DNA of 64,000 nucleotides from Raillietiella orientalis (taxonomy: Eukaryota): contig JAYWIR010000135.1 in NCBI GenBank assembly GCA_036172245.1, positions 1 through 64,000 of the forward strand, in the 5' to 3' direction. This document shows positions 1 through 64,000 of this stretch, piece after piece. Each line of letters starts with the position of its first letter. Positions within the stretch are counted from its first letter, which is position 1. The notes below the pieces were generated by a model. It was not told where the DNA came from. It made no database searches and saw nothing but the letters and a program-made list of their open reading frames with translations. The translations under genes and the position numbers were made by a program.

Positions 1-3000
1 CTGCGTTCTTCGAAGGCCTGCGGCGAGATTGGCTGGTCGAAGCAGAGATGCGAAAGGCGCACCTCATTGCCGGGGACTTTAACGTCCGCCTGCTCACAGG
101 TGCGCCCGACATTCGCGCACAGCTGGTCAACGAGATGCGCGCTGCCATGCACGCGCGCAAGTTGGCCGGTGACGCCGGGACGGAGACGAGGATGGACCAC
201 ATGTTCCTCGACAACCACCTGTGTTCGCGGGTGGGAAATCGTGGGGCAGTGCCATTTGAACTTTCCGACTATCCCTGGCTCGTGCAAGAAATACACCCGC
301 GCGGTGGAGGCATACCCTCCAGAGCGTGGCGTTGTTAGTGGGACTGGTTGCGCCCGCGGGGAGCAGCAACACTGCTCGTTCCTGCAAGGCTTCCATCTGC
401 AGTCGCTCGCGGACTGGGACGACTTGAAGAGCTCAGTCCGTGAGTTCTGAACCGTCTCCTTCCAGGTTTCGGCAAAGGGCTGAGGAACGACCGGGCATAC
501 CACCACGCCCGTCTTTACTCTAGGACTGCCGACGTTCGACGCCTGGCGGAGTATAAAGCTGGGGCTGAGCGACAGACCTAGCAATCCGGGTCGCCCAGCT
601 TGCTGGACGCCCTAGGCCAAGAATGCTCAACTCCGGCAAGAATTAACCGCATCCTGCGGGACTATTACTCCTCCTTGCATACGCGTAGAACAACAGAGAA
701 CGCCGTGGCGCATCGCTTGCTGCCGCAAGGCGCCCCCGCGCTGCAGGAAGAGCAGGCACATGAACTCGCGGAGCCTTTCTCGATGGCGGAGATCGTCTCC
801 GCCATCGGAAAGCTCCGAAAGAGGAAACCACCAGGGGAAGACGGTCTGCCCGCGAAGTTCTATTAAGGCTTCTTGGTGGAGCTGCCTTCCCTGGTGCATC
901 GGCTATGCATGCTGATCCGAGAACAAGGGGACGTCTCCAAATCGTTCCGGTCAGCTAGAGTACGTCTCCTGCCGAAAGGAGGAGACAATCGCAACGTAGG
1001 CAACTGGCGTCCCATCGCAGTAGTGAATGCGGATGCGAAGTTGATTGCCAAGCTTTGGGCTGAGCGACTGGGACGGGTGGAGGAATCCGTGGTGAGTCCG
1101 GAGCAGACATACGCTGTTCCCGGACGAAGCATAGAGGCCAACCTGTTCCTCGCCAGTACATGGTGGCAGTTGCAACAAAACGGAGACCAGGGGGGTCAAG
1201 AGAATCCTGGATTCTCCTCTGCCCAGGGAGGGGACGCCCTTAATGGAAGAGCCGCGCCCGGTGCCCTTGCGGTCGCAGTCGATCGGCGTAAAGCGTTCGA
1301 TTGCGTCGACCAGGAACTACTTCTGGAGCTCCTGGAACGCTTGGGATTCCCGGCCGTCTTCCGGGCTTACCTGCGCTTCTGCTGGCGCTTCGCTCTAATA
1401 AACATCTCTTTTAGCGGTCGGCACGTGTACGGCGTGCCGGTTCGGCGTGGCATAAGGCAGGGTGACAGTCTGAGCCCCTTGCTCTTCAGCATCTACTTCG
1501 AGCTGGTGCTGAGGGCATACAGGGAGACTCTGGCAACCCTGCCAAGCTCGTGTCCCGCGACGCCTGCCGTGTCGGCCTACGCCGACGACCTTCTGCTCCT
1601 GCTCCCCGGGTCCACCCCGGCGTTGGCGCTCGAAGATTTCTTTGAGTTGCTGCGCCGCGGGACGGGCCTCGAGGTGAACAGAGAGAAATCTTCCATCGTT
1701 CCAACATCACCACAACTTTTCTACAATACGGCGTGGGCCGGACGGCCGGACTGGATCCGCTTGGGGATCCCCACGGGCAGGTGCTTCATGTACGTTGGCG
1801 TTCCGTCGGAAGACTTCTGCGTTGCAAAAGCCTGGTCCGACCGTCTCCAAAAGGTAGAGTTGGCGATCGGCCCGTTACGGAACGGCAAGTGTTACTTGCA
1901 GGAGCGGGCCGCGGTGTGGAACGCTTCCGCGGACCCCTCCTTCGCCCCCTACTTTTTGTCTGCCCTACTTCGTATCAAATTAGGACACGGACTAGGGGCC
2001 TTATACGGAAAGCCCTCTGGGGCAACCGGAGGCCTCGCGTCCGGCTCAAAGACTTGTGCGTGCCACGCAGGGATGGTGGACATGGTCTCCTGACGTTGGA
2101 GCGCATGGAGAGGCAGCTCCAATTTATAATACTTGCCCTTGTGGCAAAGTTTTGGACAGCACCCTGGTGTGCACCAGCAAGACTCCTTGCTCACAGGGCA
2201 ACCGGCTGCTTCGGATTGACTTCAATCCTGGTAGCCAACGAACGCAGCCTGAACCATTGTGGTTATCAGCTGCGGGATTTGGTTGCTCTGATGAGAGGCA
2301 ACCCTTGGATCTCCTGCATCCCAGCGGACTGGACTACCTGGCTTCAGGGGTCCGTATCCGCATGGGCGAAGATCAATGGCACCAGCGATGAGGACTTCTC
2401 CTGCCTCCGCAGAAGGAGGCACGCTGGTCAGCCACTCCAGGAGATCCCTTCCAACCCACAGAAACTTCTGTAGGCTTCCTTCACCCCCCTTGCCCCAGTG
2501 CTGCTCTCCCTTAAAGAAGTTCTGGGCAGCAACCAACAGGCATCGTCTGAAGTGTCCTGCCTCATCGGAGGCAGGAAGAAATCACTGAAGGCGTGGACGC
2601 CGACGGAACTAGAGGACGCTAGTACCCCGAGTGTCCCGCCGAACGGACTTTTAAGCTGGGGCGCGCTACTCGGTATACCTCCGGAGGAGGTGAAGTGGCC
2701 CCCAGCGTCATGGGACAACGGCACTTTTCCCTGCAGTGGCAGGAGACGGCGTTGCTTCTGCTCCACTGGGGACTTCTAAGCAGAGCACGCCTGTCTCGCT
2801 GGACATCGGGGAATGTGGATGCTAGTTGTGCAGAGTGCGGGGAAAGGGAGACCTTCCTTTACTTGATTCTGGAGTGTGTTGCCCTCCACGAAATGTGGGA
2901 CAGACTCTCGTCGATCCTCAACATTCCGAAGGGTGACCCGTAAAATTTATTCAGACGCCTTCTGACGCCATACGGCTTGCCAGCCTCCGGGAGCGTAGCA

Positions 3001-3454
3001 GTGCTCTGCTGCATACGCGGTATCCTGGAGAAGTTGACCGCGTCTAGGAGAGGAAGGACCAGCGGAATGCCTTCCACTGGGCAGCGATCTCCTTGGAGAA
3101 AGCGTGCCGTTGGCGCCGTCTTCAAAAACATTTGCCAGCACTTGTTCGCATCCGAAACCGGATGCAAAGGCATGCTCACGGCGCACCGTGGTCCCCTCCC
3201 TCCCTCCCCCTCCCTTGAAAACTTTGCCCTCCAGACGTTTTCCTTTTTTTGTCTTTCTTTTGTTTTATTTTTCCCGTCCCGGCGCCAGTGAAGGACCTTA
3301 TCGACCTCCGGGTCGGTAAGGACAAGTGCTACTGAACTTCTGAACTGAACTTTTGACGTCAAAAAAAAAATTTTTTTAACAACATACACTTTGTTACAAA
3401 ATTTTGTAATTTCAAAATTTTAGTAATAAAAGCCCCGGCTTACCCGGGTGAAAA
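1..3454 (+). mobile_element. LINE copy A1 (5' part outside window): degenerate ORF2 (EN C-terminus, RT, zinc finger) and 3' UTR
   Basis: GDFN..MDH..SDY at 48-338; RT QGDSLSPLLF/YADD in ORF 873-2093; CAECGERE..C near 2830; terminus AATAAAAGCCCCGGCTTACCCGGGTG-AAAA at 3425-3454. Several stops and frameshifts. Confidence 0.93.
873..2093 (+). pseudogene. Non-LTR reverse transcriptase domain fragment (ORF2 of A1)
   Basis: LLPKGGD..NWRPI..DAKL, KAFDCVD, RQGDSLSPLLF, YADDL motifs; flanked by a stop and a frameshift. Confidence 0.93.
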
Positions 3455-4518
3455 ACCTGAGCTGGTCTGGAGCGTTCTTGGCCCTGATGGTCCAGCAAGC
3501 AGGCCGAGCCTGACTGCCAGGCCTGCCTCTCCGCCTCAGCTTTGAATTCCGCGAAGCGACGGACGTCGGGACGCCTGGAATACCGGCAGGTCTCAAGGTA
3601 GGCCCGCTCGTTCCTGACCCGATCGCCGAAGCCCGGCGGAAGACGTTCCAGGGGAAACTGGTCGCAAAACTCGCGGAATGAGCATTTCATTTCGTCCCAG
3701 TCCGCGAGCCTCTCAAGATGGAATCCTCGCAGGAAGGCGCGTAGAAGTTCCGCCGCTCCTACGAGGCGCAACCAGTCCCCTGGCAGGCGCCACGTTTTCA
3801 AGGGAGGGCCCTTATTCCGCGGATGCAACTTAAGCACGAGCCGTAGATGGTCGGACAGCTCTGCCGGGAGCGTTCCTCGAGTTCCCACCCGCGTGCACAG
3901 GAGGTTGTCGACGAACATGTGATCGATGTTCCGATCACTCCCGGCATCACCGGCCAACAAGTTGCGCGCATTCATTGCTGCGCACAACTCGTTGGCCAGT
4001 TGTGCTCGACTGCTGGGCGTACCTGCAAGCAGGCGGAGATTGAAGACGCCCGCAATGAGGTGCGCCCGTCGTAAGCTTGCTTCAACCAACCAGTCTCGCC
4101 GCAGGGATTCGAAGAACGCAGTGCGTTCCTCCGCCCTGTGGTTGCACACCGGAGCGTGCAAGTTCGTGACTATGAAGTCGTTCGAGTCGGACCACTTGAA
4201 AACAAGCTGCCCTACTCGACCGTCCTCGTCGAACCGCACGCTGCGCAGTGTATTTTCGACGGCTGGCTTAAGCAAAAAGGTCACTCCGCAGGAGCGGTCG
4301 TTTCCGTTCCTCCACAGTAGCCGCCTTCCTGCGATTCTTTCGATTTCCTGGACTTCTTTAGCTTTGAGAACGTGCGTCTCTTGCAGGAGCACCAGGTCGA
4401 AGTCTCGCAGTATGGCGGCTACGTCTCGCCTCTTACCGTCGTCGCGCAACCCGTTGACGTTCCAACAGGTGATGCGCAAGCGGCGGCAGGAGGCGATCCC
4501 ACGCATTGGTGCGTTCAT
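3455..4518 (-). pseudogene. APE-type endonuclease and linker of ORF2 (copy K), truncated
   Basis: WNVNGL, LQETH, NLHAP, GVFN (degenerate GDFN), IDH, SDH in ORF 3412-4518. Confidence 0.9.
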
Positions 4519-4524
4519 TGAGGG

Positions 4525-4862
4525 GTTACAAAATTTTGTAATTTCAAAATTTTAGTAATAAAAGCCCCGGCTTACCCGGGTGAAAAACCTGAGCTGGTCT
4601 GGAGCGTTCTTGGCCCTGATGGTCTAGCAAGCAGGCCGAGCCTGACTGCCAGGCCTGCCTCTCCGCCTCAGCTTTGAATTCCGCGAAGCGACGGACGTCG
4701 GGACGCCTGGAATACCGGCAGGTCTCAAGGTAGGCCCGCTCGTTCCTGACCCGATCGCCGAAGCCCGGCGGAAGACGTTCCAGGGGAAACTGGTCGCAAA
4801 ACTCGCGGAATGAGCATTTCATTTCGTCCCAGTCCGCGAGCCTCTCAAGATGGAATCCTCGC
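4525..4862 (+). repeat. 338 bp near-identical direct duplication of 3393-3730, including the A1 3' junction
   Basis: Same sequence at offset 1132; one mismatch noticed (TCCAGC vs TCTAGC). Confidence 0.92.
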
Positions 4863-5420
4863 TCTCAAGATGGATCATCACACTCTCCTTCCTTGTGGCA
4901 GGCGGCTTGTTGGCGGCCGTGACGACGTTCGGCTGCTCACACGGGAGCACGTCGTCCATTACGACTTCCATGTGGCTGGATTCCGAGACACGGATCGGGG
5001 AGGGGTCGCGTGGCGAGACCCACATTGCCTGCTCGACCGTGCCCGAGGACATGGCCTCCTCCACCTGCGGCAGGGACGACCCGTCTCGAGCAACCGGTCT
5101 TCTTGCCAGCCTTCCTCTTCGGCACGGCTGCGGAAGTAGAACAACGGCTTCGGTTTCGGACTCGGAATTTTCCGGGCGCTTCACCGTTGCCGGTCGTCTC
5201 AAGGCCTTCTTCTCGGCCCTGGCAGGCTGCCGTAACATGGCTGCCAGCTCTTCCGCGGCCTGCGCGAAGGTCGCGTCCGTTATCCGCGCCGCCTCCTCGC
5301 TTTGCGCACCGACGCTTTGTGCAGACGCGACAGGGGCGGCTTCATCGATCGGCGCGCAGACGTCCTTCGCTGGCAATGCCGGAATGGCATTGTCGTCAGC
5401 TGATGGTGACGTCACTGCGG

Positions 5421-8040
5421 TTTTCACCCGGATATGCCGGGGCATTTATTTCGAAATATAAAAATACAATAATTTTTCCAGTGTAGAACCCGAAGGCGCA
5501 CCACGCCAAAACAGCTTGCTGGATGCCGGCGCTATGCCGGAGAGGTCCTTCCGATGCGCGGGGGTTGGGAAAGAAAAGAACAAACAAACAAAATGTTCAA
5601 ACACGGGAGGGGATAAATGTTTTAGGGATGGGAGCGCAGGGAAGGGATCACTATGCGCCCGGAGAGGTCCTCTAGATCCTTTTCAGGATGCGGACAAGCT
5701 GTTTCCTCTGTGCGCCTAAGTGGCGCCAATTGCATACAGCTCGCACTAATAGGCGAGTCCATCGTTAGGCGTTGCCAGTTGGCTGACGTCTTCTTCTGGT
5801 GGCGTTCCAAGCCGCCACGATCCCTAATGCAGCAGAGGATTGCTACAGAATCGGGGGGGGACAAGGCGTCACTACAGAGGAAGCGCATGAAAACGTCCTT
5901 CGGGCCGCATACGCGCAAGTTCAGAAACGCCGTTAGGCGATTCCATAAAGGGCGGATGGCACTACACTCAATTAGAAGGTGGGGAAAGATCTCTTTTTCC
6001 TCACACCGGTCGCAATGGGGATGCACAGCCCCCCGAGTGGTGTGGTACAAACGTGGTTTACAGAGTAAACCCCACTGCATTACAAGCAACGCCACCTCCT
6101 ACCATTTGAGGGGGAGGGATCCACTGTTCCAGGACGCTGGGGGCCACTTCATCTCCTCCGGAGATAGTCCGAGTAGCTCGCCCCAGCGTCGAATTCCGTT
6201 GGGCGGGACACTCGGCGTCGCAGCGTCAGCTAGCTGCCGAGATGTCCACGCCTTTATCGATTGTGTCCTGCCACCTATGGTGCAGGACACGGTCCATTTC
6301 CCCTGCTCGCTACTGTCCCTCGCATTCACAAGGAAGGGCAGCACTAGGGCGAGGGGGGTTATCAAGGCCCACAGAAGCTTGTCGTTGGACTGCACGATCT
6401 CCTGCAGCGCCCAGCGGGCATGCTTTTTCAGGCAAGTGTTCTTTGTGCCCGCCGCTACGTAGATCTTTTCCCAGGTGGAGACTAACTCGTGCCACCATGC
6501 CGAGTAGATCCCTGGGAGGCAGGAGATCCAGGCGTTCTCCAGAACCGCAACGAGGATGCCACGCAGCATAGAGCCACAGTGTGCTCTTCTGCAGACGCGC
6601 GCAGACGGAAACGACAAAAGTCCACCGGATCCGCAGGCTCGTTGGGCCAGGAGGCGTGCTGGAACGCACCAAGGCGTGTCCCACAATTCTGCCGCGAGAG
6701 AGAGAGTCCTGAAGCGAAGTTGTAATTCGATGCGCTCCAGCGTAAGTACGCCAAGTCCTCCGTCCTTACGTGAAGCGCACAAGTCTTTGAGCCTCACACG
6801 GGACCTCCCTTTGCCCAAAAGAACTGTCCTCAGGAGGCCCGCTGCTCTTTTCCAAACAAAATGAGAAATGGGGCACACAAAAAAGTAGGGGGCGAAGAAA
6901 GGGGGCCTCAAACGCGTTCCACACCTCCTCCCGTTCCTGCAAGTAGAACTTGCTTTCTTGGAACGGACCGATCGCCAACTCTGCCTTTTGGAGACGGTCG
7001 GACCAGGCTTCTGCTGCGCAGAAGTCCCCCATCGGAACGCCTAGGTACTTGAAGCACCTGCCCGTGGGGATCCCCAAACGGATCCAGTCCGACTGTCCAG
7101 CCCACGCCGAACCGACAAAGACCATGGATGACTTCGCCATGTTCACCTCCAGGCCCGTCCCGCGGAGCAGCAACTCGAAGAATTCCTCGAACGCACTCGC
7201 CGGGGTGGACCCGGGAAGCAGCAGCAGAAGATCGTCTGCGTATGCCGACACGGCAGGCGTGCCGGCACACGAGCTCGGCAGAGTTGCCAGAGTTACCCTG
7301 TATGCCCTTAGCACCAACTCGAAGTAGATGCTGAAGAGCAAGGGGCTCAGGCTGTCACCCTGCCGGATGCCGCGTCGCACTGGCACGCCTTACACGTGCC
7401 GGCCGCTGAATCCAATATTGATATACGCGTTGCGCCAGCAGGAGCGCAGGTAAGACCGGAGCACGGAAGGGAAACCCAAGCGTTCCAGGTGCTCCAGAAG
7501 GAGATCCTGGTCGACGCAGTCGAATACTTTGTGCAAATCGACCGCGACGGCAGAGGCTCCCCCCGAGTCCGTCCTTTCTTCTGCATGATCTTCTTGGTCA
7601 GAGGGGAGGGCGAGGCTTCCTTGATCATCCTGAGCAACGCGTTGTCGCAACTGCCACGATGAGATGGCGAGGGGCAGGTTGGCCTCCATGGTTCGTCCGG
7701 GAACAGCGTAGGTCTTCTCGGGACTCACCACGGAAGCGGCCACCCGCCCCAAACGCTCAGCCCACAACTTGGCATACAACTTTGCGTCCGCATTCACTAC
7801 TGTGATGGGACGCCAGTTGCCGATGTTGCGTAAGTCTCCTGATTTCGGCAGGAGACGTACTTTTGCTGACCAGAACGAGGCGGGAACTTCGCCGTGTTCG
7901 CGGATCAGAGTACTTAACCTGAGCACCAGGGGGGCCAGCTCTGGCGCGAAGCGATGGTAAAACTCCGCGGGCAGGCCGTCCTTTCCTGGTGCCTTTCGTT
8001 TCTTCAGCTTTGCGATGGCGGAGACGACCTCCACCATCGT
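5421..8040 (-). mobile_element. 5'-truncated LINE copy L (RT, zinc finger, 3' UTR) inserted in ORF1 of K
   Basis: KAPGKDGL, NWRPI, QGDSLSP, YADD, CDRCEE..H..C; minus-strand terminus AATAAATGCCCCGGCATATCCGGGTG-AAAA at 5450-5421. Confidence 0.9.
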
Positions 8041-8749
8041 TAACTTTGGTGAGTCCACAAGACACAGCGTGGCGAGTCCACAAGAGAGGCGTGCGACATT
8101 ATCGATCGGATTCGCGCGCCTTGACATTGCGTGCACTGTGGCCAACTGCTTGAGTGCAACAATGATGTCGCGATTTCTCATTCTAGGCCCAATGCCCGAG
8201 AGCTGGACCACGAACGAATGTTCCAGGGCTGAGGAGACGAACTTTTTTCCCCTGATTTTGAGGGGCGTTCGAAGTATGCGCTGGACGAGGGCCGCATTTT
8301 TGCAGTGCACCTCCCGATGGCCCTCCGCGCTCACTGGCATAAGTGCCAGGAGATCGTCGTCTCGGACCCCTACGCGTTCCAGATCTCTCCAGTGCTGGTT
8401 CCCCGTCCCATCCCGGTAGGCGGCACTGACCTTGTAGGTCATAGGGGGGTTGCAGCGGCTAGCGGCGTACGCTCGTAGCTCTGCTTCGTCGGGTGGGGCT
8501 GCGTGAGCTGCTGCTGCCTTATCAACGGCGGCAAAACTTCTCGCTGTAGGCGAGGGACGATAGGTGAAGGCCTCCACTCCTCCCGAAAAAGTTCCTGCAA
8601 CGCAAAAGGATTCCTCCACCTTTATTTCTGCAGGCACTAGCTCCATTTCCGATTGGAAAAAGATCATCACACCCAAAAGGAACAACAGCATAAGAATTCT
8701 AAATACGGGGCGCAGGAATGCACGTCCGAAAAATGAAGTAGGTCGTCTG

Positions 8750-9483
8750 TCTATCCCCAGAGATAAGCTGAAGTGGCCCCCAGTGATCAATAAATCCAGG
8801 ATACTGCCCTCCAAGTGGCAAGAGTCGGTGTTGCTCCTCTTGCATTGAGGTCTACCCTGCAACGCACGCAGCTTCCACTGGACGAGAAGAGCTGTGGATC
8901 CTGCGTGTGCCAGGAGAAAGGAGCGGGAGTCGCTCTTCCACCTTATTGTGGATTGTGCTACCCTCCGATCCCTCTGGGAACGGTTCAAGACGACCCTCGG
9001 GATCCCGACGGGTAGTGCAATTGAAGACGTTCTCCGGCATCTCTTCGTGCGGGACGTCATGCAGCCCGCCGCAACCCTCGCAGCTCTCTTCTGCATCCGG
9101 TATATCCTGGCGGCCTAGAGCGACATTCGCGACGAAGGAGTAGATGCCAACGAGAGGGAAGGCATTCCGTATGCAGTGAGCTTTATGCGAAATGCAGCGA
9201 GATGGCCCCATTTGGGACAAACGCAGAAGGACCTAGAGAGCATCCTGCGAAGGATGGGCCCTCCTCCTAGTAGATACTGATTCCTTCCCCTCCCTCCAAA
9301 CTCCTTTTTCTTGCTTTATTTTATTTTTGTTTTCTCTTAAACTCCCCTCCACACCCGAGGAGCGTCGCGCTGGGCTGCGTCCCGGCGTCCCGGCAGGTCC
9401 GGTGTTGGGCGGCCGTTAGTGGTTCCTCGAACCAAGTTTTTGTAGAGTTTTCAATAAACGCCCTGGGCGTACCCGGGTGGCTA
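8750..9483 (+). mobile_element. 3' fragment of LINE subfamily D (D1)
   Basis: LKWPP..KWQES, CARRKERE..H..C; 3' UTR matches 32024-32240; terminus AATAAACGCCCTGGGCGTACCCGGGTG-GCTA. Confidence 0.88.
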
Positions 9484-9580
9484 CCCCGAATCCCCGTGGC
9501 AGGCGGTGCAAGGAGAACTCCTCGAAAAACTCGCGTACCGAGACCTTGAAAAGGTCTTATTCCTGGAGATTGCTGAGGGT
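9484..9580 (-). pseudogene. ORF2 linker fragment of a subfamily C host; continues at 22290-22995
   Basis: Reads TLSNLQE*DLFKVSVREFFEEFSLHRLPRGFG on the minus strand. Confidence 0.8.
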
Positions 9581-9662
9581 CGAGCGGACGTGTCTTTTCG
9601 CTGCTCCTGAGTTTCATTTCCGTTGGTGGTTGTGCGTGGTAAGGGTGGAGGATTAGGCAGCA

Positions 9663-11301
9663 ATGCCTGATACCACCACCAGTGAGCAGGATCCGGGGGC
9701 GATGAACTAATTGCCTTCGGAGGAGATGGAGGTGGAGGCTCCCGCATCAATGGGGGCTCCCGATAGCACGGATGTGCCCCCGGCTCTACCCAGGGTTTAA
9801 AACGCCGTGGCTGCGGCACCTACGCCAGCGGCTATGCCGAAGATGCGCGCTTACGTGGAGGAGGGGCATAACCCACCCCTTCTATATAAGGTAGGAGGTT
9901 TATATTCTGCCGAGAACGCGCGCGCCTTCTCGCAGGCGATGCGCGTACTCGGCGTACAAAAAGAGGAGCTTCTGGCTATATCCGTCAGAAGCGGGGGTCA
10001 ATTTGTGGAAGTTATCTGCAAAGAGGCAACTCTTGCAGAAAGACTTCTTCGAACTCTCGTAATTGTGGGCAGCCGGAAGCTTCTCCCAATTACTGAAGAC
10101 CGGTCGGTGATCATTCACCTGACCGGTATCACGTTGCGGATGACGAAAAAGGCCGTCCGGAACCAATTAGAAAAATTCTCAACGGTCGTCACGCTATGGG
10201 AAAACCTACTCCGTTTGTTGATAAAGACGGGGTGCTTGGCGGCTTGGGTGAAGCGCGAGTGACGGTTCGCGAAGGGTGTGAGTTTCCCCACAAACTCAAC
10301 GTCATCTGTGAATCCGTTGACGTGTGGTACGTGGCAAAACCCAAGTTCTGCGACTGCTGCAGCAGCTTTGGTTACCTTAAAATGAGGTGTCCGAGCGTGT
10401 GATGCCAGCAATGTAAACAAGCGGGGCACACCCGTTCTGTGTGCCCTCAAAACACAGTCCGCGTCAGGTCGGCAAATAACGCGAGAAAGCGCGCGTTTAA
10501 AAACAGAAAGAAGCAGGCAGCTCTTGCTGCTACTAAGGAGGTCACCTTCGCCAGCAAGGCGAATGCCAGCCCTCAGACTCCTACGAAAAACGCCCAAAAT
10601 ATCGAGAGCGAGGGTCAAGAGCCAGAGTGACAGAAGGTCGACTCCAAGAAAAAATCTCTTAAGATGGGAAAAAGCGTGGCAAAACAGAGCGAAACCGAGC
10701 CGCGCCGCGAAAAAATCAAAAGCTCCTGCGTCGTCGTAAAGCGGATTCCCGCCATCTACAAATGCGTCGCTGTAGAACTCGCTGCTGCACCTGCTCAACC
10801 CTCCGTTGAGAAAGTCAACAAGGAGGGGAGCGAGGCGGCGGCATCTGTCATCGAGTCCACGCTCGATGACGTCGCCTTTGAGCGCGCCGCGAGGAGGCTG
10901 CTGCCTCGTTGCAGCCGGCCACCCCCAAGGCTGGCAAGAAGGTTGTCAGGCGCCCGGCCTCCCCTCAAGAGTATCCCACTTCCGACCCCGAGGTGGAGGC
11001 CGGAAGCACAGCTTTCATCTCCAGCGCACTACGCAAACAGCCTGTACGAAAGTCCACAAAGCCCAAAAAGATCGTCTTTCTCGACGAAAGGGAAGAGAAG
11101 GCTTCCGCCAGCGAGGGTGCGATGAGTGTGGGAAACTCCCGGTACCCGCCGCCCGAGAGAATCCCACGCTCCGCCAAGGAGGGGATGGAGAAGGTAGAGA
11201 CCGAACAGGTGCCCCAGGTGTCGGAAGAGAACTCCGTCCTCATGGACATCCCCAACACCTGCCCCGCGGCAGACTCTTCAACGCCACTTTCCCAGCAATA
11301 A
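9663..11301 (+). pseudogene. ORF1 (gag-like, two CCHC knuckles) of B1, frameshifted
   Basis: YNPPLLYKVG-type N-terminus; CDCCSSFGYLKMRC and CQQCKQAGHTRSVC knuckles near 10350-10445; ends in a TAATG overlap. Confidence 0.85.
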
Positions 11302-11504
11302 TGCCGGGAATCGCCTCCCGTCGTCGTCTGCCGATCGCCTGCTGGAACGTCAACGGTCTAACCGACGACCGCAAGAGACGTGACGTGGCCGCCACTTTGG
11401 CATCCTTAGACCTGGTGCTGCTGCGGGAGATCCACGTGATCTCCGCAGACGAAGCAACGGAGATCGAGCGTATCTCGGGTGGACGGCTGCTGTGGCGTTG
11501 CGGC

Positions 11505-13413
11505 ACCCTTAAGCTCGTGTCTCAGCACGCCTGCCGTGTCGGCCTACGCCGACGACCTTCTGATCCTGCTCCCAGGGTCCACCCCGGCGTCGGCGCAAGA
11601 AGATTTCTTTGAGTTGCTGCGCCGCGGGACGGGCCTCGAGGTGAACAGAGAGAAATCTTCCATCGTTCCAACATCACCACAACTTTTCAACAATACGGCG
11701 TGGGCCGGACGGCCAGAATGGATCCGCATGATGATCCCCACGGGCAGGTGCTTCAAGTACCCTGGCGTTCCGTTGGGGGACTTCTGCGTTGCAGAAGCCT
11801 GGTCCGACCGTCTCCAAAAGGTGGAGTTGGCGATCGGCCCGTTCGGAACGGCAAGTTTTACTTGCAGGAGCGGGCCGCGGTGTGGAACGCGTTCGCGGCC
11901 CCCTTCCTTCGCCCCTTACTTCTTGTTTGCCCCGCCCCTTCCATCATACAGAGACGGACGAAAGCCCTCTTGAGGACTGCCCTTTGGGGCACAGCGTGGT
12001 GGCGAGTCCGATTGAAAGACTTGTGCGCTCCACGCAGAAATGGTGGCTTGGGCCTCCTTATGTTGGAGCGCATTTAACTACAAACAACACTTCGGAAGTT
12101 AGCCCTTGCGGCTATCTTATGGATGACGCCATGGTGCGATCCGGCACGGCTCCTCCCCAGAAGAGCGACCGGCTGCGAAGGATTGTCCTCGATCCTCGTG
12201 GCCTACCAGCGCAGCCTTTCCAACTGTGGCCCCCATTTGCGCCAGATGGTCGCCCTGATGAGAGAGAATACCTGGATCTCCTGCGTCCCCGCGAACTGCA
12301 CTGCCTGGCTTCAGGATTCAGCTTCCGCGTGGGCTAAAATCAACGGCACGAGCGAAGAGGAATATAACTGCCTACGACGAGGACCGTACGCTCGACAGCC
12401 GCTGCAGGAGATTATCAACACGCCCCGGAAGTTTCTGTGGGCTTCCTTCAGCCCCCTTGCCCTTGTTCTGTCCTCCCTGAAAAACACTAGGAGCAGCAAC
12501 GAGCTGGCATCGTGGGAAATGTCGTGCCACATCCGAGGCAGGAAAAAACCTTTAAAGGCGTGCACGACTCGAGAGCTCACGGACGCTGCCACCCCGAGCG
12601 TCCCGCCTCACGGACTTGCGCGCTGGAAAGAGCTGCTCGCAATACCTCCGGAGGAGGTGAAGTGGCCCCCAGCGTGTTGGGATTGCGGCACACTTCCGTT
12701 CAAGTGGCAGGAGACGGTGTTGCTATTTCTGCAGTGGGGACTGTTAAGCAGAGCACGCCTGTCTTACTGGACACTGGGAAATGTGGATGCCCGCTGTGTC
12801 GAGTGCGGAGAAAGAGAAACCTTCCCGCATCTCACCCTCGAGTGTGTCGCCCTGGATGGACTCTGGAGTAGAATAGCCCCAATCCTCCATCTTCCAGTAG
12901 GCGACCCTAAAGAAATTTGCCGTCGCCTCTTTCTGCGTGACGGCCTGCGCCCCGCTGCGTCTCTAGCAGTCCTCAGCTGCGTGCGCGGCGTTGTGCAAAG
13001 GTGCTACGCCAGAAGAAGAGGCCCAAGATGCAGGGACGCCATCCACTGGACAACGATCTCCTTAGAGATGGCGACAAGGTGGCTTCTAGATTTCACAATA
13101 AAAACTGAACATGACTGCATCCTCAACAGGATGCGGAGGACCGACCCAGGCGCCCAGTGATCCCTTCCCTGCCCCCCCCTCTCCCCATACAACTGTTTTC
13201 CTCCTCGTTATCTTTCTTTTCGTTTATTTTTGTTCTAGTTTTTCCTCCCCATGCGCCTTGGGAATGGACCTAACCGGTCTATGCACCGGCAACAGACACG
13301 TCAACCAAGGTGGGAAAACCAAGTGTTTCCCACAATTAACGTTTGAAAGACTTTATTATCTAATTTTTGTAAAAAATTAGAGTAATAAATGCCCCGGCAT
13401 ATCCGGGTGGCAA
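11505..13413 (+). mobile_element. 5'-truncated LINE copy G1 nested in the B1 endonuclease
   Basis: YADD, CVECGERETFPH..C; terminus AATAAATGCCCCGGCATATCCGGGTG-GCAA at 13384-13413; 3' UTR matches 56993-57250. Confidence 0.9.
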
Positions 13414-14044
13414 ACTTCAACCTGCGCCTGCTTCCTAGTGCGCCGGCCACACTGAACGACCGCGTCAACGAGTTGTGCGCGCAAATGCAGACGTGCAACT
13501 CTCTGGCCGGAGATACAGACATGGAACGCAGCATCGATCTCGTTTACCTTGACCAGCACCTATGCTATTGCGTGGGCAGGCGCGGCAAGTTACCGTCCGA
13601 GCTGTCTGACCATGGCCGAATCGTGTTCGAAGTGCATTCGCGCGACAACGGCCCCCCCTCGTCAGAGTGGCGTCTCCTAGGGTACTGGCTGAAGCGTGCG
13701 GACGCGTCAGAACATCTCAGGCGCGTTCACACGGAACTTCGGGTTGCGGACGCTTCAGGACTGGGACCGCTTCAAGCGGTCGGTTCAGGAGTTCTGCGAA
13801 CGGTTTTCTCTACATCGCCTACCTCCAGGATTTCTGGAGGGGCCAAGAAACGAAAGGTGCTATCATCATGCTTGACGTTACGCGAAAACCCCCGACATGC
13901 GCATGTTAGCAGCTTCTTGAGCTGGAGCCGGGAGTCAAGCCTGGCAATCCGGGTCGGAAAGCTTGCTGGACGACCAGGGCCGGGAGCACGCAACTCCTGC
14001 TCAGAAGCGCGGGATTATCCGCAAATTTTACTCCTCCCTGTACG

Positions 14045-17000
14045 TTGCCACACGGTCACGTCGGGACGTTTATTGTAAACTCTCTTTACAAATTGTGGTA
14101 CTTGGCCCCACTACGGCCAACTCAACAGGAAATGCCGGGCCACCGGTACGCAGACCGGCGCGACTCTCCTCGGCAGCGGAAAAGAGTGGGGAAAAACAAA
14201 AAGAAAAATAAAAGAGAAAAGCAAAAAGAAGTTGGAGGGCGGGGAAGGGATCACCGTCCACTGGGAGGAGGGACCATCCTTTCCAGGATGCCCTCGAGGT
14301 ACGTCCGAATGATTCCCAGGTGGGGCCATCTGGTTGCAAGCCCTAGGTAGCGTACTTCCAGTTCGACGGCACCCCTCTCGTAAACTTGGTCTTCTGTAAT
14401 CGCTTTAGCTTCTCACGAACCCTCGGATGCAGCAGAGAGCTACCAGAGCGGCGGCTGGTCGCAGGGCATCCTGCACGAAAAGAAGCCGAAAAACGTCTCT
14501 GGGCTGGCTGCACTCCTGCAGCTGTAGGGAGGTACCAAGACGCTTCCACAGGGGTCGGAGGGCAGCGCAATCAACCAAGAGGTGGGGGAGGGTTTCCCGC
14601 TCCCCACACCTGATGCAGGCAGGATCTAATCGACACCTGGTCCAGTGGTGGCGGCGTGCGTTGCAGGGTAGACCCCAAGGCAACAGCAGAAGCGCCGACT
14701 CCTGCCACTTCAGGGGGAGGATCCTCGATCCAATAAAATCCGGGGGTCACATCAGGTCATCCATCGGGATACCGAGCAGCTCGCCCCATCTCTTCAAACC
14801 ACGCGGGAGGACACTTCGGGTAGTGGCATCGACCAGTTGCGCCGTGGTCCAGCCGCTTAACTTCTTCTCTCTGCCTGCGATTCGGCAGTAGACTTGTCAC
14901 CTAGGCGTGCGGCTTCTGAAGAGCGCCCTCCTCAGGAAGGGCCTCGCCGTAGCTAGGTGCGTGGTCTCGGCCCACCTGCACAGGGCGGGACATTGCAAGA
15001 AGGTCCGCAGGCTGCCGCGGGCACGGTTGTAGAATCGCAGGCAGTTGTAGTTTTCTTCTCCTTGGGCATTTAACCTCGCACACGTTCCAACAGATTCCTC
15101 CAGCCATGCAGAGGAGTTAGCGTCGCTGCATGCAATCCAGACGTTCTCCTTCATCAATGTTGCCATGCGTTTGTGCAGTACGCCGCATCTTCTTATCTTC
15201 TGGCCTGGGCGCAGAAGAAAAGACGCGAGTCAATCGCAGCGGGACACACGGCTGTCTAGGAGGCGGGCCGGAATGCACCAAGGGGTGCTCCATAACTTCG
15301 CTGCGATTGCCAGAGTACGCCATCGCAGCTGACTATCCATTCGCTCCAGCGTCAAGAGGCCGAGACCGTCATCCCTACGCAGAGCACACAAGTCCATCAA
15401 CGGGATTCGGGGTCTCCCTCTTCCCCAAATGGCGATCCTTAGGAGGTCCTTTGTCCGTTTCTTCAACTGCGGCGGGACGAGGCAAACAAAAAGCAGGAGG
15501 CGGAGTATAAGAGCCGCGAACGCTTTCCATACCGCATTCCGTTCCCGAAGGAGTAGCCTGTCTTCCAAGAACGGGCCGATCGCCAACTATACTTTCCGGA
15601 GACGACCCGACCACGCTTCCTAAGGGGAATAGTCCCCCAACGGCACACCAAGGTACTTCAAGCATCTCGCCGTAAGGATCCTCAAACAAATCCAATCAGG
15701 CAGTCCCACCCTCGTCGCACCAACCGCTATCACCGATTACTTCGCCTTATTTACCCGTAGTCCAGTCCCGTGGCTTAGCAGATCGAAGAAATCCTCGACT
15801 GCGGCTACCGGGGCGGACATGGGCAAAAGAAGCAGAAGATCATCGGCTTAAGCCGCTACGGCGGGCGTACCGGGGCAGGAGCTCGGCAAGGGGGCCAAAT
15901 TAACCCTGTATGCTCTCAGCACCAACTCAAAGTAGGTGCTGAAGAGCAGAAGACGCAGGCTATCGCCCTGCGTGATGCCCCGTCGCACCGGCACGCCGCA
16001 CACTTGTTGATTATTGAAAGAGACGTTGATTATAGCGTTGCGCCAGCAGGAGCGCAGGTAGGTTAGTAGGGAGGGTGGTGAGCTCATGCGACCCAGGGGC
16101 TCCAGCAAGAGCTCCTGTTCCACGCAGTCGAACAATTTATGCAGATCGACCGCGAACACTTGGGCGCCATTCTCCGGCCCGGTGTTTCTTCCCTGCCCGG
16201 CCGGCACCCCCAAAGCGGGGTAGCCCCTCACACGCTCACGATCTTGTTTACTACTCTGCCAGCAAAACCATGTGATCGCGAAGAACAGGTTGGCATCCAT
16301 ACTACGGCCGGGAACAGCGTAATTCTGTTCCGGGCTAATTACGCATTCTGCCATTTGTCCTAGACGCGACGCCCACAGTCCGGCGATCAGCTTGGCGTCC
16401 GTATTCACAATGGTGATCGGACGCCAGTTGCTGAGTTCTCTGAGGTCTCCTCTCTTGGGAAGGAGCCTCACTCTGGCTGACCGAAACGAGGCGGGAACAT
16501 CGCCTTCGTATGGGATAAGCCTTGTCAACTGAAGCACCAGGGGTGCAAACTCTGCTGCGAAGCATTGAAAAAACTCCGCGGTCAGGCCGTCCTTTCCTGG
16601 TGCTTTCCGCCACTTGAGCCTTTTGATACCGGCGAGAATATCGCCGGTGGTAGAAGGCTCGTCGAGGCTTTGCTTCTCCTCTTCCCCTATTGACGATGCA
16701 CCATCCCGAAGCAAGCGCCGAGAGGCATTTTGTTCCGGAGGCCTCCTAGCGTAAAGGGAGGAATGATAACATCGCACGAGGTGCCGTATTCTAGCCAAAG
16801 CGGAGTGCTACCGGCCCTGGTCGTCTAGCAAGCTGGCCGACCCGAATTGCCAGGCTTGACGTTCGGCCCCGCCTCGATACTCCGCCAGGCGACGGATGTT
16901 GGGGGTCCTTGCGTAACGGCAGGCATACAAATACGCCCGTTCGTTACGGACCCCATCCTTAAATCCGGGGGGCAAGCGGTGCAAGGGGAACTCCTATCAG

Positions 17001-19946
17001 AACTCGCGGTCCGTGGCCTTAAAAAAGTCGCAATCAGCGAGATTCAGGAGGGTGACGCCTCAGTAATTGGCGAATATGTGCTTTCAGAACTGAGAATAGC
17101 GTCCAGTCCCCAGGCAGCTGTCATGCCCTGGAAGAAGGACTTTTGTCGCGCAAGCACATTTCGATAAATAGCCGGGAATGGTTCCACAGCGTCGACGCAA
17201 CTCTTCTTCGATTGCCGACCCGTGGATACAGATCAGCATCCAGGAAAAAATGGTCGATGCTCTTGGCCATTTCCGGGAGATCCCATAACAAGTTGAGCGT
17301 GCGCATGGCAGCGTGCAACTCCTTGGCCGTCCGCTTTTGTGCGTGGGCATCACCTGAGAGCAGGCGCAGGTTGAAATCGCCTGCAATCAGGTGAGCCCTG
17401 CGCACGTTCGCTTCCACCAGCAAGTCGCGCTTGAGGGTCTCCAGGAACGCCGCACGTTGCTGGTACCTGGCAGGACCTCTCGGAGCGTACACATTTGTTA
17501 CGACGAGGTCGATCGTGTCGGACCACCTGAGAATCAGCTGGCCGACACGACCGGCTTCTTCGAAGCGCACGCCTTTCACGGCTGCGTCGACTGCCGGCTT
17601 TATTAAAAACGCAACGCCGCAGGTGAATCGGGTGAACCATTGCTACATAAGCCGCCCCCCTGCGATCCTTTCGATCTCCTAGGCGTTCTCCGCGGTGATC
17701 ACGTGGATATCCTGCAGTAGCGCCACGTCGAAGTCACGCAGGGTGGCGGCCGTGTCCCGTATGTTGCCGTCGTCGCGCAGCCCATTCACGCTCCAGCAGG
17801 CCACGCGTAATTGACGGCGACAGGCGAGCCCAGGTATTACTCCAGGGACGGTGGCAATGGGACTCCCGCCACCTGGTCGGGCGGGACGGATGAAGGAATG
17901 GGATCACCGCGCACCGATTCACCCTCCTGCATGGGGGCCGATTCCTCAGCGGACTGCAACGGTTGAAGGGGGCGGGATTCACGCACCTGCTCCCCCTCTA
18001 TCATGTGGGCCGATTCGTCGACTGCGCTGGACGGCAGGGGGAAGCGCTTGTCAGCGGTCTGCTCCCCCTCCTCCATGGCTATCTCTTGAGCAGGTTCCAC
18101 CGTTGGAAGGGGGCGGCAATCACTCACCTTCTCCCCCTTCTCCATGGGGGTCGCCAGATGCTTGGTAGCGGAAGGTGGGAAAGTCGTTCCCTCCGTTCCC
18201 ACGCTGTTGGCTTCCACCTCGGTTGCCGGTGCGTCCCCCTCTTTCTTTGTCGGGATGCGCCTCTTCGGATTCTTGGAATTCCGTCCAGTCTTCTTCGGAG
18301 GCGCCTCCGCGGAGGAGGACGAACTTCCGGCATTCGCGTCGTGGTCACCATTCGGAGGCGCCCTGGTCGCGGCCGGCATTCGCAAGGTTTTTCGTGCGCC
18401 GTTCACACGGTCCGCGAGTTCCGCCGTGAGCTCTTTCGCTGCCTGTTGGAAGCCGGCGTCCTCGATTGCAGCGTGCGCGTCGCTCGGCTCCCCCTCTGTT
18501 TGCACAAAGGGTTCGCCTTCCTTGATCGCGGCTTCAGCGTCAACCAGGCGGGAGATATCTCCCACGGTGGACGTCTGGGGTATCAACACTCGCTCCAAAG
18601 CGAGCGAACATTCGCGGAGCAAAGCGCGGGGTTGCATTCTATTTAGAAAAGCTGTCGCGGGTTCCGCTGTCGATTCTTCGGTTTTCTGGCTTTTTTTACT
18701 TTTCGGCTTCGCAGTTCGCTAGTGGTTGTTGTCACCAGCGTCGTCGGGAGGATTCTCCACCGTTGTTTGCTGGGAGCATTTGGACTCTGGCTTTTTGCTG
18801 GGCCTTTCCTTTGCTTTTTGGAGCTTGCTTGATTTCTCCAAACGTTTCCCCTTACCTTTTTTCAATTCAAAGGGCGCTGGAGGTTCTTGCTTTAGCACAC
18901 TTTTTAGAAGTGGCTCTTCTCTCCGCAGTTGAAACATTGGATGTGAGGGCACCGTGTTCTCCGGTGCCCTGTTGCATCACAGTGCCCACAGTACTTGGGC
19001 TTGCCCACGTACCAGACGTCGACGACCCCGTTGCCGACGTCGAGTTTGTGGGGCAGCCCACCGTTTTCGTGGACGGTCAAACGCGCTGCAGCCATGCCAC
19101 TGAACAGTCTTCCGTATGTTCGAAAGAAGTTGGGCTTGGTCCAGAGCGCGTGCACCGTACCATGTTTTCGCAACTGTTCCTGCACGCCAGCTTCTGTCAT
19201 GCGCAGAGTTACACCGGTAAGGTGGGCAACAATGGAGCGGTCCTTTCTCACAGGGAAGACCTTCAGGCCTTTCAGAGTGATGGGAGTGTTCAGCATGCGT
19301 TAAGCAAAGACTTGAATTTTTGCAAGTCAGCTCCACCCGCTGGCCCTTACTCATCACGTATAGACCTTCCAGGTCTTTCTCTTTCGCATCCAACTGCTGT
19401 AACTCTCTTTCAAAGTTACGAGCGGTGTTTCTTAGAAACAGATTTTCTACTTTGTAAATCAGGGACGGCTTGTATCCTTGTTCAAGGTAGGCGCGCTGTT
19501 ATGCTAAGGCTGCAGGAGATGGCGCTGCATCCACTGAGCTCCAGGTCTTCGTCGTTGCCGAGGAAGGAACCAAAGACGCGGTTGCTCCCTTTTTCAAGCG
19601 GGAGGTTGCGCCCTTTTGCAAGGCGGCGGATGTCCCCTTTTTCAAGGGGGCGGTTGCTGCCTTTTCCATGAGGGCGGTTGCCCTTTTGTTCAAGGTCGCG
19701 GTAGCCGTCGTTTTCGGAGAGGCGGTTGCCCTCTTTTTCATGGAGGCAGCTGCCCTCTCATCCGTGCGGGCGGTTGCCTCCACCTCAATGGGTTGGGGAG
19801 AGGAACAATCCTCTCCCCCGCCGACTTCCATCGCGGTGTCCTTAGGCATTTCTGCCATTGGACACCGCAGATGCTCCACACACAAACACTAACGAAAAGG
19901 AACGCTCTACAACAGGCGTAGAGGAGAGCGGAAAAAACACGTCCGC
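14045..19946 (-). mobile_element. Full-length degenerate LINE copy C1 (~5.9 kb) nested antisense in B1
   Basis: 5' GCGGACGTG at 19946; ORF1 19858-17837 with CGHCDATGHRRTRC and CFNCGEKSH; ORF2 17837 to ~14250; terminus AATAAACGTCCCGACGTGACCGTGTG-GCAA. Confidence 0.9.
19580..19775 (-). repeat. Degenerate 24 bp coding tandem repeat (ATAxLKKG) in the ORF1 N-terminus of subfamily C
   Basis: ATATLNKR ATALMEKA ATAPLKKG TSAALQKG ATSRLKKG; homologous array near 29230-29410. Confidence 0.8.
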
Positions 19947-22289
19947 ACGCCAAGTTGCTAGCTAAGGTTTGGGCAGAGCGTCTGGGACGGGTTGCCAACA
20001 TCTTCATCAGCCCGGAACAGGCATATGCTGTTTCCGGGCGAAGCATAAAGGCGAACCTGTTCCACGATTCCACATGGTGAAAGCTCCAACAAGGAAGCGG
20101 CTTATTGAGCAGCCGAACTTCCGTTGCGTCGGTTGGTGGGATACGGGACGATCAGGTAGGGAATCGAGCCCTTCCTGTCGCTGTCGACTTGCGTAAACAT
20201 TCGACTGTGTCGACCAGAATCTCCTGCTGGAGCTTCTGGAACGCTTGGGTTTTTCGGCCTCTTTGTTGGCCTACCTGCGCTCCAGCTTGCTCGATGCGCT
20301 CATTAGTGTCTTTTTAGCGCGCTGACCGTGCACGGCGTACCGGTGCGACAAGGCATACGGAAAAGAGACAGATTGAGCCCCCTGCTCTTTTGCGCCTTTA
20401 TCGAATTGGTGCTGAGAGCGTACATGGGGAGTCTGGCGCACCTGCCGCGCGATTGTCCCGGTACGCCTGCGATTTCAGCATACGCGGACGATCTTCAGCT
20501 GCTGCTCCCTATGTGCACCCCTGCTTCGACGGTCCAGGAGTTCTTCGACCTGCTGAGTCGGGGACCAGGACTAGCGGTGCGCAGCGCGAAGTCGTCCATG
20601 ATGCCATTTCGAGCGGCGTGGGCAAAGCAGAAGGACTGGGTCCGTTTGGTTATCCCTACGGTGATTTTCTTCAACTACCTTGGTGTGCCGTTGGGGGAAT
20701 ACTTCCCTACCGAAGCGTGGTACGGCTGCCTTCAGAAGGCTCAGGCGGCGATCGGCTTGTTTCAGGACGGCAGGTTCTACCTGCAGGAACGAGCCGCGGT
20801 GTAAACCGCGTTTTCGGCCCCCCTCATTCGCTTCTTGCTTTTTGATTGCCCTCCCTCAGCGGAGTAAAATAAAAGGACGAAGAACCTCCTGAGGATAGCC
20901 CTTTGTGGCAGAGGGAGGCCCTGAGTCCGTCTCGCGCACTTGTGCGCTCCAGCGACGGTACGGCGGTCTTGGTCTCCTGACTCTGCAGAGGCTGGAGCTT
21001 CAGATCCAGTTCAGGAGTGTTGCCTTTATGGCAGAAAATTGGTGCACCACCTGGTGCCTCCCTGAATGTCTGCTCGTCGAACGGGCCACCGACAATGAGT
21101 AACTCTCGTTCTTCTTTGCACTCCGAAGCCCCATCTGCCATTGCGGACTTCAGCTTCGAAGGGCGGCCAAGGTCGTGAAGACCAACTCGGAACGGATCTT
21201 CGTACGCCCAGCGAATGGTTCTGCCTGGCTTCAGGAAACCGTCCGCACGTAGGCGATGACTCAGGAGCCGAGCCCGCAACACGAGCGAATAGCTCTGTTT
21301 GGGCCGCACGTTCACCGAACGCCACCAGAAATCATCGAGGATCCCCGAAGGAGAGCGTGGGCACAAAGAACCTCCCTTGCTGCGGCACTGCCTACCCTAC
21401 GGGAACATCTGGGTAGCGACGTCGCGGCACAATGGAAGGTTAGTGTCAAAATCGCAGCATGGCAAAAAAGATCGGGAATTGGAGAACGGGTCAGCTCACC
21501 AACGCTGCGTCCCCGAGGACCACCCCAAATGGACTCTTGCGCTGGGGAGAGCTACTGGATGTTCCAGAGGAACATCTCGAGTGGCCCCCGGTGCTCATGG
21601 ACTCGCGCACCCTACCCATGAAGTGGCAAGATTCGGCACTGCTGGTGTTGCATTGACGGCTTCCTTGGAACGTCCGCCGACACCACTGGACGCAGGGGGT
21701 GTCAACCCTAATTGTGTCAAATGCGGGGAGAGGGAATTCCTCCCCCACCTGTTAGTGGATTGTGTTGCCCTTCGTCCCTTGTAGAAACGCTTTGGCACAG
21801 CCCTGGAGATCCCCGGTGGCAACCTCAGAGACACTTTGCGCTCCCTCTTCGTCCGTGACGCCCTGCCTCCAGCGGCCTCGCTTGCAGCCCTGTACTGCCT
21901 ACGCGGAGTCGTCGTGGCATGGAGCAAAGCGACGGGAGGATCCAGCGACAAGATCGCCACCGTGTACGCCGCCCGTTTCCTTAGGATGGCAACGTGATGA
22001 CTCCATCTGAAATCCACCATTCAGAAACAGCTTGCCGGCATCCTCCAGAGGATGACTGACCCTCCCAGCGGACAGTGATTCCTTCCCGCTCCACTTCGGG
22101 TTCGTTTATTCCTTTGTTTTGTTTTTCTTTGAATCCCCCTCACCTCTGATGCCGAGGTCGACCGCGCCGGTCTGTGCACCGGTAGCCCAACAGGTTGACT
22201 GTTTCCAAGGCGTGGCTGGACTACTCGTCCAGTCACAGATTATATAAGTTTATTTGAAAAAATAAATGTCCCGGCGTACCGAGTTTCAA

Positions 22290-22995
22290 GTGAGATTGCA
22301 GAGGGTGACGGCTCACAGGAATTCGCGAAGGTGTTACTTCGCACCTGAGAGTCGCGTCCAGTCCCCAGACAGCCGCCACGCTCTTGAAGGAGGACCCTTT
22401 TCGCGCGGGCATACCTCGATAATTAACCGGGAATGGTCCGACAGCATCGACGCAACTCTCCTTCGATTGGCGACCCGTGGACACAGATGAGCATCCAGGA
22501 AAAAATGGTCGATGCTGTTGGCCATTCCCGGGAGTTCTCCTAACAAGTTGCGCGTGCGCATGGCAGCGCACAACTCGTTGGCCGTCTGCATCTGAGCGTG
22601 GACATCACCTGAGAGCAGGCGCTGGTTGAAATCGCCAGCAATCAGGTGAGCCCTGCTTACGTTAGCTTCCACCAGCCAGTCGCGCTTTAGGGTTTGCAGG
22701 AACGCCTTACGTTCCTGGTACCTGGCAGGACCGTTCGGGGCATACACGTTTGCAACGACGAGGGCGATCCTGTCGCACTACCTGAGAATCAGCTGGCCGA
22801 CACGTCCGGCTTCGTGGAAGCGCACGCCCTTCACGGCTGAGTCGACCGCCGGCTCCATACAAAACGCGATGCCGCAGGTGTATGCGGTGTCGCATTGTCA
22901 CACAAGCCTTCCTCCTTTGCGATCCTTTTGATCTCCTGAGCGTTCTCCGCAATCATCATGTGCATCTCTTGCAGGAGCGCCAGATGGAAGTCACG
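22290..22995 (-). pseudogene. Endonuclease fragment of a subfamily C host
   Basis: YAP, GDFN, IDH, SDH in ORF 22334-22747; homologous to 17050-17740. Confidence 0.88.
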
Positions 22996-22997
22996 TA

Positions 22998-25282
22998 TAG
23001 AACAGACGTATGGTGTTCCTGGGGAAGTATGGAGGCGAACCTGTTCCACGCTTCCAACTGGCTAGAGCTTCAACACGAAAGGGGCTTGATGCGCACCGGG
23101 AATTCCGGTGAGTCCGTCAGTCATGCGACGGATGGTCGGAAGGGAAAGGGAGCACTTGCGGTCGCTGTCGACTTGCGTAAAGCAATCGACAGCGTCGACC
23201 AGAATCTCCTGCTGGAGCTTTTGAAACGCTTGAGCTCCCGGCCTCATTATTGGTTTATCTGCACTCTAGCTGGCGCGATTCGCAAATCAATGTAACTTTC
23301 AGCGGGCATACTGTTCACGGCGTGCCGGTGCGACGTAGGATCCGGCAAGGAGACAGCTAGAGCCACTTGCTCTTCAGTACCTACTTTGAGTTGGTACTGA
23401 GAGCGTACAGGGAAACTCTGGCGCAACTGCCGCATGAATGCGCGGGAACGCCTGCGGTTTCAGCATATGCGGACGACCTCCTGCTACTGCTCCCTATGTC
23501 CACCCCGGCTTCGGCGGTCGAGAAGTTCTTCGACCTGCTGAATCGAGGAACCGGGCTTACGGTGAACAAAGCGAAGTCGTCCGTGATGCCAGTTGGTGCG
23601 GCGTGGGCAGGGTAGCAGGACTGGGTCCGTTTGGGGATCCCCAGGGTGAGGTACTTCAAGTACCTTGGTGTGCTGCTGGGGGACTACTCCCCTGCGGAAG
23701 CGTGGTCCGGCTGCCTTCAAAAAATAGAAACGGCTATCGGCCCGTTCCGAGGAGGCACGTTTTTCCTGCATGAACGGGCCGTGGTTTGGAACATGTTCGC
23801 GGCTTCTCTACTCCGTTCAATGCTTTTTGTTTGCACCCTCACAGCGAGGATCAAAAAGCGGACGAAGGACCTCCTCCGTATCGCCCTTTGGGGCAACGGG
23901 AGGGCCGGAGTACGCTTGAAGGACTTGTGCGCTCGGCGTCGGGACGGTGGTCTCGGCCTCCTCACATTGTAGCGGCTGGAGCTGCAGCTACAGTTCCGGA
24001 TTTTGGCACTTGTGCCGGAGTTGTGGTTCACATGTTGGTGCGTCCCTGCACGTCTTTTCCTTCAGCAAGTTACCGGGAAGACGGGAATTACGTCGTTTCT
24101 TGCACTCCATCGAAGCCGCATCGACCGATGTGGGCTTCAGCTACGGAGGGTGGCTGCGCTGCCAACGAAATATGAAGGATGGATCACCTGTCTCACCGCA
24201 AACGGTACTGCGTGGCTGCAAGAAACCGTTCGCACGTGGGAACAGTTCGGTATGCAACCCTCCCATCAGGAACGAAGGTTCCTGTTTGGATGTTACAGAA
24301 GTTGCACGCTCCGTGAGATCCTGGAGGATCCTAAGAAGAGAGCGTGGTCAGGAAGAACCCCCTCGCTGCTGCGATGGACTCCCAAGTGGAACATCAGGAC
24401 AGCGATGTTGCGGCGGAGTGGGAGGTTACAATAAAAATCTCCGGGAAGGAGAAGAAGCAGAGAGAGCGGAAGACGGGCCAGCTAACTGACGCTGCGACCC
24501 TGAGTACGCCTCCTAATGGACTTCTGCGCTGGGGAGCGCTGCTGGATGTTTCGATTGAACATCTGAAGTGGCCCCCGATTCTTATGAACACTTCCATCCT
24601 CCCCCTAAAATGGCAAGAGTCGGCATTCCAGTTGCAGCACTGGGGACTCCCCTGCAACGCCCGTCGACATTACTGGACCTGGGCAGCGGTGGATCCCAAT
24701 TGCGTTCGATGTGGGGAACGGGAGTCCCTCTCCCACCTGCTAGTGGATTGTGTTGCTCTTCTCCCCTTTGGTTCCGCTTTGCCTCGGCCATCGGTATCCC
24801 TTGCAGCAACCCCAGGGACGCACTAAAAGCCTTCTTCGTTGCCGACGCCCTGCGGCCAGCGTCCTTGATAGCAGCCTTGTGCTGCCTTCGTGGGATCGTC
24901 GCCGCCTGGAGCACGGCGACGGGAGGACCTAGCGATCAGGAAGCCATCCAGTGCGCCTAGGAATTCCTGAGAAGGGCGTCGCGATGGCCCCACCTGAATG
25001 TTCAGAACAAACAAGAGCTTGTTAGCATCCTGAGAGGGATGATGCGGCCCCAGCAGCAACAGTGATCCCTCCCCGTTCCCTCCCACCGTTTGTTTCTTTT
25101 TGTTTAGTTTTTTTGTTTTTCCCCTTTCCTTTGCTGCCTTGGTAGACCGTACCGGTCGAGAAACTGGTGAATTGGCAGGCTCCGTGGTTCTTAGCTTCTG
25201 GCTAGAGCATGGTCACAGCCAATAATAATTTCTTTATAAAGTTTATTTTTAAATAAACGACCCGGAGAAATCCGGGTGAAAA
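22998..25282 (+). mobile_element. 5'-truncated LINE copy J (RT, zinc finger, 3' UTR)
   Basis: VDLRKA, YADD, CVRCGERE..H..C; terminus AATAAACGACCCGGAGAAATCCGGGTG-AAAA. Confidence 0.9.
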
Positions 25283-25410
25283 TCGAAAGCTTTACGCAAA
25301 TCGACTGCGACCGCAAGGGCTCCCGGCGCCGCATCTTCTTCGAGGCTTCCCTACCCCCTGTCAATGGAGAGTTCATGACTTTCCCGACGTAGCTGCGCCT
25401 TGCGTTTTTG
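25283..25410 (-). pseudogene. Short RT fragment ending at LAVAVDLRKAF
   Basis: Minus strand CTTGCGGTCGCAGTCGATTTGCGTAAAGCTTTCGA at 25317-25283. Confidence 0.7.
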
Positions 25411-26674
25411 CAGCTGCCAGCCTAAGGCTGCAAAGAAGGCCGTCAGACGTCCGGCGGATGTTAAAGGCCCGTAAACTTCCGGGTCCGTTGCGGAAGCCGG
25501 AAACCCTCCCACCGTCGCCCTCCCGAAGAGGAAGGCGGGCCGGAAGTCGCGCAACTCTATGCGTGTCGCTCCCCATCTGGCTTAGGAGGAGGAGATGCGC
25601 TCGGATGGTGAGGAGGCGATGTCCGCGAGTGTCGCGGAATCCCTCCATCGACAGCATCCGGTCGGTCCTTCCTATCGACCTCTGTCCGGCTGCAGACGTC
25701 CCGGTCGTTGCTGGAACGCCACCAGCGCAGATGTACAACGACCAGCCGCCTACCGAACAGGAGGCGGCTTTACACACCCCACCACCATCATTAGTATGAT
25801 GAGTGGAATCGCCTCTTGCCAGCAGCTGCATATTGCCTGTTGGAATGTCAACGGGCTGCGTAGCGAATGCAAGAGGTGTAGCGTGGCCGACACCCTGCGA
25901 CCTTTCGACCTGGCACTTCTCCAAGAGGTGCATGCCCTCAGAGCAGAGGACGTCCAAGAAATCAAGTGGCTCACAGGGGGGAGGCTAGTTTGGCGTGGTG
26001 GAGGAGACTTCTCCCGCGGAGTGGCCTTCCTGCTGAAGCCGGCCGTCGCCAATGTGGTGCGCAGTGCACAGTTCGACGAGAAAGTTCGACTTTGTCCTCA
26101 AGTGGTCCGAATCGATCGACCTGGTAGTCACGAACGTGTACGGGCCATGCAGCAGCCACATGCACGCAGAACGCACTGCGTTCTTCGAAGTCCTGCGAAG
26201 AGACTGGCTGGCCGAAGCAGGCGTGCGACGAGCGCATCTGATAGCGGGAAACTTCAACGTCCGCCTGCTGTCGGAAGCGCCCTACATACGTGCACAATTG
26301 GTCAACGAGTTGTGTGCGGCTATGCACACACGCAACTTGTTGGCCGATGAAGCCGGGGTGAGAAGCAGAATCGACCACGTGTTCCTCGATAACCACTTGC
26401 GTACGCGGGTGGGGACTCGAAGAGCAATTGCGTCGGAGCTGTCCGATCACCCTCGGCTAGTGATCAACATTCATCCGCACGACAGAGGTCCACTCTACCA
26501 AGCGTGGCGCCTGCCGGGGGAGTGGTTGCGACTCGCAGGAGCGCGCGAACATCTGCGCGCTTTCCTGCGTAGTTGCGAATTGCAGACTCTTGCTGACTGG
26601 GAAAAAATAAAACGCTAAGTCCGAGAGTTCTGTGACCAGTTTCCCCTCCATCAACTTCCTTCAGGTTTCCGCGA
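25411..26674 (+). mobile_element. LINE subfamily F fragment (ORF1 C-terminus and endonuclease)
   Basis: KKAVRRPA; WNVNGL, GNFN, IDH, SDH; homologous to 49960-51228 and 61300-62570. Confidence 0.88.
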
Positions 26675-29035
26675 TGCCACCCGGATACTTCGGGACGTTT
26701 ATTAAAAACATTTCGACAGTTAATACAGAACGTGGTACAAGGCCCCACTGACGGCCACGCAATACCGGAACTGCCGGGACACCGGGACGCAGCCCGGTGT
26801 TGCTCTTCTCGGCAGTGGAGGGATATGGGGGAGAAAACAAAAATAAAATAAAAGAAAAAAACAAACCCTCAAAAAAAGTTTGGAGGGCCGGGAAGGGATC
26901 ACAGAAAACTGCTGGTAGCGCCCATCCTTTGCAGGATGCCTTCTAGTTCCATTTTCGGTTTTCCTAGATGGGGCCATCGGGTAGCTCTCTGCAGGAAGCA
27001 AGAAGCATACTCGATGACGTCCCTCACGATGCAGTCTTCATATTCGGCATCACTCCAGGCCGCCACGATACCACGAATGCAGCAAAGTGCTGCCAGGGCT
27101 GCGGCTGGATGGGGGCGTCCCGCACGAAGACAAGACTGAAGACACATCCAACATTGCCACCATCCGGTATCCGGAAGGCCGTTTTAAGACGATCCCAAAG
27201 AATCTGGACGGCAGGGAATTCAACTAAGAGGTGGAGGAGCGACTTTTGCTCCCCACACCTGGCACACGCAGGATTTACTCTTCCCCGCGTCCAGTGGAAG
27301 CGGCGCGCGATGCAGGGTAGACCCCAATGCAGCCACAGAAGCGCCGATTCTCGCCACTTCAGGGGAAGAATCCAGGATCCAAGTAGAACCGAGTGCCACT
27401 TCAGATCATCCAATCGAATTCCGAGCAACTCGTCCCATCTTTTTAATCCACGCGGCTGGAGACTAGGGGTCGTTGCATCTGTCAACTCTCCCATAGTCCA
27501 ACCGCTCATCATCTCCGCTCTGCCTGCGATACGGCAGCAGACTTGCCACCTTGCCTTCCGGCTTTCGTGAAGCGCCCTCTGAAGGAAGGGAATCGCCGTA
27601 ACAAGAAGTGTGCCTTCCGCCCACGTGCAACTCGGTGGAAATTCAAGAATTTCACGGAGAGTTCGGCGGGCGTAAAAGACGACTCGCAGGCAGTTCCCAC
27701 GGTCTTCGCACCTCTGGTTCTGCTTGGCCCAGGTGCCAGCAGTCTCTTCCAGCCAAGCGGAGGAGTTGGCAGGGCCAGAAACCATCCAGTCGTTCTTCTT
27801 TGCCAGAGTTGCCATGCGGCCGAGCAGTAGACCGCATCTTCGAATCTTCCGGCCAGGGCACAGAAGAAACGATGCGAGTCCTTCGCAGCGGGACACACGC
27901 CTGGCCAGGAGGCGGACCGGAATGCACCAAGCGGTGCTCCACATCTTCGCTGCGATGGCGAGGGTCAGCCATCGCAGCTGGATTTCCACGCGCTCCAGCG
28001 TCAGGAAGCTGATACCGCCGTCCCCACGCGGAGCGCACAATTCCTTCAAAGGGACTCGGGGCCTCCCCTTGTCCCAAAGAGCTATGCGGAGGAGGTCCTT
28101 CGTCCGCTTTTTTGATTCCTCGGGGGCGGGGCAAACAAAAAGCAAGGGGCGGTGGATGGGGGCCGCGTATGCGTTCCAAACCGCGGCCCGTTCCGGCAAG
28201 TGAAACTTGCCTTCCAGGAACAGGCCGATCGCCGTCTCGACTTTTTGGAGGTAGCTGGACCACACTTCCGCAAGGGAGAAGTCCCCCAACGGCACACCGA
28301 GGTACATGATGCACCTCATCTTGAGGATCCCCAGACGGACCCAGTCCTGCTGCCCTGCCCACGTCGCTCCGACTGGCAACACTGACGACTTCGCCCTGTT
28401 AACCTGTAATCCGGCCCCACGGCTAAGCAGGTCGAAGAAATCTCCGACCGCATTCGCCGGGGTGGACATAGGGAGCAGTAGCAGGAGGTCGTCCTCATAT
28501 GCTGAAACCGCAGGCGTTCCGGGGCATTCATGCGGCAGTTGCGCCAGAGTTTCCCTGTAGGCTCTCAGTACCAACTCAAAGTAGGTACTGAAGAGCAAGG
28601 GGCTTAGGCTGTCTCCCTGCCGGATCCCGCGTCGCACCGGCACGCCGTGAACAGTATGCCCGCTGAAAGTAACATTGATTTGCGAATCGTGCCAGCTAGA
28701 GCGCAGATAGGTTAATAATGAGGCCGGGAATCCCAAGCGTTCCAAATGCTCCAGCAGGAGATTATTGTCGACGCTGTCGAATGCTTTACGCAAGTTGACA
28801 ACAACCGCAAGTGCTCCCTTCCCCATCGGACCATCCGTCGCATGACTGACAGACTCACCGGAATTACCGGTGCACATCAAGCTCCTTTCGTGTTGGAGCT
28901 CTAGCCAGGTGAAAGCGTGGAACAGGTTCGCCTCCATGCTTCGCCCCGGAACAGCATACGTCTGTTTCGGGCTGATGAAGGCGTTTGCAACCCGTCCCAA
29001 GCGCTCAGCCCAAACCTTGGCTATCAACTTGGCGT
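26675..29035 (-). mobile_element. Chimeric LINE 3' half (J-type RT N-terminus joined to an E-type 3' end)
   Basis: Open frame 27024-29035 with RT (YEDD) and zinc finger; terminus AATAAACGTCCCGAAGTATCCGGGTG-GCA. Confidence 0.85.
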
Positions 29036-32023
29036 GCGGACGTGTTTTCTCCGCGCTCCTCTGTGGCTGTTGTAAAGCCTTTTTTTTCGTTAGTGTTTGT
29101 GTGCGGAGCATCTGCGGTGTCCAATGGCAGAAATGCCTGAGGACACCGCGATGAAAGTCGGCGGGGGAGAGGATTGCTTCTCTCCCCAACCTATTGAGGT
29201 GGGGGCAACCGCCCCCACGGAGGAGAGAGCAACCGCTTCCTTGAAAAAGGAAGCATCCGCCTCTCCGGAAACGAGGGCTACTGCCACCTTGAAAAAGGGA
29301 GCAACCCTCCTCGTGCAAAAGGCCGCAACCGCCCCCTTGAAAAAGGGGACAACCGCCGCTTTGGAAAAGGGCGCAAACGCCACCTTGAAAAAGGGGGCAA
29401 CCGCGTCCTTGGATCCACCTGCCCCATGCACGAAGACCTGGAGCTTCGTGGCTGCAGCGCCATCTCCTGCTGCCTTAGCAGAACAACGGGTCTACCTGGA
29501 ACAAGGATACAAGCCGTCCTTGATTTAGAAGGTAGGAAACCTGCTTGTAGGGAACACCGCTCGTAACTTTGAAAGGAAGTTACAGCCGTTGGATGTCAAA
29601 AAGGAACACCTGGAAGGTCTCTCCGTGATGAGTGGGGGCCACCGAGTGGAGCAAACTTGCAAAAATGCAAGTCTGAATCAACGCCTGCTAAACACTCCCA
29701 TCACTCTAGAAGGCCGAAAGGTCTTCCTTGTAACGGAGGACCGCTCCATTGTTGCTCACCTTACAGGTGTAACTCTTCGTATGACCAAAGCTGGCGTTCA
29801 AGAAAAGTTGCAAAAGCATGGTACGGTGCACGCGCTCTGGACCAAGCCCAACGTCTTCCAAACATACGGAAGACTGTTCAGTGGCATGGCTGCAGCGTGT
29901 GTGACGGTTCACGAAAACATTGGGTTGCCCCACAAACTCGACGACGGCAACGAGGTCGTCGACGTCTGGTACGTGGGCAAGCCCAAGTACTGAGGGCACT
30001 GTGATGCAACAGGGCACCATAAAATGGTGCCCTCACATCCAGTGTTTTCACTGCGAAGAGAAGGCCCACCTTCAAAAAGTGTGCTCTATTCGGGAACCTC
30101 CAGCGCCCTCTCATTTGAAAAAAGGTAAGGAAACACGATCCGAGAAAACAAGCAAGACCACTGAAACAAAGGAAAGGCCAAGCAAAAAGCCAGAGTCCGA
30201 AAGCTCAGGAAACGGCGGTCGAGAAAACTCCCGACGACGTTGGTGACAAAGAGGACTGGCGCACAGCGAAGCCGACAAGAAGAAAAATTCGAAAAACCGA
30301 AGAACCGACTACGGAACCCGCGACCACTTCTCTAAGTAGAAGGCAACGCCGCGCTTTGCTCCGTGGATGTTCGGTCGCTTTGGATCGAGAGGAGATCCCC
30401 GATAGCTCCACCGGGGGATATATCTCTCGCCTCGTTGATGCCGAAGCCGCGATGGAGGAAAGCAAACCCTCTGTGCAAACAAAGGGGGCGCCGAGCGACG
30501 CGCTCGCCGCAATCGAGGACGCCGCCTTCCAGCAGGCGGCGGAAGAGCTCGCGGCATAACTCGCGGAGCGTGAGAACGGCGCGCGAAAGGCCTTGCGAAG
30601 GCCGGCCGCGAGCAGTGCACCTCGGATTGGTGAACACGAACCGGATGCCGGAAGCGCGTCCTCCTCCGCGGAGGCGCCTCCGAAGAAGACTGGACGGAAG
30701 TCCAAGAATCCCAAGAGGCGCATCCGGACAAAGAAGGAGGAAGACGCACCGGCATCCGAGGGGGGAGCCGGCAGAGTGGGAACGGAGGGAGGGATTTTCC
30801 CACCCTCCGCTACCGAGCAACTGGAGACATCCATGGAGGAGGGGGATAAGGTGAGTGATTGCCGCCTTCTCTTAACGGTGGAACCTGTCCAGGAGATAGC
30901 CATGGAGGAGGGGGAGCAGACAGCTGACAGCCGCTTTCCCCTGCCGTCCAACGCAGCTGACGAATCGGCAACCATTGTAGAGGGGGAGTAGGTGCGTGAA
31001 ACCCGCCCCCTTCAGCCGTTGCGGTCCGCCGAGGAATCGGCCCCCATGGAGAAGTTAGAACCGGTGTGCGGTGATCCCGTTCCTCCATCCGTCTTGCCCG
31101 ACCAGGTGGCGGCAGCCCCATTGCCACTTTCCCAGGAGTAACACCTGGGCTCGCCTGTTGCCGTCGATTACGCGTGGAATGCTGGAACGTGAACGGGCTG
31201 CGCGACGACGGCAACAGACGGGAAATGGCCGCCACCCTGCGCGACTTCGACCTGGCACTTCTGCAGGAGATCCACGTGATCACCGCGTAGAACGCCCAGG
31301 AGATCGATAGGATCGCAGGGGGACGGTTGATGTGGGAATGCGGCACCCGATACACCTGCGGCGTCGCGTTTTTTATGAAGCCGGCAGTCGACGCAGCCGT
31401 GAAGGGCGCGCGCTTCGACGAAGCCGGTCGTGTCGGCCAGCTGATTCTCTGGTGGTCCGACACGATCGACCTCGTCGTAACAAATGTGTACGCTCCGAGC
31501 GGTCCTACCAGGTACCAGGAACGTAAGGCGTTCCTGGAAACCCTGAAGCGCGACTGGCTGGTCTAAGCGAACGTGCGCTTGGCTTACCTGATAGCGGGAG
31601 ACTTTAATCTCCGCCTGCTATCAGGTGAGCCACACGCACAGGAACGGACGGCTAACGAGTTGTGCGCCGCCATGCGCACGCGCTACTTGTTAGGGTATCT
31701 TTCGGAAATGGTCATCTGCATCGACCACGTCTTCCTGGATGTCGACCTGTGTTTACGGGTCGGCAAACGGTGGAAAGTTGCGTCGGAGTTGTCTGACCAT
31801 TTCCGGTTGATATTCGAGGTGTGCCCGCGCGACAAGGGCCCCCCATTCAGGGCGTGGGGTTTGCCTGGTTACTGGCCGCGACTCTCAGGTGCGAAAAAAC
31901 ACCTTCGCGAATTCCTGAGAGGCGTCACCCTCCGCAATCTCGCTGATTGGGACCTTTTTAAGGCCTCGGTCCGCGAGTTTTGCGATGAGTTCCCCTTGCA
32001 CCTCCTGCCCCGGTGATTTGGGG
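29036..32023 (+). mobile_element. 5' half of LINE copy C2 (5' UTR, ORF1 29124-31141, endonuclease)
   Basis: GCGGACGTG start; collinear with C1; cut at LLPR*FG by D2. Confidence 0.9.
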
Positions 32024-35000
32024 TTGTCACCCGGGTACGCCCGGGGCGTTCATTGAAATTACTCTGCATGAACGTGGTACGAGGCTTCACTAACGGCCAC
32101 ACAACACCGGACCTGCCGGGACGCCGGGACGCAGCCCGGCGTGACGCTTCTCGGCAGTGGAGGGGGATAGGGATCAAAAAAAAAGAAAAATAAATATAAG
32201 GAAAACAAAAAAAAGAGTTTGGAGGGAGAGGAAGGGATCACAATCCACTGGGAGGAGGGCCCATCCTTCGCAGGATGCCCTCCAGATCCATCTTCATGCT
32301 TCCCAGATGGGGCCATCTCGCAGCTCTACGCATGAAGCAGACCGCATACGGGATGACATCCTTCGCGTTGGCATCCACTCCTTCGTCGCGAATGTCGCTC
32401 CAGGCCGCCACGATGCCCCGAATGCAGCAGAGGGCTGCGAGGGCTACGGCGGGCTGCAAGGCGTCCCTCACGAAGAGGGGCCGAAGAACGTCTCTGGGCG
32501 CGCTGCCCATTGGGAGCCCGAGGGTCGTCCCGAACCGTTCCCACAGGGGTCGGAGGGCAGCACAGTCAACAAGTAGGTGGGGGAGCGATTCCCTCTCCCC
32601 GCACCTGGCACACTCAGGCCTTACACTTCCCCGCGTCCAGTGGAAGCGGCGCGCGTTGCAGGGTAGACCCCAGCGCAAAAGCAGCAGCGCCGACTCTTGC
32701 CACTACAGGGGGAGAAGCCTGGATCCGATTAATATTGGGAGCCACTTCAGGTCATCCGTCGGGATGCCGAGCAGCTCTCCCCAGAGACGAAGTCCACGCG
32801 GGAGGGCACTCGGGGTCGTGGCATCTGCAAGTTCTCCCATGGTCCAACCGCTCATCTACTTTTCCTTGCCTGCGATTCGGCAGGAGACTTGCCACTTTGG
32901 CTTGCGGCCACTGGTAAAAGCCGTCTGTAGGAAGGGCAGGGTCGAGGCTAGAGGGGTAGTCTCCGTCCCCGTGCTCCTGGCGGGACACTCCAGAGTAGTC
33001 CGCAGTGTGCAGCAGGAGTTGGGGCCGAATCGCAGGCGGTTCCAGTCCGGGGAAGTTTGGAGGTTCAGCTTGGCCCACGTCGCAACGGATTCCTCCAGCC
33101 AGGCGGAAGAGTTGGCGAGACTGCATACCGTCCAGCCGTTGTCTCTCACCAGGGCTTCCATGCGCCCAAGGTGAAGGCCGCATCTTCTGACCTTCCTGTA
33201 AGAGCACAGAAGGTACGACGCGAGTCCTTCCTTCCTGGACACGTAAGCTGGCAAAAATGCGGGCCGGAACGCACCAAGGGGTGCTTCATGACTTTGCTGC
33301 GATGGCGAGGGTGCGCCATCGCAGCTGTATGTCCAGGCGCTCCAGCGTCAGGAGGCCGAGACCGCCGTCCCGACGAGGAGCGCATTAGTCATCCAGACGC
33401 ATAAGTGGCCTCCCGCTGCCCCAGAGGGCGATGCGGAGTAGGTCCTTGATCCTCTTTTTAATGTCACGGGGGACGAAGCAAACAAAAAGCAGGGGGAGGA
33501 GGATGGGAGCCGCGAACGCGTTCCACACCGCAGAAGGAACTTGCCTTCCAGGAACGGGCCGATTGCCAACTCTACCTTCTGGAGACGACCTGACCAGGCT
33601 TCTGCGAGGCAGAAGTCCCCCAACGGGACACCCAGGTACTTCAGATACCTGGCCGTGGGGATCCCCAAGAGGATCCAGTCAGGCCGTCCGACCCACGTCG
33701 CACCCACCGGTACGACCGACGACTTCGCTTGTTTACCCGCAGTCCAGTCCCACGACTTAGCAGGTCGAAGAAATCCTGGACTGCGTCTGCCGGGGCGGAC
33801 ATGGGCAACATGAGCAGAAGATCGTCGGCGTATGCTGCAACGGCGGGCGTGCCGGGGCACGAGCTGGGCAGGGCAGCCAAAGTCACCCTGTACGCTCTCA
33901 GCACCAACTCAAAGTAGGTGCTGAAGAGCAGGGGGCTGAGGCCATCGCCCTGCCGTATGCCCCGCCGCACCGGCACGCCGTACACCTGTTGGCTGCAAAA
34001 AACGATGTTGACAATGGCATTGCGCCAGCATGAGCGAGGTAGGAGAGAAGGGAGGGTGGGAAGCCCATGCGACCCAGGAGCTCCAACAGTAGCTCCTGGT
34101 CAACGCAGTCGAACTCCTTATGGAGATCGACCGCGATGGCTAGGGCCCCCGCCCCAGCCCGGGTGTCCATTCCCAGCCCAGCTGGCGGCCCCAAAGTGGG
34201 GTTGCCAATCTTTCCGTCAGTTTCATTTAGACAGCGCTGCACATGGAACCACGTGCTCGCGAAGAAGAGGTTGGCATCCATACTTCGCTCGGGAACAGCA
34301 TATATATGCTCCGGGCTAATTACGGATTCTGCCACTTGTCCCAGACGCGAAGCCCATAGCCCGGCAACCAACTTGGCGTCCGTATTCACAATCGTGATCG
34401 GACGCCAGTTGTTGAAATTCCTAAGGTCCCCCCTTTCGGAAGGAGCCTTACTCTGGCTGACCTAAACGAAGCGGGAACATCGCCTTCGTCTCGGATCAGC
34501 CTTGTCAGCTGAAGCAGCAGGGGTGCCAGCTCTTCCGCGAAGCTCTGATAGAACTCCGCGGGCAAGCCGTCTTCCCCTGGAGCTTTCCGGTTCTTGAGCC
34601 TTTTGATACCGGCGAGAATTTCGCCTATGGTAAAAGACTCATCGAGGCTTAACGACTCCTCCTCCCCTATTGCCGCGGCAGCATTCGGAAGCAAGAGCCG
34701 AGTGGCATCTTGATCCGGGGGCGCCCTGGCTTAAATGGAGGAATAATAACTCCGCACGAGATGCCGTACCGACGCCGGGGACGAACATTCCCGGCCCTGG
34801 TCGTCCAGCAAGCTGGCCGACCCGGATTGCCAGGCTTGGCGTTCGGCCCCTGCGCAATACTCGGCCAGGCGACGGGCATTAGGGGTTCGCTCGTACCTAC
34901 GGGCCTGTAAATAGACCCGATGGTTGAGAGCACCCTCGCCGAAACCGGAGGGCAGGCGTTCCAGGGGGAACTGCTCGCAGAACTCTCGGACCGATTCCTA

Positions 35001-37702
35001 AAATAGGTCCCAGTCCTGGAGATTCCGGAGCGTCGAGCGGACGTGTGTTTTCGTTGCTCCTGAGTTTCATTTCCGTTTGTGCTTGTGCGTGGTGTCGGTG
35101 CAGGATTAGGCAGCAATGCCTGATACCACAACCGGTGAGGATCCGGGGGCGATGACCTCATTGCCCCCGGAGGAGATGGAGGTGGGGGCTCCCGCATCAG
35201 TAGAGGCTTCCGTCAGCATGGATGCGCCCCCGGCCCTACCCAGGGCTTGGAACACCGTGACTGTGGCACCTACGCCAGCAACTATGGCGGAAATGCGCGC
35301 TTACCTGGAGGAGGGGTATAACCCACCCCTTCTATATAAGGTAGGCGGTTCATATTCTCCCGAGAACGCGCGCGCCTTTTCGCAGGCGATGCGCGTTCTC
35401 GGTGTACAAAAAGAGGAGCTTCTGGCTAAATCCGTCAGAAGCGGGGGTCAATTTGTGGAAGTTATCGCAAGGAGGCAACTCTTGCGCAGAGACTTCTGCG
35501 TACCCCCGTAATTATGGGCAGCCGACGGCTTCTCCCAATTACTGAAGACCGGTCGGTGATCATTCACCTGACCGGTATCACGTTCCGGATGACGGAGGAG
35601 GCCGTCCGGTACGAATTGGAAAAATAAGCAACTGTCCACGCGCTGTGGGGAAAGCCTACTCCTTTTGTCGATTACGTCGGGGTGCTTGGCGGCTTGGGTG
35701 CAGCGCGAGTGACGGTTCCCGAGAGATGTGAGTTTCCCCACAAACTCACCGTCAACGGTGAATCCGTTGACGTGTGGTACGTGGGGAAACCAAAGTTTTG
35801 CGGCTGCTGAAGAAGCTTTGGTCACCATAAAATAAGGTGTCCGAGCGTGCAGTGCCAGCAATGTGAACAAGCGGGGCACACCCGTCTGGTGTGCCTCCAA
35901 CACGCAGTCCGCGTCGTGTCCGCGAAAAACGCGAGAAAGCGCGCGGCTAAGAAGAGGAAAAAGCTGGCAACTCGTGCTGCTGCTAAGAAGTCACTTCCGC
36001 CACCAAGGCGTAGGCCAGCCCCGAGACCCCTGCGAAAAACGCCGAAAACGTCGAGGGCGAGGGTCAAGAGCCAGGGTGGCAGAAGGTCGATCCCAAGGAA
36101 AACTCCCATAAGAAGGGAAAGAACGTGGCGAAACGGAGCGAAACAGCTCTGCGCCGCGAAAAAATTAAAAGCTGCTGCGTCGTTGTAGAGCGGATTTCCG
36201 CCATCGACGAATGCGGCTCTAAAGAACTCGCTGCTGCCCCTGCTCAACCCTCCGTTGACAAAGTCAACAAGGAGGGGAGCGAGGCGGCGGCGTCCGTCAT
36301 CCATCCCACGCTAGATGACGTCGCCTTCGAGCGCGCCGCGGAGGAGCTGGCTGCCTCGTTGCAGCCGGTGGCCCCCAAGGATGGCAAGAAGGCCGTCAGT
36401 CGTCCGGCTTCCCCTCAGGAGTCGGCCACTTCCGATCCCGAGGTGAAGGCCGGAAACACAGCATCCATCTCCGCGGCACCCCGCAAAAAGGCAGGACGAA
36501 AGTCCACAATGTCCCGGAAGATCGTCTTTCCCTACGAGGGGAAGAGATGGCTTCCATTAGCGAGGGTGCCATGAGGGTGAGAAACTCTCGGGACCCGTCG
36601 CCGGAGAGAATTCCACGGTCGGACACGGAGGGGATGGTGAGGATGTAGTCCGAACAGGTACCACAGGCGCCTAAAGAGGACTCCGTCCGCGTACCGATGG
36701 ACCTTACCTACACCTGACCCGCGGCAGGAGTCGCGACGCCACTTTCCCAGCCATAATGCCGGGAATCGCCTCTCGCCGTCGTCTTCTGATCGCCTGTTGG
36801 AACGTGAACGGGCTAAGCGACGACGGCAAGAGGCGTGACGCGGCCGCCACCCTGGCATCCTTCGACCTGGTGCTGCTGCAGGAGATTCACGTGATCTCCG
36901 CAGATCAAGCCCTGGAGATCGAACGGATCTCGGGTGGGCGGCTGTTGTGGCGTTGCGGCCCCGCGAAATCAAGCGGTGTCGCCTTCCTGCTTCGGCCAGC
37001 CATCGACACCGCAATAAAGGACGTTTGGTTCGATGACGCAGGTCGCGTCGGTCAGCTGACTCTCAGCTGGTCCGACTCTATCGACCTGGTCGTCACCAAC
37101 CTATACGCTCCTAGCAAAAACGCCGCGTTGAGGGCGAAGGCAAGAAGGGAGTTCTACCTTGTCCGGAGACGCGATTGGCTGACCGATGCTGGAGTTCGCA
37201 AAGCGCACCTGATGGCAGGTGATTTCAACCTGCGCCTGCTTTCTGGTGCGCCGGATACACTGAACGACCGCGGCAACAAGTTGTGCGCAGAAATGAACAC
37301 GCGCAACTTGTTTGCCGGGGACACGGCCATGGAAAGCAGCATCGATCACGTGTACCTCGAACAGCACCTATGCTCTCGGGTGGGCAGGCGCAGCTAGGTA
37401 CCATCCGAGCTGTCGGACCATGGTCGGATGATGTTTAAAGTGCGTCCGCGCGACAAGGGCCCCCCTCGTCAGCGTGGCGTCTGCAAGGGGACTGGCTGAA
37501 GTTTCCCGACGCGGCGGAGCACCTCCGCGCGTTTATTCGGAGCTTCAGGATGCAGACACTTCAGGACTGGGACCGCTTCAAGCGGTCGGTCCAGGAGTTC
37601 TGCGACCAGTTCCCCCTGCATCGCCTACCTCAGGGATTTGAGGAAGGGCTGCGTAACGAAAGGTGCTATCTTTAGGCGCGACGTTACGCGAGAACCCACG
37701 AA

Positions 37703-39382
37703 ATGCGCAAGTTAGCAGAGTATCGAGCGGGAGCCGAGAGGCAAGCGTGGCAATCCGGGTCGGCCAGCTTGCTGGACGACCAGGGCCGAGAGCACTCGGT
37801 TATAGCTCAGAAACGCGGAATAGTTAGAAAATTTTACTCCTCCCTGTACGCCAGGGCGCCTCCGGAGCAGGCAGTCTCGCGACTCCTGCTTCCGGAAGGT
37901 GCTCTAGCAATCGGGGAGGAGGAGAAAAGGAACCTCGACGAGCCTTTCACGATGGGCGAGATCATCTCAGCCATCGGAAAGCTCAAGAGGCGAAAGGCTC
38001 CAGGGAAGGACGGCCTGCCTGCGCAGTTTTATCAAACTTTCGCGGCAGAGCTTACTCGCTTAATACATCAGCTCACTTTGCTGATCCTCGAAACAGGTGA
38101 CGTTCCCACCGCGTTTCGTTCAGCAAAGGTGCGGCTCCTCCCGAAGGGAGGAGACCTTAGGAGCATGAACAGCTGGCGTCCCATCACAATAGTGAATGCG
38201 GACGCCAAGTTGCTAGTTGAGCTGTGGGCAGAGCGCCTGGGACGGGTCGCCAACATCTTCATCAGCTCGGAACAGACGTATGCTGTTACCGAGCGAAGTC
38301 TGGATGCGAACCTGTTTCACGCTTCCACATGGTTAGAGCACCAACAAGGAAGGAGCATAATAAGCAACAGGAATTCCGGTGCGTCCGTCGGTGGGGGACG
38401 GGATGGTCGAGAGGGGAGAGGAGCCGTCGCGGTCGCAGACGATTTGCATAAAGCATTCGATTGCCTCGACCAGAATCTCCTTTTGGAGCTTCTGCAACGC
38501 TTGGGCTTCCCAGCCTCTTTGCTGGCCTACCTGCGCTCCAGCTGGCGCGACGCGCTTATTAATGTTTTCTTTAGTGGATCCACCGTGTACGGCGTACCTG
38601 TGCGACGCGGCATCCGGCAGGGAGACAGCCTCAGCCCCTTGCTTTTCAGCGCCTATTTCGAATTGGTGCTGAGAGCATACAGGGAGACTCTGGCACACCT
38701 GCCGTGCGATTGTCCCGGTACGCCTGCGGTTTCGGCGTACGCGGACGATCTTCTGCTGCTGCTGCCTATGTCCACCCCAGCCTCGGCGGTCGAGGACTTC
38801 TTCGACCTACTGAGTCGTGGAACAGGACTCACGGTGAACAGGGCGAAGTCGTCCGTAATGCCAGTAGGAGCGGCGTGGGCAGGGCAGCAGGACTGGGTCC
38901 GTTTGGGGATCCCCACGGTGAGGTACTTCAAGTACCTTGGTGTGCCGTTGGGGGACTACTCCCCTGCGAAGGGGTGGTCCCGCTGCCTTCAGAAGGCTCA
39001 GGCGGCGATCGGCCCGTTCCAGGACGGCAGGTTCTACCTGCAGGAACGGGCCGCGGCGTGGAACGCGTTTGCGGCTTCCCTCCTTCGCTCCTTGCTTTTT
39101 GTTTGCCCCCCCTCAGCGGAGTCAAAGAAGAGGACAAAGGACCTCCTGAGGATCGCCCTTTGGGGCAGACGGAGGCCCCGAGTCCGTTTTTCGGACTTGT
39201 GCGCTCCTCGTCGGGATGGTGGTCTGGGCCTCCTGACGTTGGAGCGGCTGGAGCTACAGCTCCAGTTCCGAGTTGTTGCCTTTATGGCAGAAAATTGGTG
39301 CACCCCTTGGTGCCTCCCTGCACGTCTCCTCGTCGAGCGTGCCACCTGCAATCCTGGACTCTCGTTCTACTTTCCACTATGA
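37703..39382 (+). pseudogene. RT region of B2 ORF2 (559 aa open segment)
   Basis: KAPGKDGL, SWRPI, KAFD, QGDSLSPLLF, YADD, KYLGV. Confidence 0.93.
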
Positions 39383-40126
39383 GGGTCCGTCTGCCACTGC
39401 GGACTGCAACTTCGGAGGGCGGCCAAGCTCCTGAAGACCAACTAGGCGCAGATCCTCGTACGCTTCGCGAACGGTCCTGCCTGGTTGCAGGAAACCGTCC
39501 GCACGTGGGCGATGATTCAAGAGCAGAGCCCGCAACACGAGCAAATAGCTCTGTTCGGGCCGCATGTCCACCGCACGCTCCAAGAAATCATCGAGAATCC
39601 CCGAAGGAGAGCGTGGGCATAAAGATCCTCCCTTGCTGCGCTACTGCCTACCCTACGGGAACATCTGGGCAGCGACGTCGCGGCACAATGGTAGGTTACT
39701 GTCAAGATCGCCAGCAGGGCAAAGAAGATCGGGGATTGGAGAACGGGTCAGCTCACCAACGCTGCGTCCCCGAGGACCACCCCAAATGGACTGTTGCGCT
39801 GGGGAGAGCTACTGGATGTTCCAGAGGAACATCTCGAGTGGCCCCCGGTGCTCATGGACTCGCGCACCCTCCCCATGAAGTGGCAACAGTCGGCACTGCT
39901 TTTACACCCGGGTGCGCCGGGGCGTTTTTTTCTTTAATAAAAAAAAATAAACAAGCAAGTGTAGGGCTATCGTCCCTACAGTGTTCAGAACATGTTCTTC
40001 TGAACTCGCCGAGTGGGCAGCACGCAGGCTCCCAAGGTCGACTCGGCAGCAAAGGGGGAAGGGACAAATAGGAAAAAGCAAAAAGAAAACACTATTTACA
40101 AAAGCAGGGAGGGGTTGGAGGAGGGA

Positions 40127-43100
40127 TCACGTTCCGCTGGAGACGTCCTCTACATCCTTTGCAGGATGCCGGCAAGTTCAAACTGCATGTGTCCCAGATG
40201 GGTCCATGTGGCTGCCGTCCTCAGGAAGCGCAGGGCGTAGCACAAGATGTCCCTATCGTTCGGTCCACCAGTGGCGGTGCTCCAAGCCGCTACAATCCCT
40301 CGTAGGCAGCAGAGGGCTGCAAGGGCTGCGGCAGGCGAAAGGGCGTCGCGCACGAAGAGGCGCTTTAAAATGTCTCTGGGAGCGTGCAAGGGTGCACCAA
40401 CGGCTGTTGCAAAGCGCAACCACAGGGGCCGGAGGGCAACACAGTCAACGAGCAGGTGCGGGACAGTTTCTCGTTCGCCGCACCTGACACAGTTTGGGTC
40501 CACAACCCCCCTCGTCCAATGAGAGCGGCGGGCGTTGCTGGGGAGTCCCCAGTGCAACACCAGGAACGCCGACTCCTGCCACTTTAGGGGGAGGGCCCGA
40601 GTATTCCTCAGCACTGGGGGCCACTCGAGTTGATCCCGCGGGATGCACAGCAGCTCGCCCCAGCGCAACAGTCCTCTCGGTGGGGAACTTGGGATCGCGG
40701 CATCAGCAAGCTGACCCGTGGTCCAACCACCTTGTTCTTTCTCAGTGTCCCTGATCGTACACCGGACCTCCAACATGGCCGGCTGGCTACTGCCCAGATG
40801 TTCCTTGAGGTGGGACAGAGCTGTGGCAAGGGAGGACCTCTCAGCCCACGCACTCAAGGCGGGCTGCACGATGATGTCCTGCAGCGAGCGGCTCTTATGA
40901 TAGGAGTGCAGCATTCGCTGCCGCAACTCCGGGCTCGCTTCCTCGATCTGGGCCCACGTGCGAAGGCTTTCCTGCAACCAGGAAGTGCCGTTCGCGGGCC
41001 GGCAGGAGATCCAGGTGTTCTTCCTGGTCAGCTTCGCCACTCGCCGAAGAGCCAGTCCGCAGTGGAACAGGTACCGGCGTTTGCGGCGCGCTAGGAAGGT
41101 AGACAGTCCCACGCAGCCGCCGACTCGCTGAACCAGGCATCGTGCAGGCTCGCACCAGCTGGCGCTCCACAACTTCGCCACTAGGGCGATTATTCGGAAC
41201 TGCAGCTGCAGTTCGAGGCGCTCCAGCGTGAGGAGGCCAAGGCCCCCATCGCGACGAGGGGCGCACAAGTCCTTCCAACGCGCGCGGGGCCTTCCTCTGC
41301 CCCAGATGGCGATTCTGAGGAGGTCCTTTGTACGTGTTCTCACACCACATGGTGGGGGACAAACAAAAAGCCAGGAGCGAAACAGGGGGGCCACGAAAGT
41401 GTTTCACAGTACGGCCCGTTCCGGCAAGAAGAACTTGCCATCCAGGAACGGGCCGATCGCTCTCTCGGCCTTTTGGAGGCAGCAAGACCATTGTTCCGCT
41501 GGGGAGTAGTCCCCCAACGGCACACCGAGGTACTTAAGGTACCGTACCGTGGGGATCTTCAAGCGAGACCAGTCTAGCTGCCCTGCCCACGAGGAACCGA
41601 CTGCAACAACGGACGACTTTGCTCTGTTCACCTCGAGTCCTGTCCCGCGACGCAGCAGCTCGAAAAAGTTTTCGACCGCCGACGCCGGGGTGGACATGGG
41701 GAGCAGCAGCAGAAGATCGTCCGCATACGCCGCCAAGGCCGGTGTACCTGAGCACACGCGCGGCAGGCGACCAAGAGTCTCCCTGAATGCCCTCAGCACC
41801 AACTCGAAGTAGGTGCTGAAGAGCAAGGGGCTCAAGCTATCACCCTGCCGTATCCCGCGGCGCACCGGCACACCGAACACGTTCCTTCCCCTGAAAGAAA
41901 TGTTGGTCAGCGCGTCGCGCCAGCAAGATCGCAGAAAGGCCAATAAGGAGGCCGGGAATCCCAAGCGCTCCAGAAGCTCCAGCAGGAGCTCCTGATCGAC
42001 ACTGTCAAATGCTTTCCGCTAATCGACAGCGACCGCGAGGGCCCCTTCTCTCTCCCGACTATCGCGCGAACCACCAGCGGACGTCCCGCAAATCGGGCTG
42101 CCGACCTTGTTCCCTCCATTCATTCTGGTTCTTTGAAGTTCGAACCAGGTGTTCGCGAAGAGCAGGTTGGCGTCCATGCTTCGCCCGGTAACAGCGTAGG
42201 TCTGCTCCGGGCTGATGAAGCTTTCCGCCACCCGCCATATTCGCTCCGACCATAGCTTCGCAACCAGCTTGGCGTCCGCGTTTAGTACGGTAATCGGACG
42301 CCAATTGCTGAGGTTCCGTAAGTCTCCTCCTTTCGGTAGGAGACGCATACGTGCCGATCGGAAGGAGGCGGGAACGTCTCCTGTCTCCCGGATAAGCAGC
42401 GTTAGCCGCTGCACCAGGGGAGCCAGCTCAGCCGCGAAGCACTGAAAAAACTCCGCGGGCAGGCCGTCTTCCCACGGTGACTTTTGCCTTTTGAGCTTCC
42501 CGATTGCGGTGATGATTTCACCCATCGTGAAAGGCTCGTCCAGGCGTACTCTGTCTTCTTCCCCGATCGCCGGGGCACCGTCCGGAAGCAAAAATTGGGA
42601 AAATTCCCGGTCCGGAGGCACCCTGGTGTACAGGGAAGAATAATAGCCGTGCACTAGGCTACTCACCTCTGCCGGGGCCGAGTGCTCTTGGCCTTCGTCG
42701 TCCAGCAGGCTGGGCGACCCCGATTGCCAGGCCTGCCGCTCGGCCCCGGCTTTAAATTCCGCCAGTCTTCGGACGTCTGGTGTTCGGGAGTAACGACGGG
42801 CCTGCAGGTAAGCCCTATTGTTCCGAACACCTTCTCCAAATCCTTTCGGGAGACGGTCCATGGGGAACTGTTGGCAGAACTCTCGCACCGAGACTTTCAA
42901 ATCGTCCCAGTCGTCGAGCGTCTGCAGGCTGAAACCTCGCAAGAATGCGCGGAGGTGTTCCGCTGCGCCTGGGTTGGTCAGCCAGTCCCTCGGTAGACGC
43001 CACGCCTGCGCGGGGGGCCCCCTGTCGCGCGGGCGAATGACGAGTTCCACACGGGAGTGGTCGGAGACTGCGGACTGTATCTTACCTCGCCTGCCCACGC

Positions 43101-43716
43101 GACAGCGCAGATGATCGTCGAGGAAGACGTGGTCCACGCTCCGTTCCATCCCGGTATTCCCGGCTAACAAGTTGGATGCGTGCACCGAAGCGCACATCTC
43201 GTTAACCGGGGTGGCCTCTGTCCTCGCCGCACCTGATAGCAGGCGAATATTAAAATCGCCGGCTATCAGGTGCGCCGTGCGCGCGCCTGCCTCCGACAGC
43301 CAGTCGCGCTTGAACGCACGGAAAAACGCCGTCCGTGCCACGCGCGCGTGACCGCCGCTCGGCGCGTACACGTTCGTGACGACGAGATTGATGGAGTCGG
43401 ACCACCTGAAGGTGATTTGCCCGACCCGACCTGCCTCATCGAAACGAACTTTGCGCACCGCGCGTTGTAAGGCAGGCTTCAGAAGGAAAGCGACCCCGCG
43501 CGTACGGCGGTGGCCGCATCGCCACATAAGCTGACCACCGGCTATCCGTTCGATCTCCCGCGCATGTTCTGCGGAAATCTCATGGATCTCCTGCAGCAGC
43601 ACGAGGTCGAAGGCTTGCAAGGTGGCAGCTATGTCTCGTCTCCTGCCGTCATCGCAAAGCCCGTTGACGTTCCAGCTGGCGATGCGTATTTGACGGCAGG
43701 TGGCGAGTCCCGGCAT
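40127..43716 (-). pseudogene. ORF2 of copy I: endonuclease, RT, zinc finger (~1200 codons; stop at 42019, frameshift near 41400)
   Basis: ORFs 42019-43716, 41404-41964 and 40150-41394 carry all motifs in order. Confidence 0.93.
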
Positions 43717-45320
43717 TACTGCTGGGAAAGTGATGCTGCGTCTTCCGCCTCACCTAGGGGCGCGACGCCGGCTTTCTCCTGTGCGGTGAGGGGCGGCTCG
43801 ACGACCCCCTCCGTCTCCATCGGCTCCGTCTCGACCGATCGTGGGAGTTCAGGACTCGTGTCCATCTCTCCCACGCTCGCCGCACCCTCGTTTCCGGTGG
43901 ATTCCCCTTCCTCGGAGGAGACGATCCTCCTCGGGTTACGGATTTTCCTTCCGGTATTCCTCGGGGTTGCAGATGCGGATGGTGCGTGTCCGGTCTCCGG
44001 GTCCGAGTCCGAGGTCCCGGTCCCCCTCCTCTCGGCCGGACGTCGAACGGCCTTCTTCCCGACCTTTGCGGGATGCTGCTGACTGGCGGCGAGCTCGGCG
44101 GCGGCTTTTGCAAAGCCCACGTCATCGCGGCTCTCCCCCTTGCCTCAGCCTTCGGACGCTGTTTGCACAGCGACGGAGCTGTCAGCGTTGTTGCACACGG
44201 CAACGTCCTGTTCGCACGGCACTTCGGCGTCTGCAAGGCGCTCCAGTACGATCGTGCATTTTTTCAGTCCCTGCTTTTTCGCGGGTTTCGCGGTTTTTGC
44301 AGGGACTTTATTTTTATTATTTACGTCCTTTTTTTCTTTCTTTTTCTTTGGACTGACCTTTTGCCAGCCAGGCTCTTCTCCTTCCACCTCGGTTGCCTGC
44401 GTTTCAGCAGACGGGGTGGTCGGGATGCCCTTTTTGGCTGGCTCCGGGTCAACCGTATTTTCAGACGGCGGCCTGGTCTTGCCAGGCTTCTTGCTCGCGT
44501 TCGTGCCGCTCACGGCAGCAGCCGGCGCGCGCGAAGTCTTTTTGGGGCACACTTCTTCCGTGTGCCCGATTGCCTCGCAATTGCGGCAGGTGATGTTGGG
44601 GCAGCGTTTCTTCACGTGCCCCGTACCATCACAAAACGCACAGTATTTGGGTTTGCCCAGATACCAGATGTCCACAGAATCTCCGTCGACTACTAGTTTA
44701 TGGGGAACCCCAATGTCCTTATTCACAGTCACACGTGCCGCGGCGAGTCCGCTCAGGAGTCCGTCATAAGTACGGAACCTGTTGGGCTTCAGCCACAGCG
44801 CGTGTACGGTGCCGAATTTGCTGAGTTCAGCCCTAACGGCGCTCGGTGACATCCGCACGGTGATTCCACGGAGGTGGACAACTCAATAGTTGTCCACCTC
44901 CGGGACAGGGAAGATCTGGCGGCCCTCGACCCTGACGGGGGTTCGAAGCAGTCTTTGCGCCAACCCTGCTTCTTTGCAGATCAACTCGACATGCTGTCCC
45001 CCGCTGCGGATGGAGAGACCCAGCAGATCCTCCTTGTTAACGTTCAAACGGTGGAGCTCCTTCTCGAAGGAGCGCGCAACACGGTCGTCAAACACCCGGC
45101 CTACCTTATACAGCAGACTCGGGTTGTAGTTGTAGGCCTTGTAGGCCTGGTCCTCGGCGATGGCCGCTGCAGATGGCGCGGCGACCGCGGCGCTGTAGTC
45201 CCTCGCCGGCGCAGGGGACGAAGCTTTCTGGGCAGGTGCCCCTATCTCCATGGGTATGGGGGACGTTCGCCCGGCCCCCACCCCACATTCACTAGTGGTG
45301 GGATCAGGCATTTCTGCCAT
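43716..45320 (-). pseudogene. ORF1 of copy I with two CCHC zinc knuckles
   Basis: CAFCDGTGHVKKRC and CRNCEAIGHTEEVC; frameshift near 44880 and stop at 44145. Confidence 0.9.
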
Positions 45321-46396
45321 CCACCGACCACTGATGCACCGCACTACACCAATAAAGTCGAGTGAGTCAGGAGCGCGCAGAGAACACGTCTGACCGTCGG
45401 CACTGCTGGTGTTGCATTGGGGCCTCCCCTGCAACGCCCGCCGACACCACTGGACGCGGGGGGTGTCAACCCCAATTGTGTCAGGTGCGGGGAGAGCGAA
45501 TACCTCCCCCAGCTGCTAGTGGAATGTGTTGCCCTCCGTCCCTTGTGGGAACCCTTTGCCGCAGCCCTGGGCATCCCCGGAGGCAACCCCAGAGACGCTT
45601 TCGCCCCCTCTTCGTCCGTGACGCCCTGCCTCCAGCGGCCTCGCTTTCAGCCCTGTGCTGCCTACGCGGGATCGTCGTGGCATGGAGCAAAGCGACGGAA
45701 GGATCCAGCGACAGGGATGATAACGTGTATGCCGCCCGTTTCCTCAGGATGGCGACGCGATGGTCCCATCTAGACCACACACGCAGAAAGAGCTTGCCGG
45801 CATCCTCCAGAGGATGACAAACCCTCCCAGCAGACTGTGATCCCTTCCCGCTCCCTCAATGAATTTTGTTTATTTTTTGTTTTCTATTTGTTTCGTTCCC
45901 CCTCCCCACTGCTCCCGAGGTCGACCGCGCCGGTCTGCGCACCGGTAGCCCGGTAAGCTATATCTTTCCAGGGCGTGGCTGGTCTACTGGTCCAGTCACA
46001 GATTGTGTAGGTTTATTCGTGAGAATGAACGTCCCAACGCACCCGGGTTTCAATGGAGATTCCGGAGCGTGACGCCTCTCAGGTATGCGCGAATGTGTTC
46101 CTTCGCACCTGAGAGTCGCGTCCAGTCCCCCGGCAGACGCCAGTCCCTGGATGGCGGTCCCATGTCGCGAGGCCGCATCTCGAAAATTAACCGGGAATGG
46201 TCCGACAACGTTGACGCAACCCTCCCCCGTTTGCCGACCCGTGAACGCAGGTCAGCGTCGAAGAAGACGTGGTCGATGCTGAGCACCATTCCCCTCTCAC
46301 CCGCGAACAAGTTGCGCGCACGCAAGGGGGCGCACAACTCGTTCATCACGTTCACTTGTGTTTCCGGCTCACCTGTTAGCAGGCGGGGATTGAAAT

Positions 46397-49300
46397 ATAT
46401 CACCCGGTCACGCCGGGGCGTTTATTAATAATAATAAACTGGTCAGGGACAATGTCCTCAACCAACAGAACGACAGAGAACATAGAAAAATCACCGGCAC
46501 GCAGGCCTGGTAAACAAACCGCTCGCAGCGTGGGAGGAATGAGGGGAAACAAACAAAAATCAAAAACTGGAGTGAAGGGTAACGGGTTTTTGGTTAGGCT
46601 CCGTACTCACGGGGATTTAAACGATGAGCACCTAAAATGTTTCGGAGCCTATGGGGACGCGGGTATAAAAAGAAAATACAAAATTAGTTTATGGAGGGTA
46701 GGGCAATGATCACCGTGTTGGCCGCTGCTGAGGGTGTATAAACAGGCGGTGTATTGCGGCGAGATTCCTTTTTGTCTCCTCTGTCAAATGAGGCCATCTA
46801 GCGGATGCTCCCATGTAGTAGGATGCTTTGCTGATTACCTCCTGGTGCTGTCCGTTGATTACCAACGCCTGGCGGACGGAAACAACCGCGCGTATGCAAC
46901 CGATGGTTGCAATCCTTGCGCTTAGTGACAGCCCGCTCGGCGTGAAGAATCGTCGAAGCAAGTCTCTTGCGGTGTCAAGGGGATGCATTGATGCTGTTGC
47001 CAGCCTACGCCACACTCCTTGTAGGACACCGCAGTTTAGAAGTAGGTTCCGAATCGACTCCGTCGATCCGCACCGAACGCAGTTCGCAGACGCAAGTCCC
47101 CCGGAGTCACGATGCCAACGCTCGTTGCACTGAAAACCCCAGTGAACGAGAAGCAGCACGGCTTGTTTTGAAGCAAGGGGGAGCAGCGAACTGTCAATAC
47201 ACTGTGGAGGGACTACAAGTTGTTCGGGAGTGACAGCAAGTCCTTCTGCCCACCGGAGGAGTCCCTTTGCAGTAACATGAGGAGTGGCGGCGTCCGCCAA
47301 CTCACTCGTCTTCCAGGCGCAAAGGAGTTCGGTTTATCCCGCTATCGTGCAGCAAACCTCCCACCTCGCCGGTTGGTAACTGTCGTTTCTTGCTCTGGGG
47401 GCAGACAGCGCTGCGGCAAGAGGCGTGACAGCCAGGGTAGAAAACTTCACCTCGTCCTGCAGTACTTCTTCCAAGGATCGTGGAAAAAATTGGCGCAGGG
47501 GCGAAGATCTTCAGAGCGTATTCCTTGGAACGCCGCCCAGGATTCAACAGACTCCTGCCGCCAAGCTTCAAAGTTCATTATGCAGCAGGAGATCCACGAG
47601 TGAGCTTACAGAAGTGCGGTCAACTGCCGCAATGGAAACCCGAAACTCCGCTTCCTGTGTTGACTGCCCGGCAAAAGAGAGAGAAATCCTCCGCTGCCGG
47701 CGCATCTCCGCAGGAGAATGCGGGCTGGCACACACAGGGGGGATGTCCATAGATGGGCACACAGTGCCAGCAGTCGGAACTGCACCTTCAGTCCGATTCG
47801 CTCCGTTGTCAGGATACCCAAACCAGCATCCAGACGCGGAGCTAACAAATCTTTAAGGCGGATCCTGGATCTCGCCGGACCTCAGAGAGCGTTCCTAAGC
47901 AGGCGCTTAGCCCGCTGTTTCGCCGCATAGGGAAAGTCCAAAACAAAAAACCGGGGACGGAGGAGGGGGGCCACAAAGGTGTTCCAAGTAGTCGCTGTTC
48001 CTGCAATGTAAACTTGCCTTCAAAGAACGGGCTGATGGCCAACTTTGCTTTCTGAAGACAGTCCGCCCACGCTTCGGGTGCGCCGAAAGCGCCCAACGGA
48101 ACGCCAAGGTACTTAAGGTACCCGCCCGTGGGGATCCCCAGGCGGATCCAGTCGGACTTCCCCTCCTACGACGTACCCACAGGAACGACCACGCTCTTCT
48201 CTCTGTTCACGCTCACGCCCGCTCCCCGACGAATCAGGTCGAAGAAATGCTCGACACTGGACGCCGGGGTGGACATGGGGAGCAGAAGAAGCAGGTCATC
48301 AGCGTAGGCGGCCACGGCAGGCGTTCCCGGGCAGGAGCTTGGCAAGTGAGACAGCGTCAGCCTGCATGCTCTTAGCACCAACTCAAAGAAGATGCTGAAG
48401 AGCAACGGGCTTAAGCTGTCGCCCTGTCTGATGCCCCTACGAACGGGAATACCATACACGCGGCAGCCGCTGAAAGTAATGCAGGTTAGCGCGTGGCGCC
48501 AGCACGCGCGCAAATACAGCAGGAGTTGCGCCGGGAACTCAAGGCGTTCCATAAGCTCCAGAATCAGCTTCTGGTTTACGCAGTTGAACGCCTTGTGGAG
48601 ATCGACCGCGACGGCCAAGGCATTTGGCGTTCCCTCCTGCCGTCGGCGCCTGTTCTTCTTGCTTGCGGCAGTGACTTTCGCAGCCGCCTGGCTTCGCTGC
48701 GCCACAACTTCCTGCAGCTGCATCCATGTACGCGCGAAAAGGATGTTCGCCTCCATGGATCGTCCCGGAACCGCTTAGGTTTGTTCCGGGCTCAATACAG
48801 ATTCCGCGATACTTCCTAACCGCGCGACCCACAGCTTGGAAAACAACTTGATGTCCAAGTCCACCAAGGTGATCGGAAGCCAGTTGTTAAGTTGACGCAA
48901 GTCTCCGCCTTTCGGCAGGAGACGCACCTTCGCTGAGCGGAAGGAATCCGGGACACACTCGGATTCACTCATATGGGTCGCGAGTCAAAGCATCAAGGGA
49001 ATGAGCTCCACTTCAAAGCACTGTTGAAACTCTGCAGAAAGCCCATCCTCGCCTGGCTCCTTTCGTCTCTTCAGCCCAGCGATGGCTGACGAAAATTCAT
49101 CCGCCGTGAAGGGCTCGTTGAAACGTTCGCGTTCCTCCTCGCCGACAACACGAGCATCCAGAGAGAGGAGTATCTCAGAGAGAATATCCACCGTCGGGGA
49201 TTCCGCGTACAGCGAGGAGTAGTAGCGTCTCACAATGCGGCGTACTTCGGCTGGTGCCGAACATTCCTGGCCCTTGTCGTCCAACAGGCATGCTGCTCCG

Positions 49301-49649
49301 GACTGCCAGACCTGGCGCTCGGCCCTCGCCTTGTACTCTGCGAGACGCCCGACATCCGCGCGTCTCGAAAACGTGCGGGCCTGCAGAAAGTCTCTAATGT
49401 TGGCCACGCCTTCACCGAAACCGCGTGGAAGCCGATGCAAGGGGAATTGGCAGCAGAACTCGCGGATAGATCTTTTGAGATCGTCCCAGTCCGCAAGTTC
49501 TTGAATGGCAAAGCCTCGGAGGTATTTACGTAGATGCTTCGCAGCCCCCGGTTCGCTAAGCCAATTTGCCTCCATCCTCCAGTTTTGCAACGGATGCCCC
49601 GTGCCTGGCGGAAGGATCTCAATCTCCAACCTGTGGTGGTCAGAAAGTC
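46397..49649 (-). mobile_element. 5'-truncated divergent LINE copy H
   Basis: SDH, RT QGDSLSP/YADD, CVRCGSTES; longer 3' UTR; terminus AATAAACGCCCCGGCGTGACCGGGTG-ATAT. Confidence 0.9.
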
Positions 49650-51228
49650 GAAAAAAAAAACAAAGGAAACACAAAAAAAAAAAAAACTCCAAAAAATAAT
49701 AATAATAATACAGATCAAAACGCCACCGTTCCTAAAAAACCCGCGGTCGGGAAACCAAGAATTTCGCCGCGCGAGTCCATAAAGGAATGCCGCGTTACAA
49801 TGGAGCGTGTTCCGTCGATAGAGCGTCGATCGGCGAACGCGACTCCCGCAACCCTCGCGAACGCCGCGGAACCGCTGCAGCAATCCTGCCACAAACGCGC
49901 GAGCAGCAGCGACGAGAAAAACTTCGCGAAGGCGGCGGAGGAACTCGCGGCCACCTTAATGCAGCCGCCTCAGGCTGCAAAGAAGGCCGTCAGACGTCAG
50001 GCGGAAGTTAAGGGCCCGGAAACTTCCGGGTTCGAGGCGGAAGCCGGAAACCCTCCCACCGTCGCCCTTCCGAAGAGGAAGGCGGTCCGGAAGTCGTGCA
50101 ACCCTATGCGCGTTGCTCCCCCTCAGGCTGAGGAGGAGGAGATACGCTCGGATAGCGATCAGGCGATGTCCGCGATGTCACGGGATCCCTCCATCGACAG
50201 CATCCGGTCAGTCCTTCCTATCGACCTCAGTCCGGCTGCAGACGTTATGGTCGTTGCCGAAACGCCACCACCTCAGATGGACAACGTCCAGACGCTTCCC
50301 GAACAGCAGAAGGCAATACACACGCCACCACCATCACTAGTATGATGCGTGGAATCGCCTCTTGCCGGCAGCTGCGTATAGCCTGTTGGAATGTCAACGG
50401 GCTGCGTAGCGAAATCAAGAGGCGTAGCGTGGGCGACACCCTGCGACCTTTCGATCTGGCACTTCTTTAACAGGTGCATGCCCTCAGAGCAGAGGACGTT
50501 CAGGAAATCGAGAGGCTCACAGGAGAGAGGCTACTTTGGCGTGGTGGAGGAGAACACTCCCGCAAAGTGGCCTTATTGCTGAAGCCGGCCGTCGCCAATG
50601 CGGTGCGCAGTGCACAGTTCGACGAGAAATGTCGACTCGGACGACTTGTCCTTAAGTGGTCCGAATCGATCAACCTCGTAGTCACGAACCTGTACGCGCC
50701 CTGCACCAGCCACAGGCGCGCCGAACGCACTGCGTTCTTCGAAACCCTGCGGCGAGACTGGCTGGTCGAAGCAGGTGTGCGGCGGGCGCATCTGATATCG
50801 GGAGAATTCAACGTCCGACTGCTATCGGAACCGCTCGACATACGAGCACAATTGGTCAACGAGTTCTGTGCGGCTATGCACACACGCAACTTGTTGGCCC
50901 ATAAAGCCGGGGCGAGAAGCAGAATCGACCACGTGTTCCTCGATAACCACTTGTGTACGCGGGTGGCGACTGGAGGAGCAATTGCGTCGGAGCTGTCCGA
51001 TCACCCTCGGCTAGTGATTAACATTCATCCGCGTGACAGAGGTCTACCCTCCGAAGCGTGGCGCCTGCCGGGGGACTGGTTGCGGCTCGCAGGAGCGCGC
51101 GAACATCTGCGCGCATTCCTGCGTAGTTGCGAAATGCAGACTCTCGCTAACTGAGACAAAATGAAACGCTCAGTCCGAGAGTTCTGTGACCAGTTTCCCC
51201 TCCATCAACTTCCTCCAGGTTTCGGCGA
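49650..51228 (+). mobile_element. LINE subfamily F fragment (ORF1 C-terminus and endonuclease)
   Basis: KECRVTMER, AAEELAA, KKAVRR; EN ORF 50474-51154. Confidence 0.88.
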
Positions 51229-54200
51229 TGCCACACGGATACGCCGGGACGTTTATTAAAAACATTCAGACGATCAATACAGAAAGTGGTACAAGGCCCC
51301 ACTGACGGCCACGCAATACCGGAACTGCCGGTACACAGGGACGCAGCGCGGTGTGGCTCTCCTCGAGAGTGGAGGGGGATGAGGGAGAAAACAAAAATAA
51401 AATAAAAGAGAAAAGCAAACCACAAAAAAAAAAGTTTCGAGGGCCGGGAAGGGATCACAGAAAACTGCTGGGAGCGCCTATCCTCTGCAAGATGCCTTCT
51501 AGTTCTATTTTGAGTTTTCCTAGATTGGGCCATCGGGTAGCTCTCTGCAGGAAGCGAGAAGAATACTCGATGACGTCCCTCACGATGCATTCTTCATCCT
51601 CGGCATCACTCCAGGCCGCCAAGATACCGCGAATGCAGAAAAGTGCTGCCAGGGCTGCAGCTGGACTGAGGGCGTCCCGCACGAAGACAAGACTGAAGAC
51701 ACATCCAACATTGCCACCATCCGGTAACCGAAGAGCCGTTTTCAGACGATCCCATAGCATCTGGTCGGCAGTGCATTCAACTAAGAGGTGGGGAAGCGAC
51801 TCCCGCTCACTACACCTGGCACACGCAGGATTTACTCTTCTCCGCGTCCAGTGGAAGCGGCGCGCAATGCAGGGTAGACCCCAATGCAGCCACAGAAGCT
51901 CCGATTCTTGCCACTACAGGGGAAGAAACCTGGATCCAAGTAGAACCGGGGGCCACTTCAGGTCATCCAATCGAATGCCGAGCAGCTCGCCCCATCTTCT
52001 TAATCCACGCTGCTGGAGACTAGGGGTCGTTGCATCTGACAACTCTCCCATGGTCCAGCTGCTAATGATCTTCTCTCTGCCTGCGATACGGCAGCAGACT
52101 TGCCACCTTGCCTTCCTGCTTTCGTGAAGCGCCCTTTGGAGGAAGGGCATCGCCGTAACAAGGGGTGTGCCTTCCGCCCACGTGCAACTCGGTGGAAATT
52201 CAAGAATTTCACGGAGAGTTCGGCGGTCCTAAAAGGCGACTTGCAGGCAGTTCCTCCGTTCTTCGCACCTCTGGTTCCGCTTGGATCAGGTGCCAGTAGT
52301 CTCTTCCAGCCATGCGGAGGAGTTGGCAGGGCCACAAACCATCCAGTCGTTCTTATTTGCCAAAGTTGCCATGCGGCCGAGCAGTAGACCGCATCTTCGA
52401 ATCTTCCGGCCAGGGCACAGAAGAAACGGTGAGAGTCCTTCGCAGCGGGACACACGTCTGGCCAGGAGGGGGGCCGGAATGCACCAAGCGGTGCTTCACA
52501 TTTTTGCTGCGATGGCGAAGGTCCGCCATCGCAGCTGGATTTCCACGCGCTCCAGCGTCAGGACGTTGAGACCGCCGTCCCTACGCGGAGCGCACAATTC
52601 CTTCAAAGGGACTCGGGGCCTCTCCTTGCCCCAAAGAGCTATACGGAGGAGGTCCTTCGTCCGCTTTTTTGATTCCACGGGGGCGAGGCAAACAAAAAGC
52701 AAGGGGCATAGGATGAGGAGCGCCAAAGCGTTCCAAACCATGGCCCGTTCCGGCAAGTGAAACTTGCCTTCCAGGAACGGGCCGATCGCCGTCTCGACTT
52801 TTTCGAGGCAGCTGGACCACACTTACGCAGGTGAGAAGTCCCCCAACGGCACACCGAGGTACTTGATGCACCTCACCGTGGGGATCCCCAGACGGACCCA
52901 GTCCTGCTGCCCTGCCCACGTCGCTCCAACTGGCAACACTGACGACTTCGCCCTGTTAACCTGTAATCCGGCCCCACGGCTAAGCAGGTCGAAGAAATCT
53001 CCGACCGCCTTCGCCGGGTTGGACATAGGTAATACGAGCAGAAGATCGTCGGCATACGCCGCCACGGCTGGTGTGCCGGGGCACGAGCTCGCCAAGGAGG
53101 CCAATGTCACCCTGTACGCTCTCAGCACCAAATCAGCGTAGGTGCTAAAAAGCAGGGGATTGAGGCTGTCGCCCTGCCTTTTGCCCCGCCGCACCGGCAG
53201 GCCATACACCTTTTGTCCACTGAAAGTAATGGTGATTATCGCGTTTTTCTAGCAAGAGCGCAGGTAGGTAATCAAGGAGGGTGGAAAGCACATGCGGCCC
53301 AGGAGCTCCAAGAGGAGTTCCTGTTCAACACAGTCGAACGCCTTATGGAGATCGACTGCGAGTGCTAAGGCCCCCTTCCCCGCACGGGAGTCCATTCCCT
53401 GCTCTGCTGACGGCCCCAAAGTGGAGTTGCCGATTTTTCCTTTCCCTTCCTTTTGACACCTCTGCGCGTGCATCCATGTGCTCGCGAAGAGGTTTCCATC
53501 CATACTTCGCACGGGAACAGCATATGTCTGCTCCGGGCTAATTATGGATTCTGCCACCTGCCCCAGACGGGAAGCCCATAGCCCGGCAACCAACTTGGCG
53601 TACGTATTCACAATCGTGATTGGAGGCCAGTTGTTCAAATTCCTAAGGTTTCCCCCTTTCGGAAGGAGCCTTACTCTGGTTGACAGAAACGAGGCGGTAA
53701 CATCGCCTTCGTCTCGGATCAGCCTTGTCAGCTGTAGCGGCAGGGGTTCCAGCTCTTCCGCGAAGCTCTGATAGAACTCCGCGGGCAAGCCGTCTTCCCC
53801 TGGAGCTTTCCGGTTCTTAAGCCTTTTGATACCGGCGAGAATTTCGCCTATGGTAAAAGACTCATCGAGGCTTAACGACTCCTCCTCCCCTATTGCCGCG
53901 GCAGCATTCGGAAGCAAGAGCCGAGTGGCATCTTGATCCGGGGACGCCCTGGCTTAAATGGAGGAATAATAACTCCGCACGAGATGCCGTACCGACGCCG
54001 GGGACGAACATTCTTGGCCCTGGTCGTCCAGCAAGCTGGCAGACCCGGATTGCCAGGCTTGGCGTTCGGCCCCTGTGCGATACTCGGCCAGGCGACGGAC
54101 ATTAGGGATTCTCTCATACCCAAGAGCCTGTAGATAAACCCGATGGTTGCGTGGACCATCGCTGATTCCGGAAAGCAGGTGGTCCTGGGGGAACTGCTGG

Positions 54201-56846
54201 CAGAACTCCCGAAACGAGGCCTTAAAAGGGTCCCAATTCGTATGATTCTGGAGCGTGACGCCTCTGAGAAATTTGCGAAGGTGTTCCTTCGCAACTGAGA
54301 GTCGCGTCCAGTCCCCCGGAAGACGCCAATCGCTACATCACGGTCCCTTGTTGCGAGGCCGCATCTCGAAAATTTACCGGAAATGTTCCGACAACGTCGA
54401 CGCAACCCTCCCCCGTTTGCCGACCCGTGAACACAGGTCAGCGTCCAGGAAGACGTGGTCCATGCTGCGGACCATTCCCCTCTCACCCTCGAACAAGTTG
54501 CGCGCACGCATGGCGGCGCACAACTCTTTCAACGCGTTCACTTGTGTTTCCGGCTCACCTGTTAGCAGGCGGAGATTGAAATCTCCCGCTATCAGGTGAG
54601 CCTTCCGCACGCTCGTGTTCGCCAGCCAGTCGCGCTTTAGGGATTCTAGCAGCCTGGTACGGTTGCTGAATCCCTTTTGACAGGTTGGGGCGTACACATT
54701 CGTGACGATCAGATCGATCGAGTCGGACCAGCCGAGAGTCAGCTGACCGACCCGACCGTCGTCATTGAAGCGCACGCCCTTCACGGCAGCGTCAATGGCC
54801 GGCTTCACGAAGAACGCAACCCCGCAGGTGTAGCGGATGCCGCATTGCCAGTACAGCCGACATCCCGCGATCCTCTCGATCTCCTGAACGTCTACCTCGG
54901 TGATCACGTGGATCTCCTGCAACAGGGCCAGATCGAACTCCCGCAGGGTCTCGGCTGTATCACGCCTGTTACCGTCCTCGCACAGCCCGTTGACATTCCA
55001 ACAGGCCGCGCGAATCCGACGGCGGCTGCGAGCCCAGGTGTTACTCCTGGGAACATGGCATTGCGGCGTCCGCCAGATGCTGGGGCGGGACGCTAGGTAA
55101 AGGAGGGGGGTCAGGTGTTGAAGGCACCTGGTACCCCTCCTCCATAGGAGACTGTACGTCGAGCGGGTCACCCAAGGGTGGGGTCGCGCCTACCTGATCG
55201 CCCTCCTCCATAGGGGCGGACTGTTCAGGGTCGGCGCCTGCAGGGGGGACTTCACCCCCCTGTTCAGCCTCCTCAATGGGGGTGGCCGGATCGACGGCTT
55301 CCGAGCGTGGGAATTCCTCCTCCGAATTTCCCACGCTGGCGACGGCTTCCGTCTTCTCCTCCTCGCTGGTGGAGGGGAGGCGCCTCCTGGGCTTCTGAGA
55401 CTTGCGTCCCGACTGCCTGGGGAGTGCCTCCGAGGAGGAGGATGTACTTCCGGCCCCCAGGTCTTACTCACCTGTAGGGATTTTCTTCGCCGGAGCCGGC
55501 CTTCGCACGGCCTTCGCACGGCCTTCGCACGGCCTTCGCACGGCCTTCACACGGCCTTCGCACGGCCTTCGCACGGCCTTCGCACGGCCTTCGCACGGCA
55601 AACAGAAGGTTCGCCGTAACGAACCTCGGGCGCCTCGGAAACGTCAAGGGGAGGATCGTCGCTCCGGGTGGCAACCTCGGGAACGACGATTCGTTCCAGT
55701 GCCACCGTGCACTCGCGCAAAGTTTTCGAGCGCGGACTGGGTTCTTTCGGCCTACCGGCCGTCTTGCGCTCTCTGCTCTCCGCGGGTGGGAGTTTCTTTT
55801 GCTTTCTGGCCTCTACAAGCTGCCTTCCCTCTTCGCCTTCCACCGTTTCAGAAGGTTTATCCTCTGGCTTACGCACCGGAGGTTGTGGTGTTGGCAGATT
55901 GTGCTGGCCCTTTTCCACTTCAGGTCTAGAGACCTTTGAAGCGCGTTTCCCCTGCGCTTTTTTCGCGGCAGGGGGAACCGGGGTGGGGCGTTTGGGGCAC
56001 ACGCGCCGAACGTGGCCCTTCTCCCGCACAAATGGCATTGTATATTGGGACACCTTTTACGTAGGTGTTCCACGGTATCACAATGCCCGCAATACCGGGG
56101 CTTCATAACATATCACAGGGCGACGTTTTCTTGCGCCACCTGTAGTTCGTGGAGAAGCCCACAATTCTCCCTTACGATGACCAGCGCTGCAGCCTGCTTA
56201 CCAAAAAGGCTATTGAAGCCGTCGAAAATGGAGGGTTTCGGCCACACTGCGTGCACCTCAGCGTACTTTCGCAGTTACTCACCAACCGCTGACCGCGTCA
56301 TGCGGCTGGTGATGCCAGTCATGTGGACCACCACGGAGCGGTCCATTGATACTGGCAGGATCTTGCGGCCGTCTACGTTCAGCGGCGCATGGATTAAGCG
56401 GTGAGCCAAAGTGACATCTTTGCAGACCACCTCGACCCGCTGCCCGCCGCTGAGGACGGAGAGGCCGTCCTGATCCTTCTCAGTCACATTCGCGTCGTTC
56501 AACGCTTTGCTGTAGACGCGCGCTGTCCGGCAGTCGAACAAGTTGCCTACCTGGTACACAAGCGATGGCTTGTACCCGGAGTCCGTGTATGCGGCCATCT
56601 CCGCCATGGTTTCTGCGCTGGGCGCGGCCACAATGGCGCTCCATGTCGTCGGCGTGGCCGGGATGATTCCGGGGCGGCTGCCCCTGCTCCACTAGGCTCT
56701 GATGGCGAACTAACCTCCCCCACTCCCAGCTCCATCGCCGTGTCCTCTGGCGTCGTGGCCGTTGGACACCGACGATGTACACAAAACACCACAAACAAGA
56801 AAGCGCTTTCCTTCTACTCTTCGAGGAGTGAAGAAAGAACACGTCC
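51229..56846 (-). mobile_element. Full-length degenerate LINE copy E (~5.6 kb)
   Basis: 5' GGACGTGT at 56846; ORF1 to 55041 (CGHCDTVEHLRKRC); EN, RT, zinc finger; terminus AATAAACGTCCCGGCGTATCCGTGTG-GCA. No TSD found. Confidence 0.9.
55497..55599 (+). repeat. 11 bp tandem repeat (CGGCCTTCGCA) x ~9.4 within ORF1 of E
   Basis: Directly visible; one variant unit (CGGCCTTCACA). Confidence 0.97.
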
Positions 56847-56854
56847 TCTAACTG

Positions 56855-56992
56855 GCCTTGGAGGGGTCTGGCTGCAACGATGCAGCCATCTCCTCCGCCG
56901 CACGCTCGAGGGAGGCGTCATCGATCACGGTCTCGATGACGGACCCTTCCGCCGGTTCACTCCCCACGCTGTTGACATTTTCAACAGTGGGT
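56855..56992 (-). pseudogene. ORF1 fragment paralogous to 58063-58202
   Basis: PTVENVNSVGSEPAE..ERAAEE; about 11 mismatches in ~137 bp by eye. Confidence 0.85.
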
Positions 56993-59494
56993 TTGCCACC
57001 CGGATATGCCAAGGCATTTATTATTCTAATTTTCTACAAAAATTAGATAATAAAGTCTTTCAAACGTTAATTGTGGGAAACACTTGGATTTCCCACCTTG
57101 GTTGACGTGTCTGTTGCCGGTGCATAGACCGGTTAGGTCCATTCCCGAGGCGCATGGGAAGGGAAAACTAGAGCAAAAACAAACAAAAAGAGAGATAACA
57201 AGGAGGGAAACAGTTGTATGGGGAGAGGGGGGGGGCAAGGAAGGGATCACTGAGCGCCTGGGTCGGTGCTCCGCATCCTGTTCAGGATACATTCAAGTTC
57301 TGTTTTAACTCTGAAAGGTAGACGCCACCTTGTCGCCGTCTCTAAAGAGATCGTCGTCCACTGGATGGCTTCCCTGCATCTTGGGCTTCTTCTTCTGGCG
57401 TGCCACCTTTGCACAATGCCGCGCACGCAGCAGAGGACTGCTAGAGACGCAGCGGGGCGCAGGCCGTCACGCACAAAGAGGCGACGGTAAATTTCCTTAG
57501 GGTCGCCTACTGGAAGATGGAGGATTGGAGCTATTCTACTCCAGAGTCCATCCAGGGCGACACACTCGAGGGTGAGATGCGGGAAGGTTTCTCTTTTTCC
57601 GCACTCGACACAGCGGGCATCCACATTTCCCAGTGTCCAGTGAGACAGGCGTGCTCTGCTTAACAGTCCTCAGTGAATCTCTTCCCGGAATTACTGCCGG
57701 GAAGATGACGGTGTGGGGGAACCCGCCTCTTCCGAGGCGGGTGAGATGAGCATTAGGGTTTCAGCCTCCTCAGGCACCTTGGGTACCATTCCGGCATCAA
57801 CCCCCTCCATCTCCTCCGTGTCTGTGCGTGGTGGTCTCTCGGGTGACGATTCGCGGGATTCTCCCACGCTCATGGCACCCTCGCGGTCGGAAGTGATCTC
57901 CACGCCTTCGACCTGGAGAGGGGCTTTCCGGGGTTTGCTGGATTTCCTTCCAGCCTTCCGGCGGGGTGCCGCGGAGATGGAAACTTGGTTTCCGGCCTGC
58001 GCTTCGGGGTCGGAAGTTACAGACTCCTCGGTGGAGGCCGGACGCCTCACTGCCTTTTTGCCAGCCTTGAAGGGGTATGGCTGCAACGATGCAGCCACCT
58101 CCTCTGCCGCACGCTCTAAGGCGGGGTCATCGATCACGGTCTCGGTGACGGACGCTTCCGCCGGTTCGCTCCCCACGCTGTTGACATTTTCAACAGTGGG
58201 TTGCTCGTCGGTAGCAGCGATTTCTACCTTGCGGCGTTCGGCGTGGACGCGTTCCACGACGACACTGCATTCTTTTAAATTCTCGCTAACCTGCTGTTTT
58301 TTATTTTGGTAGGCGAGCTTTTTTTCGAATCTTCGTTCTTTCTTCGACATTTTTTTCTTTTTCGCTGTGACTTCTTGCCATTCCAACACCTGACCGCTTT
58401 TGTCAATCTTTTCGGCATTCGTTGCCGGGTTGTCGGCTGAGGCGTGGACCACGGGAGTGGGTGGCACAGCTTGAGTGGCAGCCTTCGCCGCCAGTTTTTT
58501 CTGTAGGAGCCGCGCGCGTTTTTTTAGGTTCCTCGCGGAAATCATGCGCACAGCGGATTGTGGACAGTTCCTTCGTGTGGCCCATTGTCCCGCATACTTG
58601 GCACTGTACGTTGAGGCACCTCCTTTTGAGGTGTCTCGACGTGTTGCAGAAGCAACAGTATTTGGGCTTCCCCACGTACCAGAGGTCGACGCTTTCTCCG
58701 CCGACCACCAGTTTGTGTGGAAGGGGAGAGTCCTCCCGAACGGTTACACGGGCAGCCGTGAGGCCGCACTAAACTGTGGTATTGTCCTCGAAAGGACTAG
58801 GCTTGTTCCATACTGCATGGACCGTGCCTTCTTTTCCCAACCCGACGCGTAACTGTTCTTTCCGCATCCGCGCGGTAACTCCTAAAAGGTGGACCACCAT
58901 ACTGTGGTCCGCCGTAACGAGAAGGAGCCTGCGTGTCCCCATTACCTCGAGAGTTTTAAGCAGACGTTGGGCCAGATCTGCATGTTTGCAGATCACCTCT
59001 ACGTACTGCCCCCCGCTACGAATGGTCATAGCGCAGAGCTCCTCTTCTTTAAGATCGAGAGCGCGCATCCCCTTCGAAAAGGCGCGCGCACTCTCAGCAG
59101 AATACAAATTTCCTACCTTGTAGAATAGTGATGCGTTATACCCCTTTTCCACATAGGCAGATAATTCCGCCGCGGCTGCAGGCGATGGCGCCGACACGAC
59201 GGCGCTCCACGCCCGCGCTGCAGCGGGGACCGGTTTTGGGGGGGCGGACGCCTTCACCTCCTTCTCCACTGAAGGCGACGTTGCCGCGGCCCCCTGGCAC
59301 TTCACCTTCTCCAGAGGCGACGTTGCTGCCGCCACCTGGCACTCTATTTCTTCAGGAGGCGACGTTGCCACCGCCCCCTGACACGTACTGGTGGTCGCGT
59401 CAGGCATTGCTGCCTGATCGACCACCACCACACACGAAGCCTACACCTAGGGACGGTTCTCGGCACGAGGAGCACCGAGGAAACCCGTCCGCTC
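56993..59494 (-). mobile_element. LINE G2: 5' end and ORF1 joined directly to the zinc finger and 3' UTR (EN and RT absent)
   Basis: 5' GAGCGGACGGG at 59494; ORF1 ends at 57691; jumps to H*GLLSRARL near 57675; G-type 3' UTR and terminus. Confidence 0.8.
59255..59385 (-). repeat. 42 bp coding repeat x3 (QGAAATSPxExxxC) in the ORF1 N-terminus
   Basis: QGAVATSPPEEIEC QVAAATSPLEKVKC QGAAATSPSVEKEV in ORF 58769-59431. Confidence 0.8.
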
Positions 59495-59501
59495 TAGCCG
59501 A

Positions 59502-59957
59502 CGTAAAGCCTTCGACTGCGTCGTCCAGGAGCTCTTTCTGGAGCTCCTGGAACGCTTGGAATTTCCGGCCGTCTTCCTGGCCTACCTGCGCTCCTCCTGG
59601 CGCTTTGCGTTCATCAATATTAATTTCAGCGGCCGGCAGGTGTTCGGCGTGCCGCTTCGTCGTGGTATCCGGCAGGGTGACAGCATCACCCCCTGCTCTT
59701 CAGGATCTACTTTGAGTTGGTGCTGAGAGCATACAGGGAGACTTTGGCAACCCTGCCGAGCTCGTGTCCCGGCACGCCTGCCGTGTCGGCCTATGCCGAC
59801 GATCTTCTGCTTCTTCTTCCCGTGTCCACCCCGGCATCGGCGCTCGAGGACTTCACCCAGTTGCTATACCGTGGGACAGGCCTCCAGGTAAGCAGGACGA
59901 AGTCGTCTTTGCTTTTCACCGACTCGACGAGGGCCGGACGGTCGGACTTGATTCGCT
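59502..59957 (+). pseudogene. RT core fragment (RKAFD to beyond YADD)
   Basis: CGTAAAGCCTTCGAC at the start; ORF 59717-59959 contains YADDLLLLLP. Confidence 0.88.
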
Positions 59958-60000
59958 GAGCTGGGTTTTGCTCAGGGAGCTGACCAAAAACGCGTGCGGC

Positions 60001-61130
60001 ACCGGCGAATGTTTGCCGCAGTTTGCGGGATTTTTACTTCTCTCTTTACGCCTAGAGGCCACCTGGGCGCCCTCTTGCGCAGCGTCTGCGGCCAGAGGGT
60101 GCTCCCGCGTTAAGGGAGGAGGAACGGCACACCTTCCAACTGGAATTTACGATGGCGGAGATTGTCTCCGCCATCAAGAATCTAAAAAAGAAGAAAGCAT
60201 CAGGGAAAGACGGCCTGCCAGCTGAATTCTATTAACACTTCGCGGCCGAGTTGGCTATCCTGGTGCTCAAATTCTGTTTGCTGATCCGTGAACGCGGGGA
60301 TGTCCCAAGCTCGTTCCGGTCAGTTAGAGTACGTCTCCTACCTAAGGGTGAAGGGTGAAGTGGCCCCCGGCGTCGTGGGATAATGGCACCCTTCCCCTGC
60401 AGTGGCAGGAGACGGCGTTGCTTCTGCTCCATTTGAGACTGTTAAGCAGAGCGCGCTTGTCTCACTGGACACAGGGGAGTGTGGATGCTAATTGTCCTGA
60501 CTGTGGGGAAAGAGGAACCTTTCCTCACTTGATTATTCAGTGCGTTGTCCTTCGCGATATGTGGGACCGACTCTCGTTGATCCTGAACATTCCGGTGGGA
60601 GACCAAAAACATCTATTCAGACGCCTCCTGAGGCGAGACGGCTTGCCAGCCTCCGGGTGCGTAGCAGTGCTCTGCTGCATACGCGGTTTCCTGGATAAGT
60701 GGACCGCGTCAAGGGGAGGAAGAACCATTCGGATTGCCATCCACTGGGCAGCGATCTCTTTGGAGAAAGCCTGTCGTTGGCGCCGACTTAATAAACATTT
60801 GCCGGCACTTGTTCAAATCCAAAACAGGATGCAAAGGCCTCCTCACGGCGCATTGTGATCTCCTCCCTCCCACCCCATCCCCAAAAAACATTGCCCTCCA
60901 TACGTTATTCTTTGTTTTTTGTTTTATTTTTATTTTCCCCGTCCCGGCGCTAGTGAGAAGGACCATATGGGCCTCCGGGACATTTAACGACAAGTGCAAC
61001 AACACGACGATAAACTTCTGAATGTCCTAAAGAAGAAAATTAACTTTGTTTAAAAATTTAGAACTTATTATGAAATTTTTGTATTCTTAAAAATTTTAAT
61101 AATGAAAGCTTTGGCTTACCCGGGTAATAA
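60001..61130 (+). mobile_element. LINE copy A2: linker to VRLLPKG fused to VKWPP, zinc finger and 3' UTR (RT core missing)
   Basis: 3' part homologous to 2690-3454; terminus AATGAAAGCTTTGGCTTACCCGGGTA-ATAA. Confidence 0.82.
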
Positions 61131-63893
61131 ACCTGCGCTGGAGATGAGTGCTCCTGGCCTTCTTCGTCCAGTAAGCAGGCAGACCCGGATTGTCAGGCCT
61201 GCCTCTCAGCTGCAGCCTTGAACTCCGCCAGGCGACGGACATCGGGCTTGTTAGAGAAACTTCGGGTGTGGAGATAGTTTCGGTCGTTCCTCAAGCCTTC
61301 GCCAAATCCTGGAAGAAGTTGATAAAGGGGAAACTCGTCGCAGAACTCTCGGACTGAGCGTTTTATTTTGTCCCAGTCAGCGAGAGTCCGCAATTCGCAA
61401 CTACGCAGGAATGCGCGCAGATGTTCGCGCGCTCCTGCGAGTCGCAACCAGTCCCCGGCAGGCGCCACGCTTCAGAGGGTGGACCTTTGTCGCGCAGATG
61501 AATGTTGATCACTAGCCGAGGGTGATCGGACAGCTCCGACGCAATTGCTCCTCGAGTCCCCACCCGCGTACACAGGTGGCTATCGAGGAACACGTAATCG
61601 ATTCTGCGTCACACGTCGGCTTCATTAGCCAACAAGTTGCACGCGTGCATCGACGCACACAACACGTTGACCAGTTGTGCTCTTATGTCGGGCGCTTCCG
61701 ACAGCAGGCGGACGTTGAAGTCTCCCGCTATCAGGTGCACCCGCCGCACGCCTGCTTCGGCCAACCAGTCTCGCCGCAGGGCTTCGAAGAACGCAGTGCG
61801 TTATACGCGCCTGTGGCTGCTGTAGGGCGCGTATACGTTCGTGACCACGAGGTCGATCGAGTCGCACCACTTTAGAACAAGTTGCCCAACTCGTCCTTTC
61901 TCGTCGAACTGTAAACTGCGCACTGCCTTTGCGACGACTGGCTTCAGCAGGAAGGCCACTCGGCGAGAGTGGTCTCCACCGGATCGCCAAAGTAGCCTTC
62001 CTCCCGTGAGCCTCTCGATCTCCTGGACGTCCTCTCCCCTGAGGGCGTGAACCTCTTGGAGAAGTGCCAGATCGAAAGGTCTCAGGGTGTCGGCCACGCT
62101 ACGTCTCTTGCTTTCGCTACGCAGCCCGTTGACATTCCAACAGGCTATACGCAGTTGCCAGCAAGAGGCGATTTCACGCATCATGCTAATGATGGTGGTG
62201 GCGATTGTGTAGCCGCCTCTTGTTCGGGAAGCGTCTGGTCGATGTCCACTTGCATGGAAGGCGTTTCCGTAACGACCGGTACGTCGGCAGCCGGATTGAG
62301 GTGAATCGGAAGATCGGAACGAGCGGTTTCCACGGAGGGATCCCGCGACCTCGCGGGCATCGCCTCCTCGCTACCCGAGCGCATTTCCTCCTCCACAGCC
62401 TGAGGGGGAGCGACGCGCATAGGGTTGCGGGACTTCCGGCCCGCCTTCCTCTTCGGGAGGGCGACGGTAAGAGCGTTTCCGGCTTCCGCCTCGGAATCGG
62501 AAGTTTCCGGTCCTTTGGCTTCCGCCGGACGTCTAACGGCCTTCTTTGCAGCCTTAGGCGGCTGCATTAAAAGGTGGCCGCGAGCTCCTCCGCCGCCTTC
62601 GCGAAGTTTTTCTCGTCGCTGCTGCTGGCGTTCTTGTTGCAGGATTCCTACGGCGGTTCCGCGGCGTTCGCGAGGGTTGCGGGAGTCGCGTTTGCCGATC
62701 GACGTTCGATCGACGGAACGCGCTCGATGTTAACGCGGCATTCCTTTATTATTTCGCGCGTCGTGATTTTTGTTTTGCCGTTCGCGGTTTTTTTCGGTTT
62801 GCTCGGGTTCTGTTTTAAAGATTTTTTGTGTTTTTCGTTATTGGGATTTTGATTCTTAGTTTTTTTGGTTGCCACTAGTTTCCAGTTTTCCTCGCCGATG
62901 GTTGGTTCAGAAGTCTCCTTTTGATTCTCTTGTTCCTTTTGTTCGGCTTGTTCTGAGTTTGGCTGTTTGTCGCTCTTTGCTCTTTTTTTTCTGCCTTCTT
63001 TCCTTTTTTTGAAATAGGGGTTTCAGGCGTTGTAGCGGCGTTTTCCGGACACAAAACGCTTGTGTGGCACTTAGCGCCGCACGTTGGGCATGTGGCGTCC
63101 GGGCATCTCTTTTTAAGATGATTAAACGTGTTGCACAGCCCGCAGTATTCTTGTGTCCCTACGTACTAGAGATCAACGAGCTCGTGGTTAATCTCCAGCT
63201 TATGGGGAATTTGGATGTTTTCGCGGAGTGTCAAGCGAGCGGCAAGTCGCCCACTAAATGTTTCTCTATATGTGAAGGCGTTGGGCTTCTTCCACATCGC
63301 GTAAATCTCTGCGAACTTGTTAATTTCAGTGCGGATGGCTTCGTCGCTCATCCGCATCGTTGTTCCTGTTAGGTGAATTACTATCAAATGATCCACCGTG
63401 TGTGTGTGGAGATTCCACCCTTCAAAGGGAACAAGCGTTTAGAGCAGTTTGTGCGTGAACGCTGCATCTCTGCAGATGAGCTCCGCAAACTGCCCTTCGC
63501 TCCGTACCGAGAAGCACAGAATCTCCTCCTCTGTAATGCCCATCCTACAAATGGCGTTTCCAAATTTCCGCGTAGTTAGCGGTGAGTATAAATTCTTTAC
63601 CTTGTACAGCAGGGCTGAATTGTAGCCTTCTTTGATGTAGGCTTGCACTTCTGCAGCCGTGTCTTTCGGAGCCGCCGTGGCCACTTTATTCCAAGCCCTA
63701 TCCGGGTTGGCTGGGGCTGATTTTGTGGTGGGGCATGACCCCACCTCCATAGGTTGGGGAGACGTGGGTCTCACGCTTCCCGTCGCAGGTGTTGCTGCGT
63801 CTCCAGGCATTTCTGCCTTCGAACGGCCGCACTTCCACCCACGAAAACTTCTTCGTAGGTTACGCTCGCGGGAGCTCACCAAAAACGCGTGCG
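61131..63893 (-). mobile_element. 5' half of LINE subfamily F (5' UTR, ORF1 63810-62186, endonuclease from 62184)
   Basis: YNSALLYKV, PHKLEIN..VDL, CGLCNTFNHLKRRC knuckle; WNVNGL, GDFN, SDH; cut at SSPAQV by A2. Confidence 0.9.
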
Positions 63894-63919
63894 ACCACAA
63901 CGAAGGTGGGCCGCATCGT

Positions 63920-64000
63920 GCCAAAAGGTAGAGTTGGCAATCGGCCCGTTCCTGGAAGGCAGGTTCCTTCTGCTGGAACGTGCCGCTGTGTGGAACGCGT
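63920..64000 (+). pseudogene. ORF2 fragment downstream of the RT core, running off the window
   Basis: QKVELAIGPFLEGRFLLLERAAVWNA. Confidence 0.8.

Follow-up and report, generated by a model that had tools for sequence, protein, structure and literature searches.

The window, the whole 64-kb stretch of DNA analysed here, consists almost entirely of L1-like LINE sequence. Matches to ORF1 and ORF2 proteins span 55,417 of its 64,000 bases, and the uncovered gaps are mostly 3′UTRs and linkers. The ORF1 of each element has two zinc knuckles, and ORF2, about 1,200 codons long, encodes an endonuclease of the apurinic type and a reverse transcriptase, with a zinc-binding region at the C terminus. Exo_endo_phos and RVT_1 exceed the Pfam cutoff; zf-RVT and the zinc knuckles fall slightly under it. 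The closest solved relative is human L1 ORF2p (E = 9e-30), and two metagenome scans found no relatives. The window is probably a nested array formed by six or more diverged lineages of a single L1-like LINE family, laid out as follows (insertion sites are named as in the second list below):

1-3453, plus strand: element A, from the tblastn map and terminus profile; ORF2 codon 141 to the end, 3′UTR and terminus (3453); donor at S.PAQV, 5′ end beyond the window
3454-5421, minus strand: host B; ORF2 codons 362-7 (3454-4525) and C-terminal part of ORF1 (4862-5421), split by the duplicate at 4526-4861
4526-4861, plus strand: recent duplicate of the A/B junction; 60 bp of A terminus and 276 bp of B, with a 13-bp microhomology at the right edge
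5422-8729, minus strand: element E; terminus 5422, sense, at the ORF1 site of B; internally deleted (ORF2 1150-403, then directly ORF1 218-81); 5′ end near 8729 by resemblance only
8730-9482, plus strand: 3′ part of element F; terminus 9482; donor at LPxGFG in host h
9483-9580, minus strand: Hx-type host fragment h, spanning ORF2 codons 306-279; forms the host of G-U-Q together with V
9581-22288, plus strand: P-type element G-U-Q, split by G2 and R into G (9581-11507), U (13413-14044; 82% identical to P, about 64% to all others) and Q (19949-22288); terminus 22288 at GVTLRNL
11508-13412, plus strand: element G2; 5′-truncated at ORF2 codon 666; terminus 13412, sense, at GD^FN of G-U-Q; host codons 80-164 absent at its 5′ side
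14045-19948, minus strand: element R, full length (5.9 kb); terminus 14045 at YSSLY of G-U-Q; 5′ end (19948) adjoins host codon 493, with 354 bp of host absent and no target duplication
22289-22969, minus strand: host fragment V; ORF2 codons 279-53, Hx-type
23000-25281, plus strand: element W; 5′-truncated near codon 524; terminus 25281 at RKAFD of a 138-bp minus-strand host piece (25282-25419)
25420-28420, no single strand: segmental duplicate (about 3 kb) of 49967-52985; plus-strand host (ORF1 end and ORF2 1-306, 25420-26674) and minus-strand K from 26675, joined at LPxGFG
28421-29033, minus strand: W-like stretch of ORF2 (codons about 700-493), joined to K in frame; identity 90% with W and 70% with S; adjoins the Hx 5′ end at codon 493
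29034-32023, plus strand: element Hx, made up of its 5′ end, ORF1 and codons 1-305 of ORF2; cut at LPxGFG by I
32024-35033, minus strand: first piece of element I; terminus 32024; ORF2 codons 1199-279; resumes at 46054-46396
35034-46053, plus strand: full-length element P, split into 35034-39900 and 45397-46053; lies antisense in I at GVTLRNL; contains M
39901-45396, minus strand: full-length element M of 5,496 bp; carries ORF1 and an ORF2 of 1,199 codons that contains two in-frame stops; lies antisense in P at ESAL
46054-46396, minus strand: second piece of element I; ORF2 codons 278-166; cut at GD^FN by N
46397-49660, minus strand: element N, of a divergent lineage; terminus 46397, sense, at GD^FN of I
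49731-51228, plus strand: host Y; ORF1 end and ORF2 codons 1-306; cut at LPxGFG by S
51229-56851, minus strand: element S, full length; terminus 51229; 5′ end (56851) adjoins an unrelated ORF1 fragment
56852-56992, minus strand: ORF1 fragment of 141 bp, 92% identical to 58064-58201; hosts the Z terminus, sense
56993-59495, minus strand: element Z; 3′ part (56993-57675, 93% identical to G2) begins exactly at the ESAL site and is joined to a 5′UTR-ORF1 part; 5′ end (59495) adjoins the RKAFD site of a plus-strand host
59496-61129, plus strand: scrambled A-type pieces; ORF2 codons 578-729 followed by 357-474 and by 1040 onward to the end; terminus 61129 at S.PAQV of AA
61130-63893, minus strand: host AA (Y-type); ORF2 codons 362-5, ORF1 and probable 5′ end

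A-rich filler lies at 49645-49715, after N.

At their 5′ ends the elements carry GCGGACGTGT, and they finish with AATAAA, a small covarying hairpin, CCGGGTG and 2-4 further bases, and lack a poly(A) tail. A profile derived from the termini listed earlier recovered 16 3′ termini in the window, all with this one common motif, and nothing else above noise. Every one of the 16 adjoins coding sequence of another LINE copy, which is expected by composition alone because the window is nearly all LINE. The first-pass annotation had described 15 distinct termini that all abut a LINE, 11 antisense and 4 sense to their host; all were recovered with these orientation counts confirmed, and the sixteenth, ending at 4585, is part of a recent duplicate. 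The hairpin has the form A-N-G-C / loop / G-C-N′-U; pairing holds in 88% of cells, and two of the four pairs show compensatory changes. Its covariation is 0.44 as against 0.19 in shuffles, a value reached in none of 500 shuffles, and it may serve as a recognition element of the reverse transcriptase.

Host positions are numbered after a single reference copy of ORF2 (minus strand, 40150-43749), on which the junctions fall as follows:

GVTLRNL, codon 279: junctions 22289 and 46053, identical nucleotide
LPxGFG, codon 306: junctions 9483, 26675, 32024 and 51229, agreeing to 1-2 nt
S.PAQV, end of codon 362: junctions 3454, 4586 and 61130, identical nucleotide
GD^FN, codon 165: junctions 13413 and 46397, agreeing to 1 nt
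YSSLY, codon 374: junction 14045, single
RKAFD, codon 582: junction 25282, single
ESAL, codon 1064: junction 39901, single

The remaining junctions, 5421 and 56993, lie in ORF1 and, although the first-pass annotation made no claim of homology for them, also appear to be homologous to each other. Both are sense insertions adjoining a run of triplets, xCC-(ACT/GCA)-GT(T/G), and in both a conserved I-D-D/E motif follows 23-25 codons downstream. There are thus eight host sites in all, five of them used repeatedly, and same-site junctions agree to 0-2 nt. This bears out the earlier observation that junctions recur at homologous host codons, made for GVTLRNL, LPxGFG, S.PAQV and GD^FN. Once duplicates are removed, 14 independent junctions are left, 11 of which are in the five recurrent sites. 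We compared these with a uniform model of 14 independent junctions in a 5.5-kb element with two orientations, counting as coincident any pair in the same orientation and within 3 nt. Seven coincident pairs were observed where 0.06 were expected, and none of 200,000 simulations reached seven. The central claim of the first-pass annotation, site-specific insertion of LINE lineages into other copies of LINEs, is supported within the window. ORF2 conservation at the sites is not consistent (segment percentiles 0.14 to 0.92), and there is no rule of self-immunity, as donors I, R and W hold a near-copy of their own target. The ORF2 of P-type copies itself lacks the GVTLRNL target sequence. At most junctions an ambiguous A lies between element end and flank.

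Target duplications and empty sites identify real insertions. M is flanked by a target duplication of 12 bp (39889-39900 and 45397-45408) and P by one of 17 bp (left copy 35017-35033), both of them perfect. G-U-Q has the same 17-bp duplication as P, with 14 of 17 positions kept (9564-9580 and 22290-22306). In another data set (run X1), one contig joins 39888 to 45396, giving the ESAL site without M, and a second continues past 35033 into sequence found at 46071, giving an I-type copy without P. Both ends are clearly visible in six elements, and matching flanks with a target duplication were found in three of these (M, P and G-U-Q). For R, S and Z the flanks do not match, and E is probably a fourth such mismatch.

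The choice of site follows the donor clade, though only roughly. Mapped on the donor tree, the site labels require 8 changes, where 7 is the minimum, and 59 of 5000 shuffles gave a number as low (P = 0.012). Three independent donors of the S/I clade used LPxGFG, and the two A-type donors used S.PAQV; the two P-type donors used GVTLRNL, where their staggered cuts of 17 bp are identical. The earlier proposal that each subfamily has a preferred site therefore stands as this clustering of labels on the tree, but not as a strict rule: G2 and Z3 are 93% identical and differ in site (GD^FN and the ORF1 site, respectively), GD^FN is common to the unrelated donors G2 and N, and R belongs to the LPxGFG clade but occupies YSSLY. 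Insertion is reciprocal among lineages. S/I-clade donors lie in Hx-type and Y-type copies and P-type donors in Hx-type and S-type copies, and both R (Hx-type) and M lie in a P-type copy.

Recurrent junctions could also be inherited, if segmental duplication, unequal crossing-over or gene conversion in the array had multiplied a few original insertions and the copies had then diverged. Such copying is seen. Junction 4586 is a copy of 3454, in a 336-bp duplicate (4526-4861) that is 99.6% identical to the junction region at 3391-3730, and the pair of about 3 kb at 25420-28420 and 49967-52985 keeps 88-94.5% identity across its LPxGFG junction (200-bp windows up to 28420), so that 26675 and 51229 are most simply read as one insertion event, later duplicated. 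The mosaic K, which changes from S-like to W-like at about 28420, and the many non-matching flanks also indicate frequent recombination. Descent from segmental duplication, which the first-pass annotation named as an outcome that would refute it, accordingly accounts for two of the recurrences, but the rest stand. The K/S duplicate, used as an internal neutral control, has dN/dS of 0.84 and 0.74, flat codon positions and equal branch lengths, whereas same-site hosts show a third-position excess (Hx and Y, 65% identity, P = 3e-8; V and I, 77%, P = 0.005; B and AA, 74%, P = 3e-10; U and I, 67%, P = 3e-4), as do the same-site donors Q and P (dN/dS 0.43, P = 0.001) and I and S (dN/dS 0.32, P = 4e-13). 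For F and I the codon-position test gave p = 0.06, and the independence of F from I depends on the 98-bp host piece and presupposes that h and V belong to a single element. At the remaining sites the host pairs, which come from different subfamilies, are less alike (64-77% identical) than the donor pairs (79-85%), the reverse being true only at GD^FN (donors 61%, hosts 67%), and in the comparison of A/B with BB/AA identity drops at the junction from about 83% to about 73%. Q has more unique changes than P (128 versus 79, p = 0.0007), which fits the decayed target duplication of Q's element, and the two elements also differ in later inserts. P and G-U-Q are separate insertions of different age at one GVTLRNL site, and because V/h is Hx-type and I is S-type, P-type donors struck one codon in two host lineages. 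We rejected inheritance by duplication as a complete explanation on the codon-position and selection test of host and donor pairs, and consider it very unlikely. Within the window, the data support recurrence largely from independent insertions, the third-position excess pointing to purifying selection in diverged hosts and donors.

Alternatively, integration could be aimed at a region, such as centromeric chromatin, with the sites being hot spots of a short nick preference or of DNA structure common to all lineages. A LINE of this kind, confined to the centromere without sequence specificity, is described for poplar in the part of the Celine report drawn on here (PMC11288735). The three exceptions to the donor pattern, namely the unrelated G2 and N together at GD^FN, the near-identical G2 and Z3 apart, and R away from the site of its clade, would suit such an explanation. 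Within-clade reuse of one nucleotide at LPxGFG, S.PAQV and GVTLRNL and the tracking of the donor tree by site labels argue against it, as does the finding that, on inspection, no short motif and no nick motif is common to the eight sites; we regard it as unlikely. The specificity might instead be borne by the RNA, if the transcript extended by a few bases into the flanking sequence downstream, or its 3′ end paired with the nicked target, and so re-inserted at a source-type site. A tendency to do this via RNA has been reported for R1-type elements. It would account for the different sites of G2 and Z3, and the ambiguous A fits 1-nt pairing of a terminal A with a T-ending primer. However, the homology of element ends to target flanks never exceeds 0-2 nt, and the sole piece resembling read-through (4526-4861) ends at the 13-bp DNA microhomology, so that DNA-level duplication is the better reading. 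We therefore consider RNA-borne specificity highly improbable.

The explanation that we favour with good confidence is that several LINE lineages insert into each other's ORF1 and ORF2 by sequence-specific target-primed reverse transcription, and that duplication and recombination scrambled the array later. New copies would enter defined ORF1 or ORF2 sequences of other copies when the element endonuclease, or a protein-RNA complex, cuts one strand at a fixed nucleotide and the reverse transcriptase initiates at the hairpin-bearing 3′ end of the RNA. A second-strand cut at a fixed distance would then produce the 12- or 17-bp target duplications. Each lineage would mostly use its own site, usually in antisense, with lineages inserting reciprocally, and segmental duplication, in-frame recombination among copies and deletions would have scrambled the array afterwards. 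The endonuclease may be the source of site specificity, and the elements may derive some benefit. Safe-harbour targeting, the destruction of competitors and a self-growing array, as put forward in the first-pass annotation, are likewise hypothetical.

Tx1L of Xenopus and other target-specific LINEs of the L1/Tx1 group have an apurinic-type endonuclease, ORF1 zinc knuckles and a defined target sequence, which for Tx1L lies within another transposon. By description, the window elements match them in endonuclease type, in the zinc knuckles of ORF1 and in having a defined sequence as target. However, LINEs of that group target a DNA transposon or multicopy RNA genes, whereas the targets in the window are sister-LINE coding sequence, and several lineages there insert reciprocally. 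R1 and R2 of arthropod 28S rRNA genes, in the sections of the reports used here (PMC1919474, PMC10499050), insert with nucleotide precision and a fixed stagger, prime from a structured RNA 3′ end and are frequently 5′-truncated. The window elements share precise insertion in a multicopy target, fixed nick stagger, structured 3′ end and 5′ truncation, but their target is other retrotransposons rather than a host gene family, their endonuclease is apurinic-type rather than restriction-like as in R2, and they insert into each other's reading frames, which the coexisting R1 and R2 do not.

In the excerpts consulted, Zepp of Chlorella and Coccomyxa and ZeppL-1_cRei of Chlamydomonas are L1-type LINEs found nearly only in nested, often 5′-truncated clusters, whose origin is ascribed to targeting of existing copies and which are thought to mark centromeres (PMC8226300, PMC3446292, PMC9940879). 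The window shares with them clusters of nested, often 5′-truncated L1-type LINEs. However, Zepp and L1-1_CR end in (A)n according to Table 3 of PMC3747384, whereas the window elements end in a hairpin without a poly(A) tail, and the Zepp descriptions, in those excerpts, give one family per cluster and no nucleotide-level target, whereas several lineages of 60-85% identity cross-insert at fixed codons in the window. Celine of poplar is likewise a LINE often nested in other retroelements, in centromeric chromatin, but the portion of its report used here describes a unique target duplication per copy and regional targeting (PMC11288735), in contrast to the reuse of one nucleotide in the window. 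Stringent-type plant L1 lineages have a similar conserved 3′ hairpin with compensatory changes, taken as a reverse-transcriptase signal (PMC3747384, section 4.3); unlike the window elements they keep poly(A), and that part of the article reports no site specificity. Site-specific LINEs and Zepp-type nested clusters are both known already, and the array in the window is a variant of the two; it shows a way for such elements to form a dense array while host genes are left untouched.

The window is 54–61% G+C throughout and is densely occupied by long, broken reading frames. As a reference for these LINE copies, which we denote by letters, we used the nearly intact copy M (39901–45396, minus strand), whose ORF2 comprises 1,199 codons with two in-frame stops. 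The ORF2 and ORF1 of M match 55,417 of the 64,000 bases (86.6%) at the protein level, and the parts without a match are mostly 3′ untranslated regions of 230–430 bp and linkers between ORF1 and ORF2. ORF2 has an N-terminal apurinic-type endonuclease (PF03372; 55.8 and 47.5 bits, cutoff 24.5) followed by a reverse transcriptase (PF00078; up to 83 bits, cutoff 29.6), the domain order by which the L1/Tx1 clade is recognized. Its C-terminal cysteine-rich region scores slightly below the zf-RVT cutoff (PF13966; 24.1 and 26.6 bits, cutoff 27.5). ORF1 translations show two C-x2-C-x4-H-x4-C zinc-knuckle motifs, again with Pfam scores slightly below cutoff (zf-CCHC, 19.4 bits, cutoff 20.8; zf-CCHC_6, 20 bits, cutoff 22). 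The closest solved relative is human L1 ORF2p, residues 392–569 of which match residues 347–522 of M ORF2 (E=9e-30) across the L1-type linker/tower region between endonuclease and reverse transcriptase. R2 proteins matched the reverse transcriptase core only, and did so only in a separate search with the ORF of copy K (E 2.7e-12 to 2e-4).

Within the window the copies are 61–94% identical to each other on self-comparison. An exhaustive protein search with the ORF2 at 27024–29474 returned two of 1.84 billion representatives at E<1e-30 (62% and 60% identity), the remainder being at most ~35% identical, and a word-based search gave five matches of partial length at 24–37% identity. The scarcity of close representatives indicates that the source organism is very poorly sampled. 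Among metagenome contigs, a degenerate terminus pattern matched none, and a profile of six reverse transcriptase segments run over metagenomes gave 126 pattern matches, none of which was confirmed. No RNA data set with the window sequence was found among sequencing runs; the single DNA sequencing run contained 0.14 of the sampled window words.

All copies share a 3′ end composed of AATAAA, one base, a short hairpin, A-Y-CCGGGTG and 2–4 further bases. A poly(A) tail is absent from all 16 termini, with at most 1–4 A following CCGGGTG. These 16 sites were returned by a terminus profile search of the window in which everything else was at noise level; they include each of the 15 termini described in the first-pass annotation, with the same division into 11 antisense and 4 sense, and a sixteenth that ends at 4585, inside a 336-bp copy of the 3454 junction. 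The hairpin (A-N-G-C / loop / G-C-N′-U) pairs in 88% of cells. Its second pair is C-G (8), U-A (3), A-U (2) or U-G (1), and its covariation is 0.44 compared with 0.19 in shuffles, none of 500 shuffles being as high. The CCCGG/CCGGG stem is eye-catching and conserved but shows no covariation, whereas the smaller upstream hairpin does. Full-length 5′ ends start (C)G(T/A)GCGGACGTGT; with up to two mismatches permitted, six 5′ ends were recovered along with one match due to chance, and that of M was read directly. At 31880–31945 (minus strand), in antisense ORF2 just downstream of the target that we call GVTLRNL (targets are named after the host ORF2 residues at the junction), GCGAAGGTGTTTTTTCGCACCTGAGAG resembles the 5′ end GCGGACGTGTGTTTTCG...CTCCTGAG; about one chance match to the 5′ end by such a 13-mer is expected per window.

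We projected the host position of each ORF2 junction onto the ORF2 of M, where the donor is the LINE whose 3′ terminus forms the junction and the host is the LINE copy that is cut.

Host ORF2 sites of the 3′ junctions, by codon of the reference ORF2
GD^FN, codon 165: junctions 13413 and 46397, agreeing to 1 nt
GVTLRNL, codon 279: junctions 22289 and 46053, at the identical nucleotide
LPxGFG, codon 306: junctions 9483, 26675, 32024 and 51229, agreeing to 1–2 nt
S.PAQV, codon 362: junctions 3454, 4586 and 61130, at the identical nucleotide
YSSLY, codon 374: junction 14045, single
RKAFD, codon 582: junction 25282, single
ESAL, codon 1064: junction 39901, single

The earlier observation that junctions recur at homologous host codons therefore holds on the reference ORF2, within 0–2 nt. 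The two junctions in ORF1 look likewise homologous: both are sense insertions beside a run of xCC-(ACT/GCA)-GT(T/G), 23–25 codons upstream of a conserved I-D-D/E motif, and nucleotide similarity between the two hosts is not detectable. Removal of duplications reduces the 16 termini to 14 independent 3′ junctions, 11 of which fall, within 0–2 nt, in five recurrent sites (three at LPxGFG and two each at GVTLRNL, S.PAQV, GD^FN and the ORF1 site). If 14 junctions fell uniformly along a 5.5-kb element in either orientation, 0.06 coincident junction pairs would be expected; seven were observed, a number reached in none of 200,000 simulations. By contrast, the local composition by itself already leads one to expect each terminus to abut a LINE. 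The possibility that the targets are simply the most conserved ORF2 segments was rejected because their window-identity percentiles range from 0.14 to 0.92, exceeding 0.8 at GDFN, RKAFD and codon 493 only. Inspection for a common nick motif or for homology between element ends and targets revealed only a frequent single A/T at the junction.

Several copies can be recognized as complete insertions. M lies between the two copies of a perfect 12-bp repeat (39889–39900 and 45397–45408), and its excision in silico restores a continuous P-type ORF2. Copy P, which contains M, likewise has a perfect 17-bp repeat at its two ends, and its excision restores element I. A further P-type element, G-U-Q, lies in three pieces.

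Coordinates of P and of the pieces of G-U-Q
35034–46053: P, with M inside
9581–11507: piece G
13413–14044: piece U
19949–22288: piece Q

G, U and Q are each 82–88% identical to P, and U is only ~64% identical to every other copy. The ends of G-U-Q carry the 17-bp repeat of P at the same position with 14 of 17 bases still matching, so that both complete GVTLRNL insertions have a 17-bp target duplication, compared with 12 bp in M. Flanks match only in these three elements; those of copies R, S and Z do not. Nesting reaches three levels, with M in P in I in Hx. In another public DNA data set, a 374-base contig joins 39888 straight to 45396, corresponding to the ESAL site without M, and another contig follows element I to 35033 and then continues with 13 bases found at 46071, corresponding to an I-type copy without P. 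Because the window itself may derive from this data set, the contigs support the structure and are not independent proof of mobility.

Shared junctions could arise from repeated insertion at one site or from segmental duplication of single insertions, the alternative named in the first-pass annotation. We compared pairs at one site by codon-position counts and Nei–Gojobori dN/dS over in-frame codons, treating donors and hosts separately, with the expectation that DNA duplicates formed after insertion diverge in a neutral pattern and to an equal extent left and right of the junction. Two recurrences proved to be duplications. The 336-bp copy carrying the 4586 junction (4526–4861) lies near the start of the ORF2 of host B and is 99.6% identical to its source at 3391–3730. 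We rejected a read-through retrocopy in favour of DNA duplication for this copy because its right edge lies in 13 bp of microhomology; this 13-bp repeat, CTCTCAAGATGGA, suggests a DNA-level template switch. The second case joins the junctions at 26675 and 51229. The surrounding segments (25420–28420 and 49967–52985) are 88–94.5% identical in each 200-bp window to either side of the junction, with flat codon-position differences (31/36/35 and 35/29/39), dN/dS of 0.84 and 0.74, and equal branch lengths relative to an outgroup (48 versus 66, p=0.09; 62 versus 59, p=0.8). The two may be separate insertions of equal age. However, the even identity, neutral pattern and equal branches are most simply explained by one insertion followed by duplication of ~3 kb, and we counted them as such. 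This pair doubles as an internal neutral control.

The remaining shared sites depart from the neutral pattern of that control, and their junctions are independent.

Divergence of hosts and donors at shared sites (identity; P for third-position excess; dN/dS)
Hosts at LPxGFG, Hx and Y: 65%; 3e-8; 0.25
Hosts at GVTLRNL, V and I: 77%; 0.005; 0.44
Hosts at S.PAQV, B and AA: 74%; 3e-10; 0.27
Hosts at GD^FN, U and I: 67%; 3e-4; 0.25
Donors at GVTLRNL, Q and P: 85%; 0.001; 0.43
Donors at LPxGFG, I and S: 80%; 4e-13; 0.32
Donors at GD^FN, G2 and N: 61%; 5e-8; 0.17
Donors at S.PAQV, A and BB (108 codons): 84%; 0.15; 0.32

At S.PAQV, identity between A/B and BB/AA drops exactly at the junction, from ~83% to ~73%. 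At GVTLRNL, the host of G-U-Q (V together with the piece h) is Hx-type and that of P is S-type, so P-type elements have hit one codon in two lineages. Unique changes are more numerous in Q than in P (128 versus 79, p=0.0007), in agreement with the decayed target duplication of G-U-Q. The weakest case for independence is that of F and I, the donors being 79% identical (p=0.06). Here independence rests on h belonging together with V: h (98 bp) is 83% identical to Hx, and V differs from Hx with a signature of selection (p=0.014).

The 5′ junctions were also informative. R is full length (14045–19948) and joins one P-type host at codon 374 (3′ end) and codon 493 (5′ end); 354 bp of host are therefore gone and a target duplication is absent. 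The 5′ end of Hx (29033–29034), also a full-length copy, lies in a W-like host at the same nucleotide of codon 493. Because R and Hx differ with a signature of selection (p=0.0025 and 0.018) and their hosts are 78% identical (p=4e-5), this 5′ junction recurs independently. Microhomology was rejected as its cause, as only 2 nt fit; second-strand cleavage may be sequence-specific. The 5′ end of Z falls ~15–24 bp from the position of the RKAFD 3′ junction, in another host, which is the spacing that a target duplication at the RKAFD site would predict.

Insertion was clearly accompanied or followed by duplication, recombination and deletion that changed the layout of the array. The left and right flanks of S and of Z come from different elements, as probably do those of E. 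Internal deletions or changes of order are seen in E, in Z and in the A-type copy with its terminus at 61129. K resembles S (92% identity) up to ~28420 and W beyond it (90% to W, 70% to S), and its 816-codon frame (27024–29474) stays open through the switch. Either K is recombinant at this switch (28300–28500), or the ~3 kb duplication has its edge there. The dN/dS of 0.40 for unsplit K against S is misleading because K is a mosaic, the parts split at 28420 giving 0.84 and 0.17. The endonuclease part of I (46056–46394) is 89% identical to that of S (54240–54585) and differs neutrally (dN/dS 0.85), unlike the two copies overall (80%, 0.32), a further indication that copies are mosaic or have undergone gene conversion. 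What remains of the ORF2 of Z (57675–57682) starts exactly at the downstream edge of M's ESAL target, so that an internal deletion breakpoint coincides with a known nick site. At 59496–61129, A-type ORF2 pieces are reordered (codons 578–729, then 357–474, then 1040 to the end), with one piece boundary in the S.PAQV site region (codon 357). An A-rich low-complexity filler of A runs and AAT repeats at 49645–49715, between the 5′ side of N and the start of Y, is the sole such tract noticed at a junction.

To relate donors to sites, we used a tree built for 15 donors from their final 650 bases. One group comprises {K, S}, {F, I} and R, the first four on LPxGFG and R on YSSLY. {P, Q}, joined successively by W (RKAFD) and M (ESAL), are on GVTLRNL; {A, BB} are on S.PAQV; and {G2, Z} have E nearby, with E and Z on the ORF1 site and G2 on GD^FN, where the very divergent N also sits. 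With K left out, the site labels require eight changes on the tree, against a minimum of seven, a value equalled by 59 of 5,000 label shuffles; because related rows share labels through kinship, this link between donor clade and site is suggestive and not strict. The proposal that each subfamily has a preferred site holds only roughly, and the exceptions are important: over 683 bases G2 matches the 3′ part of Z at 93% identity, yet the two occupy different sites, and GD^FN is common to two unrelated donors (G2 and N).

Insertion between lineages is reciprocal. The S/I clade inserts in Hx-type and Y-type copies, R (Hx-type) and M have each inserted in a P-type copy, and P-type elements insert in Hx-type and S-type copies. 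The P-type ORF2 is without the GVTLRNL sequence, and in A-type copies and M the element's own sequence differs from the target at the junction-proximal bases; near-copies of their own target are present in I, R and W.

The 3′ junctions are precise, recurrent and independent, and the core of the first-pass interpretation, site-specific insertion of LINEs into other LINE copies, is supported within the 64-kb window. The mechanism that we propose is target-primed reverse transcription with a sequence-specific first-strand nick, together with a second-strand nick that would be specific at least sometimes. The conserved RNA hairpin would act as the start signal, replacing a poly(A) tail, and specificity would reside in the endonuclease or in a protein–RNA complex, by analogy with R1, R2 and Tx1-type elements. 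A more tentative and rather unlikely extension is that these elements form a closed LINE ecosystem in which the integration machinery of each lineage has evolved to recognize a short coding sequence of its rivals. Retrotransposition would then serve as weapon and safe harbour at once, and mutual parasitism would enlarge the array, which may be a centromere. On such a reading, some lineages would be free of their own target, as P-type elements are of the sequence that they hit in two other lineages, and integration of R, with junctions 354 bp apart, would remove a defined piece of a rival's reverse transcriptase.

Site-specific LINEs aimed at multicopy host genes are well known and survive by that targeting, and Tx1L sits in another transposon. 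Table 3 of PMC3747384 lists five of 15 green-algal L1 families that are also without a 3′ repeat, and shows Zepp and L1-1_CR ending in (A)n. The window elements resemble Zepp in forming clusters of copies nested in one another, but the poly(A) 3′ end of Zepp and L1-1_CR was found in none of them, and we therefore do not class them as Zepp-like. Zepp and ZeppL form nested, self-targeting clusters that are thought to mark green-algal centromeres (PMC8226300, PMC3446292, PMC9940879, PMC11005252). The relevant sections of these accounts give neither a nucleotide-level target nor several cross-inserting lineages, whereas the window has both. Hairpin-dependent L1 lineages are described in plants (PMC3747384, section 4.3), and Celine is described as targeting regionally without sequence specificity (PMC11288735). 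Full-text literature searches, with the original Zepp papers outside them, returned no report of LINE lineages inserting at each other's fixed codons. The window elements add a new combination to the known site-specific LINEs and Zepp-type clusters, within one window so far.

How a LINE finds a Zepp-type cluster is left open in the sections of such accounts that describe the clusters. The window suggests a testable answer for one family, namely that defined sequences in other copies are recognized, the sites differing by lineage and the lineages invading each other. If true genome-wide, this would explain at the level of sequence how centromere-like arrays built of retrotransposons arise and grow, and would be a natural example of transposon lineages competing at the DNA level. 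It would also provide a set of related endonucleases and reverse transcriptases with differing known targets, with which the evolution of LINE specificity could be studied.

Follow-up and report, generated by a model that had tools for sequence, protein, structure and literature searches.

LINEs that insert at specific targets are rare and are studied both as models of the safe haven and as leads for site-directed integration; Tx1L, for example, sits in a DNA transposon. In some green algae, exclusive islands of nested LINEs have been put forward as candidate centromeres. Zepp and ZeppL (of Chlorella/Coccomyxa and Chlamydomonas) are L1-type elements that insert into their own family and form exclusive nested clusters, as is also seen here, and the Zepp arrays are described as tandem and as consisting mostly of 3′ ends through 5′ truncation. 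Cnl1 of Cryptococcus is reported to be a non-LTR element that prefers self-insertion, giving nested arrays in tandem orientation that adjoin telomere repeats (PMC9942834). The APE-encoding target-specific groups are the Tx1 and R1 clades, and the targets named there for target-specific LINEs are repetitive, such as rRNA genes and microsatellites (PMC4640811).

The window, by which we mean the whole 64-kb stretch of DNA analysed here, consists of L1-like LINEs, decayed and nested one in another, with APE, RT and probable zf-RVT domains. Copies lie on both strands from end to end, and all are degenerate, with stops and frameshifts; some stretches (e.g. 8044-8750) have no match to any of three reference elements. 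In the open reading frames at 42019-43716 and 3412-4518, both on the minus strand, PF03372 (Exo_endo_phos) gives 55.9 and 47.7 bits respectively (cut-off 24.5), and APE motifs are readable in the translations of two copies, X1 and c13. PF00078 (RVT_1) exceeds its cut-off in four of the 12 open reading frames tested (83, 66.7, 59.8 and 39.3 bits) and falls below it in two more. PF13966 (zf-RVT) reaches 26.7 and 24.1 bits in window reading frames, slightly below its cut-off of 27.5; it is present in distant full-length relatives, and the atlas look-alikes are clusters with RVT_1 and zf-RVT. A C-terminal zf-RVT is a feature of plant-type L1. Protein searches recover the same three domains in distant relatives of 1100-1260 aa. 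These searches and the atlas yielded only distant L1-like relatives, a few of them from named organisms (Chara, Rhizopus and some flowering plants). The closest database proteins are a single metagenome protein at 62% identity and others that are all at 42% or below, the 42% match spanning only 10% of the query. Ten aligned 3′ ends close in AATAAACG-CCCGG..CCGGGTG followed by 4-7 nt, or in GTTTCAA in the subfamily that we call B; a terminal A-run was sought in all ten and none was found, so that they lack the poly(A) or simple-repeat tail of APE-type LINEs. Target-site duplications (TSDs), as in APE-type LINEs, do flank insertions, of 17 bp at both B copies and of 10-12 bp at a LINE of another subfamily, E40. 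Searches of the window gave no Rfam matches, no telomere repeats and no relevant tandem repeats.

Two B copies, B1 (9581-22289, 12.7 kb) and B2 (35034-46053, 11.0 kb), are flanked by repeats at the coordinates given in the initial annotation (Table 1), but they are not simple units: both are full-length copies of a subfamily of ~5.5 kb, and they exceed this length because later LINEs are nested inside, at different places in each. In each, the left 17-bp repeat is followed at once by the same 5′ terminus, CGAGCGGACGTGT, and the 3′ terminus, GTTTCAA, abuts the right repeat. The two are 85.4, 82.1, 85.0 and 82.9% identical in four segments, and an RT tree built from 11 copies, with three shorter matches excluded, makes them sisters (support 99). 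B is a subfamily of an APE-type, L1-like non-LTR retrotransposon of ~5.5 kb, in which an ORF1-like CCHC region is followed by APE, RT and, at the C terminus, a putative zinc-binding domain; it has a defined 5′ terminus, and its 3′ end has a hairpin and no poly(A). Other full-length copies in the window are X1 and E40, and X2 has a complete 5′ end. X1 lies in B1 without a TSD, with 348 bp of B absent there, and is itself empty at both of the target sites, 1 and 2, described below.

Table 1. Positions of the B copies, their hosts, the LINEs nested in them and the empty copies of site 1, in window coordinates.
Feature	Position	Strand	Remarks
B1 host, left piece: X-type LINE, site 2 to site 1	9482-9580	-	Left TSD 9564-9580
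B1 part a: 5′ terminus CGAGCGGACGTGT through ORF1 region to APE start	9581-11507	+	85.4% to B2 35034-36962
Later 5′-truncated LINE in B1, sense	11508-13415	+	3′ end ~13412-13415; ~260 bp of B replaced
B1 part b: APE end and linker	13416-14044	+	82.1% to B2 37224-37850
X1: full-length 5905-bp X-type LINE, antisense in B1	14045-19949	-	
Empty site 1 in X1	17037-17053	+	GCGAGATTCAGGAGGGT
B1 part c: RT to 3′ terminus GTTTCAA	19950-22289	+	
B1 host, right piece: X-type, RLLSGDVHAQ ... AVTLCNL	22290-22995	-	83% to X1; right TSD 22290-22306
Empty site 1 in X2	31927-31943	-	GCGAGATTGCGGAGGGT
B2 host (c8): 3′ end 32024 to site 1	32024-35033	-	Left TSD 35017-35033
B2 part a: 5′ terminus, ORF1-like CCHC region, APE, RT	35034-39900	+	Degenerate, with frameshifts
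E40: full-length 5497-bp LINE of another subfamily, antisense in B2	39901-45397	-	TSD of 10-12 bp, 39889-39900 and 45396-45407
B2 part b: 3′ region to GTTTCAA	45398-46053	+	
B2 host (c8), right piece: RLLTGEPETQ ... GVTLRNL	46054-46396	-	Right TSD 46054-46070; 90% to empty copy 54244-54582
Empty site 1 in c13, closest relative of B2 host	54240-54256	+	GTATGATTCTGGAGCGT

B2 is flanked by a perfect repeat of TGGAGATTCCGGAGCGT (17/17), and B1 by TGGAGATTGCTGAGGGT on the left and GTGAGATTGCAGAGGGT on the right, which agree at 14 of 17 positions. These repeats are true TSDs, since in the paralogues X1, X2 and c13 the two flanks run into each other with this very stretch as their overlap. Each B copy has entered a host LINE in antisense orientation, and both occupy one and the same nucleotide of the APE-RT linker (site 1), the target in each case being the antisense strand of the TL.NL codons in the same register (TLSNL and TLCNL in the B1 host, TLRNL in the B2 host). 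The hosts are of different types, reading RLLSGDVHAQ for B1 and RLLTGEPETQ for B2 in translation. The initial annotation had described the repeats, the shared register and the two host types in these terms, and our analysis bears it out on each. A degenerate 15-mer, GAGATTSCNGAGSGT, has six matches in the window with at most two mismatches, where 2.07 are expected; every one of them falls at the homologous site, and none of 100 shuffles reached six. X1, X2 and c13 match 12-13 of the 17 target letters yet are unoccupied, which means that recognition is narrower than the common motif or that the targets are far from saturated. Because the whole window is LINE sequence, any insertion here hits a LINE, and only exact recurrence supports specificity.

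Such recurrence extends to other subfamilies. Site 2 lies ~95 bp from site 1; here c8 (in X2) and e26858 (in c6) have their 3′ ends against the same host position to within ~1 nt, and identity is 61% between the hosts and 73.7% between the inserts. At site 3, X1 and X2, which are 84.5% identical to each other, have their 5′ ends against one and the same position of their respective hosts. The identity between these hosts is 75.3%, and B2 is empty at this site. Sibling subfamilies appear to use fixed neighbouring sites of their own, and the cluster appears to grow LINE into LINE. Not all nested insertions are recurrent or antisense: two pieces that end at 13415 and at 56994, which are 93% alike, are sense insertions at unrelated positions, c11 is head-to-tail with c8, and nine of the 14 listed 3′ junctions are antisense to the adjoining copy by manual count. 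We considered the junctions of c1 in c2 and of X1 in B1 as equivalent sites, but they are ~40 nt apart and were rejected, and no nick-site motif shared among the 3′ junctions of different subfamilies was evident by eye. Nor can the whole nest be read as simple insertions, as the 5′ side of c8 leads into the 3′ end of c11 and not the rest of X2, and past the 5′ end of e51229 lies another element and not c12; rearrangements must therefore have followed. Outside the window, a search of metagenomes with the common 5′-terminal pattern found two loci without BLAST similarity to the window, which are chance matches, and in one public run, whose contigs are mostly 300-400 letters, a fraction of 0.14 of sampled window words was present. 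Among the contig placements listed for that run, none bridged 35033/46054 and none had a loose end at the B termini, a result that speaks neither for nor against the insertions.

The argument for specificity turns on whether B1 and B2 arose from separate insertions, as had been proposed in the initial annotation, which also suggested comparing the divergence of the two copies with that of their hosts. B1 and B2 differ at 756 of 4885 positions (15.5%), and the host flanks at 116 of 442 (26%; identity 71.7% over 99 positions and 74.3% over 343). In a tree of the host region (425 bp, 14 copies) the B1 host joins X1 (support 98/98) and then X2 (98.9/100), and the B2 host joins c13 (96.3/97); X1, X2 and c13 are all uninterrupted at site 1. 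A single ancestral insertion, with B1 and B2 separated by segmental duplication of the host-plus-B composite, could account for BLAST alignments that cross both junctions (9498-11508/34951-36962 and 21633-22579/45397-46343), and the window does contain one such duplication, a 3.3-kb pair (25413-28723 and 49961-53280) that is 89% identical across a LINE-in-LINE junction. We regard it as highly improbable for B, because the flanks are so much more diverged than the insert and the nearest relatives of each host are empty at the site; LINEs are not known to excise precisely. At TSD positions 9 and 15, too, the left and right repeats of each copy carry the letters of its own host type (G..G at B1, as in X-type LINEs, and C..C at B2, as in c13), so that a single ancestral insertion needs parallel changes on both sides. 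The branch lengths of B1 and B2 are unequal as well, with 170 private changes against 113 using one outgroup (p = 0.0007) and 93 against 53 using another; B1 is the more decayed copy and its TSD the less well preserved (14/17 versus 17/17), and these differences point to different insertion ages. Moreover, if e8772 with the B1 host is a duplicate of c8 with X2 (~80% in both parts), then B1 lies in the counterpart of X2 and B2 in c8, which are different members of the composite.

Spread of B from host to host at the DNA level, by ectopic gene conversion or homologous recombination through the flanking LINE homology, is a reading to which we likewise attach very little probability. Gene conversion or recombination does occur in the cluster, as the similarity of the B2 host to c13 is mosaic (79% identity to the left of B2 and 90% to the right, by BLAST), and the left flanks of B1 and B2 have CCTGGAGATT in common where X1 and X2 have CAGCGAGATT. 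Conversion, however, should extend donor sequence beyond the margin of B into the flank, whereas TSD positions 9 and 15, which fall between B and the common CCTGG, are host-type on both sides; the hosts are only ~74% identical, which makes a poor substrate for homologous recombination, and the unequal decay of B1 and B2 fits differing insertion ages. A hot spot within the APE-RT linker, whether regional or structural and arising for example from DNA structure, chromatin or transcription-related strand exposure and not from sequence reading by the B endonuclease, is also unlikely, if not quite so remote. Four different 3′ junctions of different subfamilies do fall within ~300 bp of the linker, all antisense (in B coordinates ~2520 for B, twice, 2610 for site 2, ~2780 for c1 in c2 and 2817 for X1 in B1), and the second-strand nick predicted for B lies inside a near-palindrome, GCGT-G-ACGC. 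Yet a hot spot leaves unexplained why insertion recurs to the exact nucleotide, each time with a 17-bp stagger, in hosts 26% divergent, and why each subfamily keeps to a position of its own; among the copies in the host tree, B is present in two of the five that carry GAGATT..GAG.GT and in none of the nine others, a difference that is not significant (Fisher p ~0.11). The insertion point, orientation, 17-bp TSDs, empty paralogous sites and independence of the two events are matters of observation, and the same nucleotide and orientation thus recur in two independent copies of a repeated target (n = 2). The sequence specificity put forward at the outset finds support in these two B events and in the two recurrent junctions of sibling subfamilies, and the best explanation, which we consider very probable, is that B entered sibling LINEs in two separate sequence-specific events of target-primed reverse transcription.

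Under this explanation B1 and B2 are separate retrotranspositions, each full-length and antisense, at the same linker nucleotide (TL.NL) of an older LINE, in hosts assigned to different sibling subfamilies (X-type for B1, c8/c13-type for B2). Target-primed reverse transcription would begin with a nick in the bottom strand opposite the boundary between CC and TGGAGATT, which marks the left end of the TSD, and the second nick would fall in the top strand 17 nt further, between G(C/G)GT and GACGCC. The site would be chosen by B's own ORF2 protein, through its APE and/or another DNA-binding part. The predicted recognition sequence, approximately (T/G)(G/C)GAGATT..GAG.GT GACGCC, is carried only by the X/c8/c13 clade, and because B's own homologous stretch differs, B should not be its own target. 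We also considered an RNA guide. When the 71-nt target was reconstructed and compared with B1 and B2 by BLAST, nothing matched beyond 13 nt at the homologous site of B itself and short words due to chance; no other part of B is complementary to the target, and guiding by RNA is therefore not indicated by the sequences. A broader and more tentative reading, which we think possible but somewhat doubtful, is that the cluster is built by a guild of sibling LINE subfamilies, the integration machinery of each having become nucleotide-exact for the antisense strand of the others' APE-RT linker while its own homologous stretch drifted until it was no longer recognised.

If specificity of this kind is true genome-wide, it would provide a concrete sequence-level mechanism for the origin of exclusive nested LINE islands, and a group of endonucleases that are close relatives with distinct, readable specificities. 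Were the guild reading true, it would amount to hyperparasitism of LINE on LINE, in which each insertion both gains a safe haven and inactivates a competitor, and a self-contained, possibly centromere-like LINE island would be its by-product.

The locus resembles the systems with which we began in part. Compared by description only, it shares with Zepp the exclusive nested cluster and is not a tandem array of 5′-truncated copies; unlike those of Zepp, the key insertions here are full-length, antisense and nucleotide-exact with TSDs, and their 3′ ends have no poly(A). It differs from Cnl1 in that the insertions are antisense, the window has no telomere repeats, and the targets are sibling subfamilies and not the element's own sequence. 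In its insertion behaviour B is like Tx1 and R1, as an APE-type element with one fixed site in a multicopy sequence. Unlike the targets named for target-specific LINEs, however, the site here is on the antisense strand of the ORF2 linker, at a fixed nucleotide within the coding region of related LINEs, and sibling subfamilies appear to have fixed sites of their own nearby.

LINE copies, 10-35% diverged and on both strands, extend from end to end of the window, which has a G+C content of 58% and no CpG depletion; some stretches, such as 8044-8750, match no reference element. Pfam searches of the 12 longest ORFs in the window show matches to Exo_endo_phos, RVT_1 or, near the cut-off, zf-RVT in ten of them. 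The closest database protein (62% identity) comes from a metagenome contig; no other exceeds 42% identity, and the 42% match spans just 10% of the query. These distant relatives combine APE, RT and zf-RVT, measure 1100-1260 aa and include a few named proteins, from Chara, Rhizopus and flowering plants; the atlas look-alikes are RVT_1 + zf-RVT clusters. Taken together, the domains, protein relatives and look-alikes identify the elements, as judged from their sequences, as APE-type, L1-like non-LTR retrotransposons of a sparsely sampled eukaryote. Every copy examined contains stops and frameshifts, and all are degenerate. All subfamilies share a 3′ terminus in which AATAAACG is followed by a CCCGG..CCGGG hairpin and 4-7 nt, with no poly(A), as well as a 5′ terminus that follows the pattern CG.GCGGACGTGT.TT.TC....CTCCT. 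Two short tandem repeats are also present, the 24-nt one in the 5′ region of X-type elements.

B1 (12.7 kb) and B2 (11.0 kb) have about 5.5 kb in common, both starting with CGAGCGGACGTGT immediately past the left repeat and ending with GTTTCAA immediately ahead of the right one. B1 is interrupted by a 5′-truncated LINE and by the full-length X1, and B2 by E40, a 5.5-kb LINE that belongs to another subfamily, is full length and has a target-site duplication (TSD) of 10-12 bp. Two public-run contigs connect 39888 to 45396, with 12 ambiguous letters, and represent a B copy without E40; E40 was therefore inserted later, and there are more B copies outside the window.

The four copies of the 17-bp repeat reported in the initial annotation are all in place. 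B2 has TGGAGATTCCGGAGCGT on either side (17/17), and B1 has TGGAGATTGCTGAGGGT on its left and GTGAGATTGCAGAGGGT on its right, which match at 14/17 positions. Translated along the host sense strand, the repeat gives TLSNL/TLCNL for the B1 host and TLRNL for the B2 host; at about 60 codons past the last APE motif, this site (site 1) falls within the APE-RT linker. The hosts had been described as different, and translation bears this out, with RLLSGDVHAQ in the B1 host, an X-type LINE, and RLLTGEPETQ in the B2 host, the LINE copy c8. Because the flanking sequences are contiguous in the paralogues X1, X2 and c13, with left and right flanks overlapping by the repeated stretch, the B1 and B2 repeats are real TSDs. 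These three closest empty sites have 12-13 of the 17 letters of the target and yet are unoccupied, which points either to a role for the nick-proximal TGGAG or to targets that are simply unsaturated.

Coordinates of elements, junctions and repeats in the window
Feature	Position	Orientation
B1	9581-22289	
B2	35034-46053	
Site 1 repeats flanking B1	9564-9580, 22290-22306	
Site 1 repeats flanking B2	35017-35033, 46054-46070	
5′-truncated LINE interrupting B1	11508-13415	sense
X1, full-length LINE interrupting B1	14045-19949	antisense
E40, full-length LINE interrupting B2	39901-45397	antisense
TSD of E40	39889-39900, 45396-45407	
Site 2, c8 3′ end in X2	32023/32024	antisense
Site 2, e8772 3′ end in B1 host	9481/9482	antisense
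Site 2, e26858 3′ end in c6	26674/26675	antisense
Site 2, e51229 3′ end in c12	51228/51229	antisense
Site 3, X1 5′ end in B1	19949/19950	
Site 3, X2 5′ end in c27976	29032/29033	
LINE 3′ ends, examples	46020-46053, 32024-32060, 39901-39940	
3.3-kb repeat	25413-28723, 49961-53280	direct
Third copy of its host part	61304-62562	inverted
93%-identical LINE 3′ parts	12738-13415, 56991-57669	inverted
338-bp duplication	3393-3730, 4525-4862	direct
24-nt tandem repeat, about 7 copies	19578-19755, 29201-29411	
11-nt repeat, 9.4 copies	55497-55599	

Was B inserted at site 1 twice, as the initial annotation claimed, or once, with the occupied host subsequently duplicated? In the latter case the host flanks should be no more diverged than B1 and B2 themselves. 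Mismatches between the two B copies number 756 over 4885 aligned sites (15.5%), whereas the host flanks show 28 in 99 positions to the left and 88 in 343 to the right, or 26% together, contrary to that expectation. A maximum-likelihood tree built from a 425-bp host region of 14 copies pairs the B1 host with X1 (98/98), X2 joining them next (98.9/100), and pairs the B2 host with c13 (96.3/97); X1, X2 and c13, these nearest relatives of the hosts, are all empty at site 1. The TSDs themselves carry the letters of their respective hosts: positions 9 and 15 are both G on either side of B1, position 15 being as in X1 and X2 and position 9 as in X2, and both C on either side of B2, as in c13. Since the two copies of a repeat evolve separately after an insertion, a single ancestral event would require parallel changes to give these host-type letters. 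The two copies also differ in decay, with 170 private substitutions in B1 versus 113 in B2 (p=0.0007) with one outgroup and 93 versus 53 with another, and the TSD is decayed in B1 and intact in B2. An RT tree of 11 copies, from which three shorter matches were left out, places B1 and B2 as sisters with support of 99.

A duplication is possible at the level of the hosts, in that e8772 together with the B1 host could be a DNA duplicate of c8 together with X2, both parts being about 80% identical. Even if this composite was duplicated, B1 lies in the counterpart of X2 and B2 lies in c8, which are different members of it. We conclude from these sequence comparisons that B1 and B2 represent two independent insertions; with two B copies as its basis, the interpretation first proposed is very probably correct.

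Recurrent use of a position is also seen about 95 bp away, at site 2, where four LINE 3′ ends meet the host at one position, give or take about 1 nt. Within the c8/e8772 pair (78.7 and 80%) and within the e26858/e51229 pair (90.4 and 92%), insert and host have similar identities, so each pair may be one event copied through segmental duplication. Across the pairs, identity falls to 61% for the hosts and 73.7% for the inserts, which means at least two independent site 2 events. Site 2 is empty in X1, c14, c2 and others. One public-run contig, in which 37631 is joined to 32024, has a LINE host ending CAGGTTTCGGCA followed by a c8-like 3′ end, a junction of the type seen at 51228/51229, and hints at a further site 2 insertion outside the window. 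A 3.3-kb direct repeat, 89% identical, extends across a LINE-in-LINE junction and so probably arose within the cluster by segmental duplication at the DNA level; the third copy of its host part is empty at site 2.

At site 3, the 5′ ends of X1 and X2 meet their hosts at exactly the same point (...AACTTGG|CGTGCGG). Identity is 75.3% between these hosts and 84.5% between X1 and X2; B2 lacks an insertion there. No TSD flanks X1, and B1 is short of 348 bp where X1 sits; X2 has its 3′ junction away from the expected place.

Other parts of the nest depart from this picture. The youngest retrotransposed pair seen, two LINE 3′ parts with 3′ ends at 13415 and 56994, is in sense orientation at unrelated host positions, and that subfamily therefore does not follow the fixed-site habit. 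The LINE copies c11 and c8 are arranged head-to-tail. At 46396/46397 the c11 3′ end, on the same strand, comes after the 5′ side of c8, in place of the remaining X2, and at about 56850 a B-like 5′ region takes the place of c12 beyond the 5′ end of e51229; the nest is thus unclosed at both points, which implies deletions or rearrangements at a later stage, or else non-canonical 5′ joining. Much the youngest event in the window is a 338-bp direct duplication (99.7% identical), which takes in a LINE 3′ end and flank.

What is established for B, then, is that its copies are full length, with site and orientation fixed and a stagger of 17 bp. By analogy with what is known of APE-type LINEs, integration would proceed by target-primed reverse transcription, the first nick falling at the left TSD edge (CC|TGGAGATT) and the second 17 nt downstream (GT|GACGCC). 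The latter would fall inside a near-palindrome of the target, GCGT-G-ACGC (35028-35033 with 46071-46078; 54251-54264). Among the LINE copies aligned, the motif GAGATT..GAG.GT GACGCC is confined to the X/c8/c13 clade; the homologous stretch of B itself reads quite unlike it, and comparison of the target with B finds no match or complement elsewhere in the element. These observations make recognition of the target by the ORF2 protein of B most likely, and B should be immune to its own insertion.

In the parts of the literature consulted, Zepp/ZeppL likewise build nested clusters through insertion into existing copies, but differ in consisting of tandem arrays of truncated 3′ ends, and Cnl1 is described as self-inserting in tandem orientation near telomeres (PMC9942834). 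The literature searched, which lay outside the original Zepp papers, yielded no description of a LINE that targets the antisense ORF2 linker of its siblings. Unlike typical L1, the elements here end without poly(A). The Tx1 and R1 clades are described as the APE-type target-specific LINEs (PMC4640811), and B resembles such elements, by behaviour only, its target being the antisense strand of the ORF2 linker of sibling LINEs.

Follow-up and report, generated by a model that had tools for sequence, protein, structure and literature searches.

Site-specific LINEs of the APE type include R1 (R1Bm), TRAS/SART (SART1) and Tx1L, which insert into rDNA, telomeric repeats or another transposon. Other LINEs insert into themselves. 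The L1-clade elements Zepp (Coccomyxa/Chlorella) and ZeppL (Chlamydomonas) are described, in the excerpts we cite, as targeting their own copies and forming GC-rich nested clusters of tens of kb, which are thought to mark centromeres (PMC3446292, PMC8226300, PMC9940879); the Zepp clusters are characterized there as tandem arrays, mostly of 3' ends (PMC8226300, citing Higashiyama 1997). In several algae, clusters of self-nesting LINEs are regarded as candidate centromeres; the excerpts describe the choice of target as unresolved (PMC12810828, PMC9940879). CNL1 of Cryptococcus neoformans reportedly favours its own copies as insertion targets and forms arrays, with an exact sequence specificity that the excerpted account states to be undefined (PMC12810828). 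DIRS-1 of Dictyostelium prefers its own genomic copies and forms centromeric clusters; the excerpted model has circular cDNA and site-specific recombination, without apparent sequence preference (PMC5633606).

Here we analyse a 64-kb stretch of DNA (the window), together with single contigs of one related public run (X1), which form the whole evidence base; from X1 we read the listed joints, for those parts of the window that the run covers. The window consists of nested copies of a single diverged L1-like LINE family, 87% of its length being matched by paralogous sequence at another place in the same 64 kb. It resembles the Zepp and ZeppL clusters in being dense and self-nested: all 16 of the 3' termini that we located adjoin copies of the same family. 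It differs from Zepp, as the latter is described, in holding several full-length elements in mostly alternating orientation, in having no poly(A), and in its use of defined nucleotide positions; the likeness is one of nesting behaviour as described in those sources. Like the site-specific LINEs, the family has independent copies at a single shared nucleotide, the two nicks being offset by a constant stagger (here elements B2 and B2'), and different lineages use different sites. It departs from them in inserting into its own coding sequence and in having several sites per family; at least nine positions are used here, rather than a single defined target sequence as in R1/Tx1-like LINEs. CNL1 is similar in its reported preference for its own copies, but it is subtelomeric and related to the R2 superfamily and MoTeR, not L1-like. 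DIRS-1, whose enzyme is a tyrosine recombinase, likewise prefers its own genomic copies as targets and builds clusters, although by a circular cDNA/recombination model as against the target-primed reverse transcription that we propose. Our best reading of the locus, to which we give a probability of roughly 0.6, is site-specific self-targeting by target-primed reverse transcription. Self-nesting LINEs (Zepp, CNL1) and site-specific LINEs are known already; exact multi-site self-targeting would be a variant of these that may be new.

Structure of the element family

The family encodes a reverse transcriptase together with an endonuclease of the APE type, and has a C-terminus rich in Cys. The N-terminal APE-type domain of ORF2 was recognized by the Pfam Exo_endo_phos at 36675-37397 (E 8.7e-14), with RVT_1 hits downstream of the endonuclease in two copies (E 3e-18 and 5e-16), one of them at 37676-39382. 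Among named proteins, ORF2 comes closest to the ORF2 of plant L1 elements (23-36% identity), and no green-alga name appears among the named matches. Metagenome scans with the ORF2 protein and with the DNA pattern of the 3' terminus gave no match. The 3' end of the family consists of AATAAA, a CCCGG...CCGGG palindrome and then an A-rich tail of 4-6 nt, with no poly(A). A terminal hairpin is predicted there in four of six copies and beats shuffled sequences in one of the six (z -4.5), so that we treat the hairpin as a lead, not a result.

Three elements retain both host halves together with a target duplication. Element B2 is full length, and its 5' part (r1-4867; 35034-39900, plus strand) contains the ORF1-like region, the endonuclease, a linker and the reverse transcriptase; the 3' part (r4868-5513; 45408-46053, plus strand) ends in ...CCCGGGT followed by the tail TTCAA. 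Between these parts lies element C, also full length (39901-45396, minus strand), inserted antisense in B2 at r4867 and flanked by an 11-bp target duplication (39890-39900 and 45397-45407). The empty site for C was found in two run X1 contigs, which join 39888 to 45396 without C (joints listed). The third is B2', a second B2-type element in three pieces (9581-11507, 13416-14044 and 19944-22289). The duplications measure 17 bp for B2 and 16-17 bp for B2'; at all junctions other than those of B2, B2' and C the far host half is missing or rearranged.

Junctions at the 3' termini

The 3' termini were located by a fuzzy motif scan and an nhmmer profile of the element's 3' terminus, junction positions were taken from flank mapping, and the amino-acid labels of the sites were checked by translation. 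A first-pass annotation of this DNA had counted fifteen 3' junctions. All fifteen were found again; the total is 16, as one at 9478 (plus strand) had been missed. That annotation had also placed nine of its 15 junctions, all antisense, in the linker between endonuclease and reverse transcriptase (EN-RT linker), at sites spanning about 37550-37850 when projected onto B2. Both statements are borne out, the first in slightly stronger form: ten of the 16 termini adjoin an antisense copy at four exact linker positions, and the four sites map on B2 (r2509-2817, plus strand) to about 37542-37850. The endonuclease of B2 ends at about 37380 and its reverse transcriptase starts at about 38000; between these bounds the sites project to about 37542-37559 (TLRNL), 37638-37643 (LPxGFG), 37810 (PAQV) and 37850 (YSSLY). 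B2 itself is unoccupied at all four.

Two termini use the TLRNL site. B2 has one copy of its 17-bp target duplication on its 5' side in host A (35017-35033, plus strand), and at the junction J46048 (46024-46070, plus strand) its 3' terminus is followed by the other copy and antisense host A. B2' is arranged in the same way, with a 5' duplication copy in host A' (9564-9580, plus strand) and its 3' terminus plus 3' duplication copy at J22285 (22261-22306, plus strand). Four termini use LPxGFG: J51233 (51222-51257, minus strand), where the minus-strand element 51223-56855 meets the antisense host 49654-51222; J26679 (26668-26703, minus strand), which is a duplicate of J51233; J32029 (32019-32053, minus strand), where element A (32024-35038 plus 46054-46396) has its 3' terminus adjoining the antisense host 31097-32023; and J9478 (9454-9490, plus strand), probably a duplicate of J32029, in which an A-type 3' end faces an antisense host. 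At PAQV we find J3449 (3425-3460), its local duplicate J4581 (4557-4592) and J61125 (61101-61136), which may be an old duplicate of J3449, all on the plus strand. YSSLY is represented by J14050 (14040-14074, minus strand), where the full-length minus-strand element 14045-19943 abuts B2'.

The six remaining termini lie outside the linker zone. Two have antisense hosts, J25277 (25252-25290, plus strand) at about r3430 and the terminus at 39906, from the insertion of C in B2, at r4867; the rest have sense hosts. Of these, J13408 (13384-13420, plus strand) and J46402 (46390-46426, minus strand) share the position at about r2190, in the GDFN codons of the endonuclease, their inserts belonging to unrelated lineages. 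J56998 (56990-57022, minus strand) is at r1213, and J5426 (5415-5450, minus strand), the first ~50-150 nt of which is weakly alignable, is at about r1100. We had considered that J5426 shares r1213 with J56998 and dropped the idea, as the alignment places J5426 about 100 nt further upstream.

Two alternative origins for particular junctions were rejected on structural grounds. Twin priming does not account for the inverted structures, in which it is the 3' end, not the 5' end, that adjoins the inverted piece; nor does template jumping account for the sense junction at 13408, where the upstream host part is found on the other side of the insert.

Duplicated and independent junctions

It might be objected to any reading of targeting that the cluster is a recombining one, in which segmental duplication, inversion and gene conversion have made many copies of a handful of chance junctions. 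Large duplicated blocks do cross junctions. The segment 3393-3730 equals 4525-4862 at 99.7%, carrying J3449 and J4581; a 3.6-kb block (25420-29038) equals 49967-53604 at 86.6%, carrying J26679 and J51233; 8753-9580 matches inverted 31927-32765 in blocks at 80-82% (80% for the junction-crossing comparison), carrying J9478 and J32029; and 2689-4506 equals 60354-62181 at 76%, carrying J3449 and J61125. Similarity between copies is also mosaic, A and copy #27 being about 90% alike in r2189-2870 and 75% overall. By these comparisons we estimate that at least four of the ten zone junctions are copies made by later segmental duplication, which would leave about six independent zone events among 12. 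The first-pass annotation had allowed for at most two non-independent pairs, leaving 7 of 13, and so underestimated the non-independence.

Several observations nevertheless run against duplication and chance as the whole explanation, which we consider very unlikely and, for the TLRNL, LPxGFG and r2190 sites, largely refuted. First, the duplicated 17-mers of B2 and B2' differ from each other at two positions, and within each locus both copies agree, a covariation that cannot arise from the copying of one junction. The two states fit different unoccupied host lineages (C/C like #27, G/G like #19), and host A is continuous through LPxGFG, where host A' has an insert. Because the duplication differences are locus-specific and the host contexts differ, B2 and B2' are independent insertions at the same nucleotide of different hosts. 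Second, similarity between the occupied LPxGFG hosts #19 and #26 is about 65%, and each has a closer relative that is unoccupied there (#10 at 82% and #34 at 85-86%), so the site was hit independently at least twice within the window. A run X1 contig (joints listed) adds a further LPxGFG junction, whose strand we infer, with an A-type tail beside a host unlike the A-type hosts of the window. Third, at the r2190 sense site the inserts are 46% alike and the hosts 65% alike; the pair shows no common ancestry of insert or host, and this site was used by two unrelated lineages. Finally, when all suspected duplicates are removed, half of the 12 events still fall in the zone (p 0.002-0.004).

Clustering of the insertion sites

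For tests of clustering we defined the zone as 322 bp, which is 5.8% of the 5513-bp element, or 7.1% when weighted by copy coverage. The raw count of ten of 16 termini in the zone was reached in none of 200,000 scan simulations, and nine of 15 gives about 1e-5. The enrichment that the first-pass annotation reported persists within the window after the duplicated blocks are removed, with six of 12 events in the zone (scan p 0.0023-0.0041). When each distinct site is counted once, four of nine lie in the 322-bp zone, which falls short of significance (p 0.066-0.088). Not one of 300,000 simulations of 12 random events produced the three independent coincidences within ±1 nt. The enrichment is thus the repeated use of exact nucleotides, not a smooth regional preference.

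These results bear on the mechanism that the first-pass annotation proposed, regional targeting beyond local sequence. In the form considered here, the insertion complex would be tethered or admitted at the linker (by an R-loop, a bound protein or the linker of a phased nucleosome), and a weak local preference would then fix the nick within about 300 bp. The non-random preference on which it drew survives de-duplication; the re-use of exact positions implies local, strand-specific site recognition, the opposite of what was proposed. It can be said for the regional mechanism that the four sites out of nine within 322 bp are all on one strand (antisense in 4/4 when counted once), that orientation is 6 antisense to 0 sense in the zone and 2 to 4 outside it (Fisher p 0.06), and that the B2-type, A-type and E1-type lineages all insert within the same 300 bp. 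However, the site clustering does not reach significance after scanning, tethering predicts no single-nucleotide recurrence with the same 17-bp stagger, a recurrent discrete site (r2190) also exists outside the zone, and four full-length copies, compared for GC skew with the R-loop idea in mind, show no consistent peak in the zone.

RNA-DNA pairing, also suggested by that annotation, is not supported. The final 300 nt of each insert were matched against the 120 nt of target lying downstream, with both strands considered; at 14 of 14 junctions the scores (6-10) lay within those of shuffled controls (means about 8, maxima 10.5-15), so that 3'UTR-target complementarity does not exceed shuffles and a guide-RNA idea was rejected. 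At the site, moreover, similarity between insert and host is only ~62-67%, a poor basis for pairing. We regard regional targeting as an improbable primary explanation, although tethering and nucleosome position may act as a second layer.

Another objection is survivorship: insertions might occur anywhere, with recombination between host and insert erasing the others and leaving mid-element antisense junctions. Homologous repeats in direct orientation are prone to deletion, antisense junctions are in the majority (12/16), and the two inserts nested in B2' come with target losses of 262 and 349 bp, all of which would fit. Yet the antisense bias over all junctions is not significant (p 0.077), four sense junctions survive, and the nucleotide-identical position and duplication length of independent events are left unexplained. 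We hold this bias, too, to be a quite unlikely source of the pattern.

Discussion

Site-specific self-targeting accounts for the locus as follows. The family would insert into older copies of itself by target-primed reverse transcription, at a limited number of discrete sites, each specific for one strand. On the antisense strand these are the four in the EN-RT linker together with r3430 and r4867; on the sense strand they are r2190, r1213 and about r1100. The lineages of inserts would keep their sites, the B2-type elements using TLRNL, the A/#27/#10 clade LPxGFG and YSSLY, and the E1 clade PAQV; in a tree of insert 3' ends, clade membership matches the target site. Segmental duplications, inversions and gene conversion in the nest later copied some of these junctions, thereby inflating the raw junction count.

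The junction positions, the target duplications, the duplicated blocks and the independence of several same-site events are displayed by the window itself; we infer that the element's own protein, through the endonuclease or another DNA-binding part, recognises the target sequences. Specificity is not absolute, since the youngest pair of inserts (93% alike) occupies two different sense sites. The sharing of r2190 by very different lineages could equally reflect a property of the target or one of the insert lineage. Inspection by eye revealed no motif common to the nine sites; near some of them it showed recurring CTGGAG-like and GGAGATTC strings, at distances that vary and partly through homology. 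Microhomology between tail and target amounts to 0-4 nt and is inconsistent across junctions.

More tentatively, and with less confidence than in site-specific insertion as such, we suggest that this LINE may be homing to its own coding DNA, precisely to the nucleotide. The element's protein would read short antisense sequences in the linker, diverging lineages would keep or shift the nick within ~300 bp, and the co-evolving self-target would on its own build and renew a centromere-like nest.

Were duplication and chance the sole causes, the finding would be an ordinary one; the evidence, from one window, argues against this. If the homing reading is true, site-specific LINE targeting would be directed at the element itself, with several lineage-specific sites, and the family would offer a natural system for the evolution of target specificity. 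A choice of target that is both exact and lineage-specific would be of practical interest for targeted insertion and would provide natural variants of target and enzyme with which to study how sequence specificity arises in APE-type LINEs; it would also explain how such clusters grow without damage to genes.

A nest of one LINE family

The window (G+C ~58%) matches paralogous sequence within itself over 87% of its length (E<1e-10); the remaining portion comes largely from the 5′ region, where conservation is lower, and was recovered with a more sensitive search. The window is a nest built from one diverged LINE family. The best-preserved copy, B2 (35034-39900 + 45408-46053, plus strand; 5513 bp total), serves as reference, with positions r1-r5513. 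It carries an ORF1-like region (frame 35811-36188, in which a Cys/His knuckle and a highly basic tail can be seen by eye; no match in Pfam), an APE-type endonuclease (EN; Pfam Exo_endo_phos), a linker of ~600 bp without family match, a reverse transcriptase (RT; RVT_1) and a Cys-rich C-terminus. The closest named proteins are plant L1 ORF2 (23-36% identity); one metagenome protein is 62% identical. B2 is split by C, a full-length antisense element (39901-45396) with an 11-bp target duplication. Contigs from X1, a related public run, were compared with 31000-50900; in two of them 39888 is joined to 45396 without C, an empty site for this element, and the joints share ~12 letters, matching the target duplication. 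A second B2-type element, B2′ (9581-11507, 13416-14044, 19944-22289), is 82-85% like B2.

At the 3′ terminus of the copies, AATAAA is followed by a CCCGG..CCGGG palindrome, then GT, then an A-rich tail of 4-6 nt (variants GGCAAA, GAAAAA and GTAAA, with TTCAA in B2-type copies); poly(A) is absent from the 3′ ends of the window copies. AATAAA lies ~8 nt upstream of the terminal CCCGG..CCGGG stem (e.g. 25238-25282, 39901-39945), which is predicted to fold in four of six copies, only one exceeding shuffled controls.

Junctions recur at exact positions

A fuzzy motif scan of the window returned the same 15 termini as the first-pass annotation, and an nhmmer profile returned 16, adding one at 9478; downstream-flank mapping found family sequence adjoining all 16. 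Ten of these junctions fall in an antisense copy at one of four exact positions, labelled by amino-acid motifs of the host that our host-flank translation bears out: TLRNL (22285, 46048), LPxGFG (51233, 26679, 32029, 9478), PAQV (3449, 4581, 61125) and YSSLY (14050). The others have antisense hosts at ~r3430 (25277) and r4867 (39906), and sense hosts at ~r2190, where the endonuclease GDFN motif is encoded (13408, 46402), at r1213 (56998) and, weakly alignable, at ~r1100 (5426). The annotation had placed 9 of 15 junctions, all antisense, in a ~300 bp zone of the EN-RT linker (37550-37850, or r2517-2817 on B2); the clustering is real and the zone junctions are indeed antisense, with the count now 10 of 16. 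One X1 contig has B2-like host at 37631, twelve more host letters and then the 3′ terminus at 32024 of the type of family copy A (32024-35038 + 46054-46396); we take this joint, whose strand we infer, for one more LPxGFG junction, at a different locus.

Segmental duplication has reshaped the nest, and several of the duplicated blocks extend across junctions. The block 3393-3730 equals 4525-4862 at 99.7%, so the junction at 4581 was copied from 3449. Likewise, 25420-29038 equals 49967-53604 at 86.6%, and close to the junction insert and host show about equal identity (90% and 92%), which indicates that 26679 was copied from 51233. The junction at 9478 was probably copied from 32029 (8753-9580 equals inverted 31927-32765, 80%; 22289-22995 equals inverted 31240-31944, 82%), and 61125 may be an old copy of 3449 (2689-4506 equals 60354-62181, 76%). 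Where up to two non-independent pairs had been allowed for, leaving 7 of 13, the four suspected copies leave 6 of 12 events in the zone (TLRNL 2, LPxGFG 2, PAQV 1, YSSLY 1).

Such copying might suggest that duplication plus chance accounts for the whole pattern, but we consider this improbable. At TLRNL, B2 and B2′ occupy one and the same host position, each flanked on both sides by a 17-mer; the 17-mer differs between the loci at two positions while its two copies agree within each locus, the two variants are matched by two different unoccupied host lineages, and the hosts differ in context as well. Copying one junction could not produce this pattern; two hosts that had already diverged, each receiving a target-primed insertion, would. 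At LPxGFG, the occupied hosts (31097-32023 and 49654-51222) are ~65% alike, and each has a closer relative continuous through the site (82%; 85-86%). At r2190, the two inserts are 46% and their hosts 65% alike. From these alignments, the same-site events at TLRNL, LPxGFG and r2190 appear truly separate. A 4-kb inverted segmental duplication (16961-20996 and 27985-32019, 82%) spans three element fragments, and the LPxGFG junction at 32023 marks the end of its second copy; in the left copy, sequence runs unbroken through the site, making it an empty-site paralogue.

Statistical support

At 322 bp the zone makes up 5.8% of the element, a share that rises to 7.1% with weighting for the number of copies covering each position. 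None of 200,000 scan simulations reached 10/16 junctions (9/15 gave ~1e-5). After de-duplication within the window, the enrichment persists: 6/12 events give a scan p of 0.0023 (uniform) to 0.0041 (coverage-weighted). Three same-orientation coincidences within ±1 nt among 12 random events never arose in 300,000 simulations (p 0.019 for one), making recurrence at exact nucleotides the statistically solid feature; survivorship bias is, in our estimate, an equally improbable explanation to duplication plus chance. Antisense orientation holds for 12/16 junctions overall (p 0.077), with antisense/sense events of 6/0 in the zone vs 2/4 outside it (Fisher p 0.06).

The event-level enrichment could also reflect a regional tether or chromatin layer directing insertion. 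When each distinct site is counted once, however, 4/9 lie in the zone (scan p 0.066-0.088), which does not establish that distinct sites are in excess regionally, and we regard such a layer as unlikely, though less so than the two preceding alternatives. Of the regional targeting beyond local sequence proposed in the annotation, the targeting stands; it is mainly local and site-specific, its regional component unproven.

Possible rearrangements within the nest

Copy A and #27, the minus-strand element at 51223-54582, are ~90% alike in r2189-2870 and ~75% overall, a mosaic that suggests gene conversion or recombination between nest copies. The inserts at 11507/13416 and 14044/19944 in B2′ accompany host losses of r1929-2191 (262 bp) and r2817-3166 (349 bp), and look like insertions that deleted target sequence instead of duplicating it. 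A 138-bp piece (r1213-1347; 56856-56993 and 58064-58202, 92% identity) flanks a short truncated insert, beyond which host extends to r1646; the arrangement resembles a very long target duplication (up to ~430 bp) or the product of local rearrangement. Plus-strand fragments 59504-59907 (r3416-3820) and 60032-60353 (r2799-3120), the latter starting within the zone, lie out of order beside a minus-strand element 5′ end.

Mechanism and comparison with known systems

Ordinary target-primed reverse transcription fits the target duplications, the full-length and 5′-truncated inserts and the empty site. In a tree built from the 3′-terminal 650 nt of the inserts, target sites follow insert clades: TLRNL is used by B2-type elements, LPxGFG and YSSLY by the clade of copies A, #6, #27, #17 and #10, PAQV by E1 and #33, and sense-strand sites by a clade with a CATAT loop. 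Nevertheless, r2190 is common to very different lineages, and the youngest insert pair (93% alike) occupies two different sites. RNA-DNA pairing, another earlier suggestion, finds no support, as insert 3′UTR-to-target similarity is nowhere above shuffles and insert and host are ~62-67% alike around the site. Tail microhomology with the target is not consistent, GC skew shows no peak within the zone, and no motif common to all sites was seen by eye. We favor, at a probability of about 0.6, a reading in which the element's protein confers site-specific self-targeting at several sites linked to lineage; the evidence comes from one window and a small number of external contigs.

R1, R2, telomeric and Tx1-type LINEs are known to target exact nucleotides. 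Self-nesting is described for the green-algal LINEs Zepp and ZeppL (PMC3446292, PMC8226300, PMC9940879), for Cryptococcus CNL1, with its sequence specificity stated as undefined (PMC12810828), and for DIRS-1 of Dictyostelium (PMC5633606). The likeness to Zepp/ZeppL, as described there, lies in self-nesting. What appears unusual in the Raillietiella orientalis family is the combination of exact, strand-specific sites in its own coding sequence, several per family and mostly in the EN-RT linker.
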